A DNA stretch of 32,000 nt, taken from Gemmata obscuriglobus (GTDB taxonomy: Bacteria; Planctomycetota; Planctomycetia; Gemmatales; Gemmataceae). How positions within the stretch are numbered: the first letter of the stretch is position 1; each line of letters opens with the position of its first letter. Below are positions 1 through 32,000 of the stretch, piece by piece. Position numbers and translations under genes: made by a program. The notes beneath the pieces were generated by a model that saw only the letters and a list, made by a program, of their open reading frames with translations, ran no database searches and had not been told where the DNA came from. The DNA lies in contig NZ_CP042911.1 of NCBI RefSeq assembly GCF_008065095.1, positions 5,190,001-5,222,000 of the forward strand. The letters run 5' to 3'.

Positions 1-249
1 GGCGCCGCGAACGTGGAAGGCGAAGCTGTCCAGTACTTCCGCGGGGCCGATGTTGACCTCGATGCTGAACCCCGGCCCGTCGATCACGCCCCACGTCGGG
101 TCGGCGAAGTTGGTCGCCGGTACCGCTCGGAGGATGCCGGCCACGATGTCCGCTCGCCGGCCGATGGGCTGTGGGGCGAAGTCGTCCGGGATCTCCGCCA
201 CCGTGCGGGTGTCGAGCGGCAGGTCTTGGACAAACACGTCGAAGCTCAC
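1..249 (-). CDS. hypothetical cassette protein, 5' part (ORF runs off the window start)
   Basis: My own translation of the - strand from GTG at 249: VSFDVFVQDLPLDTRTVAEIPDDFAPQPIGRRADIVAGILRAV... It is open to position 1 (83 codons). GGAGGG lies 4 nt upstream and the start is 13 nt after attC 263..352. It is absent from the track, presumably because there is no stop inside the window. Confidence 0.55.
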   Translation of the reverse strand, partial: MSFDVFVQDLPLDTRTVAEIPDDFAPQPIGRRADIVAGILRAVPATNFADPTWGVIDGPGFSIEVNIGPAEVLDSFAFHVRGA

Positions 250-262
250 CGCGCCCTCCGCC

Positions 263-352
263 GCCGCATGTGGAGCTCACCTGCTCGCGCGCCCTGGAGG
301 GGGCGATCCCCGAGTTCTGCATGCGCGAGTCTGGTGCAGCGGAGGGTTCGGC
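263..352 (-). other. attC: attC recombination site, divergent type B (copy 1)
   Basis: 90 bp. GCCGCAT-N8-CACCTGCTCGCGC...GCGCGAGTCTGGTG-N9-GTTCGGC. Same box layout as type A but different arms and loop. Near-identical to 16674..16763. Confidence 0.6.
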
Positions 353-409
353 CCCGCGCCCCACCACGCCGAACATGGGCTGCCCGTGAAGGTGAGCTCC
401 ACATTCGGC
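263..409. repeat. 147-bp nested palindrome: type B attC plus a second, inverted copy of its left arm
   Basis: GCCGCATGTGGAGCTCACC (263..281) pairs with GGTGAGCTCCACATTCGGC (391..409), 18/19. An inner GTTCGGC(346..352)/GCCGAAC(368..374) pair is also present. Confidence 0.7.
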
Positions 410-548
410 CCCGCTCATGCAGCCCGGCAGATGAGCTACACCGATCCGCTCGCGCCTCGGGGGTGGGCGCGGGTCGGGCCAGCCACTTGGGATGGGGGGC
501 TGGCTACCCTATCGACATCGCGCCCACCCCCGTGGGTCTCGGCGCGGG
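353..548 (-). other. short ORF-less cassette, type B content (copy 1), dominated by a long hairpin
   Basis: 196 bp between two attC sites with no credible ORF. Perfect 13-bp arms GGGGGTGGGCGCG (459..471) / CGCGCCCACCCCC (519..531) enclose an inner 7-bp stem GCCAGCC/GGCTGGC (478..484 / 498..504). Duplicated at 16764..16959. Confidence 0.6.
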
Positions 549-639
549 GCCGAACAATGAGCTCACCTGCACCGCCATCACCGGATGAGCGGTGCGTCCC
601 AAGTCCGATGGCGGTGTCAGGTGCAGCGCTGGGTTCGGC
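549..639 (-). other. attC: attC recombination site (type A)
   Basis: 91 bp. GCCGAAC-N8-CACCTGCACCGCC-loop33-GGCGGTGtCAGGTG-N9-GTTCGGC. Spacer variant CAGCGCTGG. Confidence 0.85.
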
Positions 640-895
640 TCGATGCCCTCGGCGTTTCCGGGTTGCACGCCGAGCGCCGCGCCTCCGCGGAGCCCGCGGC
701 ACCGGTGCGTGCGGGCGGAGCATCACCGCCTCGATGCGCCGTGTCGCGGCCCACCGAGGGCCACCCACCACTGCACCTCGCGGCGATGAGCCGCGCCAGC
801 ACCGACCGGCACCAGGCGGAGCCCGACACACGGGTTTCACCACCGCGGGCCACACGCCTACTGCCGCCGCACGCGCGCTCCTGCGACCTCGGGTT
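640..895 (-). repeat. ORF-less repetitive cassette, R family, 1 unit
   Basis: 256 bp between attC sites. R head, one unit with hairpin CGCGGC-GATGA-GCCGCG, and R tail. All six frames are open but low-complexity. Confidence 0.75.
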
Positions 896-985
896 GCCGA
901 ACAAATAGCTCACCTGCACCGCCCGTCCCGATGAGCGATGCGTCCCAAGTCAGACGGCGGTGTCAGGTGCAGCGCCGGGTTCGGC
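896..985 (-). other. attC: attC recombination site (type A)
   Basis: 90 bp; canonical type A boxes; 32-nt loop. Confidence 0.85.
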
Positions 986-992
986 GTCCGGG

Positions 993-1592
993 CTACCCAA
1001 GCCGCTGAGCCATCCCAGGCATCGACCGGACCCACTCGACACCCCCGATCCGGGCGTTCTCGGCTGGGTCGCGCCGGCACTTCTCGTACACGCCCTGCCA
1101 ATAGTCGAGTCGGGCCTCGTGCCCGTCCACCGCCCCGAACACCCAAGCGGAGAAAGACTCGGGCGGCCGCTCCTCATCCGTGATTGGCTCCGGGTCGCCG
1201 TCGAACCCGCAATGCGTCAGCGGGTCGTCCGCCGCGAGGTGTGCGGCGAACACCATCCCGCTGTGGCTGTGGAACGCGAACACCATGTGCGGCCCCGCCG
1301 ACCAGTGGACGACCGGCGGCGGGTCGCCCTCGATCATGGTGGCGAGATCGGTCAGGAACACCTCGCCGTCGATCGTGGCCTCCAGGAAGCAAGCTAGTGG
1401 CAGGGAGGCGTAGAGCTCCCGCACAGCCGCCGGAATCTGGAACCCATGCCGGGCCTCGAACTCCGCAACCCCGGAATCGGTGCCGAGGGCGCGGAACCAG
1501 TCCGGCACCCTGTCGTGAGCGGCCAGTACCTCCGGGTAACGGAGGTAGCCGCGGACTTCAGCGAGGTCGAGAGCACGCTGCAAGTACCGCAT
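993..1592 (-). CDS. SMI1/KNR4 (SUKH) family protein
   Basis: 199-aa track ORF. The ATG is 13 nt after attC 1606..1696 with GGAGG upstream. AEFEARHGFQIPAAVRELY fits the SMI1/KNR4 N-terminal signature (recalled, not searched). Confidence 0.7.
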   Translation of the reverse strand: MRYLQRALDLAEVRGYLRYPEVLAAHDRVPDWFRALGTDSGVAEFEARHGFQIPAAVRELYASLPLACFLEATIDGEVFLTDLATMIEGDPPPVVHWSAGPHMVFAFHSHSGMVFAAHLAADDPLTHCGFDGDPEPITDEERPPESFSAWVFGAVDGHEARLDYWQGVYEKCRRDPAENARIGGVEWVRSMPGMAQRLG

Positions 1593-1605
1593 CCGCGCCT
1601 CCGCC

Positions 1606-1696
1606 GCCGAATAACAAGCTCACCTGCACCGCCATCGCCGAGTGAGCGGTGCGCTCCAAGTCAGCGGGCGGTGTCAGGTGCAGCGCCGGGTTCGGC
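1606..1696 (-). other. attC: attC recombination site (type A)
   Basis: 91 bp. Left box variant GCCGAAT; otherwise canonical. Confidence 0.8.
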
Positions 1697-2029
1697 TCGC
1701 TCACGTCCGCGCCGCGCATCCGCGGATGCCCGCGCCACCGATGCGGCCACGCGGAGCACCGCCGACCCGGAGCACCGTGTCGCCGCACGTCGGAGGCCAC
1801 CCACCACCCCCACTCGCGGCGACGAGCCGCGCCGACCACCGACCGGTGTTGGCGGAGCGCCACCGACCCGAACCGCCGTGTCCCCACCCGCCGCCCGCCA
1901 CGCCCAACCGCACCTCGCGGCGACGAGCCGCGCCCGCGCCCACCGGCACTCTGCGGAGCCCGACGCGCGGGGTTCACCCACGCGGACCACACGCACACCG
2001 CCGCACGGGCGCTCCAGCACGCGAGGGTT
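1697..2029 (-). repeat. ORF-less repetitive cassette, R family, 2 units
   Basis: 333 bp. Head contains palindrome GCATCCGCGGATGC. Two CGCGGC-GACGA-GCCGCG hairpins, then the R tail. Confidence 0.75.
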
Positions 2030-2120
2030 GCCGAACATAAAGCTCACCTGCACCGCCATCATCGGATGAGCGATGCGTCCCGAATCAGCAGGCGGTGTCA
2101 GGTGCAGCGCCGGGTTCGGC
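2030..2120 (-). other. attC: attC recombination site (type A)
   Basis: 91 bp; canonical type A boxes. Confidence 0.85.
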
Positions 2121-2409
2121 GCCTGCGAGCTTGACGGAGCGGGAACGCCAACGCGCGACCGACCCGCCGCCAGACCGGCACTCGTGACGCGAACTGCCGA
2201 TAGCGCCGCATGACCTCTTGCTGTCGCTCGGTGCCGAAATCGTACTCGTGAGCGTGGTGGTCCGGGAACACCGCGAAGTACGGGATCGACGCCAGGGCCG
2301 CCGCGCCGAGCAACAGGAACACTGCCGGCATCACGATCGGGAAGAAGAAACACTCCCACCAAGCGAGGGGGCGGTTATCCTGCCCGAACCGGATCAGCGG
2401 CACACGCAC
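2098..2409 (-). CDS. small membrane protein (hypothetical)
   Basis: Track ORF 2098..2463 trimmed to the in-frame GTG at 2409, with GAGGG 7 nt upstream (GTGs at 2415 and 2403 are also possible). Hydrophobic segment FFFPIVMPAVFLLLGAAALASIPYFAVF. The stop lies inside attC 2030..2120. Confidence 0.5.
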   Translation of the reverse strand: MRVPLIRFGQDNRPLAWWECFFFPIVMPAVFLLLGAAALASIPYFAVFPDHHAHEYDFGTERQQEVMRRYRQFASRVPVWRRVGRALAFPLRQARRRRTRRCT

Positions 2410-2426
2410 CGTCACGCCCTCTGGGT

Positions 2427-2517
2427 GCCGAACAACAAGCTCACCTGCACCGCCATCACCCAAGCCGCGACGCGTCCCGAATCAGATGGCGGTGTCAGGT
2501 GCAGCGCCGGGTTCGGC
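2427..2517 (-). other. attC: attC recombination site (type A)
   Basis: 91 bp; canonical boxes; loop variant ATCACCCAAGCCGCGACGCG. Confidence 0.85.
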
Positions 2518-2970
2518 GTCTTGGGGCGACTCGTGCAGAGACTCCATGAACGCGGTGAATGTGTCCGCCACCGGGAACGCGTTGCGCCCGTCCTCGCGGA
2601 CCCACAGCCCGTTGCGGTCCCAAAAGAACACACGCCCGGCGTCTGGCGCGAAGGTCGCCAGGAGGAACGTGTTGCCGCCGGGGTCGTGCCCGATGGCAAG
2701 GAATCCCGGCGGCAGCGGGTCCCAGAGCGTCGCCTGCTCCTGCTCGTACTCTAGGTCGGCGTGGGTACGCTCGCTCCGCACTCCGTAAAAGATGGCCGCC
2801 AGCGCCGGGCCACGATTCGGGACGACAAACTCTTGCGGGTCTGGGCACCCGCCATTGATGGTGCGGAGGAACCGCTTGTAGTCGGCCGGCAGCCTGACCC
2901 CGAGCCGCTTCTCGGCGGCGTTCACCACTGCGGCGGATACGGGGCCATAGCTCCGGCTGAACGTCGGCAT
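2482..2970 (-). CDS. SMI1/KNR4 (SUKH) family protein
   Basis: Track ORF 2482..3123 trimmed to ATG 2970 (GGAGGG about 12 nt upstream, 21 nt after the attC). AEKRLGVRLPADYKRFLRTINGG and FLAIGHDPGGNTFLL are typical SMI1/KNR4 blocks. The stop is supplied by the attC loop. Confidence 0.8.
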   Translation of the reverse strand: MPTFSRSYGPVSAAVVNAAEKRLGVRLPADYKRFLRTINGGCPDPQEFVVPNRGPALAAIFYGVRSERTHADLEYEQEQATLWDPLPPGFLAIGHDPGGNTFLLATFAPDAGRVFFWDRNGLWVREDGRNAFPVADTFTAFMESLHESPQDAEPGAAPDTAI

Positions 2971-2991
2971 TCGCAACCGCGCCCTCCGGCG

Positions 2992-3082
2992 GCCGAACAT
3001 AAAGCTCACCTGCACTGCCAGGATCGAGTGAGCAACACAACGCAGATCAGATGGCGGTGTCAGGTGCAGCGCCGGGTTCGGC
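2992..3082 (-). other. attC: attC recombination site (type A, loop subtype 2)
   Basis: 91 bp. Arm variant CACCTGCACTGCC. Loop AGGATCGAGTGAGCAACACAACG... Confidence 0.8.
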
Positions 3083-3298
3083 GCCTCGAGTGTTCCTGAC
3101 GACACGCCCGGCCGCGAAGCCACTCGCCCATGCCACGCGGGTTGCGATCAGTGGTGGCATGACGGCCGACACGGCCAGCACCATCAGCGCACCCAACGGC
3201 TGCTCGGACGCGATCGACCCGGCTACCTGCATCCCGCCGAGCGTGATGAGCGCACCCATCACCACATGCAGGATCGTGAGCGCGGCTTTCTGGGACAC
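3047..3298 (-). CDS. small membrane protein (hypothetical)
   Basis: Track ORF 3047..3367 trimmed to GTG 3298 (GGAGG 6 nt upstream). Hydrophobic stretches LTILHVVMGALITLGGMQVAG and LGALMVLAVSAVMPPLIA. The stop is in the attC loop. Confidence 0.5.
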   Translation of the reverse strand: MSQKAALTILHVVMGALITLGGMQVAGSIASEQPLGALMVLAVSAVMPPLIATRVAWASGFAAGRVVRNTRGAEPGAAPDTAI

Positions 3299-3312
3299 GC
3301 GCAACCTCCGCT

Positions 3313-3404
3313 GCCGAACGATCAAGCTCACCTGCACCGCCATCATCGGACGAGCGGTGCGCTCCAAATCAGCGGGCGGTGTCAGGTGCAGCGCCGGGTT
3401 CGGC
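3313..3404 (-). other. attC: attC recombination site (type A)
   Basis: 92 bp (9-nt left spacer); canonical boxes. Confidence 0.85.
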
Positions 3405-3728
3405 GTCTGGGGCCTCGGGCAACAGTTGCACGAGGTCCGCGTCGGTGACCGGCCGCGTGTACGGCAACCTGACGCCGTGGGCCTGCAACACCTGTTGGTA
3501 ATGGAGCAGCCGACCGACGAGTGACTGCGCCAACTCTTGCAGGTCGCTCAGGAACTCGTCGTCCTCGGGGGCGTGATCCCGGACCCGCCGTGCGACACTC
3601 ACCGCAAGCCCGCACAGGATGCGGAGGCTGTCGCCCTGGATGACCGCGCCGGGGAAGTTGCGGCCGGGCGGCTTGACCACCGCGTAGTTCGAGTCCGTGG
3701 CGTACACCTCTAGCGGCAGCACCTCCAT
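3369..3728 (-). CDS. hypothetical cassette protein
   Basis: Track ORF 3369..3947 trimmed to ATG 3728 (AGGAGG 9 nt upstream). The product MEVLPLEVYATDSNYAVVKPPGRNFPGAVIQGDSL... has balanced composition. The stop is in the attC loop. Confidence 0.6.
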   Translation of the reverse strand: MEVLPLEVYATDSNYAVVKPPGRNFPGAVIQGDSLRILCGLAVSVARRVRDHAPEDDEFLSDLQELAQSLVGRLLHYQQVLQAHGVRLPYTRPVTDADLVQLLPEAPDAEPGAAPDTAR

Positions 3729-3757
3729 CAGCTTCGCACCTCCTGCGCCTCTTGCTG

Positions 3758-3848
3758 GCCGAACAACAAGCTCACCTGCACCGCCATCACCCGATGAGCG
3801 ATGCGTCACAACTCCGCGGGCGGTGTCAGGTGCAGCGCCGGGTTCGGC
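3758..3848 (-). other. attC: attC recombination site (type A)
   Basis: 91 bp. Differs from attC 16230..16320 only by 2 nt in the left 8-nt spacer (loop identical); that is the attC of the other S21-like cassette. Confidence 0.85.
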
Positions 3849-3894
3849 TTCTGCGACCCCCGCGCCGTGCATTTGCGGGGCGGGGCCAGCCGGC

Positions 3895-4149
3895 CTACAA
3901 GGATGGACGCGGCGGGTCGGGCCAGTTGGCCTCAGACTCGCACTCACGCTGGTACTCCCGCCACGACCGCAACCCTTGGGCCCGCCGCTTGGCGTTGCCC
4001 TTGCGCCGCCGCCGCTCCTCGCACCGCTTGGTGAACTCGTCGTGCCAGCGGTACTCGTACATCACGTTCGCCGACCGGACGTACTTGCGGAACCTCCGCA
4101 GGGCCGACGTGAGCGACTCGCCCTCGCAGACCTCCACTCGGACACCCAT
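3895..4149 (-). CDS. ribosomal protein bS21-like protein (copy 1)
   Basis: 84-aa track ORF. VEVCEGESLTSALRRFRKYVRSANVMYEYRWHDEFTKRCEERRRRKGNAKRRAQ aligns by eye with the bS21 core (E. coli ...[43 protein letters not shown]). Identical to 16367..16621. Confidence 0.65.
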   Translation of the reverse strand: MGVRVEVCEGESLTSALRRFRKYVRSANVMYEYRWHDEFTKRCEERRRRKGNAKRRAQGLRSWREYQRECESEANWPDPPRPSL

Positions 4150-4201
4150 CGCTATGCGGCTTGTACGGCTGCCGCGACGCCGGTTGAAAGAGCTTTCTGG
4201 G

Positions 4202-4292
4202 GCCGAACAATGAGCTCACCTGCACCGCCACCTCCAAGGGAGCGGTGCGTCCCACGTCAGATGGCGGTGTCAGGTGCAGCGCCGGGTTCGGC
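4202..4292 (-). other. attC: attC recombination site (type A)
   Basis: 91 bp; canonical boxes; loop variant ACCTCCAAGGGAGCGGTGCG. Confidence 0.85.
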
Positions 4293-4299
4293 GCCTGGG

Positions 4300-4653
4300 C
4301 TACTTCCCTGGGGCAACGATGTCGAGTACCCGCTGGACCGGAACCCCGAGTTGCCGCGCCCGGCTGAGGGCGAACGGCACGACGTAGTACGCGGAATCGG
4401 AGTCGAACGGGTCCACGGCCGCCGTCTCGTTGTACAGGGTCTTGAGGCAGATCTCCTCGAAGGCGTACTGCCCCTGCCGCAACCGGTCCGAGGTGCCGAG
4501 CCAGCGGCGTCGCACCTCGTCGAATAGGCGGTGGGCGGCCGGCCACTGCTTGGGGTCGGCCGCGAGCGCCACCACCCGTGCGGCGGACTCGGGATCGGGA
4601 GCGTGCGGCGCGAACAGCCGCAGGAACGCCACGATGTCTTCCGCCATCCCCAC
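4300..4653 (-). CDS. hypothetical cassette protein
   Basis: 117-aa track ORF. GTG 4653 lies 6 nt after AAGGAGGG (ATG 4647 is an alternative). It stops 7 nt before the attC. Confidence 0.6.
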   Translation of the reverse strand: MGMAEDIVAFLRLFAPHAPDPESAARVVALAADPKQWPAAHRLFDEVRRRWLGTSDRLRQGQYAFEEICLKTLYNETAAVDPFDSDSAYYVVPFALSRARQLGVPVQRVLDIVAPGK

Positions 4654-4669
4654 CCCGAAGCCCTCCTTA

Positions 4670-4760
4670 GCCGAACAAATAGCTCACCTGCACCGCCATC
4701 ACCGGATAAGCGGTGCGTCCCAAGTCAGACGGCGGTGTCAGGTGCAGCGCCGGGTTCGGC
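4670..4760 (-). other. attC: attC recombination site (type A)
   Basis: 91 bp; canonical type A boxes. Confidence 0.85.
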
Positions 4761-5177
4761 GTCTGTGAGCCACCGCACTGCGAAGTGGTCGTAGTGCAGG
4801 GCCGCGAACCGCTCGCGGAGTTGGGCCGCGAGCCACCAGAACTTGGCCCGGCGGTCGGCGGTCAGACCCGGGTCGGACCACACAGATAGCCGGCGGGAGC
4901 ACCCGGCGACCACCTCCGGCGGGGCCGGTAGGTCAGGGCCGGCGGCCAGTTCTGCGCTGTCGGCCAACACCTCCGCTCCCTCCTCCAACCACGCCACCAC
5001 GGCCCAGGAGGTGAACCGCACCCGGAAACCGGTTGGGCTACGGGCTTCGGGTGCTAACTCGGCCTGGACCGACCGCCGACCGCACTGTCGGCCATCGAAG
5101 TACGCGACAGCCGCAGCCAGAGAGAAGTCACTCGACGCCGGCAAGTGCGCCAACATCTTCAGACGACCGTTGCTCAT
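4725..5177 (-). CDS. hypothetical cassette protein
   Basis: Track ORF 4725..5558 trimmed to ATG 5177 (AGAGGG 6 nt upstream, 15 nt after the attC). The stop is in the attC loop. Confidence 0.6.
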   Translation of the reverse strand: MSNGRLKMLAHLPASSDFSLAAAVAYFDGRQCGRRSVQAELAPEARSPTGFRVRFTSWAVVAWLEEGAEVLADSAELAAGPDLPAPPEVVAGCSRRLSVWSDPGLTADRRAKFWWLAAQLRERFAALHYDHFAVRWLTDAEPGAAPDTAV

Positions 5178-5192
5178 CCGCGGCCCTCTGGT

Positions 5193-5283
5193 GCCGAACA
5201 TAAAGCTCACCTGCACCGCCATCACCGGATGAGCGGTGCGTCCCAAGTTAGCGGGCGGTGTCAGGTGCAGCGCCGGGTTCGGC
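5193..5283 (-). other. attC: attC recombination site (type A)
   Basis: 91 bp; canonical type A boxes. Confidence 0.85.
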
Positions 5284-5638
5284 TCGATGCCCTCGGGGGT
5301 TCCGGGCGCGCTCAGTGTCGCGCATCTGCGGATGCCCGGGCCACCGATGCGGCCGAGCGGAGCCCCACCGACTCGACCCGCCGGGTCGCGACACACCGGA
5401 GGCCACACACCACCGACACCTCGCGGCGATGAGCCGCGCCAGACACCCACGGGCACCACGCGGAGCACCACCGCCACGATCCGCCGTGTCCCTACGCACC
5501 ACCGGCCACCCCCAACCGCCACTCGCGGCGACGAGCCGGGCGGGCCACCGGCGGGCACGACGCGGAGCCCGAACCGCAGGGTTCACCACCGCGGACCACA
5601 CGCCCACGGCCGCACGCGCGCTCCTGCACGCGAGGGTG
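5284..5638 (-). repeat. ORF-less repetitive cassette, R family, 2 units
   Basis: 355 bp; R head, two units, R tail. Confidence 0.75.
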
Positions 5639-5729
5639 GCCGAACATACAGCTCACCTGCACCGCCATGATACAGTGAGCGGTGCGTCCCGAATCAGATG
5701 GCGGTGTCAGGTGCAGCGCCGGGTTCGGC
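5639..5729 (-). other. attC: attC recombination site (type A)
   Basis: 91 bp; canonical boxes; loop ATGATACAGTGAGCGGTGCG. Confidence 0.85.
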
Positions 5730-6087
5730 TCGCTTACCTCGGCGGTTCCGGGCCTCACGCTGAGCGCCGCGCATCCGCTGTGCGCGTGCCACCAATGCGA
5801 GCGTGCGGAGCACCACCGATCCGACGTACCGTGCCGCGGCCCACCGGAGGCCGGCACCAACCGCCACCCGCGGCGACGAGCCGCGCCAGCCCTGATCGGC
5901 ACCACGCGGAGCCCCACCGACTCGCGCCACCGTGTCCCCACTCACTGCCCGCCACGCCCAACCGCACCTCGCGGCGATGAGCCGCGCCGGCCACTCGCGG
6001 GCACCACGCGGAGCCCGACACGCACTGTTCACCTTTGCGGACCATACGTTCAGCGCCGCCGCACGCGCGATCGAGCGCCTTGGGGTT
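5730..6087 (-). repeat. ORF-less repetitive cassette, R family, 2 units
   Basis: 358 bp; R head, two units, R tail. Confidence 0.75.
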
Positions 6088-6178
6088 GCCGAACATAAAG
6101 CTCACCTGCACTGCCATCACCGGATCAGCGATGCGTCCCGAATCAGCGGGCGGTGTCAGGTGCAGCGCCGGGTTCGGC
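6088..6178 (-). other. attC: attC recombination site (type A)
   Basis: 91 bp; arm variant CACCTGCACTGCC. Confidence 0.8.
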
Positions 6179-6515
6179 TCGCTCACATCCGCGCCGCGCA
6201 TCCGCGGATGCCCGCCCACCGGTGCGACCGGGCGGAGCACCACCGAACCACGGCGCCGTGTCCCGACACATCGGGGGCCACCCACCACCGCCACACGCGG
6301 CGATGAGCCGCGCCCGCAACCGATCGGTCTCAGCGGAGCACCACCGACCCGCACCACCGTGTCCCCATCCGCACCCGGCCACAACCACCGCAAGCTCGCG
6401 GCGATGAGCCGCGCCAGGCGCCCATAGGCACCACGCGGAGCCACCACTGACGCGCGGGGCTTACTCACGCGGACTACACGCCCAGCACCGCCGCACGCGC
6501 ATGCACGCGATGGTG
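6179..6515 (-). repeat. ORF-less repetitive cassette, R family, 2 units
   Basis: 337 bp. The first ~226 bp are identical by eye to 13730..13955, then the two diverge. Confidence 0.75.
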
Positions 6516-6606
6516 GCCGAACATAAAGCTCACCTGCACCGCCATCACCGGATGAGCGGTGCGTCCCAGAACAGATGGCGGTGTCAGGTGCAGCGCCGGG
6601 TTCGGC
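6516..6606 (-). other. attC: attC recombination site (type A)
   Basis: 91 bp; canonical type A boxes. Confidence 0.85.
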
Positions 6607-6963
6607 TCGCTGCCGTCCGCGGTTCGGGGTCGCACGTCCGCGCCGCGCATCCGCGGAAGCCCGTGCCACCGATGCGGGCGAGCGGAGCGCCACCGACCCG
6701 ATGCACCGTGTCCCGGCCCACCGGAGGCCACGCCCAATCGCACCTCGCGGCGACGAGCCGCGCCGGCCGCCCACGGGCACCACGCGGAGCACCACCGACA
6801 CGAAACGCCGTGTCCCATGACACCGCCGGCCACGCCCAACCGCACCTCGCGGCGATGAGCCGCGCCACACGCCCACGGGCACCACGCGGAGCCCGACACG
6901 CGCCGTTCACCCACGCGGACCACACGCACGGCACCGCCGCACGCGCGATCGAGCAACTCGGGT
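6607..6963 (-). repeat. ORF-less repetitive cassette, R family, 2 units
   Basis: 357 bp; R head, two units, R tail. Confidence 0.75.
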
Positions 6964-7054
6964 GCCGAACATAAAGCTCACCTGCACCGCCATCATACAG
7001 TTAGCGGTGCGTCCCAGACTAGCGGGCGGTGTCAGGTGCAGCGCCGGGTTCGGC
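6964..7054 (-). other. attC: attC recombination site (type A)
   Basis: 91 bp; canonical boxes; loop ATCATACAGTTAGCGGTGCG. Confidence 0.85.
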
Positions 7055-7450
7055 GTCCGCGGCGCTCCCCGCGCGTGAGAACGGCTGAAATGCCCGATCC
7101 GCAACCCGGATCTGTATCAGCCCGGTCGTTCCAAGCACCTCGATCAGCCCGTCACGTATCTCCGGCGGCCGGCCTTCCAAGAGTCGCATGATCGCCATGT
7201 TCGGGCCGGACGTGCTGACGGATTCGACGCACCCGGTCACACGGTCCACAACCGCCATATTGATCCCGCCAGCGAGCCAGTGGTCGGAAGGAACCTGCGT
7301 CGAGTCAGCGGGGTGGTAAGCCAGCATCCAGCCCCACTCATACTCCCGCGTCTGGTGTTCGTCGACGACCAGCCCGACACCGAGTTCGGACTCCCAGAGC
7401 CCGGACCAGCGGTCGATTACCAGCCGCTTCGCGTCTTCGTAGCTGACGAT
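7019..7450 (-). CDS. YrhB / Imm35-like protein, no canonical start codon
   Basis: The track ORF starts at ATG 7327, but the frame stays open and protein-like for 41 more codons (IVSYEDAKRLVIDRWSGLWESELGVGLVVDEHQTREYEWGW). These run up to an ATC that lies 6 nt after AGGAGG. Overall pattern (N-terminal ..SYE.A..., GW.L.Y, LAGG....VD..TG) resembles YrhB-type immunity proteins as I recall them. The stop is in the attC loop. Confidence 0.45.
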   Translation of the reverse strand: MVSYEDAKRLVIDRWSGLWESELGVGLVVDEHQTREYEWGWMLAYHPADSTQVPSDHWLAGGINMAVVDRVTGCVESVSTSGPNMAIMRLLEGRPPEIRDGLIEVLGTTGLIQIRVADRAFQPFSRAGSAADAEPGAAPDTAR

Positions 7451-7476
7451 TACCAGCCTCCTTCGCTTCTCTTCCC

Positions 7477-7567
7477 GCCGAACATAAAGCTCACCTGCAC
7501 CGCGGCGTCCCGAGTAGCAGTGCGTTCCAAGTCAGACGGCGGTGTCAGGTGCAGCGCCGGGTTCGGC
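7477..7567 (-). other. attC: attC recombination site (type A)
   Basis: 91 bp; arm variant CACCTGCACCGCG. Confidence 0.8.
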
Positions 7568-7578
7568 GCCTGCGGCAC

Positions 7579-8100
7579 TCACCAGAACCGCCACCAGCGT
7601 CGACGCGGGGCCGACCCAACGGCGGCCTCGAAGTCGGCCTCTAGCACCTTCACCAACCCGGGACGGCCGGCGGCTCCGATCGCATCCAGGGCGAACCCGA
7701 GCGCCTCCCGGGCCGGCCGTGCCGACTCACCCGCCGCGGCTTCCGCCGCCTTCGCCGCGTGCTCCGCCACCTTCGCGGCGAACGACGCGACCAGCGCCGC
7801 CTCGGGGCCGGCCGGGCCGGGGTCGTGCTCCGCCTCGTCGGGCTCCAGCGGCACCGGGTAGTGGTACGGGATCAGCGCCCGACCGGCCGCCGCAAGGGCA
7901 TCAATGTACGCCGCCCGCAGCCCGCCGCACGCCTGCCGCTCGGCCGCGGACTGCTCGGCCAGCGCGATGGCCCGGTCGACAGCTGCGACTCGGGTTGGGG
8001 CGGCATCCGGCCACGCCTCGGCGAACAGCGGCTGAACGCGGCGGGCGCACCGCACGGCAAAGGCCACCCGCAACCAGTGTGGCAGCCGTTCTGGGTCCAC
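7579..8100 (-). CDS. alanine-rich alpha-helical hypothetical protein (N-domain family shared with 24372..24863 and 8216..8908)
   Basis: The C-terminal 173 codons of chimeric track ORF 7579..8697, trimmed to GTG 8100 (GGAGGGGGG 6 nt upstream). Shares the block LRVAFAVRCARRV with LRLFAAGCVRRAW in 24372..24863. Confidence 0.5.
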   Translation of the reverse strand: MDPERLPHWLRVAFAVRCARRVQPLFAEAWPDAAPTRVAAVDRAIALAEQSAAERQACGGLRAAYIDALAAAGRALIPYHYPVPLEPDEAEHDPGPAGPEAALVASFAAKVAEHAAKAAEAAAGESARPAREALGFALDAIGAAGRPGLVKVLEADFEAAVGSAPRRRWWRFW

Positions 8101-8118
8101 CTCTATCCCCCCTCCGTC

Positions 8119-8209
8119 GCCGAACGAACAGCTCACCTGCACCGCCACCACCAGATGAGCGGTGCGTTCCAAGTCAGCGGGCGGTGTCAGGTGCAGCGCC
8201 GGGTTCGGC
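8119..8209 (-). other. attC: attC recombination site (type A)
   Basis: 91 bp; canonical type A boxes. Confidence 0.85.
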
Positions 8210-8215
8210 TCGATG

Positions 8216-8908
8216 CTACTCCTTGCCGAGTACCAAGTCCACCACCCAGCAGCCGCGAACGTGCGGGCCGGGGCCGCGGCAGTGGTCGAGGATGTCGTCG
8301 GAGTCACAGCCCGCGTCTTGAAGCGCGTCAGCGAGAATCGGCATGGTGCAGAACTCACGCGACTCGTACATCTGCCGAGCGAACGCCAACACCTTCTGTG
8401 TGCGCCATTCGGGATCGAGGTCGACGGGGTGGAATGGGTTGCCCAGAACTTCGCGGAGGATAGTTGCCCCGACCGCGTTGGCTTGCCTCCGGTAACACCG
8501 TCCCGCCTCAGTTTGCGCCTCGTCCTCATCATCGTCTTGGGTGGGGTGTAACTCCCACCATTGATCCGCGAGTCGGTCTTGCATGAACGAAACCACCCTT
8601 GCGACAGTTTCCGAGCCGTACCTGCCATGATCGGGTGGCCAGCAGACCTCGAACGGGAACGTGCCTGGGATTTCATCGGCCTTGTCGGCGTACGCACGCA
8701 CCTGAACGGCGAAGCTCGGATCGTCGGCGAAGGCTTCCGCGAGATCGAGAAGCCGAGATTCTTGGTCGCTGAAGGTGCCGCTGCGAATCAACCGGTAGAT
8801 GCCACACCCAGCCAAGCGGTACTTGCGAGACGAGTATTTCCCGGTCTCCCACAGGTAGTTCTTCATCGGCCAAATGTCATCCGCGGACAACCACTCCGCT
8901 TCGGTCAC
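8216..8908 (-). CDS. conserved hypothetical protein with C-terminal ...LADALQDAGC...HCRGPGPHVRGCWVVDLVLGK motif
   Basis: Track ORF 8216..8974 trimmed to GTG 8908 (GGAGG 6 nt upstream). I recall the C-terminal motif from hypothetical proteins of Planctomycetes and Myxobacteria. A truncated homologue lies at 30255..30443. Confidence 0.65.
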   Translation of the reverse strand: MTEAEWLSADDIWPMKNYLWETGKYSSRKYRLAGCGIYRLIRSGTFSDQESRLLDLAEAFADDPSFAVQVRAYADKADEIPGTFPFEVCWPPDHGRYGSETVARVVSFMQDRLADQWWELHPTQDDDEDEAQTEAGRCYRRQANAVGATILREVLGNPFHPVDLDPEWRTQKVLAFARQMYESREFCTMPILADALQDAGCDSDDILDHCRGPGPHVRGCWVVDLVLGKE

Positions 8909-8923
8909 AGTGCGCCTCCGGTG

Positions 8924-9015
8924 GCCGAACATAAAGCTCACCTGCACCGCCCCCTGCCAAGGGAGCGATGCCATCCAAGCTACATGGCGGTGTCAGGTGC
9001 AGCGCCGGGTTCGGC
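8924..9015 (-). other. attC: attC recombination site (type A)
   Basis: 92 bp (34-nt loop); canonical boxes. Confidence 0.85.
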
Positions 9016-9021
9016 GTGCCT

Positions 9022-9366
9022 TTACTCCGCGCACAGGAAACCCGCGGCCTGCCACGCCGCAAAGCTCTGGGCTACTGGCTCAAAGCAGTCCGGCGTCATT
9101 GCCCCCATGCCGACGCTGTGGACCTGCCCGTCCGCGAGCGACAGCACGAGCGCGACCCCGCCGCTGTTGTCGCCGATCATCAGGTGCCCTGGGCAGTACG
9201 CCCGCGACTCGTGGGTGTCATTCCGCTCCATCACGGCGGTGCGACCGTACACCAGCGTCCGCCCATTGGCCGCGAGGAACGACACGGCGGTGCCCGCTAG
9301 GAAGGAACGGTACGGCTCCGGCAGCGGTCGCCCGAGCCATGTCTCGACCTCTTCCAGCGACTGCAC
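9022..9366 (-). CDS. SMI1/KNR4 (SUKH)-like protein
   Basis: Track ORF 9022..9417 trimmed to GTG 9366 (GGAGGG 8 nt upstream). LEEVETWLGRPLPEPYRSFLAG and HLMIGDNSGGVALVL fit the SUKH pattern. Confidence 0.6.
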   Translation of the reverse strand: MQSLEEVETWLGRPLPEPYRSFLAGTAVSFLAANGRTLVYGRTAVMERNDTHESRAYCPGHLMIGDNSGGVALVLSLADGQVHSVGMGAMTPDCFEPVAQSFAAWQAAGFLCAE

Positions 9367-9384
9367 GCCCTGCGCCCTCCGGTG

Positions 9385-9475
9385 GCCGAACAAATAGCTC
9401 ACCTGCACCGCCATCACCGGATGAGCAGTGCGTCACAAATTAGATGGCGGTGTCAGGTGCAGCGTCGGGTTCGGC
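9385..9475 (-). other. attC: attC recombination site (type A)
   Basis: 91 bp; spacer variant CAGCGTCGG. Confidence 0.85.
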
Positions 9476-9931
9476 GTGCCTCTGCTCCGGAGGCAGCCCG
9501 CCCTGATGCCGGATGAACGCCAGTCCCGTGGGATCGTAGTACCCCGGCGCGTGGACGCTCACGCTGTCGAACGTGAAGCCCTGGTCGCCGTCCTCGTCCG
9601 ACACGCAACTCCGCCACAGGCCCATGCGCAGATCGGGGAAGTAGTACGAGTGCCGCCCTGGCCGGTACACTTCTGGCGCCAACCCGAGCCGCTCGGCGAT
9701 CTCGGCGATGACCTCGTCGGCCCCGGCCTCGAACAGGTCGATGCCCTCGAACGATCCCCAGTGCTTGGGCGATTCGACGAACGCCACCACCGGTGGATCA
9801 CCGCGGAAATCCACCCGGATGTCGCGATCCTGGTCGAGCAGGGGTTGTACTTCCGCGCGGGTCATGCCCAGCCGCACCATGCCGGCGAGCGACCGGATGC
9901 CGATGTGCGGGACCACCTCATCCGCTGCCAT
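9440..9931 (-). CDS. hypothetical cassette protein
   Basis: 163-aa track ORF. ATG 9931 lies 5 nt after AGAGGG and 14 nt after the attC. The stop is in the attC loop. Confidence 0.65.
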   Translation of the reverse strand: MAADEVVPHIGIRSLAGMVRLGMTRAEVQPLLDQDRDIRVDFRGDPPVVAFVESPKHWGSFEGIDLFEAGADEVIAEIAERLGLAPEVYRPGRHSYYFPDLRMGLWRSCVSDEDGDQGFTFDSVSVHAPGYYDPTGLAFIRHQGGLPPEQRHAEPDAAPDTAI

Positions 9932-9945
9932 CAGCGCCCTCTGTT

Positions 9946-10036
9946 GCCGAACATACAGCTCACCTGCACCGCCATCACCGGATGAGCGGTGCGTTCCGAA
10001 TCAGATGGCGGTGTCAGGTGCAGCGCCGGGTTCGGC
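9946..10036 (-). other. attC: attC recombination site (type A)
   Basis: 91 bp; canonical type A boxes. Confidence 0.85.
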
Positions 10037-10124
10037 TCGCCTTGCTCGGGACTGAATCGGCCGCGCCCCGTCAGCAGAGCCGCCAAATGAGGCAAGCGAC
10101 ACCGCCGGTCAACGTTACGCCGGG

Positions 10125-10535
10125 TTAGGACTCTGCTTGGCTCCACTCAGCCAGCGCCGCCCCGGCACGCCGCAACTCCGCCCGCACGACGCTCAGCGTG
10201 GCGTCCGTTTGCCAGCAGCAGGCGTCGTCGGAGGTCGAGCCCATGTACACGCCGAGCAGCACCCGGCCGTCGTCCCCGGCCTCGGCCCGTAGGGTAAAGT
10301 CCTCCCCGCTCGCCGTCCACTGCCGCTCGCGGCCGGCGGCGACACCCGCCGCCGATATGAGGAAGTCGCCGAGCTGTCCCATCCCAGGGAAGGCGGGCTC
10401 GGCGTCGGGATCAACGGACACGGCGGCCTCGAACGCCGTTCCGCGGAGCCACGCCACCAGTACGCCCGGCAGGTCTGGGTCGGGCGACAGCGACAGCGAC
10501 ATACCCGCCGCCTCAGCGATAGTGACGACCGCCAC
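10125..10535 (-). CDS. hypothetical cassette protein
   Basis: Track ORF 10125..10541. The second in-frame GTG (10535) is preferred because the first overlaps the GGAGG. An unusually long 88-nt gap separates the stop from the attC. Confidence 0.5.
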   Translation of the reverse strand: MAVVTIAEAAGMSLSLSPDPDLPGVLVAWLRGTAFEAAVSVDPDAEPAFPGMGQLGDFLISAAGVAAGRERQWTASGEDFTLRAEAGDDGRVLLGVYMGSTSDDACCWQTDATLSVVRAELRRAGAALAEWSQAES

Positions 10536-10558
10536 GAGCACCTCCGGGTGCCTTTGGT

Positions 10559-10649
10559 GCCGAACAATAAGCTCACCTGCACCGCCATCTCCGGATGAGC
10601 AATGCGTCCCGAATCAGATGGCGGTGTCAGGTGCAGCGCCGGGTTCGGC
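10559..10649 (-). other. attC: attC recombination site (type A)
   Basis: 91 bp; canonical boxes. Its right arm is also part of the extra hairpin 10630..10670. Confidence 0.85.
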
Positions 10650-11072
10650 AGCTGAGCCCGGCGCTGCACCCACCACCGGAGACGGCTCAGCGCCGTCCCG
10701 CTCCAACGACTGGGAGCCGCGACGGTGCTCGAGCACGAACTCGTCCAGATCGACCGCGGCGAACTCGTCGCTCTTGCTGACCAACTCCCGGAGGTACGCG
10801 AGGGATGCCCGGAAGGTTTCGGCGGCGGATGCCCCGGCAACAATTCCCGGGGCGCCCAGGTTGAACGCGCACACGTTCCGCTTGCCGTACTTGAGCGCCC
10901 AGTGCAGGAAGATCTCGCGGCTCACCTCGGCCGCGCCCGGGATGCCGCACAGGTCGAGGGCGACGCGGAGGTCTTGCAACAGGTACTCGCCGCCGTAGGG
11001 GCAGTAGATCAGCGGGGACACCTGGCCGTCGTTGTCGCGGCTGAAGAACGCCACGTTGACCGGATGCCCCAC
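10614..11072 (-). CDS. hypothetical cassette protein
   Basis: Track ORF 10614..11192 trimmed to GTG 11072 (AGAGGGGG 7 nt upstream). The stop is in the attC loop. Confidence 0.55.
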   Translation of the reverse strand: MGHPVNVAFFSRDNDGQVSPLIYCPYGGEYLLQDLRVALDLCGIPGAAEVSREIFLHWALKYGKRNVCAFNLGAPGIVAGASAAETFRASLAYLRELVSKSDEFAAVDLDEFVLEHRRGSQSLERDGAEPSPVVGAAPGSAAEPGAAPDTAI

Positions 11073-11090
11073 CGCTGCGCCCCCTCTGTG

Positions 11091-11181
11091 GCCGAACATA
11101 AAGCTCACCTGCACCGCCATCACCGGATGAGCGATGCGTCCCGAATCAGACGGCGGTGTCAGGTGCAGCGCCGGGTTCGGC
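11091..11181 (-). other. attC: attC recombination site (type A)
   Basis: 91 bp; canonical type A boxes. Confidence 0.85.
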
Positions 11182-11430
11182 TTGCTCGGCAACCCGCGCC
11201 CTGCATTCGGCGAGCGCCCGGAGCGTGGACTCCCTGGCGAACTCGTTGAAGGACTCCACGCCCAGCCCCCAGTTCTCCAGCGCGACCAAGTTGTCAGGGC
11301 GGGTCAGTCGCTCCCAGACAGCGTGGACCGCCGGGTTCTGCGACTCCCACGGCAGGCACATGAACTCCCGCAACAGCAGGCGGTCGAGGTCGCACCACAA
11401 GGGCAAGAGCGGATTCGCCGACCTACCCAT
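11146..11430 (-). CDS. small hypothetical cassette protein
   Basis: Track ORF 11146..11478 trimmed to ATG 11430 (GGAG 7 nt upstream). 94 aa. The stop is in the attC loop. Confidence 0.5.
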   Translation of the reverse strand: MGRSANPLLPLWCDLDRLLLREFMCLPWESQNPAVHAVWERLTRPDNLVALENWGLGVESFNEFARESTLRALAECRARVAEQAEPGAAPDTAV

Positions 11431-11445
11431 CGGTGCGCTCCGGTG

Positions 11446-11535
11446 GCCGAACGAACAGCTCACCTGCACCGCCACCACCGGATGAGCGATGCGTCCAAAT
11501 CAGCCGGCGGTGTCAGGTGCAGCGCCGGGTTCGGC
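11446..11535 (-). other. attC: attC recombination site (type A)
   Basis: 90 bp; canonical boxes; 32-nt loop. Confidence 0.85.
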
Positions 11536-12060
11536 CGGCTTGTGAGCCTCCCAGGACACCCACATGACAGGTCGAGCGCCGACAGAAGCGAAGTGCAGCT
11601 CCGGGTCGTCGGACTGCACCAGCCCCAGCAGTCGCCGGCCATACAGCCGATGCACCCAAGAGGCGTTGGCGATCACGTCCAGCACGTCCCACGCCCGCAC
11701 ACCCGGCCGTCGGGCGAACTGATCGAACCGCCACAGCACCAACGCCACGCCGCCCGCCTCCGGGATGTCGATGTCACCGAGACAGTCGTTGAGTGCGTTC
11801 AGGTTGCGGCCGTAGTAGCCGGGGAACTCCAGCCGGGCGGCGACCTCCCGATGCATGTCGGCCTCGGACGCCCACTCGCCGCAATCGAACGCCGGGCAGC
11901 GGTAGCCGTAGGACTCCAGCGCGGCGACGTGCCGCCGCAACCGCTCGGCAGGACCGTACAGGGCGACCGGGCCGTTCAGCAGCACCTGCCGATCCACCCG
12001 TAGCACATCGTCCGGGTGGACGCAGTGGGGGTTGGCCGGATCAGTTCGGAAGCTGCCCAC
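11500..12060 (-). CDS. barstar-like ribonuclease inhibitor domain protein
   Basis: The C-terminal 186 codons of chimeric track ORF 11500..12525, trimmed to GTG 12060 (GAGGG 8 nt upstream). DMHREVAARLEFPGYYGRNLNALNDCL...VALVLWRFDQF aligns by eye with barstar [27 protein letters not shown]...LVLEWRQFEQ. Confidence 0.75.
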   Translation of the reverse strand: MGSFRTDPANPHCVHPDDVLRVDRQVLLNGPVALYGPAERLRRHVAALESYGYRCPAFDCGEWASEADMHREVAARLEFPGYYGRNLNALNDCLGDIDIPEAGGVALVLWRFDQFARRPGVRAWDVLDVIANASWVHRLYGRRLLGLVQSDDPELHFASVGARPVMWVSWEAHKPAEPGAAPDTAG

Positions 12061-12078
12061 CCGTTTCGCCCTCTGGGT

Positions 12079-12168
12079 GCCGAACAGAAAGCTCACCTGC
12101 ACCGCCAAGATACAGTGAGCACTACAACGGCGGCGGATGGCGGTGTCAGGTGCAGCGCCGGGTTCGGC
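12079..12168 (-). other. attC: attC recombination site (type A, loop subtype 2)
   Basis: 90 bp. Loop AAGATACAGTGAGCACTACAACGGCGG... Confidence 0.85.
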
Positions 12169-12501
12169 TTCTGCGCGGGCCGTTGCGGTTCCGCGGAGCC
12201 CGCGCTCGTACCGCGCATCCGCGGAGCCACCACCGACCCGCACCACCGTGTCGCGGCCCACCGGTGGCCGCCCAACACCGCACCTCGCGGCGATGAGCCG
12301 CGCCGACCACCCACCGGCACCACGCGGAGCACCACCGACCCGCACCACCGTGTCCCCACCCACACCGGGCCACGACCACCCGCACCTCGCGGCGGTGAGC
12401 CGCGCCCACCCCGACCGGCACCACGCGGAGCCCGACGCGCGGGGTTTACCACCGCGGACCACATGCCCACCGCCGCACGCGCGCTCATGCACGCGATGGT
12501 T
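12169..12501 (-). repeat. ORF-less repetitive cassette, R family, 2 units
   Basis: 333 bp; TTCTGCGC-type head; two units; R tail. Confidence 0.75.
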
Positions 12502-12591
12502 GCCGAACGAACAGCTCACCTGCACCGCCCGTCCCGATGAGCGGTGCGTCCCAAGTCAGCCGGCGGTGTCAGGTGCAGCGCCGGGTTCGGC
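12502..12591 (-). other. attC: attC recombination site (type A)
   Basis: 90 bp; canonical boxes. Confidence 0.85.
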
Positions 12592-12599
12592 ATTACCAC

Positions 12600-13046
12600 C
12601 TACGCGGTCGTGGACCAACAGAACGCCACGAACATCTCATCCAACTCTGCTACAGCCGCCACATCGTACCACTCAGCGTACATCCGCAGCCCCGACCGGA
12701 ACCCACTCAGATCGGCGATGTATGGTGGCAGTGGGCTACGGAGCCCGCTGCTGTACTCCGTCACTAATCGGATGCACTCGGCCTCGGTGATCGGCTCGCA
12801 TAGCCCCCCCTCTGCGTATGGCACGAGGTAATCTTCACGTCCCGACCAGTCTTGCGCCTGCAAAGCCTTCACCCAGAATAGCAGGTCGCTGGTAAAGTCC
12901 CGCTTCCACCCGCGGAACACCCAGATGGACTCCTCGCAATCCGGCGTGATGAAGTCACGGCTTGGGAAGTAGGCAACCTCCAGCGGCGGCGAATCGGCGA
13001 CCGCAAGGCCGGGAAACGTGGCGATCAGCTCCTGCCGGGTGAACAC
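12600..13046 (-). CDS. hypothetical cassette protein
   Basis: Track ORF 12600..13118 trimmed to GTG 13046 (GAGG 9 nt upstream). 148 aa with balanced composition. Confidence 0.6.
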   Translation of the reverse strand: MFTRQELIATFPGLAVADSPPLEVAYFPSRDFITPDCEESIWVFRGWKRDFTSDLLFWVKALQAQDWSGREDYLVPYAEGGLCEPITEAECIRLVTEYSSGLRSPLPPYIADLSGFRSGLRMYAEWYDVAAVAELDEMFVAFCWSTTA

Positions 13047-13064
13047 TACCCTGCGCCTCTGGGT

Positions 13065-13155
13065 GCCGAACGAACAGCTCACCTGCACCGCCATCACCGG
13101 ATGAGCGATGCGATCCAAACTACATGGCGGTGTCAGGTGCAGCGCCGGGTTCGGC
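13065..13155 (-). other. attC: attC recombination site (type A)
   Basis: 91 bp; identical to 14675..14765. Confidence 0.85.
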
Positions 13156-13162
13156 GTCTGGG

Positions 13163-13618
13163 CTACCCCCGCCAGACCACCTGCACGCCGGCAAGCTCGA
13201 TGCCGCCTGGCCCGGCGGCGAGTTGCCCGGCCTTGCGGTTAAGCAGGGCCGGCCCGAAGCACTCGCCGAACCCGACCCGCTCCCCGCAGTGCAGGAAGCT
13301 GACGTACGGCCAGCGGTAGAACGACCCCCGCACCTTCTCGGGGGCGTCTCGCCAGCCGAGCAACTGGCCGGGCCGGCCGCACTCCCGTACCCCGGCGTCC
13401 GTCACCTCCCACCACTGGAAGGTGCTGCCGTGGTCGAACTGCCCGCGCTCCAGGTCGCCGTCCGCGACTTGGTAGATGTACAGCGCGTCGAACGCGGCGA
13501 GGTCGGCGACGCGGACCCCGAATGAGTCGGCCACGTAGTCGAGGAAACGCGGCGTGCGGTGCCACGACCAGACGTCGGCCAGTGCCTCAGCGACCGAACG
13601 CGACGGCTGCGGCTCCAT
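13163..13618 (-). CDS. hypothetical cassette protein, 151 aa (copy 1 of 3)
   Basis: Complete track ORF with ATG 10 nt after GAGGG. Protein is identical to 14773..15228 and differs at one residue from 26322..26777. Confidence 0.65.
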   Translation of the reverse strand: MEPQPSRSVAEALADVWSWHRTPRFLDYVADSFGVRVADLAAFDALYIYQVADGDLERGQFDHGSTFQWWEVTDAGVRECGRPGQLLGWRDAPEKVRGSFYRWPYVSFLHCGERVGFGECFGPALLNRKAGQLAAGPGGIELAGVQVVWRG

Positions 13619-13638
13619 CGGTCGAGCGCCCTCGGGTG

Positions 13639-13729
13639 GCCGAACAAATAGCTCACCTGCACCGCCATCATCGGATGAGCGGCGCGTCCCAAATCAGATG
13701 GCGGTGTCAGGTGCAGCGCCGGGTTCGGC
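13639..13729 (-). other. attC: attC recombination site (type A)
   Basis: 91 bp; canonical type A boxes. Confidence 0.85.
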
Positions 13730-14063
13730 TCGCTCACATCCGCGCCGCGCATCCGCGGATGCCCGCCCACCGGTGCGACCGGGCGGAGCACCACCGAACC
13801 ACGGCGCCGTGTCCCGACACATCGGGGGCCACCCACCACCGCCACACGCGGCGATGAGCCGCGCCCGCAACCGATCGGTCTCAGCGGAGCACCACCGACC
13901 CGCACCACCGTGTCCCCATCCGCACCCGGCCACAACCACCGCAAGCTCGCGGCGAAGAGCCGCGCCAGCCCCAACCGGCACCACGCGAAGCCCGACGCGC
14001 GCGGTTCACCACCGCGGACCACACGCACACCGCCGCACGCGCGCCCTCATGCACGCGATGGTT
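13730..14063 (-). repeat. ORF-less repetitive cassette, R family, 2 units
   Basis: 334 bp. The left ~226 bp are identical to R cassette 6179..6515; the right part differs. Confidence 0.75.
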
Positions 14064-14154
14064 GCCGAACATAAAGCTCACCTGCACCGCCAGGATGCAG
14101 GATGCGGTGCGTCACAATATAGCGGGCGGTGTCAGGTGCAGCGCCGGGTTCGGC
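14064..14154 (-). other. attC: attC recombination site (type A)
   Basis: 91 bp; loop AGGATGCAGGATGCGGTGCG. Confidence 0.85.
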
Positions 14155-14189
14155 CTCTGGGCCATCCGCGCCACACAGCTGCCCCGCAC

Positions 14190-14660
14190 TCAGTCCCCAT
14201 CGTCCCACGCCTCGACCATCGCCCGCAAGGACCCAATCAGGTAGGCCGAGTAATTCGGCCCGAGCTCGTTGAACGGCGTCTCCCGGAACGGCATGTGGTA
14301 GATCACCGGATGCTCGCCGTCGGGACTCGTGCGGCTGAAGTCCAGGCAGACGAACCCGTCCTGGTCCGGCTCGACCACCAAGTAGTGTTCGGGCAACTGG
14401 CACCACGTGCGGGCGCGAGTCGTGTCGGACCACACGCAGCCCCCGCCGCCGACGATCTTGCCCTCGTAGACCCCCGACCAGGAGTTATCGACGATGCTAA
14501 ATCCGCCGAACCTAGCCAGAAACGCCCGGTAGCTCGGCGGCATCGGGCGGCCGAACACGCTCTCCAACTCGCGGATGGTGTCCTCGGCCGCCGGCCCGTT
14601 GACGTGCACGTGCGGTTCGAGTTCCCGCATCCGGTCGAGGAGAGCCGCGACCTCATCCAT
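14190..14660 (-). CDS. SMI1/KNR4 (SUKH) family protein
   Basis: 156-aa track ORF. The ATG lies 5 nt after AGAGGG. EDTIRELESVFGRPMPPSYRAFLARFGG is a textbook SMI1/KNR4 N-terminal block. Confidence 0.8.
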   Translation of the reverse strand: MDEVAALLDRMRELEPHVHVNGPAAEDTIRELESVFGRPMPPSYRAFLARFGGFSIVDNSWSGVYEGKIVGGGGCVWSDTTRARTWCQLPEHYLVVEPDQDGFVCLDFSRTSPDGEHPVIYHMPFRETPFNELGPNYSAYLIGSLRAMVEAWDDGD

Positions 14661-14674
14661 CCGCGCCCTCTGTG

Positions 14675-14765
14675 GCCGAACGAACAGCTCACCTGCACCG
14701 CCATCACCGGATGAGCGATGCGATCCAAACTACATGGCGGTGTCAGGTGCAGCGCCGGGTTCGGC
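14675..14765 (-). other. attC: attC recombination site (type A)
   Basis: 91 bp; identical to 13065..13155. Confidence 0.85.
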
Positions 14766-14772
14766 GTCTGGG

Positions 14773-15228
14773 CTACCCCCGCCAGACCACCTGCACGCCG
14801 GCAAGCTCGATGCCGCCTGGCCCGGCGGCGAGTTGCCCGGCCTTGCGGTTAAGCAGGGCCGGCCCGAAGCACTCGCCGAACCCGACCCGCTCCCCGCAGT
14901 GCAGGAAGCTGACGTACGGCCAGCGGTAGAACGACCCCCGCACCTTCTCGGGGGCGTCTCGCCAGCCGAGCAACTGGCCGGGCCGGCCGCACTCCCGTAC
15001 CCCGGCGTCCGTCACCTCCCACCACTGGAAGGTGCTGCCGTGGTCGAACTGCCCGCGCTCCAGGTCGCCGTCCGCGACTTGGTAGATGTACAGCGCGTCG
15101 AACGCGGCGAGGTCGGCGACGCGGACCCCGAATGAGTCGGCCACGTAGTCGAGGAAACGCGGCGTGCGGTGCCACGACCAGACGTCGGCCAGTGCCTCAG
15201 CGACCGAACGCGACGGCTGCGGCTCCAT
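14773..15228 (-). CDS. hypothetical cassette protein, 151 aa (copy 2 of 3)
   Basis: Identical translation to 13163..13618. Confidence 0.65.
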   Translation of the reverse strand: MEPQPSRSVAEALADVWSWHRTPRFLDYVADSFGVRVADLAAFDALYIYQVADGDLERGQFDHGSTFQWWEVTDAGVRECGRPGQLLGWRDAPEKVRGSFYRWPYVSFLHCGERVGFGECFGPALLNRKAGQLAAGPGGIELAGVQVVWRG

Positions 15229-15248
15229 CGGTCGAGCGCCCTCGGGTG

Positions 15249-15339
15249 GCCGAACAAACAGCTCACCTGCACCGCCACCATCGGATGAGCGATGCGTCCC
15301 AGATCAGATGGCGGTGTCAGGTGCAGCGCCGGGTTCGGC
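15249..15339 (-). other. attC: attC recombination site (type A)
   Basis: 91 bp; canonical type A boxes. Confidence 0.85.
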
Positions 15340-15672
15340 TTCTGCGCCCCGCGCCGCGCATCCGCGGAGCCCGCCCACCGACGCGGCCGAGCGGAGCCAC
15401 CACCGACCCGCACCACCGTGCCGCGGCACACCGGTGGCCGCCCACCACCGACACCCGCGGCGATGAGCCGCGCCCGGCACCCACGGGCACCACGCGGAGC
15501 ACCACCGCCACGAACCGCCGTGTCCCCCCCCGCCACCGGCCACGCCCACCGCAAGCTCGCGGCGACGAGCCGCGCCGGTCGCACTCGGGCACCACGCGGA
15601 GCCCGATACTCGCCGTTTACCACCGCGGACCACACGCACACCACCGCACGCGCCATCGAGCGGCCTCGGGGT
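15340..15672 (-). repeat. ORF-less repetitive cassette, R family, 2 units
   Basis: 333 bp; TTCTGCGC-type head; two units; R tail. Confidence 0.75.
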
Positions 15673-15763
15673 GCCGAACATAAAGCTCACCTGCACCGCC
15701 ATCATACCGTCAGCAACGCGTCACAAATCAGCGGGCGGTGTCAGGTGCAGCGCCGGGTTCGGC
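15673..15763 (-). other. attC: attC recombination site (type A)
   Basis: 91 bp; loop ATCATACCGTCAGCAACGCG. Confidence 0.85.
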
Positions 15764-15780
15764 ATCTGCGCAGCCCCCAG

Positions 15781-16212
15781 CTACCCGCCGTTGACCTCGG
15801 CCGCCACGACCCGACCATCCGGGCCGAAGTGAACGTACAGGAAGGCGTCGTCGAAGCCGTATGGGCCGAGGCCGCTCCAGCATCCCAGCCAGTACACCCA
15901 CGTCTCCGGGTGGTCCAGTCGAACGCCGTACCCGTCCACCGGCCCCCGCGGGTCACGCGACGGTGGCTCGCCCTCGCCCAGCAGTTCCCGCACACGCTCT
16001 TTGGGCGTCCCAGCGGGCAGGTGGCGGATGGCGTCACGGGCCATCGGCCCCCGCCCCCGCTCGTCGGCGGCCGCCCACGCCGCCGGGCTGAATGGGCGGT
16101 CGTCGAACGGGTCGAGATACCGGTCGAGCGCGACGAACCCGGCCACGCACCCGCGGGCCAACAGCAACGCGGCCAGGGCGAGCAAGCCGACGACACACTT
16201 CCACCGCCGCAT
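15781..16212 (-). CDS. small exported or membrane-anchored protein (hypothetical)
   Basis: Track ORF 15781..16419 trimmed to ATG 16212 (AGAGG 9 nt upstream). N-terminal MRRWKCVVGLLALAALLLARGCVAG looks like a signal peptide or anchor. Confidence 0.55.
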   Translation of the reverse strand: MRRWKCVVGLLALAALLLARGCVAGFVALDRYLDPFDDRPFSPAAWAAADERGRGPMARDAIRHLPAGTPKERVRELLGEGEPPSRDPRGPVDGYGVRLDHPETWVYWLGCWSGLGPYGFDDAFLYVHFGPDGRVVAAEVNGG

Positions 16213-16229
16213 CTCGCACTGCCTCTGTT

Positions 16230-16320
16230 GCCGAACATAAAGCTCACCTGCACCGCCATCACCCGATGAGCGATGCGTCACAACTCCGCGGGCGGTGTCA
16301 GGTGCAGCGCCGGGTTCGGC
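16230..16320 (-). other. attC: attC recombination site (type A)
   Basis: 91 bp. Differs from attC 3758..3848 only by 2 nt in the left 8-nt spacer (loop identical). Confidence 0.85.
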
Positions 16321-16366
16321 TTCTGCGACCCCCGCGCCGTGCATTTGCGGGGCGGGGCCAGCCGGC

Positions 16367-16621
16367 CTACAAGGATGGACGCGGCGGGTCGGGCCAGTTG
16401 GCCTCAGACTCGCACTCACGCTGGTACTCCCGCCACGACCGCAACCCTTGGGCCCGCCGCTTGGCGTTGCCCTTGCGCCGCCGCCGCTCCTCGCACCGCT
16501 TGGTGAACTCGTCGTGCCAGCGGTACTCGTACATCACGTTCGCCGACCGGACGTACTTGCGGAACCTCCGCAGGGCCGACGTGAGCGACTCGCCCTCGCA
16601 GACCTCCACTCGGACACCCAT
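16367..16621 (-). CDS. ribosomal protein bS21-like protein (copy 2)
   Basis: 84-aa track ORF identical to 3895..4149. Confidence 0.65.
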   Translation of the reverse strand: MGVRVEVCEGESLTSALRRFRKYVRSANVMYEYRWHDEFTKRCEERRRRKGNAKRRAQGLRSWREYQRECESEANWPDPPRPSL

Positions 16622-16673
16622 CGCTATGCGGCTTGTACGGCTGCCGCGACGCCGGTTGAAAGAGCTTTCTGGG

Positions 16674-16763
16674 GCCGAATGTGGAGCTCACCTGCTCGCG
16701 CGCCCTGGAGGGGGCGATCCCCGAGTTCTGCATGCGCGAGTCTGGTGCAGCGGAGGGTTCGGC
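16674..16763 (-). other. attC: attC recombination site, divergent type B (copy 2)
   Basis: 90 bp. GCCGAAT-N8-CACCTGCTCGCGC...GCGCGAGTCTGGTG-N9-GTTCGGC. Confidence 0.6.
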
Positions 16764-16820
16764 CCCGCGCCCCACCACGCCGAACATGGGCTGCCCGTGA
16801 AGGTGAGCTCCACATTCGGC
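16674..16820. repeat. 147-bp nested palindrome: type B attC plus a second, inverted copy of its left arm
   Basis: GCCGAATGTGGAGCTCACC (16674..16692) pairs perfectly with GGTGAGCTCCACATTCGGC (16802..16820). An inner GTTCGGC(16757..16763)/GCCGAAC(16779..16785) pair is also present. Confidence 0.7.
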
Positions 16821-16959
16821 CCCGCTCATGCAGCCCGGCAGATGAGCTACACCGATCCGCTCGCGCCTCGGGGGTGGGCGCGGGTCGGGCCAGCCACTTG
16901 GGATGGGGGGCTGGCTACCCTATCGACATCGCGCCCACCCCCGTGGGTCTCGGCGCGGG
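16764..16959 (-). other. short ORF-less cassette, type B content (copy 2), dominated by a long hairpin
   Basis: Duplicate of 353..548. The 13-bp perfect-arm hairpin is at 16870..16942. Confidence 0.6.
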
Positions 16960-17050
16960 GCCGAACATAAAGCTCACCTGCACCGCCCCCTCCCAGGGAG
17001 CGATGCGTCACAAACTCGCGGGCGGTGTCAGGTGCAGCGCCGGGTTCGGC
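16960..17050 (-). other. attC: attC recombination site (type A)
   Basis: 91 bp; loop CCCTCCCAGGGAGCGATGCG. Confidence 0.85.
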
Positions 17051-17403
17051 TCGCTCCGCACCGCGGTTCCTGGCCACGGGCCGAGCGTCGCGCATCCGCG
17101 GAGCCCGTGCCACCGGTGCGGGCGTGCGGAGCACCACCGACTCGACGCACCGTGTCGCGGCCCACCGGAGGCCACCCACCACCGCACCTCGCGGCGATGA
17201 GCCGCGCCAGGCACCCACGGGCACCACGCGGAGCACCACCGACTCGAACCGCCGTGTCCCCACGCGCCCCCGGCCACGCCCACCCGCACTTCGCGGCGAC
17301 GAGCCGCGCCAACCACCGACCGGCACCACGCGGAGCCACCACCGTCTGATGCCCCGCGGACCACACGCCCACCGCCGCCCGCGCGCTCCAGAACGCCCGG
17401 GTG
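17051..17403 (-). repeat. ORF-less repetitive cassette, R family, 2 units
   Basis: 353 bp; R head, two units, R tail. Confidence 0.75.
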
Positions 17404-17493
17404 GCCGAACATAAAGCTCACCTGCACCGCCCGTCCCGAGGAGCGATGCGTCACAAGTCAGCCGGCGGTGTCAGGTGCAGCGCCGGGTTCGGC
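17404..17493 (-). other. attC: attC recombination site (type A)
   Basis: 90 bp; canonical boxes. Confidence 0.85.
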
Positions 17494-17954
17494 TCGCTCA
17501 CATCCGCGGTTCGGGGGCACACGCCGAGCACCGCGGCTCCGTGGATGCCCGCGGCACCGGTGCGGCCCTGCGGAGCATCACCGACTCCGCGCCCCGTGTC
17601 CCGGCCCACCGAGGGCCACCCACCACCGACACCTCGCGGCGGTGAGCCGCGCCCGCCACCAACGGCGCCACGCGGAGCACCACCGACACGACCCGCCGTG
17701 TCCCGGCACACCGGAGGCCACGCCCACCACCGCACCTCGCGGCGATGAGCCGCGCCGACCACCCACGGGCCACACGCGGAGCACCACCGACCCGCACCGC
17801 CGTGTCCCGACACATCGGAGGCCACGCCCAACCGCAAGCTCGCGGCGATGAGTCGCGCCAGACCCGACCGGCACCACGCGAAGCCCGACGCGCGCGGTTC
17901 ACCACCGCGGACCACACGCACACCGCCGCACGCGCGCTCCTGCACGCGATGGTT
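17494..17954 (-). repeat. ORF-less repetitive cassette, R family, 3 units
   Basis: 461 bp. Three tandem ~102-105-nt units start near 17570, 17672 and 17776. Confidence 0.75.
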
Positions 17955-18044
17955 GCCGAACGAACAGCTCACCTGCACCGCCAGGATGGAGTGAGCGACA
18001 CAACGGCGGCTGATGGCGGTGTCAGGTGCAGCGCCGGGTTCGGC
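17955..18044 (-). other. attC: attC recombination site (type A, loop subtype 2)
   Basis: 90 bp; loop AGGATGGAGTGAGCGACACAACGGCGG. Confidence 0.85.
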
Positions 18045-18404
18045 TCGCTCGCCTCCGCGGTTCCGGGCGACACGCCGAGCTTGGCGCATCCGCGGAACCC
18101 GCGGCACCGGTGCGGCCGAGCGGAGCCCCACCGACTCGAATCGCCGTGTCGCGGCCCACCGGTGGCCACCCATCACCGCACCTCGCGGCGACGAGCCGCG
18201 CCCGCCCTGACGCGCGCCACGCGGAGCACCACCGACCCGAACCGCCGTGTCCCCACCCGCACCCCGGCCACGCCCAACCACACCTCGCGGCGACGAGCCG
18301 CGCCCGCCCCGACCGGCACCACGCGGAGCCACCACCGACGCGTGGGCGTCACCTTCGCGGACCACACGCCCACCACCGCACGCGCGATCCAGAACGCGAA
18401 GGTG
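18045..18404 (-). repeat. ORF-less repetitive cassette, R family, 2 units
   Basis: 360 bp; R head, two units, R tail. Confidence 0.75.
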
Positions 18405-18495
18405 GCCGAACATAAAGCTCACCTGCACCGCCATCACCCGATGAGCGGTGCGTCCCAACTCAGCCGGCGGTGTCAGGTGCAGCGCCGGGTTCGGC
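18405..18495 (-). other. attC: attC recombination site (type A)
   Basis: 91 bp; canonical type A boxes. Confidence 0.85.
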
Positions 18496-18498
18496 GCC

Positions 18499-18978
18499 TC
18501 AGCGCCAACGCCCGCGAGGCCACACGCCCCAGACGGTGGCCGGCCCGGAACGCGGCGGCCGTGCCTCCGCCCATGTGGACAGGCGGAGCGGCAGATACGC
18601 CCCGCCCGCCTCGAAGCTGGTCCCGGACGCGAACTCGACCCGGTACCGCGCCCCGTCCCGCGCGGCGAACCGCAACTCCGGGTGCCACGTCTCGTGCTCC
18701 CCGCCGACCCACAGCCCGAACCACGACTGGCCGGAGTCGGGGTAGCGCGCCTCGGGCATGACCAGCCGGACCCCGGTGTAGTCGACAGCCAGGACCTGTG
18801 GGACTGGGGCACCCTCCGCGACCAAGGCCACCCCGTACGGGAAGACTGCCGCGTCGGCTTCGTTGGTGCAATGGGCGTAGAAGTGGAAGTCCCACCCACC
18901 GCCCGCCACCGGCGCGAACCACGCGATGAGGACGCGGAAGTCGGTCGGGCCAAGCTGCAACTCGCCGCATACCTCCAC
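18499..18978 (-). CDS. hypothetical cassette protein
   Basis: 159-aa track ORF with a GTG start 19 nt after the attC. Aromatic-rich, non-repetitive composition. It stops 3 nt before the attC. Confidence 0.55.
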   Translation of the reverse strand: MEVCGELQLGPTDFRVLIAWFAPVAGGGWDFHFYAHCTNEADAAVFPYGVALVAEGAPVPQVLAVDYTGVRLVMPEARYPDSGQSWFGLWVGGEHETWHPELRFAARDGARYRVEFASGTSFEAGGAYLPLRLSTWAEARPPRSGPATVWGVWPRGRWR

Positions 18979-18997
18979 GCCGCGCGGCCCCCTGGTT

Positions 18998-19088
18998 GCC
19001 GAACTAAAAGCTCACCTGCACCGCCATCATCGGATGAGCAGTGCGTTCCAGATCAGCCGGCGGTGTCAGGTGCAGCGCCGGGTTCGGC
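18998..19088 (-). other. attC: attC recombination site (type A)
   Basis: 91 bp; canonical type A boxes. Confidence 0.85.
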
Positions 19089-19425
19089 TTCTGCGCCCAC
19101 CGTCGCGGTTCCGCGGAGCCCGCGCCCGCGCCGCGCATCCGCGGAGCCACCACCGACCCGCACCACCGTGCCGCGGCACACCGGTGGCCGCCCACCACCG
19201 ACACCCGCGGCGGTGAGCCGCGCCCGCCAACCACGGGCACCACGCGGAGCACCACCGACCCGCACCACCGTGTCCCCACCCACACCGGGCCACGACCACC
19301 CGCACCTCGCGGCGGCGAGCCGCGCCAACCACCAGCAGGCCACACGCGGAGCCCGACACCCGGGGTTCACCCACGCGGACCACACGCCCACTACCGCCGC
19401 ACGCGCGCTCCTGCACGCGATGGTT
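19089..19425 (-). repeat. ORF-less repetitive cassette, R family, 2 units
   Basis: 337 bp; TTCTGCGC-type head; two units; R tail. Confidence 0.75.
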
Positions 19426-19516
19426 GCCGAACGAACAGCTCACCTGCACCGCCACCATCGGATGAGCGGCGCGTCCCGAATCAGCCGGCGGTGTCAGGTG
19501 CAGCGCCGGGTTCGGC
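19426..19516 (-). other. attC: attC recombination site (type A)
   Basis: 91 bp; canonical type A boxes. Confidence 0.85.
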
Positions 19517-19939
19517 CTCTGGCGGCTTGAAAGCAGCCAAACACCGCTCGTATTCGGCGCGGCTGAAGCGGTACGGTCCCCACCCCGGATTCCACCGAAT
19601 GATCGCGCTCAAGCCACCGTTCGGGGACACGTCAAAACCAAGCTTCTCCCAGCGAACGACGTCCGGCTCTGACACGACTTCGGCCATCACCACGCTACAG
19701 CTCAGATCCAGGTCGTCCGGGCAGATGAGTACTGGTGCGTACCCAGTGCAGCCGACCGCCGGCAAGATGCGTTCCCACGGTATGGCCGCGTCTGGTTCGT
19801 GGTGGAACCACCCGAGCAGCGACGACACCTGTCCTTCGACGCCCAGCGCCACGTCGAGGGGAACACCGTCCACCGCAATCACCAAATGCGGTTCCGGGAC
19901 GAACTTGCTCGGCGCGCGGATCGCCTCGATGCGGTTCAC
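19481..19939 (-). CDS. hypothetical cassette protein
   Basis: 152-aa track ORF with a GTG start 10 nt after GAGG. The stop is in the attC loop. Confidence 0.6.
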   Translation of the reverse strand: MNRIEAIRAPSKFVPEPHLVIAVDGVPLDVALGVEGQVSSLLGWFHHEPDAAIPWERILPAVGCTGYAPVLICPDDLDLSCSVVMAEVVSEPDVVRWEKLGFDVSPNGGLSAIIRWNPGWGPYRFSRAEYERCLAAFKPPEAEPGAAPDTAG

Positions 19940-19958
19940 AGACTCGAGACCTCGGGTT

Positions 19959-20049
19959 GCCGAACGAACAGCTCACCTGCACCGCCATCACCGGACGAGC
20001 GGTGCGTCCCGAATCAGATGGCGGTGTCAGGTGCAGCGCCGGGTTCGGC
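19959..20049 (-). other. attC: attC recombination site (type A)
   Basis: 91 bp; canonical type A boxes. Confidence 0.85.
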
Positions 20050-20559
20050 ATCGTTGAGCATCAGGGCTTCCGCCTCTTCGTCGGTCAGCGGTCGCACCTC
20101 GGCCACCCGCAGGAACGCGCTCAGCGAGGGGGCGACTGGGGTGATGTCATCCGGTTGCAACTGCTCGCCGTCGTGGTACAGCCGGACTAACGGCGGGTCG
20201 TCGCCGCCGGCCTGAATGTAGTACGGATCAGCCCCGGAACTGCCGTCGAGGGCCACCAGCAGGTAGCCGGCGGCCAGCGCGTTCTCGGTGAGTAGGAACT
20301 TGAGCCGTCCCACCGCCTCAGCTGGCGTCGGCCAGACAAGCCACCACGGCCCCTCCCACGGCTTGAACGCATCCGACCGCCAGCCCAACCGGAGCCCGCA
20401 AAGCGGGAGGGACTGCCACAGCTCGGTCAGCCAAGCCGGGTATCGGTCGCCGAACGCCACCTGGAGGGCGGCGATCTCCTCTGCCGTCGCCGGACGCCCA
20501 ACCTGACCGGCCGCCGTAGCTCGTGCGACGAAGTCCTCGGCCGCTTGCCGTACAGCCAT
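20014..20559 (-). CDS. SMI1/KNR4 (SUKH)-like protein
   Basis: Track ORF 20014..20712 trimmed to ATG 20559. EEIAALQVAFGDRYPAWLTELWQS and YLLVALDGSSGADPYYIQ fit the SUKH pattern. The stop is in the attC loop. Confidence 0.6.
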   Translation of the reverse strand: MAVRQAAEDFVARATAAGQVGRPATAEEIAALQVAFGDRYPAWLTELWQSLPLCGLRLGWRSDAFKPWEGPWWLVWPTPAEAVGRLKFLLTENALAAGYLLVALDGSSGADPYYIQAGGDDPPLVRLYHDGEQLQPDDITPVAPSLSAFLRVAEVRPLTDEEAEALMLNDAEPGAAPDTAI

Positions 20560-20577
20560 CTGTCGGGTCCTTCCGCC

Positions 20578-20668
20578 GCCGAACGAACAGCTCACCTGCA
20601 CCGCGAGGTCCCGGGCCGCGATGCGTTCCGAATCAGCGGGCGGTGTCAGGTGCAGCGCCGGGTTCGGC
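20578..20668 (-). other. attC: attC recombination site (type A)
   Basis: 91 bp; arm variant CACCTGCACCGCG. Confidence 0.8.
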
Positions 20669-20674
20669 CCTGAG

Positions 20675-20989
20675 CTACAGCGGGACGTACACCACCTCGA
20701 ACTCTGGGCCAAGTTCTGAGCGAACGACCGCGAGCACCTCGGCCGCCGCTCTCTCGAACCGCTCCCGCTCCTCGGCTGACCACGGCGACGAGCCCGGCGG
20801 ATACTCCCAATCGAGCGCCCCGTCGTGCCACGCGGTCAACTCCACGAGCCGCTGGCGGATGCCTGGGGACAACGGAAGCTGCTCCTCGATCGGGCCGACA
20901 TCGAACACTGCGCGGGTCACATCGTTGACGCACCACAAGCACCCGCCGCCCCACTCGAACATCAGCCGCACGACGAACCGTGTGGTCAC
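20675..20989 (-). CDS. small hypothetical cassette protein
   Basis: 104-aa track ORF with a GTG start 6 nt after GGAGGG. Confidence 0.55.
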   Translation of the reverse strand: MTTRFVVRLMFEWGGGCLWCVNDVTRAVFDVGPIEEQLPLSPGIRQRLVELTAWHDGALDWEYPPGSSPWSAEERERFERAAAEVLAVVRSELGPEFEVVYVPL

Positions 20990-21014
20990 TAACGGCCCTC
21001 CGCGCCCTTCTGGT

Positions 21015-21106
21015 GCCGAACAAATAGCTCACCTGCACCGCCATCACACGATGGGCGGTGCGTCCCCGAATCAGCCGGCGGTGTCAGGTGCAGCACCGGG
21101 TTCGGC
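21015..21106 (-). other. attC: attC recombination site (type A)
   Basis: 92 bp; spacer variant CAGCACCGG. Confidence 0.85.
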
Positions 21107-21115
21107 GTGCCTTTG

Positions 21116-21529
21116 CTACTCCGCCCGGAAGCGGCCGACGACTTCCTCGACACGACTCTCCCAGGAAGCCGGCACCTCAAGCCGGACACACACGCCGCTG
21201 TACCCGTCGTCGCGCTGGACTTCGCATCGTGCCTTGCACCGGCCGTGCCAGGAGAAGCCGGCCCACGTGTCCGAGTTGATCCGTTCGGTGAGCGCGAGGA
21301 TCATGCTCAGCCTCTGCCAGTAGAACTCGTCGAGCCGACCGCCCGCGTCCACACGGACTGTGCCCGCGGCTTGGTGCCCGCTCGGATTCGAACGGTGGCT
21401 ACCGATCAGCGAAACAACAGCCTCCAGGAACTCCCGGAACCGCCATTCGGGAATCCAACACTCGATGACTATCGCAACTCCCTTCCGCTCTCCGCCGCCG
21501 AACGAACAGCTCACCTGCACCGCCATCAC
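21116..21529 (-). CDS. hypothetical cassette protein; only in-frame start codons lie inside the upstream attC
   Basis: Track ORF as given. Within the cassette proper (from 21496 down) the protein-like frame GGGERKGVAIVIECWIPEWRFREF... has no ATG/GTG/TTG for more than 45 codons. The in-frame ATG GCG GTG CAG GTG lies in attC 21497..21587. Confidence 0.45.
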   Translation of the reverse strand: MMAVQVSCSFGGGERKGVAIVIECWIPEWRFREFLEAVVSLIGSHRSNPSGHQAAGTVRVDAGGRLDEFYWQRLSMILALTERINSDTWAGFSWHGRCKARCEVQRDDGYSGVCVRLEVPASWESRVEEVVGRFRAE

Positions 21530-21587
21530 ACGATGAGCGATGCGTCCCAGTCTAGCGGGCGGTGTCAGGTGCAGCGCCGGGTTCGGC
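21497..21587 (-). other. attC: attC recombination site (type A)
   Basis: 91 bp; canonical type A boxes. Confidence 0.85.
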
Positions 21588-21595
21588 GTCTGCGG

Positions 21596-21985
21596 CTACC
21601 CCAGCGGCCAACGATACTCGGGGCTGACGCGGATGCACAGCCCCAGCCCGCGGAACATCTCGGACAGCCGCCGCACCTCTAGCGCCTGCACCCCGCGGGC
21701 GACCGGCGACCCGGCGTCCAGCAGTTCGCGGGCGGCCTTGACCCCGATGCACAGGGCGTTGCCGACCGCCGCGATGATCCGCCCCCGGTCGTGCCCGGCC
21801 CACTCCACCCACACGTCGTAGGGCGTGTGATCGAACGTCGGCCGGTTGTGGTTGGTCGTAACCGCCCCGACCCAATCGCAGACTGTGCAGCGGATGCCGG
21901 TGACGGTGTCGTCGGGGGCGAACCCGCCGAGCCGCCCGCCGCACGCAGGGCACCGCGGCTCCGTGTTGTCGGGGGCTTCCGCCAT
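21596..21985 (-). CDS. zinc-ribbon protein with ribosomal L7/L12 C-terminal-like domain
   Basis: Track ORF 21596..22054 trimmed to ATG 21985 (AGAGG 7 nt upstream). Has a CPACGG...CTVC pair. YDVWVEWAGHDRGRIIAAVGNALCIGVKAARELLDAG aligns by eye with the L7/L12 CTD [37 protein letters not shown]. Confidence 0.5.
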   Translation of the reverse strand: MAEAPDNTEPRCPACGGRLGGFAPDDTVTGIRCTVCDWVGAVTTNHNRPTFDHTPYDVWVEWAGHDRGRIIAAVGNALCIGVKAARELLDAGSPVARGVQALEVRRLSEMFRGLGLCIRVSPEYRWPLG

Positions 21986-22002
21986 CGGTGCGCCTCTTGC
22001 CT

Positions 22003-22093
22003 GCCGAACAAATAGCTCACCTGCACCGCCATCACCGGATGAGCGGTGCGTCACAGATCAGCCGGCGGTGTCAGGTGCAGCGCCGGGTTCGGC
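22003..22093 (-). other. attC: attC recombination site (type A)
   Basis: 91 bp; canonical type A boxes. Confidence 0.85.
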
Positions 22094-22345
22094 TCGCGGA
22101 CCACCGCGGTTCCGGGCACACGCTCCGCACCGCAGCTCCGCGGAGCCCGCGCCCCGGTGCGGCCCTGCGGAGCACCACCGACCCGCATCACCGTGCCGCC
22201 GCACACCGGAGGCCACGCCCAACCGCACCTCGCGGCGATGAGCCGCGCCACACACCGGCGGGCACCACGCGGAGCCCGACACCGGAGTTCACCCACGCGG
22301 ACCACACACGCGCGCGCCGCACGCGCACTCATGCACGCTTGGGTG
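22094..22345 (-). repeat. ORF-less repetitive cassette, R family, 1 unit
   Basis: 252 bp; head, a single unit, tail. Confidence 0.75.
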
Positions 22346-22436
22346 GCCGAACATAAAGCTCACCTGCACCGCCATCACCGGATGAGCGATGCGTCACAAG
22401 GCCGATGGCGGTGTCAGGTGCAGCGCCGGGTTCGGC
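22346..22436 (-). other. attC: attC recombination site (type A)
   Basis: 91 bp; canonical type A boxes. Confidence 0.85.
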
Positions 22437-22987
22437 ACTTGGTTCCGAGCGCTGCGCACCGCGTTCGAGCTTCCTTGATTGGCCTTTAACGCCAGCCATT
22501 GTTGTGCGTGGCTGGGCTCGGGGCCGAGGAAAGTATCCAGCAGTCGATCACCGCGGACGAGCACGAAACACGCCCGGCCGTCGGTACTTGTGACCCGCCG
22601 CACCTCATCCCCGGATCGGCGGCCGGTCAGGAGCGACTTCCAGAAGTAGTCGTAAGGCATCAACCCGAGCGACGCAAACTGTGCCGTGAGCGCGTCGAGC
22701 TCTTTTTCCGGCACGACCTCGCCCCAAGCTTCGGGCGGTACCACGCACGGGCGCTGCCACGGCGATTCAAACGAGCGGCACAGGGCGGTATCGCAAGCGG
22801 AACACCGGCCCCGCCACGCCGAGTGAAACTCGCTGTGGAACCAACAATCGACCTGAATCACCTCACCGCCACAGATCGGGCACAATTCACCGGGCTTCTT
22901 CGGTGGCGGCGGACCGAGACCGTACCGCACGGGCAGCGCCACCGGTGGCGCGGGACGCTTCGATCGGAGCCAGCCGAACAGCCTCAT
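22394..22987 (-). CDS. hypothetical protein with N-terminal Cys-rich (zinc-ribbon-like) region
   Basis: 197-aa track ORF with ATG 6 nt after GAGGG. Has CPICGG...CSAC. It is the only ORF that reads through the attC in the PNPALHLTPP frame, stopping in the loop. Confidence 0.55.
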   Translation of the reverse strand: MRLFGWLRSKRPAPPVALPVRYGLGPPPPKKPGELCPICGGEVIQVDCWFHSEFHSAWRGRCSACDTALCRSFESPWQRPCVVPPEAWGEVVPEKELDALTAQFASLGLMPYDYFWKSLLTGRRSGDEVRRVTSTDGRACFVLVRGDRLLDTFLGPEPSHAQQWLALKANQGSSNAVRSARNQVPNPALHLTPPSAL

Positions 22988-23003
22988 CCCGTGCCCTCGG
23001 GTG

Positions 23004-23094
23004 GCCGAACGAACAGCTCACCTGCACCGCCATCACACGATGAGCGGTGCGTCACAATACAGCGGGCGGTGTCAGGTGCAGCGCCGGGTTCGGC
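23004..23094 (-). other. attC: attC recombination site (type A)
   Basis: 91 bp; canonical type A boxes. Confidence 0.85.
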
Positions 23095-23451
23095 TCGCTG
23101 CCGTCCGCGGTTCCGGGCGACACGCCGAGCGCCGCGCATCTGCGGATGCCCGCGGCACCGGTGCGACCGGGCGGAGTGCTACCGACTCGATGCGCCGTGT
23201 CCCGGCCCATCGAGGGCCACGCCCACCGCTACACGCGGCGACGAGCCGCGCCCCTACCCACGGGCACCACGCGGAGCGCCACCGACCCGAACCGCCGTGT
23301 CCCCACACACCGCCGGCCACGCCCAACCGCACCTCGCGGCGACGAGCCGCGCCAGCACCGACCGGCACCACGCGAAGCCCGACACGCGAGACTCACCACC
23401 GCGGACCACACGCTCAGCGCCGCCGCACGCGCCCTCATGCCCTCGGGGGTT
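23095..23451 (-). repeat. ORF-less repetitive cassette, R family, 2 units
   Basis: 357 bp; R head, two units, R tail. Confidence 0.75.
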
Positions 23452-23539
23452 GCCGAACTTCGGAGCTCAGGCGCGCGCGGCTGGATAAAGCTGCGCTCCC
23501 GAGCCGCGACCGCGCGTCGCCTGCAGCGTCTGGTTCGGC
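23452..23539 (-). other. attC: attC recombination site, divergent type C
   Basis: 88 bp. GCCGAAC-N8-CAGGCGCGCGCGG...CCGCGCGtCGCCTG-N8-GTTCGGC. The unpaired T sits on the same arm as in type A. Confidence 0.6.
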
Positions 23540-23606
23540 GGCGCATCACACTTCGCAGGCTTTGCGAGGATGTGACGCACCCCGCGCCTGAGCTACGAGG
23601 TTCGGC
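23452..23606. repeat. 155-bp nested palindrome: type C attC plus a second, inverted copy of its left arm
   Basis: GCCGAACTTCGGAGCTCAGGCGCG (23452..23475) pairs with CGCGCCTGAGCTACGAGGTTCGGC (23583..23606), 22/24. An imperfect hairpin lies between them at about 23541..23580. Confidence 0.65.
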
Positions 23607-23749
23607 CTGGTCGCGCCGAGCCCCGAGTTCGCGGGACCACCACCCCGGGCCGGGTTCCGGGGCGGCGCCGTCGCGCTTGGGAGGGGGGCGACGGGTCCCC
23701 ACACTGTGCCGCACCGGAACCCGCGGTTGCAGAGAACCGGCGCGACCAG
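23540..23749 (-). other. short ORF-less cassette, type C content, dominated by a ~145-nt hairpin
   Basis: No credible ORF. Perfect 13-bp closing stem CCTGGTCGCGCCG (23606..23618) / CGGCGCGACCAGG (23738..23750), with further internal pairing such as CCGGGTTCCGG / CCGGAACCCG. Confidence 0.55.
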
Positions 23750-23840
23750 GCCGAACGAACAGCTCACCTGCACCGCCATCACCGGATGAGCGGTGCGTCC
23801 CAAACCCGATGGCGGTGTCAGGTGCAGCGCCGGGTTCGGC
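23750..23840 (-). other. attC: attC recombination site (type A)
   Basis: 91 bp; canonical type A boxes. Confidence 0.85.
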
Positions 23841-23842
23841 TT

Positions 23843-24256
23843 CTATCGAGCTGCTGGGAAGTCCGAAAACGAAGCCGTCACGAACACCAGCGCGCCGTCC
23901 GCGGTTGAGCGGAAGCCCAGCAGCATCGTACCCGTTGGCGTGTCAATTACGCCCAGGTGGTACACCAGTTCCTCGGAAAGCAGGTGATAACCACTGGCCC
24001 CATTCCGGACGACCGACACACGGTACCCACCGACCAGAGCCGGCTGATGTCGGAGGAGCCAATCGACTGTTCCCGCGTCCCCGCGGAGCAGCGGCTCGAC
24101 GGCCAGCGCGGTGCGATCGGACGCGACAACCGCAGCGGCCACGCGCTCTGTTGCCGCGATGGCTTCAGGTGGGGCGGCGGAGCGCTGACGAACCGCCACG
24201 ACGGCCACGACCGAGAGGGTGGTGGCAACCGCCAGGACCGCGACGCGGGATCGCAT
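23843..24256 (-). CDS. small exported or membrane-anchored protein (hypothetical)
   Basis: The C-terminal 137 codons of chimeric track ORF 23843..24826, trimmed to ATG 24256 (AGAGGG 7 nt upstream). N-terminus MRSRVAVLAVATTLSVVAVVAV is hydrophobic. Confidence 0.55.
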   Translation of the reverse strand: MRSRVAVLAVATTLSVVAVVAVRQRSAAPPEAIAATERVAAAVVASDRTALAVEPLLRGDAGTVDWLLRHQPALVGGYRVSVVRNGASGYHLLSEELVYHLGVIDTPTGTMLLGFRSTADGALVFVTASFSDFPAAR

Positions 24257-24274
24257 TCTTGCGCCCTCTGGGTT

Positions 24275-24365
24275 GCCGAACATAAAGCTCACCTGCACCG
24301 CCATCACCCGATGAGCGATGCGTCCCGAATCAGATGGCGGTGTCAGGTGCAGCGCCGGGTTCGGC
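24275..24365 (-). other. attC: attC recombination site (type A)
   Basis: 91 bp; canonical type A boxes. Confidence 0.85.
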
Positions 24366-24371
24366 GTGCCT

Positions 24372-24863
24372 TTACTCGGGCGGATGGCTGACCAGCTCGC
24401 GAAGTAGCGCCGCCTGTGCCGCCAACTCCGCAACCCGTGCTGCCTCGAACGCCTCGTCGTACCGCTCCGCATTGGCCTCGCCCGCGGCACATCCGACGGC
24501 CGATGCCGCGCAGGATGTGGCGGCCAGCACGTTGGATGCCGAGCGGGGCCAGACCGACGACGCATCGACGGCGGCCGATGCCGCATACCCGCGAGCGTCC
24601 GGGGCCGAGTGACCGGGGAACGCTTCCTGGGCCTCGCCGCCCGCGACGGCAACTGCGGACGCCAACTCCGACACGCCGATACGCCCCGCCGCGAACCGCT
24701 CAGACGCGTCGACAGCGGCTCGGCAGCCTGGCGGGAGCAAGTGCCAGGCGCGGCGGACACACCCCGCCGCAAATAGCCGCAGTTCGCGCTGGTAGCGGTC
24801 GGCAGGCATCGCCCGTACCATCGCATCGGGATCGAGACACGCCCACCAGTCTGAGGCTGTCAC
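24372..24863 (-). CDS. alanine-rich alpha-helical hypothetical protein (N-domain family)
   Basis: Track ORF 24372..24932 trimmed to GTG 24863 (GAGGG 10 nt upstream). The DWWACLDPDAMVRAM...RELRLFAAGCVRRAWHLL block is shared with 7579..8100 and loosely with 8216..8908. Confidence 0.55.
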   Translation of the reverse strand: MTASDWWACLDPDAMVRAMPADRYQRELRLFAAGCVRRAWHLLPPGCRAAVDASERFAAGRIGVSELASAVAVAGGEAQEAFPGHSAPDARGYAASAAVDASSVWPRSASNVLAATSCAASAVGCAAGEANAERYDEAFEAARVAELAAQAALLRELVSHPPE

Positions 24864-24883
24864 CGCCGAAAAGCCCTCGGGTT

Positions 24884-24973
24884 GCCGAACATACAGCTCA
24901 CCTGCACCGCCAGGATACAGTGAGCACCACAACGGCGGCAGATGGCGGTGTCAGGTGCAGCGCCGGGTTCGGC
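24884..24973 (-). other. attC: attC recombination site (type A, loop subtype 2)
   Basis: 90 bp; loop AGGATACAGTGAGCACCACAACGGCGG. Confidence 0.85.
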
Positions 24974-25331
24974 TCGCTCGCCTCCGCGGTTCCGAGCGAC
25001 ACGTCCAGCGCCGCGCATCCGCGGAGCCCGGGCCACCGGTGCGGCCGAGCGGAGCAGCACCGACCCGACGCGCCGTGCGCGGCCCATCGGAGGCCGGCCA
25101 CCACCGCACCTCGCGGCGACGAGCCGCGCCCGCCCTGACGCGCGCCCCGCGGAGCACCACCGACCCGGACCGCCGTGTCCCCACCCGCCGACGGCCACGC
25201 CCAACCGCACCGCGCGGCGGCGAGCCGCGCCACACACCCACGGGCGCCACGCGGAGCGCCACACCACCGCCGGACGCCCCGCGGACCACACGCCCAGCTC
25301 TGCCGCACGCGCCCTCATGCACGCGATGGTA
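24974..25331 (-). repeat. ORF-less repetitive cassette, R family, 2 units
   Basis: 358 bp; R head, two units, R tail. Confidence 0.75.
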
Positions 25332-25422
25332 GCCGAACAAATAGCTCACCTGCACCGCCATCATCGGATGAGCGGCGGGGTCCGAATCACATGGCGGTGT
25401 CAGGTGCAGCGCCGGGTTCGGC
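25332..25422 (-). other. attC: attC recombination site (type A)
   Basis: 91 bp; canonical type A boxes. Confidence 0.85.
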
Positions 25423-25689
25423 TTCTTGCGGCGCCTCTGCCAGACCGCGCATCTGGTATCGACGAGGCCCCTCGACGGTGACCGCGGCCCCGCCTTCGCA
25501 GATGACATGCGTGCCGTAGGCCGACTCGACAACCGTCAGCGACGGCACCGCGTCCAACCCGACAGCGGTAACGACGCACTCCTCGCCGGGTCGAAGGGCG
25601 ACGCTGAAGTCGCTTGGGACGACCTCCACTAACCGGTCGGCCCCGCTGTCAGCGTCGTTGCACACACACAGGCGAACGACGAGGCTCAT
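25387..25689 (-). CDS. small hypothetical cassette protein
   Basis: Track ORF 25387..26037 trimmed to ATG 25689 (AGAGGG 9 nt upstream). 100 aa. The stop is in the attC loop. Confidence 0.5.
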   Translation of the reverse strand: MSLVVRLCVCNDADSGADRLVEVVPSDFSVALRPGEECVVTAVGLDAVPSLTVVESAYGTHVICEGGAAVTVEGPRRYQMRGLAEAPQEAEPGAAPDTAM

Positions 25690-25707
25690 CCGATGCGTCC
25701 CTCTGGT

Positions 25708-25798
25708 GCCGAACATAAAGCTCACCTGCACCGCCATCACCGGATGAGCGGTGCGCCCCGAATCAGCCGGCGGTGTCAGGTGCAGCGCCGGGTTCGGC
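25708..25798 (-). other. attC: attC recombination site (type A)
   Basis: 91 bp; canonical type A boxes. Confidence 0.85.
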
Positions 25799-26206
25799 GT
25801 TTGGGGATAACCCGGCGGCCAGGAACGCGGGGAACGAAGGGGCCATCTCGTGGATGCCGCCAAAGTCGTGATCCTCGACCAGCACTCGCCCGGACGAGAG
25901 CTCGATGCCGAACGGGTTGCCGCCGCCATCCCAACCGATGATGAACACTCCTCGCATGTGCCAGAACTCGTTGTCCGCTCGGAACTGGCGGTGCGAATCG
26001 GCCAACTCGGGCAGCCCGTCGATCCACTCGCCGTCACCGCCCACGCGCCCGCCGCACACCGTCAGGTACTCGCGGAACGCTGGCGGGATCGTCCCGAACT
26101 CGACCTCGAACGCCCGCAGGTCGCCCTCGGCGGCCGGCGGGTGGCGTTCCTCCTCAGGGCAGGCGTGCCACGCCGCGACAAGGAGTTGCCGCAGTCGCTC
26201 GTTCAC
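25763..26206 (-). CDS. SMI1/KNR4 (SUKH) family protein
   Basis: Track ORF 25763..26212 (TTG start) trimmed to GTG 26206, which is 7 nt after AGAGGG. GDLRAFEVEFGTIPPAFREYLTVCGG and FIIGWDGGGNPFGIE are typical SUKH blocks. The stop is in the attC loop. Confidence 0.75.
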   Translation of the reverse strand: MNERLRQLLVAAWHACPEEERHPPAAEGDLRAFEVEFGTIPPAFREYLTVCGGRVGGDGEWIDGLPELADSHRQFRADNEFWHMRGVFIIGWDGGGNPFGIELSSGRVLVEDHDFGGIHEMAPSFPAFLAAGLSPNAEPGAAPDTAG

Positions 26207-26222
26207 ATGCAAGCCCTCTGTG

Positions 26223-26314
26223 GCCGAACAATGAAGCTCACCTGCACCGCCATCATCGGATGAGCGGTGCGTCCCGCATCAGCCGGCGGTGTCAGGTGCA
26301 GCGCCGGGTTCGGC
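26223..26314 (-). other. attC: attC recombination site (type A)
   Basis: 92 bp (9-nt left spacer); canonical boxes. Confidence 0.85.
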
Positions 26315-26321
26315 GTCTGGG

Positions 26322-26777
26322 CTACCCCCGCCAGACCACCTGCACGCCGGCAAGCTCGATGCCGCCTGGCCCGGCGGCGAGTTGCCCGGCCTTGCGGTTG
26401 AGCAGGGCCGGCCCGAAGCACTCGCCGAACCCGACCCGCTCCCCGCAGTGCAGGAAGCTGACGTACGGCCAGCGGTAGAACGACCCCCGCACCTTCTCGG
26501 GGGCGTCTCGCCAGCCGAGCAACCGGCCGGGCCGGCCGCACTCCCGCACCCCGGCGTCCGTCACCTCCCACCACTGGAAGGTGCTGCCGTGGTCGAACTG
26601 CCCGCGCTCCAGGTCGCCGTCCGCGACTTGGTAGATGTACAGCGCGTCGAACGCGGCGAGGTCGGCGACGCGGACCCCGAATGAGTCGGCCACGTAGTCG
26701 AGGAAACGCGGCGTGCGGTGCCACGACCAGACGTCGGCCAGTGCCTCAGCGACCGAACGCGACGGCTGCGGCTCCAT
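26322..26777 (-). CDS. hypothetical cassette protein, 151 aa (copy 3 of 3)
   Basis: Differs from copies 1 and 2 by one residue (RPGQLLGW to RPGRLLGW) plus a few synonymous changes. Its downstream attC loop differs from that of copies 1 and 2. Confidence 0.65.
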   Translation of the reverse strand: MEPQPSRSVAEALADVWSWHRTPRFLDYVADSFGVRVADLAAFDALYIYQVADGDLERGQFDHGSTFQWWEVTDAGVRECGRPGRLLGWRDAPEKVRGSFYRWPYVSFLHCGERVGFGECFGPALLNRKAGQLAAGPGGIELAGVQVVWRG

Positions 26778-26797
26778 CGGTCGAGCGCCCTCGGGTG

Positions 26798-26888
26798 GCC
26801 GAACAATGAGCTCACCTGCACCGCCATCACCGGCTGAGCGATGCGTTCCAGATCAGCGGGCGGTGTCAGGTGCAGCGCCGGGTTCGGC
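26798..26888 (-). other. attC: attC recombination site (type A)
   Basis: 91 bp; canonical type A boxes. Confidence 0.85.
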
Positions 26889-26894
26889 TTGCCT

Positions 26895-27368
26895 TTACTC
26901 GCCGGCCAGTTGCACCCGTAGCCGCTCCAGCCGCTCGCTCACCTCGCCAACCCCGTAGTACCCGTCCAAGCACTCGGCGAGTACCCTCTCGATGAGCATC
27001 GCGTACTTGCCGTCCTGCGGGTTGGACCTGGCCTGTGCCTCGGCCACCCGCGCGAGCGGCCAGACGGCCAGCTGCCCGCCCGGCTCCCCGGCCCGCAGCC
27101 ACAGACCGCCGACGCTGCACCGCGCCCACGCGAGGCCGCTCTGACGGGCCAGCACTCGGCCCCACACCAGGGCCGCCGCCGGCAACCCGCCGGGCGGGTA
27201 GGCGAGTGACTCGTAGTCGAGGTAGTCCAGCGCCCGGATGTCACCAAGCCCCCCGTCGAACGGGGCCGGGAACGGCATCGCCCGGAGCGAGCCCCACAGG
27301 GATCGGAACTCGTCTGCGGCTCGCTCGATGTCGGCGAGGTCACCATCGGTCCCTGGCGAGAACTCCAT
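26895..27368 (-). CDS. hypothetical cassette protein
   Basis: Track ORF 26895..27371 (GTG start). ATG 27368 is preferred, 4 nt after GGAGGG. Confidence 0.6.
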   Translation of the reverse strand: MEFSPGTDGDLADIERAADEFRSLWGSLRAMPFPAPFDGGLGDIRALDYLDYESLAYPPGGLPAAALVWGRVLARQSGLAWARCSVGGLWLRAGEPGGQLAVWPLARVAEAQARSNPQDGKYAMLIERVLAECLDGYYGVGEVSERLERLRVQLAGE

Positions 27369-27393
27369 CACGCCCTCCGATCCCGCCTCCGAC

Positions 27394-27484
27394 GCCGAAC
27401 GAACAGCTCACCTGCACCGCCATCATCGGATGAGCGGTGCGTCCCGAATCAGCCGGCGGTGTCAGGTGCAGCGCCGGGTTCGGC
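27394..27484 (-). other. attC: attC recombination site (type A)
   Basis: 91 bp; canonical type A boxes. Confidence 0.85.
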
Positions 27485-27517
27485 CTGTACCGTTAACAAC
27501 GGGGTCTGGTTCGGGCA

Positions 27518-28003
27518 CTACCCTTGGTCGTAGCCCAGAAAGTTGATTCGGGTGTCATCTCCCCAAAGGACGCCCCAGTGGTTCACGTCGCTCGCGCACT
27601 CGAACAAGATACGGTCTCCGGGGTGGCATAACGGCTGAAAGTCCTGACGGTGCTGGGCAATGAAAGCCGCTGCCGCCGGGCGGAGCAGTGTCGGCCCTTC
27701 AGCGGCGGTTAGCAGCCAACCGAGTTCCGCCGCCCATTCCGTGTTATTAGCCGCCTCTTCAAGGGATTGCGCTTCCAACCCCGCAACCACCTCCGCCCAT
27801 AACTCTGGAGTGGCCAGGAGGGAGGCCGACAAATGGTCGATTATGCCGATCCCCCCGCTGAAAAAGGAGAGGTCGTACAATACTTCACCGGAAGGTGGGC
27901 GGGAGAGGCGGAGTACCCGCGCGAGCGCCTCTGGCCCGTACCCCGGTTGGACATCGGTGTAGCGGAACCGCCGTTCCACCCCGTCATAAGGATGCAGGTC
28001 CAC
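27518..28003 (-). CDS. hypothetical cassette protein
   Basis: 161-aa track ORF with a GTG start 6 nt after GAGGG. Visibly less GC-rich than its neighbours. Confidence 0.6.
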   Translation of the reverse strand: MDLHPYDGVERRFRYTDVQPGYGPEALARVLRLSRPPSGEVLYDLSFFSGGIGIIDHLSASLLATPELWAEVVAGLEAQSLEEAANNTEWAAELGWLLTAAEGPTLLRPAAAAFIAQHRQDFQPLCHPGDRILFECASDVNHWGVLWGDDTRINFLGYDQG

Positions 28004-28033
28004 CTCTCGCCCTCACCCTCCGCGCCTCCGGTT

Positions 28034-28124
28034 GCCGAACATAAAGCTCACCTGCACCGCCATGATGCAGGCCGCAATGCGTTACAAATCAGCCGGCGGT
28101 GTCAGGTGCAGCGCCGGGTTCGGC
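28034..28124 (-). other. attC: attC recombination site (type A)
   Basis: 91 bp; loop ATGATGCAGGCCGCAATGCG. Confidence 0.85.
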
Positions 28125-28149
28125 CGGGCGCCCGGACCGGCGGCGCCAG

Positions 28150-28623
28150 CTAGTGGTTGGCGGCGATGGCCAGCTCGACGTCCGGGGCGGCGCCCACCGC
28201 CCACCGCCCTTCGAACTCGAGGCGGTACACGCGGTTGGTCGGGAGCGTGTTCGCCTCGATCGTCGCCGACCACTTCCCGCCCGCGTACTTCGGGCTGACG
28301 CTGACGACCTCCTCCTTCCCGCCGTCGAGCCCGGGCAGCACAACCCGGATCGCCTGGACGGCCGGGCGGCCCTGCGCGCCGGTGCCGCTGATGACGATCG
28401 CGTGCCCGGCGGCCGACGCGCCGATGTGCACGCGCAGCTTGCCCGGCGGCTCCTCGCGCGGCGGGACGGCCTCGGCCTGTGCGAACGGGGCTGTCTGCGG
28501 CCTGTCGTCCTTGTCCGTGTACGAGACGGAGACGACCGCGAACGGGGGTGCGGCGGCGTCCTTCGGGACCGGCGCGGCGCAGGTCAGTGGCGCCGCGGCG
28601 ATGAGGAACCACATCGGGTTCAT
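28150..28623 (-). CDS. secreted hypothetical protein
   Basis: Track ORF 28150..28695 trimmed to ATG 28623 (AAGGAGG 8 nt upstream). Signal-peptide-like MNPMWFLIAAAPLTCAAPVPKD. Confidence 0.6.
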   Translation of the reverse strand: MNPMWFLIAAAPLTCAAPVPKDAAAPPFAVVSVSYTDKDDRPQTAPFAQAEAVPPREEPPGKLRVHIGASAAGHAIVISGTGAQGRPAVQAIRVVLPGLDGGKEEVVSVSPKYAGGKWSATIEANTLPTNRVYRLEFEGRWAVGAAPDVELAIAANH

Positions 28624-28640
28624 GGTCGGGGCCTCCTTCA

Positions 28641-28731
28641 GCCGAACATAAAGCTCACCTGCACCGCCATCACCGGATGAGCGGTGCGTCCCCATTCAGC
28701 GGGCGGTGTCAGGTGCAGCGCCGGGTTCGGC
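28641..28731 (-). other. attC: attC recombination site (type A)
   Basis: 91 bp; canonical type A boxes. Confidence 0.85.
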
Positions 28732-28757
28732 TTCTTGGCGCTGCCAGGAGCTACGGG

Positions 28758-29372
28758 TCAATGCTCCGCCGGACCGGGGGTAAAGGTTTTGAGTAGCTTC
28801 GCCCGCTCCTTGATCGGACCGCCGGTGCTCTTCACCAACCCGACCACGGGGGCGTACCAGTTGGTTTCGGTCCACTCGAGCGTGTCGCCGGTGTACGCAC
28901 GGGTCTCGACCTTCACGCAGTCGAAGGTACCCGCCGGAACCTTGATCCGTTCCTCCACGACCACTCGCGTGACGGTCCGGTCGAACGCCAAGGCGGTGTG
29001 CTTTCTCTCCCAGACGTCCCCGACGCGCGGTGGAAACTTCAGCAGTAGAAATCCGGGAGCATCTCCAGCCATCTCCCACAAGCACCCGTCGCGGACGATG
29101 AGCCTCGTAGCGTTGATGGTAGACGTCTCCATCCCTTCGATCACACACTCAAAGGTACTGCGAATGTGGATCATCGGGTCTCCCCTCCTTAGCCCGACTT
29201 CGGCGATAGTGTCTGTCGTCAGGCCGTTTCTCCGCCCCGCCGTCTCGTACACCCACTCCGTTCCGACTAGGGTCGGGAACTGCCAATTTGGCTTCCGCGC
29301 CTCCTTTGGCACTGGAGCCGCGGCAACAACGCTCGCGAGGATTAATAGCGCGATCGCCAAGAGTTGCCTCAT
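28758..29372 (-). CDS. secreted hypothetical protein
   Basis: Track ORF 28758..29378 (GTG start). ATG 29372 is preferred, 5 nt after GAGGAG. Signal-peptide-like MRQLLAIALLILASVVAAAPVPKE. Lower GC than the array average. Has an unusually long leader of about 76 nt. Confidence 0.65.
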   Translation of the reverse strand: MRQLLAIALLILASVVAAAPVPKEARKPNWQFPTLVGTEWVYETAGRRNGLTTDTIAEVGLRRGDPMIHIRSTFECVIEGMETSTINATRLIVRDGCLWEMAGDAPGFLLLKFPPRVGDVWERKHTALAFDRTVTRVVVEERIKVPAGTFDCVKVETRAYTGDTLEWTETNWYAPVVGLVKSTGGPIKERAKLLKTFTPGPAEH

Positions 29373-29448
29373 CGCCACTCCTCAACGGGAGACACACTTG
29401 CACATGAAGTTCTGGGGGAGGCCGACAATCCACCGGTGCCCTTTGTGT

Positions 29449-29539
29449 GCCGAACGGCGGAGTTCAGCTGCGAGCGGACCCGGTATGCGGTCCGTCCCTG
29501 TAGCGACCTTGGGCTCGCTGCTGCAACTTAGGGTTCGGG
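29449..29539 (-). other. attC: attC recombination site, divergent type D
   Basis: 91 bp. GCCGAAC-N7-GTTCAGCTGCGAGC...GCTCGCTGCTGCAAC-N5-GTTCGGG. The arms are imperfectly complementary with an extra base on the right arm. Confidence 0.5.
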
Positions 29540-29591
29540 TGCGTGGCGGGGCGGATGAAGCCCCGCTCGCAGTTGAGCTCCGCCGTTCGGC
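29449..29591. repeat. 143-bp nested palindrome: type D attC plus a second, inverted copy of its left arm
   Basis: GCCGAACGGCGGAGTTCAGCTGC (29449..29471) pairs with GCAGTTGAGCTCCGCCGTTCGGC (29569..29591), 21/23. A perfect 7-bp hairpin GCGGGGC-GGATGAA-GCCCCGC sits between them at 29546..29566. Confidence 0.65.
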
Positions 29592-29730
29592 CGCGTGCCC
29601 CCGGACGCCCCGTAGCTGAACCCACCCAGACCGCCTTCGCCGCAGGGGTCGGCGCGGGCGGTGCCACCTACTCGGATCGGGGAGGGGCCACCCGCCGGTC
29701 GCGCCGACCCTCTGCGGGTCACGCCACGCG
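29540..29730 (-). other. short ORF-less cassette, type D content, with a 78-nt hairpin
   Basis: No credible ORF. CCGCAGGGGTCGGCGCG (29640..29656) pairs with CGCGCCGACCCTCTGCGG (29700..29717) with one bulge. Confidence 0.55.
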
Positions 29731-29821
29731 GCCGAACGAACAGCTCACCTGCACCGCCATCACCCGATAAGCGATGCGTCCCGGAACAGATGGCGGTGTC
29801 AGGTGCAGCGCCGGGTTCGGC
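29731..29821 (-). other. attC: attC recombination site (type A)
   Basis: 91 bp; canonical type A boxes. Confidence 0.85.
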
Positions 29822-30156
29822 TTCTGCGCCCACCGTCGCGGTTCCGCGGAGCCCGCGCTCGTACCGCGGATCCGCGGAGCCACCACCGACCCGCACCACC
29901 GTGCCGCGGTACACCGGAGGCCACCCCCCACCTCACCTCGCGGCGACGAGCCGCGCCCGCCCTAACGCGCACCACGCGGAGCACCACCGACCCGACCCGC
30001 CGTGTCCCGAGGCACCGCCAGCCGCGCCCAACCGCACCTCGCGGCGACGAGCCGCGCCCACCCCGACCGGCACCACGCGGAGCCCGACGCGCCGGCGTCA
30101 CCTTCGCGGATCACACGCCCACCGCCGCCGCACGCGCGATCGAGCGCCTCGGGGTT
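29822..30156 (-). repeat. ORF-less repetitive cassette, R family, 2 units
   Basis: 335 bp; TTCTGCGC-type head; two units; R tail. Confidence 0.75.
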
Positions 30157-30247
30157 GCCGAACAAACAGCTCACCTGCACCGCCATCACCGGATGAGCGA
30201 TGCGCCTCAAATCAGATGGCGGTGTCAGGTGCAGCGCCGGGTTCGGC
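30157..30247 (-). other. attC: attC recombination site (type A)
   Basis: 91 bp; canonical type A boxes. Confidence 0.85.
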
Positions 30248-30490
30248 CTTGAGCCTAGTCCTTGCCAAGCACCAAGTCCACCACTCGAAAGCCCCGGACG
30301 TGCGGACCGGAGCTGCGGCAGTGACCGAGCAACTGCTCGTCCTCGCACCCGACGTCTTGGAGCGCGTCGGCCAGGACCGGCATCGCGGAGAACTCCCGCG
30401 ACACATCCATCTGACGGGCCAGCGCCAGAGCCGTGCCCGATCACCATCGCTCGGAGAAACTCACCGCCACCTTCTCAAGGAAGACTTCGA

Positions 30491-31558
30491 TAGGACTTAC
30501 GTAGTTGACTTTTGGGTAAGTAGGTATGTAGGTGCGGCGAGGTAGGTTCGCACCGCTTCGCGCACGATGGCCGTCTTGGCCGCGAACCAACTGACGCCGG
30601 ACTTGAGCCGGTGCCACTCGAGCCGCAGGAACGCGCGGATCGCGAGCCCGATGTGGACCGCTTGGGCCCGGCTCATGCGCACCTGGCACCGGTCCACGTG
30701 GCAATGCTGCTTGAGGCCCCGGTGATACTCCTCGATGCCCCACGCGTGCCCGGCCAGAACCGCACGAGTGGCCTCGTCCATGTCGAGGTCGTTGGTGATC
30801 CAATGCTCCGTGCCCCCATCACCGGTGGCGATCCGGAACGCCTTCACCAATCCGAACCCCTCCAGGTGCACCACCGTACCGGCGGCCCCGATCGGGCACC
30901 CCTCGATGGCCCGATTGCCCGTGCGATCCGGGTTCACCCGCCGGTTGCTCCGCACCCGGGTCAGGAAGTGCCACCCCAGGGCCCGCACCGCCTTCAGGTT
31001 GTCCTTGCCCGAGTACCAGGTGTCGAACAGTACCACCCGGGGCGACAGGTCCCGTCCCTTGGCGACCGCCAGCATGGCTCGGAAGTGGTCGTTCTTGGTC
31101 TCGGCTCGGGCCGGGTCGGCGAGCCGGTAATCACACGGTACCAGGGCGGCCCCGTCGGTCCACAGCAGGGTCACCAGCCCGATCCCGCTCACCACCCGGC
31201 GGTGCCGCCCGGACCAGCACCGGCGCACCAGCCCCATGTGCCGGGCGAACGGCTTGTCCAGCACCGAGTCGTCGAGCACCACGGCACCGCCCGGGCGGAC
31301 CGACGACCGGGCTTCGTCCCACAACGCCGCTGGGTCCGGTTCCAGCCGGTGCAGCAGTCGGGTGAACGCATCATGCGCGGGCGCCGTCGGATGGTCCGGT
31401 TGGGCTCGCGCGGCTTCCGCGGCCGACGCCACCTTGGGGGTGGCGATCAGGAATTGGATGTAGTCCTCGGCGCTCGCACGTGGTGCGTTCATGGCCCGAT
31501 CATAGACCAACAACACACCATGCGCAAATCCTGCGCCAGCGCAACTGCGTAAGTCCTA
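30491..31558 (-). mobile_element. insertion sequence, 1068 bp, IS4/IS701-superfamily-like
   Basis: Terminal inverted repeats TAGGACTTACG(T/C)AGTTG at 30491..30507 and 31542..31558 (16/17). They are flanked by direct TTCGA repeats (30486..30490 and 31559..31563). The element carries a single transposase ORF and interrupts a cassette ORF. Confidence 0.8.
30497..31516 (-). CDS. DDE transposase (IS4/IS701-like)
   Basis: 339-aa track ORF (GTG start; ATG at 31492 is probably the real start). Candidate acidic/DDE-type blocks include VVLDDSVLDKP, VLFDTWYSG and WGIEEYHRGLKQ. The PAHDAFTRLL block reminds me of proteins annotated as IS701-family; family assignment is from memory. The stop lies inside the left IR. 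Confidence 0.75.
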   Translation of the reverse strand: MLLVYDRAMNAPRASAEDYIQFLIATPKVASAAEAARAQPDHPTAPAHDAFTRLLHRLEPDPAALWDEARSSVRPGGAVVLDDSVLDKPFARHMGLVRRCWSGRHRRVVSGIGLVTLLWTDGAALVPCDYRLADPARAETKNDHFRAMLAVAKGRDLSPRVVLFDTWYSGKDNLKAVRALGWHFLTRVRSNRRVNPDRTGNRAIEGCPIGAAGTVVHLEGFGLVKAFRIATGDGGTEHWITNDLDMDEATRAVLAGHAWGIEEYHRGLKQHCHVDRCQVRMSRAQAVHIGLAIRAFLRLEWHRLKSGVSWFAAKTAIVREAVRTYLAAPTYLLTQKSTT

Positions 31559-31959
31559 TTCGATCTCCGTGTCGCTGTTGTTGCCCACGAACTCCCCGAA
31601 CACCCCGCCCAGGAACGACCAGCCCCCACGGTCCATCAGCACTGCGAGTTTGTCGAACGGGATGCGGACCAGCCACTCCGGTTGCTGCCCCTGGGCTACG
31701 AAGTACTCACGGGCGACAGTCACCAAGTCGTCGATGCTCCGAACTCCGGGGTCGCAAGAGTCGGCGAGGTCGCCTTCGGGTAACTCCTGCTCCTGCCACC
31801 CCCACACACCGGAGTCGGAGGCGAATGCGTCGTGGAGGCCGTCAACCTCGTCGGACCACACTTCCGGCACGTCATGTTCGCGGTAGCTGAAGACGAACTT
31901 GGCTCGCCGGCCCGCAGTGCGGTTCTTACCGTCTCCCATCCGCTGCGTCCCCTCCGGTG

Positions 31960-32000
31960 GCCGAACGAACAGCTCACCTGCACCGCCATCACCGGATGAG
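31960..32000 (-). other. attC: attC recombination site (type A), truncated by the window end
   Basis: GCCGAAC-GAACAGCT-CACCTGCACCGCC-ATCACCGGATGAG... then runs off the window. Confidence 0.8.

What the first reader, a model, noticed from the sequence alone, without database searches (positions are those of the whole stretch)
1..32000. The whole window is one very dense integron-type cassette array with 62 near-identical attC sites
On the + strand a ~91-bp element recurs every ~0.2-0.7 kb: GCCGAAC-N8-CACCTGCACCGCC-~33 nt-GGCGGTGTCAGGTG-CAGCGCCGG-GTTCGGC. The outer boxes match the integron inverse-core/core consensus RYYYAAC/GTTRRRY at 6 of 7 positions each. The inner arms are complementary except for one unpaired T (GGCGGTG-T-CAGGTG). 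The two spacers are 8 and 9 nt and mostly non-complementary. This is the R''-L''-loop-L'-R' layout with extrahelical bases and an unpaired central spacer that defines attC sites. Both extra bases sit on the right-hand arm of the + strand, which, if I recall the canonical placement of the extrahelical bases correctly, makes + the folding bottom strand and - the coding strand. Independently, every credible ORF is on -, one per unit, starting 13-76 nt (mostly 13-30) after one site and ending at or inside the next. Repeated cassettes behave as gene plus downstream attC. Copies 1 and 2 of the 151-aa ORF share an identical left-hand attC but have different right-hand neighbours. The two S21-like copies have left-hand attCs that differ only by 2 nt in the left spacer (loops identical). 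Site-to-site identity, loop included, is as high as in VCR-type sedentary chromosomal integrons. The window has no tyrosine recombinase. It is therefore either the interior of a very large chromosomal integron (intI/attI expected beyond the right edge) or a CALIN. My guess that the host is a Planctomycete (Gemmata-like) rests only on GC content and remembered protein families.
Basis: partly seen in the sequence, partly recalled or inferred. Interest (0 to 1): 0.75.

Follow-up and report, generated by a model that had tools for sequence, protein, structure and literature searches.

The report
Giant integron cassette array in Gemmata
The window is the interior of a very large array of mobile gene cassettes (integron type, with no integrase gene next to it) in the chromosome of the planctomycete Gemmata obscuriglobus; it is a well-formed example of a known kind of element, and a published genome survey had already catalogued arrays of this kind in this assembly.

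Summary
The window carries 61 complete copies and 1 cut copy of a ~91-nt element, all in one orientation, where chance predicts none. The window is the exact reverse complement of Gemmata obscuriglobus CP025958.1:2798374-2830373.

The + strand folds into canonical attC bottom-strand geometry. It has a 7-bp R box containing AAC, a 5+5-nt unpaired spacer, and bulged bases at positions 16 and 23 separated by a 6-bp stem, on the arm opposite AAC. Stem pairs covary across Gemmata species.

Cassettes read on the - strand. Each has a ribosome-binding site and start codon 13-20 nt after one site, and its own attC downstream.

In five relatives the same attC type lies just downstream of a genuine integron integrase (TIGR02249).

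The array starts 7.6 kb to the right of the window at a conserved ~430-nt leader with an attI-like site. It runs at least 58 kb and holds at least 107 sites. No intI lies within it or in the 12 kb upstream, so it is a CALIN.

IntegronFinder 2.0 Table S3 already lists a 133-attC CALIN and a complete integron for this assembly.

Two features look undescribed: multiple integrase-less leader copies, and an ORF-less tandem-repeat cassette family making up about a third of the cassettes.

The parts
263..352 (+). attC site 1 (divergent type A); + strand is the folding (bottom) strand
549..639 (+). attC site 2 (canonical)
896..985 (+). attC site 3 (canonical)
1606..1696 (+). attC site 4 (canonical)
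2030..2120 (+). attC site 5 (canonical)
2427..2517 (+). attC site 6 (canonical)
2992..3082 (+). attC site 7 (canonical)
3313..3404 (+). attC site 8 (canonical, 92 nt)
3758..3848 (+). attC site 9 (canonical)
4202..4292 (+). attC site 10 (canonical)
4670..4760 (+). attC site 11 (canonical)
5193..5283 (+). attC site 12 (canonical)
5639..5729 (+). attC site 13 (canonical)
6088..6178 (+). attC site 14 (canonical)
6516..6606 (+). attC site 15 (canonical)
6964..7054 (+). attC site 16 (canonical)
7477..7567 (+). attC site 17 (canonical)
8119..8209 (+). attC site 18 (canonical)
8924..9015 (+). attC site 19 (canonical)
9385..9475 (+). attC site 20 (canonical)
9946..10036 (+). attC site 21 (canonical)
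10559..10649 (+). attC site 22 (canonical)
11091..11181 (+). attC site 23 (canonical)
11446..11535 (+). attC site 24 (canonical)
12079..12168 (+). attC site 25 (canonical)
12502..12591 (+). attC site 26 (canonical)
13065..13155 (+). attC site 27 (canonical); own attC of 151-aa cassette copy 1
13639..13729 (+). attC site 28 (canonical)
14064..14154 (+). attC site 29 (canonical)
14675..14765 (+). attC site 30 (canonical); own attC of 151-aa cassette copy 2, identical to site 27
15249..15339 (+). attC site 31 (canonical)
15673..15763 (+). attC site 32 (canonical)
16230..16320 (+). attC site 33 (canonical)
16674..16763 (+). attC site 34 (divergent type A; keeps R box, 5-nt spacer and 3'-arm bulges)
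16960..17050 (+). attC site 35 (canonical)
17404..17493 (+). attC site 36 (canonical)
17955..18044 (+). attC site 37 (canonical)
18405..18495 (+). attC site 38 (canonical)
18998..19088 (+). attC site 39 (canonical)
19426..19516 (+). attC site 40 (canonical)
19959..20049 (+). attC site 41 (canonical)
20578..20668 (+). attC site 42 (canonical)
21015..21106 (+). attC site 43 (canonical)
21497..21587 (+). attC site 44 (canonical)
22003..22093 (+). attC site 45 (canonical)
22346..22436 (+). attC site 46 (canonical)
23004..23094 (+). attC site 47 (canonical)
23452..23539 (+). attC site 48 (divergent type B)
23750..23840 (+). attC site 49 (canonical)
24275..24365 (+). attC site 50 (canonical; best model score; DNA fold z = -4.7)
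24884..24973 (+). attC site 51 (canonical)
25332..25422 (+). attC site 52 (canonical)
25708..25798 (+). attC site 53 (canonical)
26223..26314 (+). attC site 54 (canonical, 92 nt)
26798..26888 (+). attC site 55 (canonical)
27394..27484 (+). attC site 56 (canonical)
28034..28124 (+). attC site 57 (canonical)
28641..28731 (+). attC site 58 (canonical)
29449..29591 (+). Site 59, doubtful: 143-nt near-perfect palindrome with GCCGAAC/GTTCGGC ends but no unpaired spacer or bulges
29731..29821 (+). attC site 60 (canonical)
30157..30247 (+). attC site 61 (canonical)
31960..32000 (+). attC site 62, cut by the window end
993..1592 (-). Cassette ORF, 199 aa, no Pfam family; typical layout (start 13 nt after upstream attC, stop 7 nt before own attC)
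2482..3015 (-). Cassette ORF, SMI1_KNR4/SUKH family (immunity-protein superfamily)
3369..3728 (-). Cassette ORF, DUF6959
3895..4149 (-). Cassette ORF, 84 aa, ribosomal protein S21-like, copy 1
16367..16621 (-). Cassette ORF, S21-like, copy 2 (cassette body 100% identical to copy 1)
9022..9417 (-). Cassette ORF, weak SMI1_KNR4
11500..12108 (-). Cassette ORF, Barstar family
13163..13618 (-). Cassette ORF, 151 aa, copy 1 (no Pfam family)
14773..15228 (-). Cassette ORF, 151 aa, copy 2 (cassette 100% identical to copy 1)
26322..26777 (-). Cassette ORF, 151 aa, copy 3 (99.4% identical DNA)
14190..14660 (-). Cassette ORF, SUKH_5/SMI1_KNR4/SUKH_6
25763..26206 (-). Cassette ORF, 147 aa, SMI1_KNR4
28758..29378 (-). 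Cassette ORF, DUF3108-like
31556..31939 (-). Cassette ORF, 127 aa; ends at the edge of the inserted IS
30490..31559 (-). Insertion sequence inside a cassette: 18-nt terminal inverted repeats (30490-30507 / 31542-31559) and DDE transposase ORF 30497-31516
640..895 (-). ORF-less tandem-repeat cassette (1 unit)
1697..2029 (-). ORF-less tandem-repeat cassette (2 units, spacing 101 nt)
5284..5638 (-). ORF-less tandem-repeat cassette
5730..6087 (-). ORF-less tandem-repeat cassette
6179..6515 (-). ORF-less tandem-repeat cassette
6607..6963 (-). ORF-less tandem-repeat cassette
12169..12501 (-). ORF-less tandem-repeat cassette
13730..14063 (-). ORF-less tandem-repeat cassette
15340..15672 (-). ORF-less tandem-repeat cassette
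17051..17403 (-). ORF-less tandem-repeat cassette
17494..17954 (-). ORF-less tandem-repeat cassette (3 units, spacing 103 nt)
18045..18404 (-). ORF-less tandem-repeat cassette
19089..19425 (-). ORF-less tandem-repeat cassette
22094..22345 (-). ORF-less tandem-repeat cassette (1 unit)
23095..23451 (-). ORF-less tandem-repeat cassette
24974..25331 (-). ORF-less tandem-repeat cassette
29822..30156 (-). ORF-less tandem-repeat cassette
353..548 (-). 196-bp cassette that travels with the divergent type A attC; copy 1
16764..16959 (-). 196-bp cassette with type A attC; copy 2 (100% identical, different neighbours)

Best explanation
The window is the interior of a sedentary, chromosomal, integron-type gene-cassette array of Gemmata obscuriglobus (reverse complement of CP025958.1:2798374-2830373). 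Each ~91-nt repeat is an attC recombination site.

Shown: when single-stranded, the + strand folds into an imperfect hairpin with a 7-bp R box (GCCGAAC/GTTCGGC) and a 5+5-nt unpaired central spacer. Two extrahelical bases, C at position 16 and T at position 23, flank a 6-bp stem. A variable top follows. Each cassette is a short body, usually one promoterless ORF on the - strand with its own ribosome-binding site, followed by its own attC. The array begins 7.6 kb to the right of the window at a conserved ~430-nt leader ending in GGTTCGGC. It runs at least 58 kb with at least 107 canonical sites. No intI lies in the 12 kb upstream or in the 58 kb of array read, so it is formally a CALIN. Relatives carry the same attC type directly downstream of a genuine IntI.

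Inferred: an integron integrase (IntI, a tyrosine recombinase) binds the folded bottom strand, cleaves between A and C of AAC in the R box, and recombines attC with attC (excision as a circle) or attC with attI (insertion at the array head). The IntI acts in trans from elsewhere in the genome. The leader supplies attI (three direct repeats CCGTGTTATTGYGCGA, an inverted copy, and the GTT core) and perhaps a promoter (TTGAGC-17 nt-TACACT).
For: Repeat statistics: 56-57 matches against 0 expected, single orientation.

Fold: the DNA fold shows the R box, 5-nt spacers, and bulges at positions 16 and 23 on the 3' arm with a 6-bp stem between. The z-score is -4.7. This is the published attC bottom-strand geometry (PMC5027507).

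Model and covariation: a covariance model built from the window sites finds 61 + strand sites here (the cut 62nd, 31960-32000, is not among them). It scores the - strand about 70 bits lower. It finds 342 matches in Gemmata relatives, which include weaker opposite-strand matches at the same sites. Stem covariation is present: 10 of 23 pairs carry compensatory changes, in 71 cells against 10.5 in shuffles and at most 16 in slid controls.

Cassette logic: an RBS and start codon lie 13-20 nt after the upstream site. Stops fall just before or inside the cassette's own attC. Duplicated cassettes carry their own left-hand attC into different neighbourhoods, including a divergent attC type that travels with its 196-bp body.

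Integrase link: tblastn finds IntI homologs (49-55% identical to IntI1) next to this attC type in L045, L025, L008, L009 and L068. They score 399-450 bits on TIGR02249 integron integrase, cut-off 265. They align without gaps through the IntI-specific region.

attI: the sequence 3' of G. algarum intI is 82% identical to the array head here, and similarity stops at GGTTCGGC.

Independent literature: IntegronFinder 2.0 Table S3 lists CALINs of 39, 47, 133 and 48 attC and one complete integron of 78 attC for GCF_003149495.1.
Against: No intI lies in CP025958.1:2778892-2849077. The locus syntenic to the G. algarum intI lacks it. The G. obscuriglobus intI was not seen here. An older survey scored it 'inactivated' because of Y203N, and it was not among the 146 closest relatives of two Gemmataceae IntI. 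Current mobility of the array is therefore unproven.

The R boxes match RYYYAAC/GTTRRRY at only 6 of 7 positions. The first extrahelical base is C, not the usual G. IntegronFinder's own attC model could not be run here, and Rfam has no hit. Assigning the window to the 133-attC entry of Table S3 is an inference from size, because that table gives no coordinates. One site (29449-29591) lacks attC geometry.
Confidence: 0.93

Rival explanations
1. The array is a fossil. It is a genuine integron cassette array, but it is no longer mobilised because it has no integrase of its own and the genome's IntI is defective or not cognate. The repeats would then be relics kept alike by gene conversion or recent ancestry.
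For: No intI lies in 70 kb around the array. Cambray et al. 2011 score the G. obscuriglobus intI as inactivated, Y203N. That IntI is not a close relative of the G. algarum or CJuql4 IntI that sit next to this attC type. The draft and complete assemblies of the type strain are collinear over the parts compared. An IS sits inside one cassette.
Against: The attC sites are 91% identical on average, and the right arm is nearly invariant while cassette bodies are unrelated. That points to continuing selection or homogenisation by a recombinase. There are 100%-identical cassette duplicates at distant positions, each with its own attC. The three leader copies in this genome carry different first cassettes, as expected from separate insertions at each attI. 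IntegronFinder 2.0 calls one integron in this assembly 'complete'. The 'inactivated' call rests on a single substitution.
Confidence: 0.3
2. The repeats are not recombination sites. They would be an intergenic palindromic repeat family (REP/BIME-like, or a MITE) acting as transcription terminators or mRNA stabilisers between short genes.
For: They are GC-rich imperfect palindromes at the 3' end of nearly every short gene, and they fold equally stably on both strands (-26.4 against -25.7 kcal/mol on average). Rfam has no hit and no published attC model was run here.
Against: All 62 copies share one orientation within one locus. The geometry matches attC in detail, including bulge positions and the arm they sit on. 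The same element lies next to integron integrases in five relatives. Arrays begin exactly at a conserved attI-like GTT core. Units move as body plus attC. There are no terminal inverted repeats with target duplications and no T tracts.
Confidence: 0.03
3. The sites are recombined by a recombinase other than IntI, and the association with intI in relatives is incidental.
For: No recombinase is linked to this array. The only mobile-element gene inside it is a DDE transposase.
Against: The DDE gene sits in an ordinary IS with its own 18-nt inverted repeats. The conserved AAC/GTT core, spacer and bulges are the features IntI reads. Five independent intI-attC adjacencies all show the same relative orientation.
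Confidence: 0.03

Closest known systems
CALIN (cluster of attC sites lacking an integron integrase), as defined with IntegronFinder (Cury et al. 2016, PMC4889954; Neron et al. 2022, PMC9024848)
   Same: It has at least 2 attC sites in one orientation, closely spaced, with no intI nearby. Table S3 of Neron et al. lists four CALINs (39, 47, 133 and 48 attC) and one complete integron (78 attC) for this very assembly.
   Different: It is far larger than typical: the average CALIN has 5-6 attC. It is not visibly degraded. It keeps a conserved ~430-nt leader with an attI-like site, paralogous to the one 3' of intI in G. algarum. That leader occurs at least 3 times in this genome.
Sedentary chromosomal integrons such as the Vibrio cholerae superintegron with its VCR sites
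   Same: Both have a chromosomal location, on the order of a hundred cassettes or more, and highly homogeneous attC sites with a long, partly structured variable top. Most cassettes are short ORFs of unknown function, and several encode immunity-type proteins. This comparison rests on established knowledge and on PMC9024848.
   Different: There is no adjacent intI. The attC is 91 nt, not ~120-130 nt, and the first bulged base is C rather than G. The host is a planctomycete with 65-73% G+C. About a third of the cassettes belong to one ORF-less tandem-repeat family.
Integrons with 'inverted' intI orientation (Treponema denticola and others; recalled from Boucher et al. 2007, not read here)
   Same: In the Gemmataceae relatives, intI reads towards the array, on the same strand as the cassette ORFs, and attI lies past its 3' end.
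   Different: The Gemmataceae IntI are 49-55% identical to IntI1. I did not place them on a tree, so membership of that phylogenetic group is untested.

Membership tests
attC site (integron cassette recombination site) | Terminal inverted boxes R'/R'' with conserved 5'-AAC-3' / 5'-GTT-3' (consensus RYYYAAC / GTTRRRY) | tested here: met
   GCCGAAC / GTTCGGC are present in all canonical sites. AAC/GTT are invariant, and the consensus is matched at 6 of 7 positions. Definition from PMC5027507.
attC site (integron cassette recombination site) | Unpaired central spacer of about 5-6 nt on each arm between the R and L boxes | tested here: met
   The DNA fold gives a 5x5-nt internal loop in canonical and type A sites. 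The doubtful site 29449-29591 does not have it.
attC site (integron cassette recombination site) | Extrahelical bases at about positions 16 and 23/24, separated by a 6-bp stem, on the arm opposite the AAC triplet of the recombined (bottom) strand | tested here: met
   On the + strand, bulged C is at position 16 and bulged T at 23, counted from the 3' end, with a 6-bp CACCTG/CAGGTG stem between them. Both are on the 3' arm, and AAC is on the 5' arm. The base at 16 is C, not the usual G.
attC site (integron cassette recombination site) | Structure rather than sequence is conserved: stems covary | tested here: met
   10 of 23 pairs show compensatory changes. These fall in 71 cells, against 10.5 in shuffles and at most 16 in slid controls, across 149 distinct Gemmata sites. 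Caveat: the alignment was fitted to the model.
attC site (integron cassette recombination site) | Scored as attC by the IntegronFinder covariance model | not testable with these tools
   The model is not on hand and Rfam has no attC family. Indirect support: Neron et al. 2022 Table S3 reports 345 attC calls in five elements for this assembly.
Complete integron | intI within about 4 kb of the attC cluster | tested here: not met
   tblastn with IntI1 and two Gemmataceae IntI finds nothing (E > 0.2) in CP025958.1:2778892-2849077. The gene list for the 12 kb upstream shows LPS-core genes and a 423-aa membrane protein.
Complete integron | Integron integrase (tyrosine recombinase with the IntI-specific extra domain) associated with this attC type | tested here: met
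   Met in relatives only. P0068, P0001 and the L008 ORF score 399-450 bits on TIGR02249 (cut-off 265). They align gaplessly with IntI1 residues 195-240. For G. obscuriglobus itself the evidence is from the literature only.
Complete integron | attI site at the head of the array, where similarity between platforms ends at the GTT core | tested here: inconclusive
   Five leader copies from two species, one of them 3' of intI, align up to GGTTCGGC and diverge after it. They share direct and inverted repeats of CCGTGTTATTGYGCGA. Binding and recombination are untested.
CALIN | At least two attC sites clustered, with no intI nearby | tested here: met
   At least 107 canonical sites with median spacing 418 nt, and no intI.
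Sedentary chromosomal integron array | Large array (more than 10-20 cassettes) with highly similar attC sites, on the chromosome | tested here: met
   There are 62 sites in the window and at least 107 in the array. Mean column identity is 91%. The array lies on the 9.0-Mb chromosome.
REP/BIME or MITE repeat | Copies dispersed in both orientations; for MITEs, terminal inverted repeats with target-site duplications | tested here: not met
   There is a single orientation in one locus, and no complete - strand copies. Genome-wide dispersal could not be scanned because the source genome did not appear in the collection scan.

The most novel reading that the evidence does not exclude
In Gemmata the integrase-less arrays may not be decayed integrons. 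They may be working satellite platforms. A ~430-nt leader (attI-like site plus a candidate promoter) has been duplicated without intI. It is kept at 82-86% identity in at least three loci of G. obscuriglobus and two of G. algarum, apparently since before the two species split. Each copy heads its own array with a different first cassette. One IntI would then serve several platforms in trans, together holding about 345 attC sites. In addition, about a third of the cassettes are a single ORF-less family of 101-103-nt tandem units with invariant sequence blocks. This could be a new class of non-coding integron cassette that is selfish, regulatory or protein-binding.
Probability: 0.35. Interest if true: 0.6.

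Novelty: already known. Interest (0 to 1): 0.35.

Why it matters
As an integron-type array this adds nothing in kind. It confirms that a tool-less reading of raw sequence recovered attC anatomy, strand assignment and even the host genus correctly.

Its value is as a case study. G. obscuriglobus carries one of the largest cassette reservoirs outside Vibrio: 345 attC calls in five loci in a published table, with at least 107 sites in this array alone. The reservoir sits in a planctomycete and has not been described in the text of any paper I could search.

If the leader copies are functional attI/promoter modules, CALINs need not be read as degraded integrons. If the ORF-less repeat family is under selection, it would be a tractable example of non-coding cargo spread by integron recombination.

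Tried and rejected
- **Rfam.** It returned nothing for the whole window at gathering thresholds, and nothing for 16900-18500 at E<=1. Rfam has no attC model, so this says nothing about attC.
- **Structured-RNA reading of the ORF-less units.** RNAalifold on 60 distinct units gave only an invariant 6-bp hairpin, a covariation term of -0.09 and no compensatory pairs. I rejected this reading for lack of support.
- **Coding reading of the ORF-less family.** No frame stays open across members, and unit spacing is 101, 102 or 103 nt within single cassettes. Rejected.
- **Units as decayed attC sites.** The attC model, run with filters off, finds nothing inside them. Rejected.
- **Sigma-70 promoter scan.** It made no calls in the window or in the leader. 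The TTGAGC-17-TACACT motif scores 8/12, below the tool's threshold, so it rests on conservation alone.
- **Locating the G. obscuriglobus intI.**
  - Two protein searches seeded with Gemmataceae IntI did not return it in their top 120 hits.
  - A walk 12 kb upstream of the array found no intI.
  - The locus syntenic to the G. algarum intI does not carry it.
  - The supplement that lists it holds no sequence.
- **Finding the distal end of the array.** The array still runs at 2849059, and look-ups ran short.
- **Collection scan.** The genome-contig scan did not return G. obscuriglobus itself, so genome-wide dispersal of the repeat could not be measured directly.

Full report
**1. The observation**

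The two halves of the described element were searched separately with up to 3 mismatches. The left half matched 56 times and the right half 57 times, all on the + strand. Dinucleotide-preserving shuffles gave 0.00 and 0.01 matches.

Pairing the halves gave 58 complete sites. A search for perfect R-box pairs and a covariance model added divergent copies. The final count is 61 complete sites plus one cut by the window end (31960-32000).

- Fifty-seven sites are canonical, 90-92 nt long, with 91% mean column identity. The 3' arm is almost invariant.
- Sites 263-352 and 16674-16763 are a divergent type that keeps the geometry.
- Site 23452-23539 is a second divergent type.
- Site 29449-29591 is a near-perfect 143-nt palindrome with the same end boxes but no spacer or bulges. 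I mark it doubtful.

**2. The source**

Exact-protein look-ups place the window in Gemmata obscuriglobus CP025958.1 (GCA_003149495.1) and in the older draft ABGO01. Merging the fetched loci shows the window is exactly the reverse complement of CP025958.1:2798374-2830373. G+C is 65-73%.

**3. Anatomy of the repeat**

Folded as single-stranded DNA, the + strand gives this layout, from the outside in (z = -4.7 for site 24275-24365):

- a 7-bp R box (GCCGAAC/GTTCGGC);
- a 5x5-nt internal loop;
- 3 bp (GCT/AGC);
- a bulged C;
- a 6-bp stem (CACCTG/CAGGTG);
- a bulged T;
- 7 bp (CACCGCC/GGCGGTG);
- a ~33-nt variable top.

Counted from the 3' end, the bulges are at positions 16 and 23. Both lie on the arm opposite the AAC triplet.

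Nivina et al. 2016 (PMC5027507) describe the attC bottom strand as follows. AAC lies in R' (RYYYAAC). The unpaired central spacer is 5-6 nt per arm. Extrahelical bases sit at position 16 (usually G) and 23 or 24 (a conserved T). A 6-bp stem between the first and last bulge is needed for efficient recombination. The bulges lie opposite the AAC on the bottom strand.

The match is complete except that position 16 is C and the boxes fit the 7-nt consensus at 6 of 7 positions.

**4. Structure is selected**

I built a covariance model from 45 distinct window sites with the structure above.

- In the window it finds 61 + strand sites. It scores the opposite strand of the same places about 70 bits lower.
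- In 62 loci from other Gemmata and Gemmataceae genomes it gives 342 matches at E <= 0.01. These include weaker opposite-strand matches at the same sites.
- On the 149 distinct best sites, 10 of 23 pairs carry compensatory double changes. These fall in 71 cells, against 10.5 +/- 2.9 in shuffles and at most 16 in slid controls.

The alignment is fitted to the model, so the numbers lean towards it. The contrast with the slid controls is nevertheless large.

**5. Cassette logic**

For ORF-bearing units the - strand shows GGAG/GAGG 3-6 nt after the upstream site and a start codon at +13 to +20. Stops lie 6-8 nt before the unit's own attC, or at fixed positions +23/+36/+43 inside it.

Duplicated units show what moves together:

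- The two 100%-identical 151-aa cassettes share an identical left-hand attC (91/91). Their right-hand sites differ (86/91).
- The two identical S21-like cassettes have left-hand attC 89/91 identical and unrelated right-hand sites.
- A 196-bp cassette occurs twice with its own divergent attC type, in different neighbourhoods.

This is the gene-plus-downstream-attC unit expected from crossover at G|TT.

Most products have no Pfam family. Those that do are SMI1_KNR4/SUKH (several), Barstar, DUF6959, DUF3108-like, and two ribosomal S21-like proteins.

**6. The link to an integron integrase**

A scan of one genome per species for the right-half pattern returned 60 loci. Almost all are from Gemmata algarum, Gemmata spp. 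and Gemmataceae.

Identity is 51-55% and E-values are 1e-74 to 1e-101. A further homolog is in G. algarum JC717, L068.

Three of these proteins score 399-450 bits on NCBIfam TIGR02249 'integron integrase', whose cut-off is 265, over the full profile. P0001 and P0068 align with IntI1 without gaps through residues 195-240, the IntI-specific region, and keep the catalytic residues.

In all five loci intI reads towards the array, on the cassette-coding strand.

**7. Where this array starts and what is missing**

In gene orientation the first attC is at L001:2762. The first cassette (SMI1_KNR4) starts right after GGTTCGGC at L001:2337-2344, which is record ~2790772, 7.6 kb beyond the window's right edge.

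Upstream lie 620 nt of non-coding DNA, a 423-aa membrane protein, and then LPS-core genes. tblastn finds no integrase in 2778892-2849077.

The non-coding DNA is a conserved leader.

- The ~400 nt before the GTT core are 82% identical to the sequence 3' of intI in G. algarum JC717.
- They are 86% identical to the syntenic region of G. algarum JC673, which also follows the 423-aa gene.
- Two more copies head other arrays at ~0.42-0.44 Mb of the G. obscuriglobus chromosome (L083).
- All five copies align up to GGTTCGGC and diverge after it.
- They share three direct repeats CCGTGTTATTGYGCGA, an inverted copy, and an invariant TTGAGC-17 nt-TACACT.

I read this as attI plus perhaps a promoter. That is inference from conservation and position only, because the promoter scan does not call it.

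**8. Extent**

The array still runs at record 2849059. That gives at least 107 canonical sites, plus several divergent ones, over at least 58.3 kb.

**9. What the literature already holds**

- Cambray et al. 2011 (PMC3108266, supplementary file 5) list an intI on draft contig ABGO01000017.1 of G. obscuriglobus UQM 2246. They score it 'inactivated' on one substitution, Y203N. The array head is on a different draft contig, ABGO01000270.1.
- Neron et al. 2022 (PMC9024848, Table S3) list five elements for GCF_003149495.1: CALINs with 39, 47, 133 and 48 attC and one complete integron with 78 attC.
- Only the 133-attC entry can hold an array of at least 107 sites, so the window almost certainly lies in it. 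The table gives no coordinates, so this is an inference. Its 83 proteins for 133 attC fit the many ORF-less cassettes.
- No paper I could search discusses these arrays in its text.

**10. Verdict on the interpretation**

The REP/MITE alternative fails on orientation, geometry, the integrase association and unit mobility. Whether the array is still mobile is open (probability of 'fossil' about 0.3).

- Against activity: there is no local intI, and the genome's IntI may be defective or distant in sequence.
- For activity: the attC sites are very homogeneous, there are identical duplicated cassettes, and each leader copy has a different first cassette.

**11. The ORF-less cassettes**

Seventeen of the 61 cassettes in the window, and 37 of about 107 in the array read so far, belong to one family that is 72-89% identical among members.

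- Each has a ~68-nt head, one to three tandem units of 101-103 nt, and a tail.
- No reading frame is kept, and the unit spacing is not a multiple of three.
- Sixty distinct units from G. obscuriglobus, G. algarum and a Gemmata MAG share invariant blocks (GCTCCGC, a CGCGGC-N5-GCCGCG hairpin, CACGG) between variable stretches. They always have the same orientation relative to attC.
- There is no covariation beyond the invariant hairpin, no Rfam match, and no resemblance to attC.
- Both arrays in L083 begin with a member of this family.

Their role is unexplained. A selfish non-coding cassette or a protein-binding or regulatory element are both possible.

**12. Scores**

The element is real and its kind is known. 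Arrays of this kind in this assembly are already in a published results table, so I rate it 'already known' with modest interest (0.35). The leader copies without intI and the ORF-less repeat family are the parts worth a specialist's time.

Noticed in passing
window 640-895, 1697-2029, 5284-6963 (four in a row), 12169-12501, 13730-14063, 15340-15672, 17051-18404 (three in a row), 19089-19425, 22094-22345, 23095-23451, 24974-25331, 29822-30156: One family of ORF-less cassettes built from 1-3 tandem units of 101-103 nt, with invariant sequence blocks and a fixed orientation relative to attC. It makes up about 28% of cassettes in the window and 35% of the array. It also occurs in G. algarum and a Gemmata MAG. 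It shows no conserved frame, no RNA covariation, no Rfam hit and no resemblance to attC. Function unexplained.
   Followed up: partly
L001:1884-2344 (CP025958.1 ~2790318-2790778); L083:8274-8734 and 16664-17084 (CP025958.1 ~0.42-0.43 Mb); L069:11750-12209; L068:11090-11534: A ~430-nt conserved leader heads each array. It has an invariant TTGAGC-17 nt-TACACT, three direct repeats CCGTGTTATTGYGCGA, an inverted copy, and the GTT core. It is present at least 3 times in G. obscuriglobus without intI, and in G. algarum both 3' of intI and after the 423-aa gene.
   Followed up: partly
window 30490-31559: An insertion sequence (18-nt terminal inverted repeats, DDE_5/DDE_Tnp_1 transposase) sits inside a cassette. 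The rest of that cassette resembles the intact cassette at 8210-8923.
   Followed up: partly
window 3895-4149 and 16367-16621: Two identical cassettes encode an 84-aa ribosomal protein S21-like product. A translation-machinery paralogue is unusual integron cargo.
   Followed up: no
window 2482-3015, 9022-9417, 11500-12108, 14190-14660, 25763-26206; also L082: Several cassettes encode SMI1_KNR4/SUKH, Barstar and (in L082) Imm1-type proteins. These are families known as immunity proteins against polymorphic toxins, so the array may be partly an immunity-gene store.
   Followed up: no
window 368-409 and 16779-16820 (- strand): Inside the duplicated 196-bp cassette is a 42-nt inverted partial copy of the start of its own divergent attC (GCCGAATGTGGAGCTC...). 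The attC model picks it up weakly (E 0.05). It may be the scar of an aberrant recombination.
   Followed up: no
window attC columns 31-46 (e.g. 579-594 in site 549-639): The variable top of the attC holds a small inner hairpin whose stem appears to change in a compensatory way between sites (CACCG...CGGTG against CATCG...CGATG). Some sites carry a different hairpin (CTCCC-A-GGGAG). Seen by eye only.
   Followed up: no
window 29449-29591: A 143-nt near-perfect palindrome carries the attC end boxes but no unpaired spacer or bulges (fold z = -8). It may be a different element or an attC derivative.
   Followed up: partly
L017:6712-6784 and 7049-7144 (G. algarum JC673 contig_178): One G. algarum array head with only the short attI-like core lies about 270 nt downstream of a tRNA-Cys gene. 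A second short core lies elsewhere on the same contig (L044:330-385).
   Followed up: partly
L009 (MAG labelled Alcaligenaceae), L021 (Streptomyces), L032 (Alphaproteobacteria), L035 (Gemmatimonadales), L038 (Limisphaerales): Exact matches to the Gemmata right-half attC pattern occur in contigs assigned to unrelated taxa. L009 carries a Gemmataceae-like intI plus this attC, so binning contamination is likelier than transfer. The others were not examined.
   Followed up: no
L078:10447-11258 against L068:8200-11534: At the locus syntenic to the G. algarum intI, G. obscuriglobus lacks the 227-aa gene, intI and the leader. Many short-read assemblies break about 95 nt after the Prok-JAB gene there, which suggests a repeat at that point.
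   Followed up: partly

What the first reader, a model, noticed from the sequence alone, without database searches (positions are those of the whole stretch)
5284..6963. A large family of ORF-less, internally repetitive, strand-asymmetric cassettes (R family): 17 of 61 cassettes
Seventeen attC-bounded units share one architecture. They are 640..895, 1697..2029, 5284..5638, 5730..6087, 6179..6515, 6607..6963, 12169..12501, 13730..14063, 15340..15672, 17051..17403, 17494..17954, 18045..18404, 19089..19425, 22094..22345, 23095..23451, 24974..25331 and 29822..30156. Read on +, each has a head containing palindromes GCATCCGCGGATGC and CACCGGTG. Next come 1-3 tandem ~100-nt units with conserved blocks GCGGAGCACCACCGAC ... 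CCGCCGTGTCCC ... CCACGCCCAACCGCACCTCGCGGCGAYGAGCCGCGCC ... GCACCAC. Last is a conserved tail ...GTTCACCMMCGCGGACCACACGC...GCACGCGCGCTCCTGCACGCGA. Every unit contains the hairpin CGCGGC-(GAYGA/GGYGA)-GCCGCG, 33 copies in the window by my count. I judge them non-coding. Unit lengths differ by non-multiples of 3, and the same block is translated in different frames in adjacent units. For example, in track ORF 17451..18953 one unit reads RGSSPRGVVGRGRGAGGDTAVRVGG and the next reads RGSSPRGAVMGGHRWAATRRFESVG. Composition is extremely strand-biased: my hand count of unit 17672..17775 gives C 51, G 29, A 20, T 4. That argues for a strand-specific role as RNA or single-stranded DNA rather than neutral junk. 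Four lie back to back here and three more at 17051..18404. I know of no described integron cassette family or RNA family like this.
Basis: seen in the sequence. Interest (0 to 1): 0.85.

Follow-up and report, generated by a model that had tools for sequence, protein, structure and literature searches.

The report
Repeated gene-less integron cassettes in Gemmata
About a quarter of the mobile cassettes in this Gemmata obscuriglobus integron array are copies of one conserved, roughly 340-base non-coding element whose function is unknown; it resembles the repeated non-coding cassettes already described in Vibrio.

Summary
The window is a large chromosomal integron array of Gemmata obscuriglobus with 58 attC sites. 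Seventeen cassettes form one family (R). All 33 copies of the hairpin CGCGGC-GRYGA-GCCGCG lie on the + strand (0.08 expected by chance).

R is not protein-coding:
- G+C is flat across the three codon positions.
- The hairpin-to-hairpin distance is 101, 102 or 103 nt.
- Conservation shows no period of 3.
- There are no Pfam hits. The only protein-database matches are spurious Gemmata "hypothetical proteins" that read R in all three frames.

About half of the columns are at least 90% conserved, although copies are only about 75% identical overall. Neighbouring copies are no more alike than random pairs, and G. algarum carries the same family. This points to purifying selection on short sequence blocks.

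I found no Rfam match, no excess folding stability, almost no covariation, no sigma-70 promoter or intrinsic terminator, no conserved G-quadruplex and no effect on attC folding. The strand asymmetry sits in the conserved blocks, not the spacers.

My best reading, at low confidence, is a strand-specific nucleic-acid element on the attC bottom strand that displays small hairpins and C-rich blocks to a binding factor. A selfish cassette is the main rival. Highly repeated, lineage-restricted non-coding cassettes are already known from Vibrio, so this is a new member of a known kind.

The parts
640..895 (+). R cassette body, 1 unit (hybrid of units A and B)
   Evidence: 1 hairpin
1697..2029 (+). 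R cassette body, 2 units, short head
5193..5283 (+). attC site (+ strand is the bottom strand) belonging to cassette R5284
   Evidence: Extrahelical T and C lie in the 3' arm. In-silico folding probability about 0.9
5284..5638 (+). R cassette body, 2 units (hairpins 5422-5438 and 5524-5540)
5639..5729 (+). attC site
5730..6087 (+). R cassette body, 2 units (hairpins 5869-5885 and 5970-5986)
6088..6178 (+). attC site
6179..6515 (+). R cassette body, 2 units, short head (hairpins 6296-6312 and 6397-6413)
6516..6606 (+). attC site
6607..6963 (+). R cassette body. Head 6607-6681, unit A 6682-6783 (hairpin 6746-6762), unit B 6784-6885 (hairpin 6848-6864), tail 6886-6963
6964..7054 (+). attC site
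12169..12501 (+). R cassette body, 2 units, TTCTGCGC-head subfamily
13730..14063 (+). R cassette body, 2 units (94% identical to 6179-6515)
15340..15672 (+). R cassette body, 2 units
17051..17403 (+). R cassette body, 2 units
17494..17954 (+). R cassette body, 3 units
18045..18404 (+). R cassette body, 2 units
19089..19425 (+). R cassette body, 2 units
22094..22345 (+). R cassette body, 1 unit
23095..23451 (+). R cassette body, 2 units, followed by a divergent attC at 23453-23539
24974..25331 (+). R cassette body, 2 units
29822..30156 (+). R cassette body, 2 units

Best explanation
R is a lineage-restricted family of ORF-less integron cassettes, found in Gemmata obscuriglobus and G. algarum. 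Each is a non-coding element of about 340 nt: a head, two old ~101-nt modules (A and B; rarely 1 or 3) and a tail. It is always in the same orientation relative to its attC and is presumably moved by the integron integrase like any other cassette (inferred, not tested).

About half of its positions are held constant by selection. The conserved parts are short C-rich blocks (GCGGAGCACCACCGAC, CCGTGTCCC, CCACGCCCAACCGCACC, GGCACCAC, CGCGGACCACACGC) and a 6-bp G+C hairpin capped by the loop G-R-Y-G-A.

Shown here: it is an attC-bounded cassette, it is non-coding, it is multi-copy, its sites evolve at very unequal rates, and it is confined to this lineage in the collections searched.

Inferred mechanism, at low confidence: it acts as a single-stranded nucleic acid read on the + strand. 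This is the attC bottom strand, antisense to the cassette genes. It could be an RNA, or the single-stranded DNA that integron recombination exposes. Its role would be a multivalent display of hairpins and unpaired sequence blocks for a sequence-specific binding factor, that is, a decoy, recruitment or regulatory element, and not a large self-folding RNA.

I put the identity part (non-coding mobile cassette family under constraint) at about 0.9 and the mechanism at about 0.3.
For: Context: 57+1 attC sites. All 25 cassettes with clear codon periodicity are coded on the - strand, so + is the attC bottom strand. The window is G. obscuriglobus.

Non-coding:
- G+C is 0.72-0.80 at all three codon phases in 16 of the 17 R bodies (the phases differ by at most 0.08), whereas coding cassettes typically show about 0.5/0.7/0.85-0.97. 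The exception is R18045 (0.88/0.70/0.73), which still has a stop in that frame.
- The spacing between invariant hairpins is 101, 102 or 103 nt.
- Conservation has no period of 3.
- No Pfam hit in any long frame.
- Database "proteins" read the same block in all three frames, for example RGSSPR, AAHRRE and ARLVAA.

Constraint:
- 177 of 358 columns are at least 90% conserved and 94 are below 70%, while mean pairwise identity is 0.75.
- Adjacent copies are no more similar than random pairs (0.753 against 0.749), so recent tandem duplication does not explain the runs.
- G. algarum copies are as close to G. obscuriglobus copies (0.86-0.87) as paralogues are to each other.

Hairpin: among about 94 distinct copies the loop is GATGA 31, GACGA 30, GGTGA 18, GGCGA 14. 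Positions 1, 4 and 5 are fixed, position 2 is always a purine and position 3 (with one exception, GAAGA) a pyrimidine.

Strand:
- Stem variants are G-T on + in 3 copies and A-C in none.
- The unit-A mini-hairpin runs GC17, GT6, AT5, AC1.
- From memory of the lambda and P22 boxB hairpins (a lead only): G-R-Y-G-A can adopt a GNRA-like fold with the third base extruded, whereas the complementary loop UCRYC matches no motif I know.

A display of binding sites, not a large self-folding structure: no excess stability, and nearly all predicted pairs are invariant.
Against: There is no expression data, so nothing shows that either strand is transcribed on its own. No partner protein has been identified.

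The evidence for the + strand rests on a handful of variant cells that are not independent. The helices were predicted on the + strand, which biases wobble counts. RNAalifold on the - strand also finds G-U-rich helices.

The conserved CCGCGG and TCCGCGGA palindromes would suit a double-stranded DNA-binding protein equally well.

In draft contigs, R makes up most of some arrays and forms runs of 4-8 copies. That looks more like proliferation than like a dosed function.

The family was found in only one small lineage. Protein-space searches over 5.8 billion clusters returned only G. obscuriglobus, a metagenome scan found no copy, and the only other carrier seen is G. algarum.
Confidence: 0.35

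Rival explanations
1. R is a selfish or neutral passenger cassette. It carries no host function and has multiplied through integrase-mediated excision and re-insertion, and through recombination between arrays. It persists because a short non-coding cassette costs nothing. The conserved blocks would then reflect selection at the level of the cassette (features that help its own mobilisation) or gene conversion.
For: R accounts for 17 of about 59 cassettes here. Draft contigs hold roughly 20 of about 31 cassette positions in L122, 6 copies in L183 and 9 in L184, though these contigs share identical pieces with the window and may be chimeric.
There are runs of 4-8 consecutive copies.
Copies occur in at least 5 genome regions.
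The family is lineage-restricted, like the Vibrio non-coding families for which Boucher 2006 proposed the same idea.
All attC sites have a high predicted folding propensity, so cassettes should be highly mobile.
Against: The features expected to aid self-mobilisation were tested and not found. R bodies neither raise nor lower the folding probability of flanking attC bottom strands, and they are not unusually unstructured or structured as ssDNA.
Gene conversion should homogenise whole tracts and make neighbours or same-genome copies more alike. Instead invariant blocks alternate with near-random spacers, neighbours are not more alike, and subfamilies are shared between the two species.
28% invariant columns across copies only about 75% identical overall is hard to obtain without site-specific constraint.
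Confidence: 0.3
2. R is a protein-binding array that works as double-stranded DNA. It would be analogous to BIME/REP mosaics or to iterated operator sites. The conserved CCGCGG/TCCGCGGA palindromes and repeated CGCGG cores would bind a host factor such as a nucleoid protein, gyrase or regulator that organises or silences the array.
For: CCGCGG occurs at 7.9 per kb in R against 1.2 per kb elsewhere in the window, at three conserved positions.
The blocks are invariant without covariation.
The architecture is modular with a variable number of units.
Against: A double-stranded site does not explain why all 17+ cassettes keep one orientation relative to attC. It also does not explain why the rare stem changes are G-T on one strand. 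That said, orientation is fixed for any cassette by the way it inserts.
No periodicity of about 10.5 or about 34 bp among the motifs is convincing.
Confidence: 0.12
3. R is a cassette-borne transcription signal (promoter, terminator or insulator) that sets the expression of neighbouring cassettes far from the integron promoter.
For: Intra-array, cassette-borne promoters exist in large arrays, and non-coding cassettes are transcribed in Vibrio sp. DAT722 (PMC2945992).
R copies are scattered through the array roughly every 3-4 cassettes.
On +, the RNA would be C-rich and nearly free of start and stop codons, which resembles a Rho-loading site. This is an inference only.
Against: There is no sigma-70-like promoter and no intrinsic terminator in 5000-7600 on either strand.
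R has no A+T-rich stretch.
Runs of 4-8 consecutive copies are redundant for a promoter or terminator.
The many distinct conserved blocks exceed what either signal requires.
Planctomycete and ECF-type promoters are not covered by the scan, so this is not excluded.
Confidence: 0.1
4. R is a decayed or unusual protein-coding gene family, for example a repeat protein.
For: Long stop-free frames exist on both strands (376 and 500 aa on -). Annotators called genes there, for example GobsT_11460.
Against: The open frames follow from base composition: T is 7.6% on +, so A is equally rare on -.
G+C is flat across codon positions in 16 of 17 R bodies.
Spacing between invariant blocks changes by 1 or 2 nt.
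Conservation has no period of 3.
There are no Pfam hits.
The same block is read in three frames in database entries.
The frames run straight through attC sites.
Confidence: 0.02

Closest known systems
Highly paralogous non-coding cassette families of Vibrio chromosomal integrons (Boucher et al. 2006, PMC1382264)
   Same: Both are attC-bounded cassettes without a gene. Both have many diverged paralogues within one array (45 and 34 copies in two V. vulnificus strains). Both have close homologues only in related species, and conservation suggests purifying selection. Function is unknown in both cases, and the same two hypotheses were raised (selfish, or promoter/RNA).
   Different: There is no sequence relationship. 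The host phylum is different (Planctomycetota, about 70% G+C). R has a defined internal architecture (two ~101-nt modules, a GRYGA hairpin, C-rich blocks), and I cannot say whether the Vibrio families share it. Under the Vibrio paper's working definition (no ORF longer than 150 bp), R would fail literally, because spurious long frames arise from base composition.
REP/BIME mosaic elements of enterobacteria
   Same: Both are non-coding, G+C-rich and hairpin-containing. Both are modular with a variable number of tandem units. Both have many copies per genome and a debated function.
   Different: BIMEs are extragenic elements between genes of operons and are not attC-bounded cassettes. Their unit is a 35-40 nt palindrome. 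No sequence similarity was found. This comparison is from memory and was not tested.
boxB-type GNRA-like pentaloop hairpins (lambda and P22 nut sites)
   Same: Both have a short G+C stem capped by a 5-nt loop that starts with G and ends with A. One loop base is free to vary, which is compatible with a GNRA fold with one extruded base.
   Different: R has no boxA-like partner, no phage context and no N-like protein. The loop rule here is G-R-Y-G-A. The resemblance is recalled from memory and is a lead only.
Multi-site protein-sponge sRNAs (CsrB/RsmZ type)
   Same: Size is similar (about 350 nt). Both carry a repeated short conserved motif containing GGA (GCGGAGC three to four times, CCGGAGG, CGCGGAC) separated by variable spacers.
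   Different: The motif lacks the A(N)GGA context. It is not predicted to sit in hairpin loops. GGA is not enriched beyond composition: by hand count, about 6-7 observed against about 5 expected. R is not a stand-alone gene with its own promoter and terminator.

Membership tests
Integron gene cassette | Bounded on both sides by attC sites: imperfect palindromes with inverse core sites (RYYYAAC ... GTTRRRY) | tested here: met
   Every R body lies between two sites that run from GCCGAAC to GTTCGGC and are about 91 nt long. The core is GTTCGGC, which departs from GTTRRRY at one position.
Integron gene cassette | attC folds as a hairpin on one strand with extrahelical bases; one orientation throughout the array | tested here: met
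   Two extra bases (T and C, 6 nt apart) lie in the 3' arm on +. In-silico folding probability is about 0.9 alone and about 0.3 with 150 nt of context on each side. All sites are on the same strand. All 25 cassettes with clear codon periodicity are coded on the opposite strand.
Integron gene cassette | Mobilised by an integron integrase (intI with attI nearby) | not testable with these tools
   No intI or attI lies in the window or in the fetched contigs. The window's upstream end holds an IS transposase instead.
Paralogous non-coding cassette family (sense of Boucher 2006) | No protein-database match in any frame and no synonymous-site pattern among homologues | tested here: met
Paralogous non-coding cassette family (sense of Boucher 2006) | No ORF longer than 150 bp | tested here: not met
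   Stop-free frames span whole cassettes. This follows from 7.6% T on + at about 77% G+C (R bodies) and does not indicate coding.
Paralogous non-coding cassette family (sense of Boucher 2006) | Many paralogues in the array; homologues only in close relatives | tested here: met
   17 copies in the window and dozens more in other G. obscuriglobus contigs. G. algarum carries the family. There was nothing in the metagenome scan and nothing from other taxa in protein space.
Any Rfam RNA family | Covariance-model score at or above the gathering threshold | tested here: not met
   0 hits over the window. At E up to 5 there were only two chance matches to Ms_IGR-2, at 17.6 and 14.7 bits against a threshold of 45. 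No tRNA or tmRNA.
Structured non-coding RNA (generic) | Conserved secondary structure supported by compensatory changes and/or excess stability | tested here: inconclusive
   Covariation terms are -0.69 (+) and -0.48 (-). 4 of 46 pairs have changes on both sides and most pairs never vary. Folding z-scores are +0.55 and +1.01 as RNA, and -0.46 and -0.20 as ssDNA. Invariant stems can neither prove nor disprove pairing.
Protein-coding gene | One conserved reading frame with codon-position bias | tested here: not met
G-quadruplex / R-loop-prone G-rich repeat (class-switch-like) | Conserved runs of four G3+ tracts on the G-rich strand | tested here: not met
   A canonical motif occurs in only 3 of 17 R cassettes.
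Type III antitoxin or CRISPR-like processed repeat arrays | Near-identical short tandem repeats next to a cognate protein gene | tested here: not met
   Units are about 101-104 nt, only 75-85% alike, and usually just two per cassette. There is no gene inside the cassette.
attC-derived sequence | Significant similarity of R to the attC consensus | tested here: not met
   The best local alignments score 17-18 against a shuffle mean of 17.6-18.6.

The most novel reading that the evidence does not exclude
R is a new class of integron-borne functional nucleic acid. It would be a ~340-nt bottom-strand RNA or ssDNA scaffold whose repeated GNRA-like hairpins and C-rich blocks bind a specific host or integron factor (for example the integrase, SSB or an RNA-binding regulator). 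Through that binding it would tune cassette dynamics or array expression in Gemmata. That would give the first defined molecular role for the long-puzzling non-coding cassettes of large chromosomal integrons.
Probability: 0.2. Interest if true: 0.8.

Novelty: new member of a known kind. Interest (0 to 1): 0.5.

Why it matters
Large chromosomal integrons often contain many gene-less cassettes, and nobody knows whether these are junk, selfish DNA or regulators. R is an unusually clean case for study. It has dozens of diverged copies with sharply defined invariant blocks, a simple two-module layout and one fixed orientation, in a cultivable Planctomycete.

That makes the question testable in several ways:
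- the conserved hairpin and blocks can be used as baits;
- the blocks can be scrambled;
- cassette movement and neighbour expression can be measured.

There is also a practical point. Current annotations of G. obscuriglobus list more than 20 hypothetical proteins that are translations of R and attC sequence.

Tried and rejected
- Rfam at gathering and at permissive thresholds: nothing.
- Pfam on ten long frames from both strands: nothing.
- Derivation of R from attC: alignment is no better than shuffles. The motifs shared with attC (GATGAGC apex, CCGAAC, GTGTC) are not collinear.
- Bottom strand selected to be unstructured: rejected. The ssDNA z-scores are -0.46 and -0.20 and do not differ from other cassettes.
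- R bodies help or hinder attC folding: rejected. Median log10 folding probability in context is -0.34 to -0.82 with R neighbours and -0.48 without.
- G-quadruplex or R-loop element: a canonical motif in only 3 of 17.
- Sigma-70 promoter or intrinsic terminator: none. I also looked by eye for ECF-type GGAAC...CGT spacing and found no fit.
- Sub-periodicity of about 34 nt, or helical phasing of the CGCGG cores: not supported.
- Small conserved ORF at the sense 5' end: start and stop are not conserved (by eye on A3).
- CsrA-type sponge: the GGA motifs are conserved but not enriched, lack the A(N)GGA context, and are not in predicted loops.
- First genome-collection scan: my pattern was too loose. 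117 of 120 loci were chance matches in G+C-rich genomes, and only the three G. algarum contigs were real.
- Metagenome scan with a double-hairpin pattern: 60 loci, none a true R.
- Fetching the complete G. obscuriglobus chromosome around the GobsT genes: failed for three proteins. Only 2008 draft contigs were obtainable. These share identical cassettes with the window in a different order and may be chimeric.
Full report
**What the window is.** The 32 kb window is about 70% G+C. It carries 57 near-identical attC sites of about 91 nt, from GCCGAAC to GTTCGGC, all on one strand, plus one divergent attC at 23453-23539. A spurious ORF across three R cassettes is 100% identical to a product called on contig ABGO01000195 of assembly GCA_000171775.1, and that contig is the reverse complement of part of the window. 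Other hits carry GobsT_ locus tags of Gemmata obscuriglobus. The window is therefore part of a large chromosomal cassette array of G. obscuriglobus.

Among cassettes with clear codon periodicity (third-position G+C above 0.82 and an open frame), 25 of 25 are coded on the - strand. Because cassette genes lie on the top strand, the + strand is the attC bottom strand, which is the strand that folds and recombines. This agrees with two extra unpaired bases in the 3' arm on +, seen directly in the sequence. G-C skew is negative on + across the whole window. That would place bottom strands on the leading-strand template, as in 25 of 30 sedentary integrons (PMC5371416). This last point is an inference.

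**The observation.** It is confirmed.
- The 17 intervals align over their whole length, and a profile built from them recovers each at E of 1e-21 to 1e-88.
- The hairpin CGCGGC-GRYGA-GCCGCG occurs 33 times, always on +, against 0.08 expected.
- TRF reports an internal period of 102-104 nt with 2.1-2.9 copies at 75-85% match. It also reports a 446-450 nt period for the four adjacent cassettes at 5192-7054.

Some details need correcting. The perfect 14-nt palindrome and the exact tail string each occur in only 3 of 17 copies, and CACCGGTG in 11. What is really conserved is TCCGCGGA, CCGCGG (three conserved positions; 7.9 per kb in R against 1.2 per kb elsewhere), GCGGAGC and CCGTGTCCC. Fourteen of the 17 copies have exactly two units. 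R is therefore better described as one element of about 340 nt with an old internal duplication (unit A carries an extra mini-hairpin, unit B does not) than as a free-running tandem array.

**Not a gene.**
- In 16 of the 17 R bodies, G+C is 0.72-0.80 at all three codon phases, differing by at most 0.08; neighbouring coding cassettes typically show about 0.5, 0.7 and 0.85-0.97. R18045 is the exception (0.88/0.70/0.73), but that frame is interrupted by a stop.
- The distance between the two invariant hairpins is 101 nt (7 cases), 102 (7) or 103 (2).
- Column conservation has no period of 3: rank 150 of 180 frequencies.
- Ten long frames from both strands give no Pfam match.
- Searches of 5.8 billion protein clusters with frames from both strands return only G. 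obscuriglobus hypothetical proteins and a few unnamed entries. These contain translated attC (EPNPALHLTPP) and read the hairpin block in all three frames.
- The long open frames follow from composition: T is 7.6% on +, so A is equally rare on -, and every stop codon needs both.

**Evidence of constraint.** In an alignment of 29 two-unit copies (window, a second G. obscuriglobus contig, and G. algarum), 177 of 358 columns are at least 90% conserved. About 100 are invariant, and 94 fall below 70%. Meanwhile mean pairwise identity over 32 distinct copies is only 0.75, and a copy's nearest relative is typically 84-90% identical.

If all sites evolved equally, only a few percent of columns would stay invariant at this divergence. 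This is a rough star-tree estimate of my own. Adjacent copies are no more alike than random pairs (0.753 against 0.749). G. algarum copies are as close to G. obscuriglobus copies (0.86-0.87) as paralogues are to each other. So neither recent tandem duplication nor within-genome homogenisation explains the pattern.

The strand asymmetry is a property of the conserved columns (C .51, G .34, A .10, T .04). The variable columns (A .21, C .34, G .28, T .16) look like the rest of the array.

**Distribution.** The same family, with the same attC type, is present in Gemmata algarum JC673: four adjacent copies on a 3.3 kb contig and two short contigs. In G. obscuriglobus it occurs in at least five separate regions, judged from locus tags around GobsT_113xx-115xx, 372xx-373xx, 437xx-446xx, 467xx-469xx and 638xx-639xx. 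Other draft contigs carry about 20, 6 and 9 copies, including runs of 4-8. Those draft contigs share identical pieces with the window in a different order and may be chimeric.

A metagenome scan for two hairpins 80-94 nt apart returned 60 loci, none of them R. Every full copy I could inspect is attC-bounded. The one exception is a 66-nt inverted fragment of the tail beside an unusual ~150-nt palindromic site at the upstream end of contig L122.

**What it is not.**
- No Rfam family matches, even at E up to 5, and there is no tRNA or tmRNA.
- Neither strand folds better than dinucleotide shuffles: RNA z-scores are +0.55 and +1.01 for one copy, and ssDNA mean z-scores over 16 copies are -0.46 and -0.20.
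- Consensus folding finds only short local helices on either strand, with covariation terms of -0.69 and -0.48. Most pairs never vary, so they say nothing either way.
- There is no sigma-70-type promoter or intrinsic terminator.
- A canonical G-quadruplex motif occurs in only 3 of 17 copies.
- R is not detectably derived from attC.
- R neighbours do not change the predicted folding probability of attC bottom strands. That probability is uniformly high, about 0.9 alone and about 0.3 with 150 nt of context on each side.

**What the conserved parts suggest.** Among about 94 distinct hairpins the loop is GATGA (31), GACGA (30), GGTGA (18) or GGCGA (14). Positions 1, 4 and 5 are fixed, position 2 is a purine and position 3 a pyrimidine, with a single exception (GAAGA). 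The only recurrent stem change is C to T, which gives a G-T wobble on + (3 copies); none gives a wobble on -. In unit A a 3-4 bp mini-hairpin (CCGR-NNNN-YCGG) shows GC in 17 copies, GT in 6, AT in 5 and AC in 1. That is the expected route for a helix read on +.

These are few events and they are not independent, but they point the same way. From memory of the lambda and P22 boxB hairpins, a G-R-Y-G-A loop can form a GNRA-like fold with the third base flipped out. I treat this as a lead, not a test.

Many distinct invariant blocks, no long-range structure, fixed orientation and two or three repeats of the same module fit best with a single-stranded display of binding sites on the + strand. That strand could act as an RNA antisense to the cassette genes, or as the bottom-strand DNA that the integron machinery exposes. 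I give this mechanism about 0.3. The main rival is a selfish cassette with no host function, also about 0.3. It is favoured by the sheer copy number and the runs of copies, but it is weakened because the two self-serving effects I could test were absent and because the block pattern is not what gene conversion produces.

**Comparison with what is known.** Boucher et al. 2006 (PMC1382264) reported that Vibrio arrays contain 6-49% non-coding cassettes. They found these to be often highly paralogous (45 and 34 copies of one family in two V. vulnificus strains), with close homologues only within vibrios, apparently under purifying selection, and either selfish or carrying promoters or regulatory RNAs. 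Michael and Labbate 2010 (PMC2945992) found non-coding cassettes to be transcribed.

R fits that kind in every respect except the literal "no ORF longer than 150 bp" rule, which cannot hold at R's base composition (about 77% G+C). What appears new is the family itself, its host phylum, and its well-defined two-module anatomy with a constrained pentaloop hairpin. I found no paper linking Gemmata to integron cassettes of this type.

**Verdict.** The feature is real and non-coding, and it is a new member of a known but unexplained kind. Interest is moderate: a specialist would not be surprised that such cassettes exist, but R offers a sharp handle on an old open question.

Noticed in passing
window 1-32000: The whole window is one cassette array of Gemmata obscuriglobus with 58 attC sites. 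The attC arms are almost identical, and the sites have a very high predicted bottom-strand folding probability (about 0.9). By that measure the cassettes should be highly recombinogenic, unlike many Vibrio VCR sites.
   Followed up: partly
window 13156-13638, 14766-15248, 26315-26797: The same 483-nt coding cassette (157-aa frame on the - strand, third-position G+C 0.90-0.92) occurs three times. Two of the copies sit immediately downstream, in the sense direction, of an R cassette.
   Followed up: no
window 23453-23539; also L086 (G. algarum) about 1620-1716: These are attC sites of a different sequence type embedded in an otherwise homogeneous array, so the array mixes cassettes of more than one attC lineage.
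   Followed up: no
window 30497-31516 (- strand): This is a DDE transposase (PF01609, E 5.5e-13), an insertion sequence at the upstream end of the array where intI/attI might have been expected. A 313-aa call of the same length as the opposite-strand ORF here (30611-31552, +) appears in another array contig (L184 9582-10523), but I did not compare the sequences and that call overlaps R copies.
   Followed up: partly
window, all attC apexes (e.g. 5226-5241) compared with R hairpins: The apex of most attC bottom strands is CACCG-GATGAG-CGGTG. It shares GAYGAGC with the R hairpin loop on the same strand. Overall similarity between R and attC is not significant, so this may be coincidence.
   Followed up: partly
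L121/L122/L183/L184 gene calls; GobsT_11330-11520, 37270-37380, 43780-44640, 46780-46930, 63810-63910: More than 20 annotated hypothetical proteins (up to 500 aa) are translations running through R bodies and attC sites, recognisable by EPNPALHLTPP. These are annotation artefacts.
   Followed up: yes
L121, L122, L183 (other parts of the arrays): Many coding cassettes encode SUKH/SMI1_KNR4 and Barstar-type immunity proteins and an S21-like protein. The SUKH expansion in G. obscuriglobus noted by Zhang et al. 2011 (21 paralogues, PMC3113570) therefore appears to be at least partly integron-borne.
   Followed up: no
L122 541-760: A 66-nt fragment of the R tail in inverted orientation abuts an unusual ~150-nt palindromic site (GCCGAAC to GTTCGGC) at the upstream end of that array. 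It is mirrored by the start of the first R cassette. This could be an inversion or rearrangement junction.
   Followed up: no
window 459-478 and 16870-16889: The identical G-quadruplex-type string GGGGGTGGGCGCGGGTCGGG lies on the + strand in two different cassettes, which suggests another duplicated cassette.
   Followed up: no
L122, L183, L184 compared with the window: The 2008 draft contigs share identical 60-mers with the window, but in a different order. Either the cassettes are shared between arrays or the draft contigs are chimeric assemblies of repeats. Copy counts from those contigs should be treated with caution.
   Followed up: partly

What the first reader, a model, noticed from the sequence alone, without database searches (positions are those of the whole stretch)
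16674..16959. Short ORF-less hairpin cassette with a double-armed divergent attC (type B), present twice
The 16674..16959 block is duplicated at 263..548 with 1 mismatch seen. It has two parts. The first is a divergent attC (16674..16763) with type A box geometry but different arms. The second is 196 bp of cargo with no credible ORF. Two structures stand out. The left arm of the attC (GCCGAATGTGGAGCTCACC) has a second, perfectly complementary partner 39 nt beyond the site (16802..16820). The attC is therefore nested in a 147-bp palindrome, and the R'/L' arm can pair either with the bulged proximal arm or with a bulge-free distal arm. The cargo also contains a 73-nt hairpin with perfect 13-bp arms GGGGGTGGGCGCG/CGCGCCCACCCCC enclosing a 7-bp stem (16870..16942). 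Alternative pairing of an attC arm could switch the site between a recombinogenic and a sequestered fold. That idea is speculation.
Basis: seen in the sequence. Interest (0 to 1): 0.7.

Follow-up and report, generated by a model that had tools for sequence, protein, structure and literature searches.

The report
Self-folding gene-less integron cassette family
This 286-bp stretch is a mobile integron cassette with no gene, one of a conserved family in Gemmata-like bacteria; its recombination-site arm has a normal bulged pairing partner and a second, perfect one, which suggests a built-in DNA switch on cassette recombination that has not been described before.

Summary
The window is a large Gemmata obscuriglobus integron array with about 61 attC sites. 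The finding is one discrete cassette, 16680..16965, identical to 269..554. The single mismatch lies outside the cassette.

The cassette is not a one-off. Two diverged paralogs lie in the window (23458..23755 and 29455..29736). At least 16 distinct homologs, 55-98% identical, occur in other Gemmataceae genomes and in metagenomes.

All members lack a conserved ORF and share these features:
- a canonical bulged attC;
- a bulge-free distal arm that co-varies with the cleaved arm;
- flanks of both right arms that pair with the far end of the cassette, so each helix runs across the recombination junction and is continuous only in the excised circle;
- a third partial complement of the cleaved arm;
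- a conserved 73-nt hairpin.

G·T pairs mark the attC bottom strand as the strand that folds. In the modelled single-stranded circle the distal fold beats the canonical fold by 4.5-19 kcal/mol.

My best reading is a cis-acting single-stranded DNA device that clamps or locks the attC site. That function is inferred, not tested. It is a new variant of a known kind.

The parts
16680..16965 (-). The cassette as a mobile unit, 286 bp. The cassette sense (top) strand is the - strand, and the + strand is the attC bottom strand. The boundaries are the IntI crossover points GCCGAA|T (16679/16680) and GCCGAA|C (16965/16966).
   Evidence: It is 100% identical to 269..554, and identity stops exactly at both crossover points while both neighbours differ. 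Near-identical cassettes L034/L050 and L006/L049 have the same boundaries in different contexts.
16674..16703 (+). Arm a, the cleaved left arm on the bottom strand. It comprises R' GCCGAA|T, the spacer GTGGA and L' GCTCACCTGCTCGCGCG. It is the hub that pairs with b, d or d2.
16674..16763 (+). Proximal, canonical attC ('type B', 90 nt), formed by arm a with arm b. It has an unpaired central spacer, extrahelical bases T16741 and C16748 six bp apart, and a T16680·G16757 wobble at the crossover base.
   Evidence: L-box pairs are 97.9% paired with 2 co-varying columns.
16735..16771 (+). Arm b (CGCGAG-T-CTGGTG-C-AGC, spacer GGAGG, GTTCGGC) plus its flank x_b, CCCGCGCC (16764..16771). The flank pairs with x' at the other end of the cassette.
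   Evidence: I4 is a 15-nt, 100% complementary pair, 16757-16771 with 16952-16966. The flank runs 6-9 bp in 15 of 16 family members (one has 1), against 0-1 bp in most (52 of 57) ordinary cassettes. Co-variation is shown.
16779..16785 (+). An extra GCCGAAC core in the linker. With arm d it could form a 42-nt mini-hairpin.
   Evidence: It is present only in this cassette and is not conserved in any homolog. It is treated as incidental.
16801..16825 (+). Arm d, the distal and bulge-free complement of arm a (AGGTGAGCT CCACA TTCGGC), plus its flank x_d, CCCGC. The whole is complementary to the circular junction x'+GCCGAA|a.
   Evidence: and I1 and I2. The helix is 95.1% paired with 10 co-varying columns.
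16837..16848 (+). Arm d2 (GGCAGATGAGCT), a third complement of the L' box of arm a. It has no spacer or R box.
   Evidence: It matches 11-16 of 16 positions in nearly all members and tracks the member's own arm a rather than the neighbour's attC.
16866..16946 (+). Cargo hairpin. It has 13-bp perfect outer arms (16870-82 with 16930-42), an inner 7-bp stem, a conserved apical motif CACTTGGGATGGGGGG, and G·T pairs that are invariant across the family.
   Evidence: and I3.
16952..16965 (+). x' (GGCGCGGG) plus GCCGAA. This is the cassette end that becomes contiguous with arm a after circularisation. It pairs with the flank of b or of d.
   Evidence: and I2 and I4.
269..554 (-). Second, identical copy of the cassette.
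29455..29736 (-). Diverged paralog, about 63% identical, with the same architecture. Its a:d helix is about 29 bp with two G·T pairs.
23458..23755 (-). A more divergent paralog, whose subfamily is also found in Gemmata algarum (L030). It has a proximal attC, a distal arm with 2 mismatches, a 12-bp flank pairing, and a hairpin with the same apical motif.

Best explanation
This is a member of a conserved family of gene-less integron cassettes in Gemmataceae. I read the 'cargo' as DNA structure rather than a gene.

Shown directly:
- It is a discrete cassette delimited by IntI crossover points.
- Its bottom strand is the most self-complementary cassette strand in the array.
- The cleaved arm of its attC (a) has a canonical partner (b, with unpaired spacer and extrahelical bases), a perfect partner (d), and a partial partner (d2).
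- The sequences just beyond b and d pair with the opposite end of the cassette (x').
- All of these pairings are kept by compensatory substitutions, and G·T pairs fall on the bottom strand.

Inferred: the structure acts in cis on single-stranded bottom-strand DNA, above all in the excised circle. That is the only form in which x' and arm a are contiguous. In the circle the x' pairing clamps the base of the attC hairpin. Arm a then partitions between a recombinogenic fold (a:b) and a fully paired fold (a:d) that lacks the spacer bubble and the extrahelical bases.

The a:d fold is predicted to be a poor or unselective IntI substrate. The cassette would therefore carry its own lock or clamp that sets how readily its site is recombined, and that compacts the single-stranded intermediate.
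For: - Cassette identity and mobility. The exact 286-bp duplicate has different neighbours. The same cassette occurs inside arrays, as the first cassette next to attI and intI (L049, TIGR02249 463.6 bits), and as a solitary copy between convergent genes (L034).
- Canonical attC geometry and strand assignment, judged against the definition in PMC5027507.
- Junction-spanning complementarity of 25-36 bp in every complete member.
- Co-variation of the distal fold: 92.9% of cells paired against 39-46% when partners are slid, 22 pairs with double changes, and 0 of 500 shuffles reaching the observed score. The metagenome members were found through the cargo hairpin only, so their arms are an independent test.
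- Co-variation of the proximal fold and of b-flank with x'. The b-flank:x' pairing has no role in the array-form attC and only extends the R stem after circularisation.
- The flank pairing is family-specific: 5-9 bp against 0-1 bp in most (52 of 57) ordinary cassettes.
- Only these four attCs in the window have a distal complement.
- Strand asymmetry: G·T against A·C is 18:5 in a:d and 52:6 in the hairpin, and two G·T pairs are invariant.
- Energetics: a:d beats a:b by 4.5-19 kcal/mol in 16 of 16 modelled circles. The probability of the proximal fold is 1e-6 and 0.01 for the two copies in the array, against a median of 0.67 for 57 type A sites.
- The family cassettes fold best of all 60 cassettes, at -0.33 to -0.37 kcal/mol per nt against a median of -0.24.
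- No conserved ORF, Rfam family, promoter or terminator was found.
- Published work links attC fold probability, EHBs and UCS to recombination (PMC5371416, PMC5027507, PMC2727003, PMC6393395).
Against: - There is no functional data of any kind.
- A lock that disfavours the recombinogenic fold is hard to square with a cassette that is multi-copy and evidently mobile, unless IntI binding or folding kinetics override the thermodynamics.
- In the linear array the distal arm barely suppresses the proximal fold in two paralogs (0.28 and 0.63).
- EHB deletion does not abolish recombination of some short attC sites (PMC5027507), so the a:d fold may not be 'off'.
- Whether excised cassettes exist as single-stranded circles is a model-based inference, not an established fact.
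- The conserved apical loop sequence and the third arm d2 are not explained by this model.
- Energies come from nearest-neighbour DNA parameters for naked DNA, without SSB or IntI.
Confidence: 0.45

Rival explanations
1. It is a structured non-coding RNA carried as cassette cargo and transcribed from the + strand, antisense to the cassette genes. The conserved helices would be RNA helices, and the G·T pairs would be G·U pairs.
For: - Strong co-variation, invariant G·U-type wobbles and a conserved apical loop are typical of functional RNAs.
- Gene-less cassettes elsewhere carry promoters or sRNAs (PMC11014356, PMC6557892).
- The solitary copy L034 sits between convergent genes.
Against: - There is no promoter-like or terminator-like signal on either strand of the 72% G+C cassette, and no Rfam match.
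- The conserved helices use both extreme ends of the cassette and the recombination core itself. A transcript would have to start in whatever cassette lies next door.
- The b-flank:x' pairing only makes sense after circularisation.
- The folding strand is the attC bottom strand, as expected for integron single-stranded DNA.
Confidence: 0.2
2. It is a purely selfish empty cassette whose palindromes have no adaptive role. The arms would stay complementary through mechanistic homogenisation, such as hairpin-templated repair, template switching or gene conversion between repeated arms. The cassette persists only because IntI can move it.
For: - There is no gene, the cassette is multi-copy in arrays, and decayed copies exist (L037/L039 cargo only, L046 with a short a:d hairpin).
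- Arms b, d and d2 and their flanks look like repeated copies of one another. Quasi-palindrome correction is a known mutational process (general knowledge).
Against: - Complementarity is kept across 55% sequence identity in four separate helices, including the cargo hairpin, which is unrelated to the attC arms.
- Wobbles are strand-biased and two are invariant, which argues for selection on a folded strand.
- The unpaired loop sequence is conserved even in the divergent subfamily.
Confidence: 0.15
3. It is a transcriptional insulator or terminator cassette. Long G+C-rich hairpins would stop or pause read-through transcription in the array, or between convergent genes.
For: - The hairpins are very stable.
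- The four copies are spaced through the array.
- L049 has the cassette immediately downstream of a co-oriented intI, and L034 lies between convergent genes.
Against: - There is no U/T tract after any stem.
- The wobble pattern favours the + strand, which is antisense to the cassette genes, so sense-strand RNA would carry A·C mismatches at conserved positions.
- This rival does not explain why the arms must match the attC arm and the cassette ends.
Confidence: 0.1
4. It is two fused or decayed cassettes. Arm d with the GCCGAAC at 16779 would be the remnant of a second, miniature attC, so the 'double arm' would be an accident of cassette fusion. Alternatively the cassette encodes a small protein.
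For: - A 42-nt GCCGAAC...ATTCGGC hairpin exists at 16779..16820.
- ORFs of 41-57 aa can be drawn.
Against: - The inner GCCGAAC is absent from all homologs, while arm d is present in all of them.
- Arm d lacks the extra bases that a real R''/L'' arm carries, and it matches arm a through the spacer.
- ORF positions are not conserved, 135 of 159 alignment gaps are not multiples of 3, and there are no Pfam hits.
Confidence: 0.04

Closest known systems
Canonical attC sites and gene cassettes of sedentary chromosomal integrons (for example V. cholerae VCRs; attC definition in PMC5027507 and PMC2727003)
   Same: - R''/R' inverse-core and core pair.
- L boxes and a 5-6 nt unpaired central spacer.
- Two extrahelical bases 6 bp apart on the arm opposite the AAC triplet.
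- A position inside a large array, with discrete cassette boundaries at the crossover point.
   Different: - A second, fully paired partner arm and a third partial one.
- An R-box stem extended by 5-9 bp across the cassette junction.
- No ORF.
- The crossover base is T instead of C in 5 of 16 members.
- None of these features is seen in the 57 ordinary attCs of the same array.
Gene-less (ORF-less) integron cassettes with promoter activity (Vibrionaceae, PMC11014356; oral Treponema, PMC6557892)
   Same: Short cassettes without a gene that persist in arrays and are thought to act through their DNA or RNA rather than through a protein.
   Different: - Those cassettes are defined by promoter activity and are A+T-rich enough to hold promoters.
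- No conserved structure or extra attC arm is reported in PMC11014356: a text search found no mention of hairpin, palindrome or secondary structure.
- Here no promoter-like site is found, and the whole cassette is under structural constraint.
attC conformational heterogeneity and 'pfold' control of cassette excision (straight versus kinked hairpins, PMC6393395; pfold, PMC5371416)
   Same: The idea that the fraction of molecules in the recombinogenic fold sets recombination frequency, and that competing folds of the same strand lower it.
   Different: - Known cases are alternative folds within one attC hairpin that differ by less than 1 kJ/mol up to a few kcal/mol.
- Here the competitor is a dedicated, conserved, co-varying arm outside the attC, worth about 5-19 kcal/mol.
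- There is also a junction-spanning clamp.
Single-stranded-DNA hairpin elements: ends of IS200/IS605 and their non-autonomous PATE derivatives, and single-strand origins of rolling-circle plasmids (recalled from general knowledge, not tested)
   Same: Function resides in hairpins of one specific DNA strand. They have single-stranded circular intermediates and conserved loops on otherwise co-varying stems.
   Different: - No HUH transposase or Rep is associated with this family.
- The boundaries coincide with IntI crossover points, not with IS ends or target tetranucleotides.
- This is a resemblance only.

Membership tests
Integron gene cassette with attC site | Imperfect palindrome with R''(RYYYAAC)/R'(GTTRRRY) cores at its ends | tested here: met
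   On the + strand the site runs GCCGAAT...GGTTCGGC (16674..16763). One core deviates: it is GCCGAAT, that is ATTCGGC on the top strand, with A or T at the crossover base. Eleven of 16 homologs have the canonical C.
Integron gene cassette with attC site | Unpaired central spacer, and extrahelical bases on the arm opposite the AAC triplet with a 6-bp stem between first and last EHB (PMC5027507) | tested here: met
   The proximal fold has a 5-nt spacer bubble, and T16741 and C16748 are separated by CTGGTG. The first EHB is C rather than the usual G, as in all type A sites of this array.
Integron gene cassette with attC site | Lies in a cassette array associated with an integron integrase | tested here: met
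   About 61 attC sites lie in 30 kb of the window. intI is not in the window. A homolog (L049) is the first cassette beside attI and an intI that scores above the TIGR02249 cut-off.
Integron gene cassette with attC site | Moves as a discrete unit bounded at the crossover point (between A and C of AAC on the bottom strand) | tested here: met
   The identical 286-bp copies have different neighbours, and identity ends at GCCGAA| on both sides. The same holds for L034/L050 and L006/L049.
Integron gene cassette with attC site | Recombined by IntI as a folded bottom strand | not testable with these tools
   This needs recombination assays. The strand asymmetry of G·T pairs is consistent with it.
Gene-less promoter cassette | Promoter activity on the sense or antisense strand | tested here: inconclusive
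   No sigma-70-like site is found on either strand of 16500..17150. Planctomycete promoters are poorly defined, and PMC11014356 reports that such promoters cannot be predicted in silico.
Known structured RNA family (Rfam 15) | Match to a curated covariance model | tested here: not met
   There are 0 hits at gathering score in the window. Only chance-level hits (E at least 0.5) appear in 16600..17100.
Intrinsic terminator | G+C-rich hairpin followed by a T/U tract | tested here: not met
   No terminator-like site is found, and no T run follows any stem.
Protein-coding cassette or small protein | ORF conserved in position and frame among homologs | tested here: not met
   ORFs differ in position between members. 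Gap lengths modulo 3 are 96, 39 and 24 for remainders 1, 2 and 0. There are no Pfam hits.
Fused double cassette (two attC sites) | A second complete attC with its own R''/R' pair, conserved in relatives | tested here: not met
   The inner GCCGAAC (16779..16785) is unique to this cassette. Arm d has no bulged partner of its own.

The most novel reading that the evidence does not exclude
The family is a non-coding, selfish 'rod-like' mobile element that lives on the integron machinery. Natural selection acts on the excised single-stranded bottom-strand circle. The junction-spanning helices would then be an evolutionary footprint of that intermediate. The three competing partners of the cleaved arm would form a built-in on/off (or clamp/lock) switch for an attC site. 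That would be a cis-encoded layer of control over integron recombination that has not been described.
Probability: 0.3. Interest if true: 0.85.

Novelty: new variant of a known kind. Interest (0 to 1): 0.68.

Why it matters
Integron biology holds that attC sites work as folded single strands and that the probability of reaching the right fold tunes cassette mobility. So far that tuning has been attributed to the attC hairpin itself and to replication orientation.

Here a whole cassette appears to be devoted to it. There is a dedicated competitor arm, and there is a clamp that only closes once the cassette is circular. Both are preserved by compensatory evolution across species.

If confirmed, this would give three things:
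- a natural, mutable system to test how attC folding controls excision and integration;
- indirect evolutionary evidence about the physical form of the excised cassette, which is still uncertain;
- a second documented role for gene-less cassettes besides promoters.

It also shows that integron annotation tools that call one attC per cassette can miss functionally relevant extra arms.

Tried and rejected
- Rfam search of the whole window and a permissive search of the locus gave nothing.
- The sigma-70 promoter and intrinsic terminator scan gave nothing.
- Pfam searches on the long ORFs overlapping the locus gave nothing. Those ORFs are high-G+C artefacts with flat codon-position G+C.
- No small ORF is conserved across 16 homologs.
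- The 'mini-attC or fused cassettes' idea, based on GCCGAAC at 16779, was rejected because that core is not conserved.
- I asked whether extended R-stem pairing is a general property of cassettes in this array. It is not.
- I asked whether other attCs have distal complements. They do not.
- The genome-collection scan did not return G. obscuriglobus itself, probably because the region is masked. The organism was identified instead by exact protein look-up.
- A literature search found no description of the Gemmata integron cassettes or of double-armed attC sites.
- A search for terminal inverted repeats of the IS near 30.5-31.5 kb found none at the threshold used.
- Consensus folding of the 101-nt tandem repeat units gave only weak structure on either strand.
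- Circular + and - strand MFEs under DNA parameters differ only modestly: + is more stable in 11 of 16. Strand assignment therefore rests on wobble counts and EHB geometry, not on energies.

Full report
**Context**

The window is about 70% G+C. Positions 1..30247 are a continuous integron cassette array. I count 61 attC sites, 57 of one 90-92 bp type ('type A'), which define 60 cassettes of 282-808 bp. An exact-protein look-up places the window in Gemmata obscuriglobus (CP025958.1, about 2.8 Mb; also ABGO01 contigs).

In type A sites the + strand reads GCCGAAC-5 nt-GCTCACCTGCACCGCC...GGCGGTG(T)CAGGTG(C)AGC-5 nt-GTTCGGC. The two extra bases lie on the arm opposite the AAC triplet and are 6 bp apart. 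By the published definition (PMC5027507) this makes the + strand the recombinogenic bottom strand. Cassette genes are accordingly on the - strand, with G+C at the third codon position of 0.85-0.92 in the clearly coding cassettes.

**Checking the observation**

- The block is duplicated. Once the crossover point GCCGAA|Y is used as the boundary, the unit is 16680..16965, which equals 269..554 at 100% identity over 286 bp.
- The single mismatch belongs to the neighbouring cassette, and both neighbours differ between the two copies. This is therefore a discrete cassette that has been moved or copied as a unit.
- The proximal attC (16674..16763) has type A geometry but different arm sequences. It has a T·T mismatch, and T instead of C at the crossover base.
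- The distal arm 16802..16820 is an exact reverse complement of 16674..16692. The 19-mer gives 4 hits at 3 or fewer mismatches, against 0.01 expected.
- The 73-nt hairpin 16870..16942 is real.
- The region folds far better than shuffles, with z about -7 on either strand.
- No credible ORF, Pfam domain, Rfam family, promoter or terminator was found.

**It is a family**

A sensitive self-search showed that cassette 29455..29736 aligns to the finding over its full length at about 63% identity. A search for distal complements of every attC left arm in the window returned only four sites: the two copies, 29449 and 23452. All of the non-type-A attCs in the window thus belong to gene-less cassettes with the same architecture.

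One scan of species-representative genomes, using a pattern from the two arms, recovered homologs in Gemmata sp. MAGs, a Gemmataceae MAG, a Planctomycetota MAG and G. algarum. One scan of metagenomes, using a pattern taken only from the cargo hairpin, recovered 21 more loci. After removing duplicates there are 16 complete distinct members, with pairwise identity 0.55-0.98 and median 0.64. There are also further copies, including second copies on two contigs (L022, L035), and decayed copies.

**Anatomy shared by the family**

Written on the + (bottom) strand:
- a: the cleaved arm, GCCGAA|Y-spacer-AGYTCA...
- b: a proximal right arm that gives a canonical attC with spacer bubble and extrahelical base(s).
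- d: a distal right arm that complements a without bulges and through the spacer. This includes a compensated 1-nt spacer indel, and co-variation of the crossover base (C-G in 11 members, T-A in 5).
- x_b and x_d: flanks of 5-9 nt immediately 3' of b and of d. Both pair with x', the last bases of the cassette before the next GCCGAA.
- d2: a third complement of the L' box of a.
- A cargo hairpin of about 70 nt with a conserved apical motif.

Because x' and a sit at opposite ends of the linear cassette, the sequence x'+GCCGAA+a exists as one continuous strand only after circularisation. That junction strand is near-perfectly complementary to d+x_d over 25-36 bp in every complete member. It is also complementary to b+x_b through the R box.

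Ordinary cassettes of the same array show 0-1 bp, rarely 3-5 bp, of pairing beyond the R box.

**Statistics**

For the distal fold plus hairpin (66 pairs, 16 sequences):
- 92.9% of cells form standard pairs, against 39-46% when partners are slid by 1-3 columns.
- 22 pairs show changes on both sides.
- 100 cells show double changes, against 32 in shuffles.
- 0 of 500 shuffles reach the observed co-variation score.

For the proximal L box and b-flank:x', 93.7% of cells are paired against 29-43% when slid, with 6 pairs showing changes on both sides.

One caveat on ascertainment applies. The outer hairpin stem was part of the metagenome search pattern, and short arm motifs were part of the genome search pattern. 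The arms of the metagenome members and the hairpins of the genome members are independent tests.

**Which strand, and which molecule**

Non-Watson-Crick positions in the helices are mostly G·T on the + strand, which would be A·C on the - strand. The counts are 18 against 5 in a:d and 52 against 6 in the hairpin, and two G·T pairs are invariant in 16 of 16 members. The window's + strand is C-rich, so a simple excess of C-to-T changes on that strand is an unlikely explanation.

The folding strand is therefore the attC bottom strand. Published work shows that attC bottom strands fold more stably than top strands (PMC5027507).

An RNA reading (G·U pairs in an antisense transcript) is not excluded, but three points count against it:
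- there are no promoter or terminator signals;
- the conserved helices use both extreme ends of the cassette and the recombination core;
- the b-flank:x' pairing does nothing for the array-form attC, where it would in fact compete with it, and only lengthens the R stem once the cassette is circular.

**Energetics (nearest-neighbour DNA parameters, naked DNA)**

- As single-stranded circles, all 16 members prefer the a:d fold to the canonical a:b fold, by 4.5-19 kcal/mol.
- The minimum-energy circle is a rod or dumbbell with the junction helix continuous.
- In the linear array the probability of the proximal L-box pairing is 1e-6 for 16674 and 0.01 for 263. It is 0.28 for 29449 and 0.63 for 23452. 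The median for 57 type A sites is 0.67. The effect is thus strong and universal only in the circle.
- The family cassettes are the most self-complementary in the array, at -0.33 to -0.37 kcal/mol per nt against a median of -0.24 and an extreme of -0.29.

**Mobility and context**

Near-identical cassettes occur with different neighbours.
- L006 lies inside an array, while L049 is the first cassette, next to an attI region and an integron integrase (TIGR02249, 463.6 bits against a cut-off of 265).
- L050 lies in an array, while L034 (also seen as L041, L044, L048 and L054) is a solitary copy between convergent genes.
- The boundaries are always at GCCGAA|Y, including members with T at the crossover base, so that variant core is evidently usable.

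**Interpretation**

Shown:
- a conserved, mobile, gene-less cassette family;
- mutually exclusive pairings of the cleaved arm, all under compensatory evolution;
- bottom-strand polarity.

Inferred: the element acts in cis as folded single-stranded DNA. The x' pairing clamps the base of the attC hairpin after excision. Published work shows that SSB opens attC hairpins stepwise (PMC5737091, seen only as the title and the opening lines of its abstract in the listing), so a longer G+C-rich R stem should resist that opening.

Arm d competes with arm b for arm a. The a:d duplex lacks the unpaired spacer and the extrahelical bases. In studied sites those features promote efficient, strand-selective recombination (PMC2727003, PMC5027507), and the probability of the recombinogenic fold correlates with excision (PMC5371416, PMC6393395). 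I therefore favour a built-in clamp/lock on the recombination site, at moderate confidence.

The model does not explain three things: why a successful mobile cassette would lock itself, what the conserved hairpin loop recognises, or what d2 does. The rivals are an antisense structured RNA, a selfish element whose palindromes are homogenised mechanically, and a transcriptional insulator.

**Novelty**

Gene-less cassettes and alternative attC folds are both known. I found no description of the following:
- a dedicated, co-varying second or third partner arm;
- R-stem extension across the cassette junction;
- a whole-cassette structural constraint conserved across species.

I class this as a new variant of a known kind.

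Noticed in passing
window 555-901, 1612-2035, 5199-6969, 12085-12507, 13645-14069, 15255-15678, 16966-18410, 19004-19431, 22009-22351, 23010-23457, 24890-25337, 29737-30162: About 17 of the 60 cassettes carry 2-4 tandem copies of a 101-104 nt unit, all in the same orientation. The period is not a multiple of 3, codon-position G+C is flat, and there is no Rfam hit. This looks like a second, larger family of apparently non-coding cassettes. Consensus folding gave only weak structure.
   Followed up: partly
window 30497-31516 (- strand ORF), between the attC at 30157-30247 and the attC starting at 31960: An insertion sequence with a DDE transposase (PF01609 and PF13546) interrupts a cassette. The array continues beyond it. 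Terminal inverted repeats were not found at the threshold tried.
   Followed up: partly
window, many attC/cassette junctions, e.g. 16960-16969, 8924-8941: The spacer of the upstream attC often supplies an ATG that abuts the crossover point (- strand ...GCTTTATG|TTCGGC). Many cassette ORFs therefore begin M-F-G, with the start codon donated by the neighbouring site.
   Followed up: no
window 13071-13644 = 14681-15254; 26229-26803; 3764-4207 vs 16236-16679: Several protein-coding or other cassettes are duplicated within the array at 96-100% identity, with boundaries at the crossover points. This indicates active cassette shuffling or duplication.
   Followed up: partly
L049 2752-4044: In this metagenomic integron the integrase gene is co-oriented with the cassettes and attI lies just 3' of intI. 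This differs from the classical divergent arrangement. The gene-less family cassette is the first cassette.
   Followed up: partly
L046 (reverse strand, about 120-160 of the oriented sequence): A decayed solitary copy has lost arm b and most of the attC. It keeps a 10-bp a:d hairpin in which the R box has changed on both sides (GCCAAA/TTTGGC), and it keeps the cargo hairpin.
   Followed up: no
L037 2501-2638 / L039 4042-4179: A copy of the cargo hairpin region lies next to a degenerate attC arm (GCCGAGC) but has no double-armed attC of its own. It is probably a truncated terminal cassette.
   Followed up: no
window 16870-16915 (+ strand): The 5' half of the cargo hairpin and its loop contain at least five runs of three or more G (GGGGG, GGG, GGG, GGG, GGGGGG). 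A G-quadruplex on the bottom strand could compete with the hairpin. This was not analysed.
   Followed up: no
L001 and L002 gene tables (same array in G. obscuriglobus): Coding cassettes include SUKH/SMI1-KNR4 and Barstar domains, which are immunity-protein types, and a ribosomal protein S21 homolog.
   Followed up: no

What the first reader, a model, noticed from the sequence alone, without database searches (positions are those of the whole stretch)
23452..23750. Second example of the double-armed attC plus hairpin cassette architecture (type C), with unrelated sequence
The attC-like site 23452..23539 (GCCGAAC...CAGGCGCGCGCGG / CCGCGCGtCGCCTG...GTTCGGC) has the extra T on the same arm as type A. 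It is followed by an imperfect hairpin at about 23541..23580. Then comes a second, inverted copy of its own left arm (23583..23606, 22/24 complementary to 23452..23475). The rest of the cassette is a ~145-nt hairpin closed by a perfect 13-bp stem (23606..23618 / 23738..23750). That stem abuts both the distal arm and the next attC. The primary sequence is unrelated to type B, but the layout is the same: attC, small hairpin, inverted arm copy, long hairpin, no ORF. Recurrence of a layout without sequence homology suggests selection on structure.
Basis: seen in the sequence. Interest (0 to 1): 0.65.

Follow-up and report, generated by a model that had tools for sequence, protein, structure and literature searches.

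The report
Self-folding gene-free integron cassette family
This 298-base stretch is one copy of an apparently undescribed family of gene-free integron cassettes in Gemmata-type planctomycetes: its recombination hairpin has a conserved second, perfectly matching partner arm and a conserved long hairpin, so the strand used for recombination can fold in two mutually exclusive ways, probably a built-in control on cassette mobility.

Summary
23452-23539 is a canonical bulged attC. 23583-23606 is a second arm, 22/24 complementary to its left arm. The remainder is a hairpin closed by a perfect stem of 19 bp, not 13, because it includes the R boxes. Shuffles never reach this (longest perfect repeat 14 bp in 300; fold z = -6.9).

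The claim of unrelated sequence does not hold. The window lies in a >50-kb attC array of Gemmata obscuriglobus (CP025958.1). Types B and C, a third type at 29449-29737 and a fourth outside the window belong to one family of ORF-less cassettes (282-305 nt). Members also occur in other Gemmataceae/Planctomycetota MAGs and metagenomes. A covariance model built without type C finds its long hairpin (30.7 bits) and two close relatives.

Both left-arm helices show compensatory changes: with the inner bulged arm and with the outer perfect arm. So do the closing stem and the long hairpin. G·T pairs outnumber A·C 38 to 5 on the attC bottom strand. DNA folding predicts that the outer arm captures the left arm (P 0.7-1.0).

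Most likely this is a cassette with a cis-encoded competitor arm that lowers the share of recombinogenic attC folds. The mechanism is inferred. An antisense structured RNA is the main rival.

The parts
23458..23755 (-). The whole type C cassette (298 nt). The cassette sense is the minus strand, as for the ORFs of the array. The window + strand is the attC bottom strand. The ends are placed at GCCGAA|C.
   Evidence: Array ORFs lie on the minus strand. The extra bases lie on the 3' arm of the + strand. The crossover position follows from established knowledge of attC sites (G|TT of R' on the top strand); it is inferred, not tested.
23452..23480 (+). Left arm: R' box GCCGAAC (23452-23458), spacer TTCG, L' box GAGCTCAGGCGCGCGCGG.
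   Evidence: It pairs alternatively with the inner, the outer and, partly, the third arm.
23481..23509 (+). Variable terminal structure (loop) of the inner attC.
23510..23539 (+). Inner right arm. It is the canonical bulged partner: L'' with extrahelical T23517 and C23524, the 7-nt unpaired spacer GCGTCTG, and R'' GTTCGGC.
   Evidence: The helix with the left arm is 91.6% paired across 13 members, and 7 pairs changed on both sides.
23541..23580 (+). Small hairpin H2. Its 3' half, GCAGGCTTTGCGAGGATGTGACGCA, is nearly identical in the two relatives of type C.
23582..23606 (+). Outer right arm. It is a near-perfect complement of the left arm, spacer and R box included, with no bulges.
   Evidence: repeat I1 (22/24). 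The helix is 96.9% paired across 13 members; 9 pairs changed on both sides, and the spacer columns covary. It captures the left arm with P = 0.91-0.92 in DNA partition functions.
23607..23618 (+). Closing stem P1, 5' half (CTGGTCGCGCCG).
   Evidence: repeat I2. Compensatory changes within the subfamily: TGG/CCA, ACGG/CCGT, GGG/CCC.
23612..23631 (+). Degenerate third copy of the right arm (CGCGCC-GAGCCCCGAGTTCG). It overlaps the 5' half of P1.
   Evidence: The third arm is much clearer in the other members, where it tracks each member's own left arm.
23651..23723 (+). Long hairpin core. P2 is CGGGTTCCGGGGCGGC / GCCGCACCGGAACCCG. P4 is (G)CCGTCGC (23667-23674) / GCGACGG (23688-23694). The conserved G-rich loop is GCTTGGGAGGGGG (23675-23687), followed by GTCCCC (23695-23700).
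   Evidence: repeat I3. Covariation in the homologous helices of the family is shown.
23738..23749 (+). Closing stem P1, 3' half (CGGCGCGACCAG).
   Evidence: repeat I2.
23750..23756 (+). R' box of the next (type A) attC. Its first six bases belong to this cassette. It pairs with the outer R'' box, which extends P1 to 19 bp.
   Evidence: repeat I2. P = 0.92 in context.
16674..16966 (+). Type B member of the same family.
   Evidence: 143.5 bits.
263..555 (+). Second copy of type B. Its R' box is degenerate (GCCGCAT).
29449..29737 (+). Type D member of the same family. The finding does not mention it.
   Evidence: 106.6 bits.

Best explanation
WHAT IT IS (shown). 23458-23755 is an ORF-less integron cassette in the large attC array of Gemmata obscuriglobus. 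It is the most diverged of several subfamilies of one conserved cassette family found in Gemmataceae/Planctomycetota arrays. The whole cassette is a conserved folded unit on the attC bottom strand, which is the window + strand. It comprises:
- one left arm (R'-spacer-L');
- three same-sense partner arms: an inner bulged arm with the extrahelical T and C and an unpaired spacer (the canonical attC), an outer arm that is perfectly complementary through spacer and R box, and a third, degenerate arm;
- a small hairpin;
- a closing stem that abuts both cassette ends;
- a long hairpin with a conserved G-rich loop.

HOW IT MOST LIKELY WORKS (inferred). When the cassette's bottom strand is single-stranded, at the replication fork or as an excised circle, the left arm can pair with only one partner at a time. 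Pairing with the inner arm gives the bulged hairpin that integron integrases recognise. Pairing with the outer arm gives a longer, bulge-less duplex, which in the excised circle is continuous with the closing stem (about 37 bp in type C). Thermodynamically the outer arm wins. The cassette therefore carries a cis-encoded competitor, an 'anti-attC', that lowers the fraction of molecules in the recombinogenic fold. In type C it also sequesters the R' box of the neighbouring attC. The expected effect is damped or gated excision of the cassette. The conserved long hairpin may be the part that sets or relieves this balance, but its role is unknown.
For: Family and homology.
- The double-arm pattern occurs 4 times in the window against 0.00 expected.
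- The same architecture occurs in Gemmata sp. Bin_69, Gemmataceae RYN_437, Planctomycetota K_Offshore and SCN18 MAGs, and in 9 metagenome contigs.
- Model R1, built without type C, hits window 23605-23751 (30.7 bits), L130 (39.4 bits) and L017 (28.9 bits). Weaker full-length-model hits elsewhere score 20.2 bits or less.

Structure under selection.
- Left/outer helix: 96.9% paired against 87.7% in shuffles and 28-45% when slid. Nine pairs changed on both sides, including the spacer columns.
- Left/inner helix: 91.6% paired, 7 such pairs, and the spacer stays unpaired.
- Closing stem and long hairpin: 96.4% paired, 12 such pairs, reached by 0/500 shuffles.
- Within the type C subfamily, P1, P4 and the arm spacer show compensatory changes.

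Folding strand. G·T outnumbers A·C 38 to 5 in the helices when read on the + strand. This is the strand that carries the extrahelical bases.

Competition.
- In DNA partition functions the left arm pairs with the outer arm at P = 0.73-1.0 in 11 of 12 members, whether linear or circular.
- The inner attC alone folds at P = 0.77-0.94 but drops to 0.00-0.20 in cassette context. The other 56 attC sites of the window have medians of 0.85 alone and 0.81 in context. None of them is captured by a downstream arm.
- In type C the outer R'' box pairs with the next attC's R' box at P = 0.92.

Established knowledge. The probability of folding into the recombinogenic structure (pfold) controls cassette excision frequency (Loot et al. 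2017, PMC5371416). Integrases act on the folded bottom strand, and the extrahelical bases, unpaired spacer and terminal structure govern recognition (Nivina et al. 2016, PMC5027507).
Against: - No experiment or expression data bear on this element. The competition rests on nearest-neighbour DNA energies at equilibrium. Folding in vivo is kinetic and shaped by SSB and the replisome. The inner arm is closer to the left arm and emerges first.
- Removing the extrahelical bases does not abolish recombination for every attC. It cut VCR2 50-fold, but attCoxa2 and attCaadA7 recombined well and merely lost strand selectivity (PMC5027507). The bulge-less left/outer hairpin might therefore itself be a substrate rather than a lock.
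- The model does not explain the third arm, or why the long hairpin keeps conserved unpaired nucleotides. Such conservation is more typical of structured RNAs.
- No integrase gene was found near the array end that was reached. The partner recombinase is therefore unidentified.
- Counts over 13 related sequences are not independent events.
Confidence: 0.45

Rival explanations
1. The cassette encodes a structured non-coding RNA transcribed from the window + strand, antisense to the cassette ORFs. The conserved helices and loops are RNA features. The arm copies are either part of that RNA or a separate DNA-level feature.
For: - The multi-helix architecture has covariation and strongly conserved unpaired nucleotides: the loop ACTTGGGAAGGGGGG, the motif GTCCGTCCGCGCC and the TCCC after P4.
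- Many G·U-compatible pairs occur on the + strand.
- There is precedent. ORF-less cassettes of the Xanthomonas campestris integron encode regulatory RNAs, and Treponema ORF-less cassettes carry promoters, some on the antisense strand (review PMC8876359).
Against: - The conserved helices include the attC left arm with the crossover box, and a closing stem that abuts both cassette ends. An RNA containing all of them would have to start in the neighbouring cassette, which is not conserved.
- No sigma-70-like promoter or intrinsic terminator is found, though planctomycete signals may differ.
- No Rfam family matches, even at E <= 10.
- The folding strand is exactly the strand integrases use.
- Three member-specific partner arms for one left arm are hard to rationalise for an RNA.
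Confidence: 0.25
2. It is a selectively neutral relic. An ancient tandem triplication of the right half of an attC, or a fusion of decayed cassettes, has been carried along as a selfish or junk ORF-less cassette. The structure has no function of its own.
For: - The three right arms are same-sense direct repeats. The third even keeps a degenerate R box (GTCCGTC) and a 7-nt spacer, which points to an origin by duplication.
- Decayed copies exist: R' is GCCGCAT at 263, R' is degenerate in L130, and the left arm is replaced in L017.
- Paralogous non-coding cassettes were proposed to be selfish elements in Vibrio (PMC1382264).
Against: - The outer arm matches the member-specific spacer of the left arm, whereas the inner arm keeps a different, conserved spacer. 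Conversion among the right arms therefore cannot explain the covariation.
- Compensatory changes occur in P1, P2 and P4 in several genera.
- The G·T over A·C asymmetry indicates selection for pairing on one strand.
Confidence: 0.12
3. The left/outer hairpin is the real recombination site. It would be a long attC (155 nt) whose branched terminal structure happens to contain the inner arm. Nothing is being regulated.
For: - Long attC sites with branched terminal structures exist (VCR-type sites, PMC5371416).
- Some attC sites without extrahelical bases still recombine efficiently (PMC5027507).
- The outer helix is the thermodynamically dominant one.
Against: - The inner arm conserves exactly the array's signature: 7 bp, extra T, 6 bp, extra C, A, 7-nt spacer, GTTCGGC. 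It also covaries with the left arm. That is unexpected for mere loop sequence.
- All 13+ copies sit in the same orientation as the host attC sites. This argues for a strand-selective, bulged site at insertion.
Confidence: 0.1
4. It is something else with terminal inverted repeats: a MITE or IS remnant, an invertible DNA switch flanked by the 19-bp repeats, a group IIC-attC intron fragment, or simply chance palindromes in GC-rich DNA.
For: The element has near-perfect inverted repeats of 19-29 bp around segments of 107-119 nt. An IS (DDE transposase) sits in the same array.
Against: - The arm sequences differ between subfamilies apart from the attC boxes. One transposase therefore could not recognise them all.
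- Copies were found only inside attC arrays, bounded by R boxes. None was found in plasmids or viral contigs.
- The module has the same orientation relative to the arms in every copy, so there is no sign of inversion.
- There is no Rfam group II intron match.
- Shuffles exclude chance.
Confidence: 0.03

Closest known systems
Canonical integron gene cassette with a bottom-strand attC hairpin (R''/R' and L''/L' boxes, extrahelical bases, unpaired central spacer, variable terminal structure)
   Same: The inner site 23452-23539 has all the structural hallmarks, in the same register as the ~57 ordinary attC sites of this array. The cassette sits in the array in the common orientation, bounded by R boxes.
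   Different: It carries no ORF. Its cargo consists of two further copies of its own right arm, a closing stem and a conserved hairpin. The canonical hairpin is predicted to be out-competed in cis. The R box here is GCCGAAC/GTTCGGC, so position 4 departs from RYYYAAC/GTTRRRY.
Paralogous non-coding (ORF-less) cassette families of Vibrio arrays (Boucher et al. 2006, PMC1382264)
   Same: Both are ORF-less, multi-copy within one array, conserved among related species and absent outside the clade. For Vibrio the proposed roles were a selfish element or an RNA/promoter function.
   Different: No conserved secondary structure, extra arms or covariation was reported for the Vibrio families in the parts of that paper read here. 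The present family has no sequence relationship to them, being a different phylum with a different attC type. I did not test whether the Vibrio cassettes have an outer arm.
Regulatory-RNA and promoter-bearing ORF-less cassettes (Xanthomonas campestris integron sRNAs; Treponema oral-metagenome cassettes; summarised in PMC8876359, and PMC6557892)
   Same: These are ORF-less cassettes with a demonstrated non-protein function. Some act from the antisense strand.
   Different: There is no transcript evidence here, no promoter-like site and no Rfam match. In addition, the conserved structure includes the attC arm and both cassette ends.
Low-pfold / long attC sites such as VCRs, whose folding propensity limits excision in sedentary chromosomal integrons (Loot et al. 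2017, PMC5371416)
   Same: The principle is the same: the probability that the bottom strand adopts the recombinogenic fold sets cassette mobility.
   Different: In those sites the low pfold is a property of the attC itself. Here the attC alone folds well (P 0.77-0.94), and a separate, covarying arm outside the attC lowers the probability.
Bistable nucleic-acid switches (attenuators and riboswitch expression platforms with terminator/antiterminator alternatives)
   Same: It works like them. One segment has mutually exclusive partners, and both alternatives are kept by compensatory evolution.
   Different: Those are RNAs that control transcription or translation. This one is most simply read as single-stranded DNA controlling site-specific recombination. 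It is an analogy of mechanism only, not membership.

Membership tests
Integron gene cassette / attC site | Inverse core sites R'' (RYYYAAC) and R' (GTTRRRY) at the two ends of an imperfect palindrome | tested here: met
   GCCGAAC (23452-23458) and GTTCGGC (23533-23539). The AAC/GTT cores are exact; position 4 is G/C rather than Y/R, as in all ~60 sites of this array.
Integron gene cassette / attC site | L boxes paired with extrahelical bases on one strand only, and an unpaired central spacer | tested here: met
   The extra T23517 and C23524 lie on the 3' arm of the + strand. The spacers are 4+4 nt against 7 nt and are unpaired. The register matches type A.
Integron gene cassette / attC site | Lies in an array of like-oriented cassettes | tested here: met
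   There are 61 attC sites in the window, with ORFs on the minus strand. The array extends beyond both ends of the window.
Integron gene cassette / attC site | Adjacent intI integrase and attI (complete integron rather than CALIN) | tested here: inconclusive
   No integrase domain was found in the genes within about 2.7 kb beyond the last attC on the right. None was found next to the array end in L129. The other end of the array was not reached.
Integron gene cassette / attC site | Recombined by an integron integrase as a folded bottom strand | not testable with these tools
   This needs in vivo or in vitro recombination assays.
Double-armed ORF-less cassette family of Gemmataceae (defined here) | An outer arm complementary to the left arm through spacer and R box, 100-130 nt downstream of the left arm | tested here: met
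   23583-23606 is 22/24 complementary. A generic scan finds the same in B, D, E and all related loci at 19-24/24.
Double-armed ORF-less cassette family of Gemmataceae (defined here) | A closing stem that joins the base after the outer R'' box to the bases before the next R' box | tested here: met
   12 bp, or 19 bp with the R boxes (repeat I2). It is the longest in the family and covaries within the subfamily.
Double-armed ORF-less cassette family of Gemmataceae (defined here) | A long hairpin (P2-P3-P4) with the loop CTTGGGAnGGGGGG followed by YCCC, detectable with the family covariance model | tested here: met
   R1, built without type C, gives 30.7 bits (E about 0.002, rough calibration), full length on the + strand. 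The loop is GCTTGGGAGGGGG, then GTCCCC. This is the weakest-scoring subfamily.
Double-armed ORF-less cassette family of Gemmataceae (defined here) | A third arm copy complementary to the member's own L' box | tested here: inconclusive
   Type C has only a degenerate trace, CGCGCC-GAGCCCCGAGTTCG at 23612-23631. The third arm is clear in most other members.
Any described RNA family (Rfam 15), including integron-linked sRNAs and group II introns | A match to a curated covariance model | tested here: not met
   There are no matches at gathering score in the window. There are none at E <= 10 over 23420-23790. Only chance-level hits occur over type B.
MITE / IS-derived element | Terminal inverted repeats shared by all copies, target-site duplications, and copies at varied genomic sites | tested here: not met
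   The arms differ between subfamilies except for the attC boxes. The flanks are R boxes of the array. Copies were found only in attC arrays, and none in plasmid or viral collections.

The most novel reading that the evidence does not exclude
The cassette is a genuine single-stranded-DNA switch. Under this reading the bottom strand toggles between a locked, rod-like fold (left/outer arm plus closing stem) and the recombinogenic attC fold (left/inner arm). The conserved long hairpin with its G-rich loop would be the sensor or docking site, for the integrase, a host ssDNA-binding or priming factor, or a G-quadruplex-type transition, that decides which fold forms. It would be the first covariation-supported, cis-encoded DNA structure that regulates site-specific recombination, and possibly a self-serving mini-circle adapted to life as an excised cassette.
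Probability: 0.15. Interest if true: 0.85.

Novelty: new variant of a known kind. Interest (0 to 1): 0.66.

Why it matters
Integron cassettes are usually seen as a gene plus a passive recombination hairpin. ORF-less cassettes are common but mostly unexplained.

Here an ORF-less cassette family is conserved across Gemmataceae genomes as one folded unit. Two mutually exclusive helices share the arm that carries the crossover point, and both are kept by compensatory evolution on the very strand the integrase uses.

If the outer arm does gate attC folding, cassettes can encode their own mobility control in cis. That would add a layer to the known controls: SOS induction of intI, replication orientation and attC pfold. 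It would also give an explanation for at least one class of 'empty' cassettes.

If it is instead an antisense structured RNA, it is a new RNA class carried by integrons.

Either reading is directly testable with standard assays. The family also supplies natural sequence variants, four subfamilies in one genome, for such tests.

Tried and rejected
- First collection scan. The pattern had about 21 specified bases and was too loose for 596 Gb. Only 5 of more than 120 loci were real, sorted out by requiring a complementary left arm. I recovered that genome through protein look-ups instead.
- Rfam at gathering and at permissive thresholds: nothing.
- Promoter and terminator scan: nothing.
- Plasmid and viral collections: nothing.
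- Search for intI near the array ends. On the right there is only a zinc-ribbon protein and further cassettes. In L129 the array abuts clpB and a hybrid histidine kinase.
- Kissing interaction between the C-rich stretch of the attC loop (TCCCCGAG) and the G-rich hairpin loop (CTTGGGA). It gives 9 bp in type C and 7 bp in B and L074, but it is not maintained in L016, L124, L126 or L130. I dropped it (by eye).
- GGG/CCC pairing proposed by RNAalifold inside the long hairpin. It involves invariant bases only. The alternative helix P3 (GTCG/CGAC, GCCGG/CCGGC, GGCC/GGCC) has compensatory changes but is out of register in the MAFFT alignment, so I left it out of the model.
- G-quadruplex on the + strand. 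Several conserved G runs exist, but the first runs pair with C runs that change in step (for example AAGGG/CCCTT in L126). A duplex is therefore the better reading. A G-quadruplex is not excluded for the loop.
- Inverton, MITE and group II intron remnant: rejected (see the rival explanations).
- Coding potential. Open frames run through every member, as expected at 75% GC, but on different strands and in different frames.
- The neighbouring 101-nt-repeat cassette served as a same-GC control and shows no excess folding.
Full report
SETTING

The window is 70% G+C and is almost entirely an integron-type cassette array.
- It holds 61 attC sites. About 57 are one homogeneous 'type A' of ~91 nt: GCCGAAC-ATAAA-GCTCACCTGCACCGCC ... 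GGCGGTG-t-CAGGTG-c-A-GCGCCGG-GTTCGGC.
- Cassette ORFs lie on the minus strand. The two extra bases lie on the 3' arm of the + strand. By the established anatomy of attC sites, the window + strand is therefore the recombinogenic bottom strand, and cassettes read from high to low coordinates.
- Protein look-ups place the window in Gemmata obscuriglobus CP025958.1. Window position x corresponds to genome position 2,830,374 - x, reverse complement.
- The array continues more than 9 kb beyond the left end of the window and about 7-9 kb beyond the right end.
- Cassette products are typical of such arrays: SUKH/SMI1-KNR4, DUF3108-like and an S21-like protein. One IS interrupts the array.
- Integrons in Planctomycetes are known in general (PMC4889954; PMC8352920). 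No paper in the library mentions Gemmata together with integron and attC.

THE OBSERVATION

- 23452-23539 is an attC with the same bulge register as type A: extra T23517, extra C23524, a 7-nt spacer, then GTTCGGC.
- 23541-23580 is an imperfect hairpin.
- 23583-23606 is 22/24 complementary to 23452-23475.
- The rest is a hairpin closed by a perfect stem. That stem is 19 bp (23600-23618 with 23738-23756), because it runs through the outer GTTCGGC and the GCCGAAC of the next attC.

It is far beyond chance.
- No shuffle out of 300 gives a perfect inverted repeat above 14 bp.
- The fold z-scores are -6.9 (DNA, + strand) and -5.2 (RNA, minus strand).
- The adjacent non-coding cassette of equal G+C has z = +0.33.

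NOT UNRELATED: ONE FAMILY

Listing every R-type box in the window shows four places where two GTTCGGC-type boxes follow one GCCGAAC box.
- Type B occurs twice (263-555 and 16674-16966).
- Type C is the finding.
- A further type, 'D', lies at 29449-29737.

In all four, the last box is 146-150 nt from the next type A attC. Aligned, they share the following:
- the left-arm box GCCGAAC..GGAGCTCA;
- the inner-arm box cAGCG...GGTTCGGC;
- the outer-arm box TGAGCTCC....GTTCGGCC;
- a hairpin loop CTTGGGAnGGGGGG.

A pattern for the double arm is expected 0.00 times in shuffles and matches exactly these four sites.

In public data the same cassette was found in these places:
- Gemmata sp. Bin_69_sub;
- Gemmataceae RYN_437 (two copies);
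- Planctomycetota K_Offshore_80m and SCN18 MAGs;
- nine metagenome contigs.

It is always 282-305 nt from GCCGAAC to the next GCCGAAC. It always has the same orientation as the host attC sites.

A structure-only scan asked for a left arm with a >=19/24 complement 95-230 nt downstream. It finds eight such cassettes in the 51 kb of the G. obscuriglobus array that I could read: B x3, C x1, D x1, and a fourth subfamily 'E' x3 with a 24/24 outer arm. None was found in viral contigs or plasmids.

IS TYPE C REALLY A MEMBER?

I built a covariance model of the part from the outer R'' box to the next R' box. It used ten members and excluded type C.
- It recovers all known members at 104-155 bits.
- It also recovers, full-length and on the correct strand, L130:11072-11220 (39.4 bits, E 4e-5), window 23605-23751 (30.7 bits, E 0.002) and L017:6422-6574 (28.9 bits).
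- Weaker full-length-model hits elsewhere in the searched loci score at most 20.2 bits. E-values are rough because calibration was shortened.

Those three form a 'type C subfamily' with 82% column identity.
- Closing stem: C-TGGTCGCGCC/GGCGCGACCA-G, CACGGTCGCGC/GCACGACCGTG, C-GGGTCGCGCC/CGCGTGACCC-G.
- P4: CCGTCGC/GCGACGG against CCATCGC/GCGATGG.
- Arm spacer: TTCG/CGAG against TGCC/GGCG.

These are compensatory changes. Type C is thus the most diverged subfamily of one homologous family. It is not an independent invention.

ANATOMY OF THE FAMILY (+ STRAND)

1. Left arm: R' GCCGAAC, a 3-4-nt spacer, then L' GAGCTCA plus about 10 member-specific bases.
2. A terminal loop or hairpin.
3. Inner right arm: L'' with the extra T and C, the spacer cAGCGnnnG, then GTTCGGC.
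4. The small hairpin H2, variable in sequence.
5. Outer right arm: a perfect complement of the left arm, spacer and R box included.
6. The closing stem P1, 5' half.
7. A third arm copy. It is complementary to the member's own L' box, followed by ACACCCA and a degenerate R box GTCCGTC. It is only a trace in type C.
8. A long hairpin P2-P3-P4, with the loop ACTTGGGAAGGGGGG and a conserved TCCC on its 3' side.
9. The closing stem P1, 3' half, which directly abuts the next GCCGAA.

If cassette ends are placed at GCCGAA|C, the closing stem and the left/outer helix become one continuous duplex in the excised circle. It is about 25 bp in B, 35 bp in D and 37 bp in C, and it separates two lobes. That placement is inferred from established knowledge.

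COVARIATION

On the 13-sequence alignment A3:
- The left/outer helix is 96.9% paired, against 87.7% in column shuffles and 28-45% when slid. Nine pairs changed on both sides, among them the three spacer columns with 4-5 such sequences each.
- The mutually exclusive left/inner helix is 91.6% paired, with seven such pairs. Its spacer stays unpaired and conserved.

For the module (A4), the closing stem, P2 and P4 are 96.4% paired with 12 such pairs, reached by 0 of 500 shuffles. RNAalifold independently predicts the left/outer helix, P1, P2 and P4.

The outer arm follows the left arm's member-specific spacer, while the inner arm keeps a different spacer. Copy-correction among the three right arms therefore cannot account for the signal. 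With only 13 related sequences these counts are not independent events, and a phylogeny-aware test on more members is still needed.

WHICH STRAND FOLDS?

In the supported helices, non-Watson-Crick cells are G·T 38 times and A·C 5 times when read on the + strand. Eleven of the 38 come from one column. The + strand is therefore the one on which pairing is maintained, and a minus-strand (mRNA-sense) RNA structure is rejected. The + strand is also the attC bottom strand.

COMPETITION BETWEEN ARMS (COMPUTED; BIOLOGICAL EFFECT INFERRED)

With DNA energy parameters:
- The left arm pairs with the outer arm at P = 0.73-1.0 in 11 of 12 complete members, linear or circular. It pairs with the inner arm at P = 0-0.2. 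L127 is the exception.
- The inner attC alone folds well (0.94 for C, 0.77 for B, 0.82 for D). In its cassette context this collapses to 0.01, 0.20 and 0.00.
- The other 56 attC sites of the window have medians of 0.85 alone and 0.81 in context. The few low ones are low because of alternatives inside the attC, not because of a downstream arm.
- In type C the long closing stem makes the outer R'' box pair with the R' box of the neighbouring type A attC (P 0.92), which leaves that site's R boxes unpaired (0.05). In B and D the outer R'' pairs with the cassette's own R' (0.93-0.99), and the neighbour folds normally.

The fraction of attC in the recombinogenic fold is known to govern excision frequency (PMC5371416). 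Hence my preferred mechanism: a cis-encoded competitor arm that damps or gates the cassette's recombination.

CAVEATS AND RIVALS

Deleting the extrahelical bases does not inactivate every attC (PMC5027507). The bulge-less hairpin could therefore itself be a substrate. Against that, the inner arm keeps the array's exact bulge signature and covaries, and all copies share one orientation.

The main rival is a structured RNA on the + strand.
- The conserved unpaired nucleotides of the long hairpin look RNA-like.
- ORF-less cassettes that encode regulatory RNAs or promoters are known (PMC8876359).
- However, the conserved helices include the crossover-bearing arm and both cassette ends. An RNA containing them would need a promoter in the variable neighbouring cassette.
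- No promoter, terminator or Rfam match was found.

A neutral-relic origin by tandem duplication of the right arm probably explains where the arms came from. It does not explain their continued co-variation.

A MITE, an inverton, an intron remnant and chance are rejected (see the rival explanations).

The function of the long hairpin and of the third arm remains unexplained.

VERDICT

The structure is under selection, but by descent within a family, not by convergence.
- The element is a member of an ORF-less, self-folding cassette family of Gemmataceae integron arrays. I could not find this family described in Rfam or in the searched literature.
- I class it as a new variant of a known kind (integron cassettes and attC sites).
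- Its distinctive trait is a pair of mutually exclusive helices, both supported by covariation, around the recombination crossover.

Noticed in passing
window 640-895, 1697-2029, 5284-5638, 5730-6087, 6179-6515, 6607-6963, 12169-12501, 13730-14063, 15340-15672, 17051-17403, 17494-17954, 18045-18404, 19089-19425, 22094-22345, 23095-23451, 24974-25331, 29822-30156: Roughly a quarter to a third of the cassettes hold no ORF but 2-3 tandem units of a C/A-rich repeat of about 101 nt (consensus ...CTCGCGGCGACGAGCCGCGCC...GGCACCACGCGGAGCACCACCGACCCG..CCGCCGTGTCCCC...GGCCACGCCCA). One such cassette shows no excess folding (z = +0.33). They are a second, much more abundant class of non-coding cassette, and their nature is unknown.
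   Followed up: partly
window 29449-29737: This is a third sequence type ('D') of the double-armed cassette, which the finding does not mention. Its inner arm has a T·T mismatch where the others have the extra T, and its inner R'' box is GTTCGGG.
   Followed up: yes
L134:18377-18529 and 18703-18855 (tandem pair), L132:3602-3754, L001:7241-7393: This is a fourth subfamily ('E') of double-armed cassette in the same genome, outside the window. Its left arm is GCCGAACCAGGAGCTGAGCTGCAA, its outer arm is 24/24 complementary, and its long hairpin has the loop TTCACCAGGGTGGAGG. The family model detects it only weakly (about 20 bits).
   Followed up: partly
window 16367-16621 (-) and 3895-4149 (-): Two identical cassettes encode an 84-aa protein that matches ribosomal protein S21 (PF01165, E 4e-11). 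That is an unusual cargo for an integron cassette.
   Followed up: partly
window 30248-31959: An insertion sequence interrupts the array. It carries a DDE transposase (PF01609/PF13546, 30497-31516, minus strand) and a 127-aa ORF (31556-31939, minus strand).
   Followed up: partly
window 13156-13638, 14766-15248, 26315-26797: The same 483-nt cassette (151-aa product, MEPQPSRSVAEALADVW...) is present three times at 96-100% identity. Cassette duplication within the array is therefore frequent.
   Followed up: no
window 263-269; L130:11368-11374 (-); L017:6640-6724 (-): Some family copies are decayed. Type B copy 1 has GCCGCAT in place of the R' box and is fused to the neighbouring ORF. The L130 relative of type C has CCCGAAT. 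The L017 relative has its whole left arm replaced by a host-type left arm, while the inner and outer arms are intact.
   Followed up: partly
window 23556-23580 and the homologous stretches of L130 and L017: The 3' half of the small hairpin H2 (GCAGGCTTTGCGAGGATGTGACGCA) is almost identical in all three type C relatives. Its pairing partner is not conserved. The conservation is therefore of sequence rather than of the hairpin, and it is unexplained.
   Followed up: no
L132:1-2800 (CP025958.1 about 2,788,435-2,791,200): The right-hand end of the array, upstream in the cassette sense, is followed by a 423-aa zinc-ribbon protein and not by an integrase. The array may be a CALIN, or the integrase may lie elsewhere.
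   Followed up: partly
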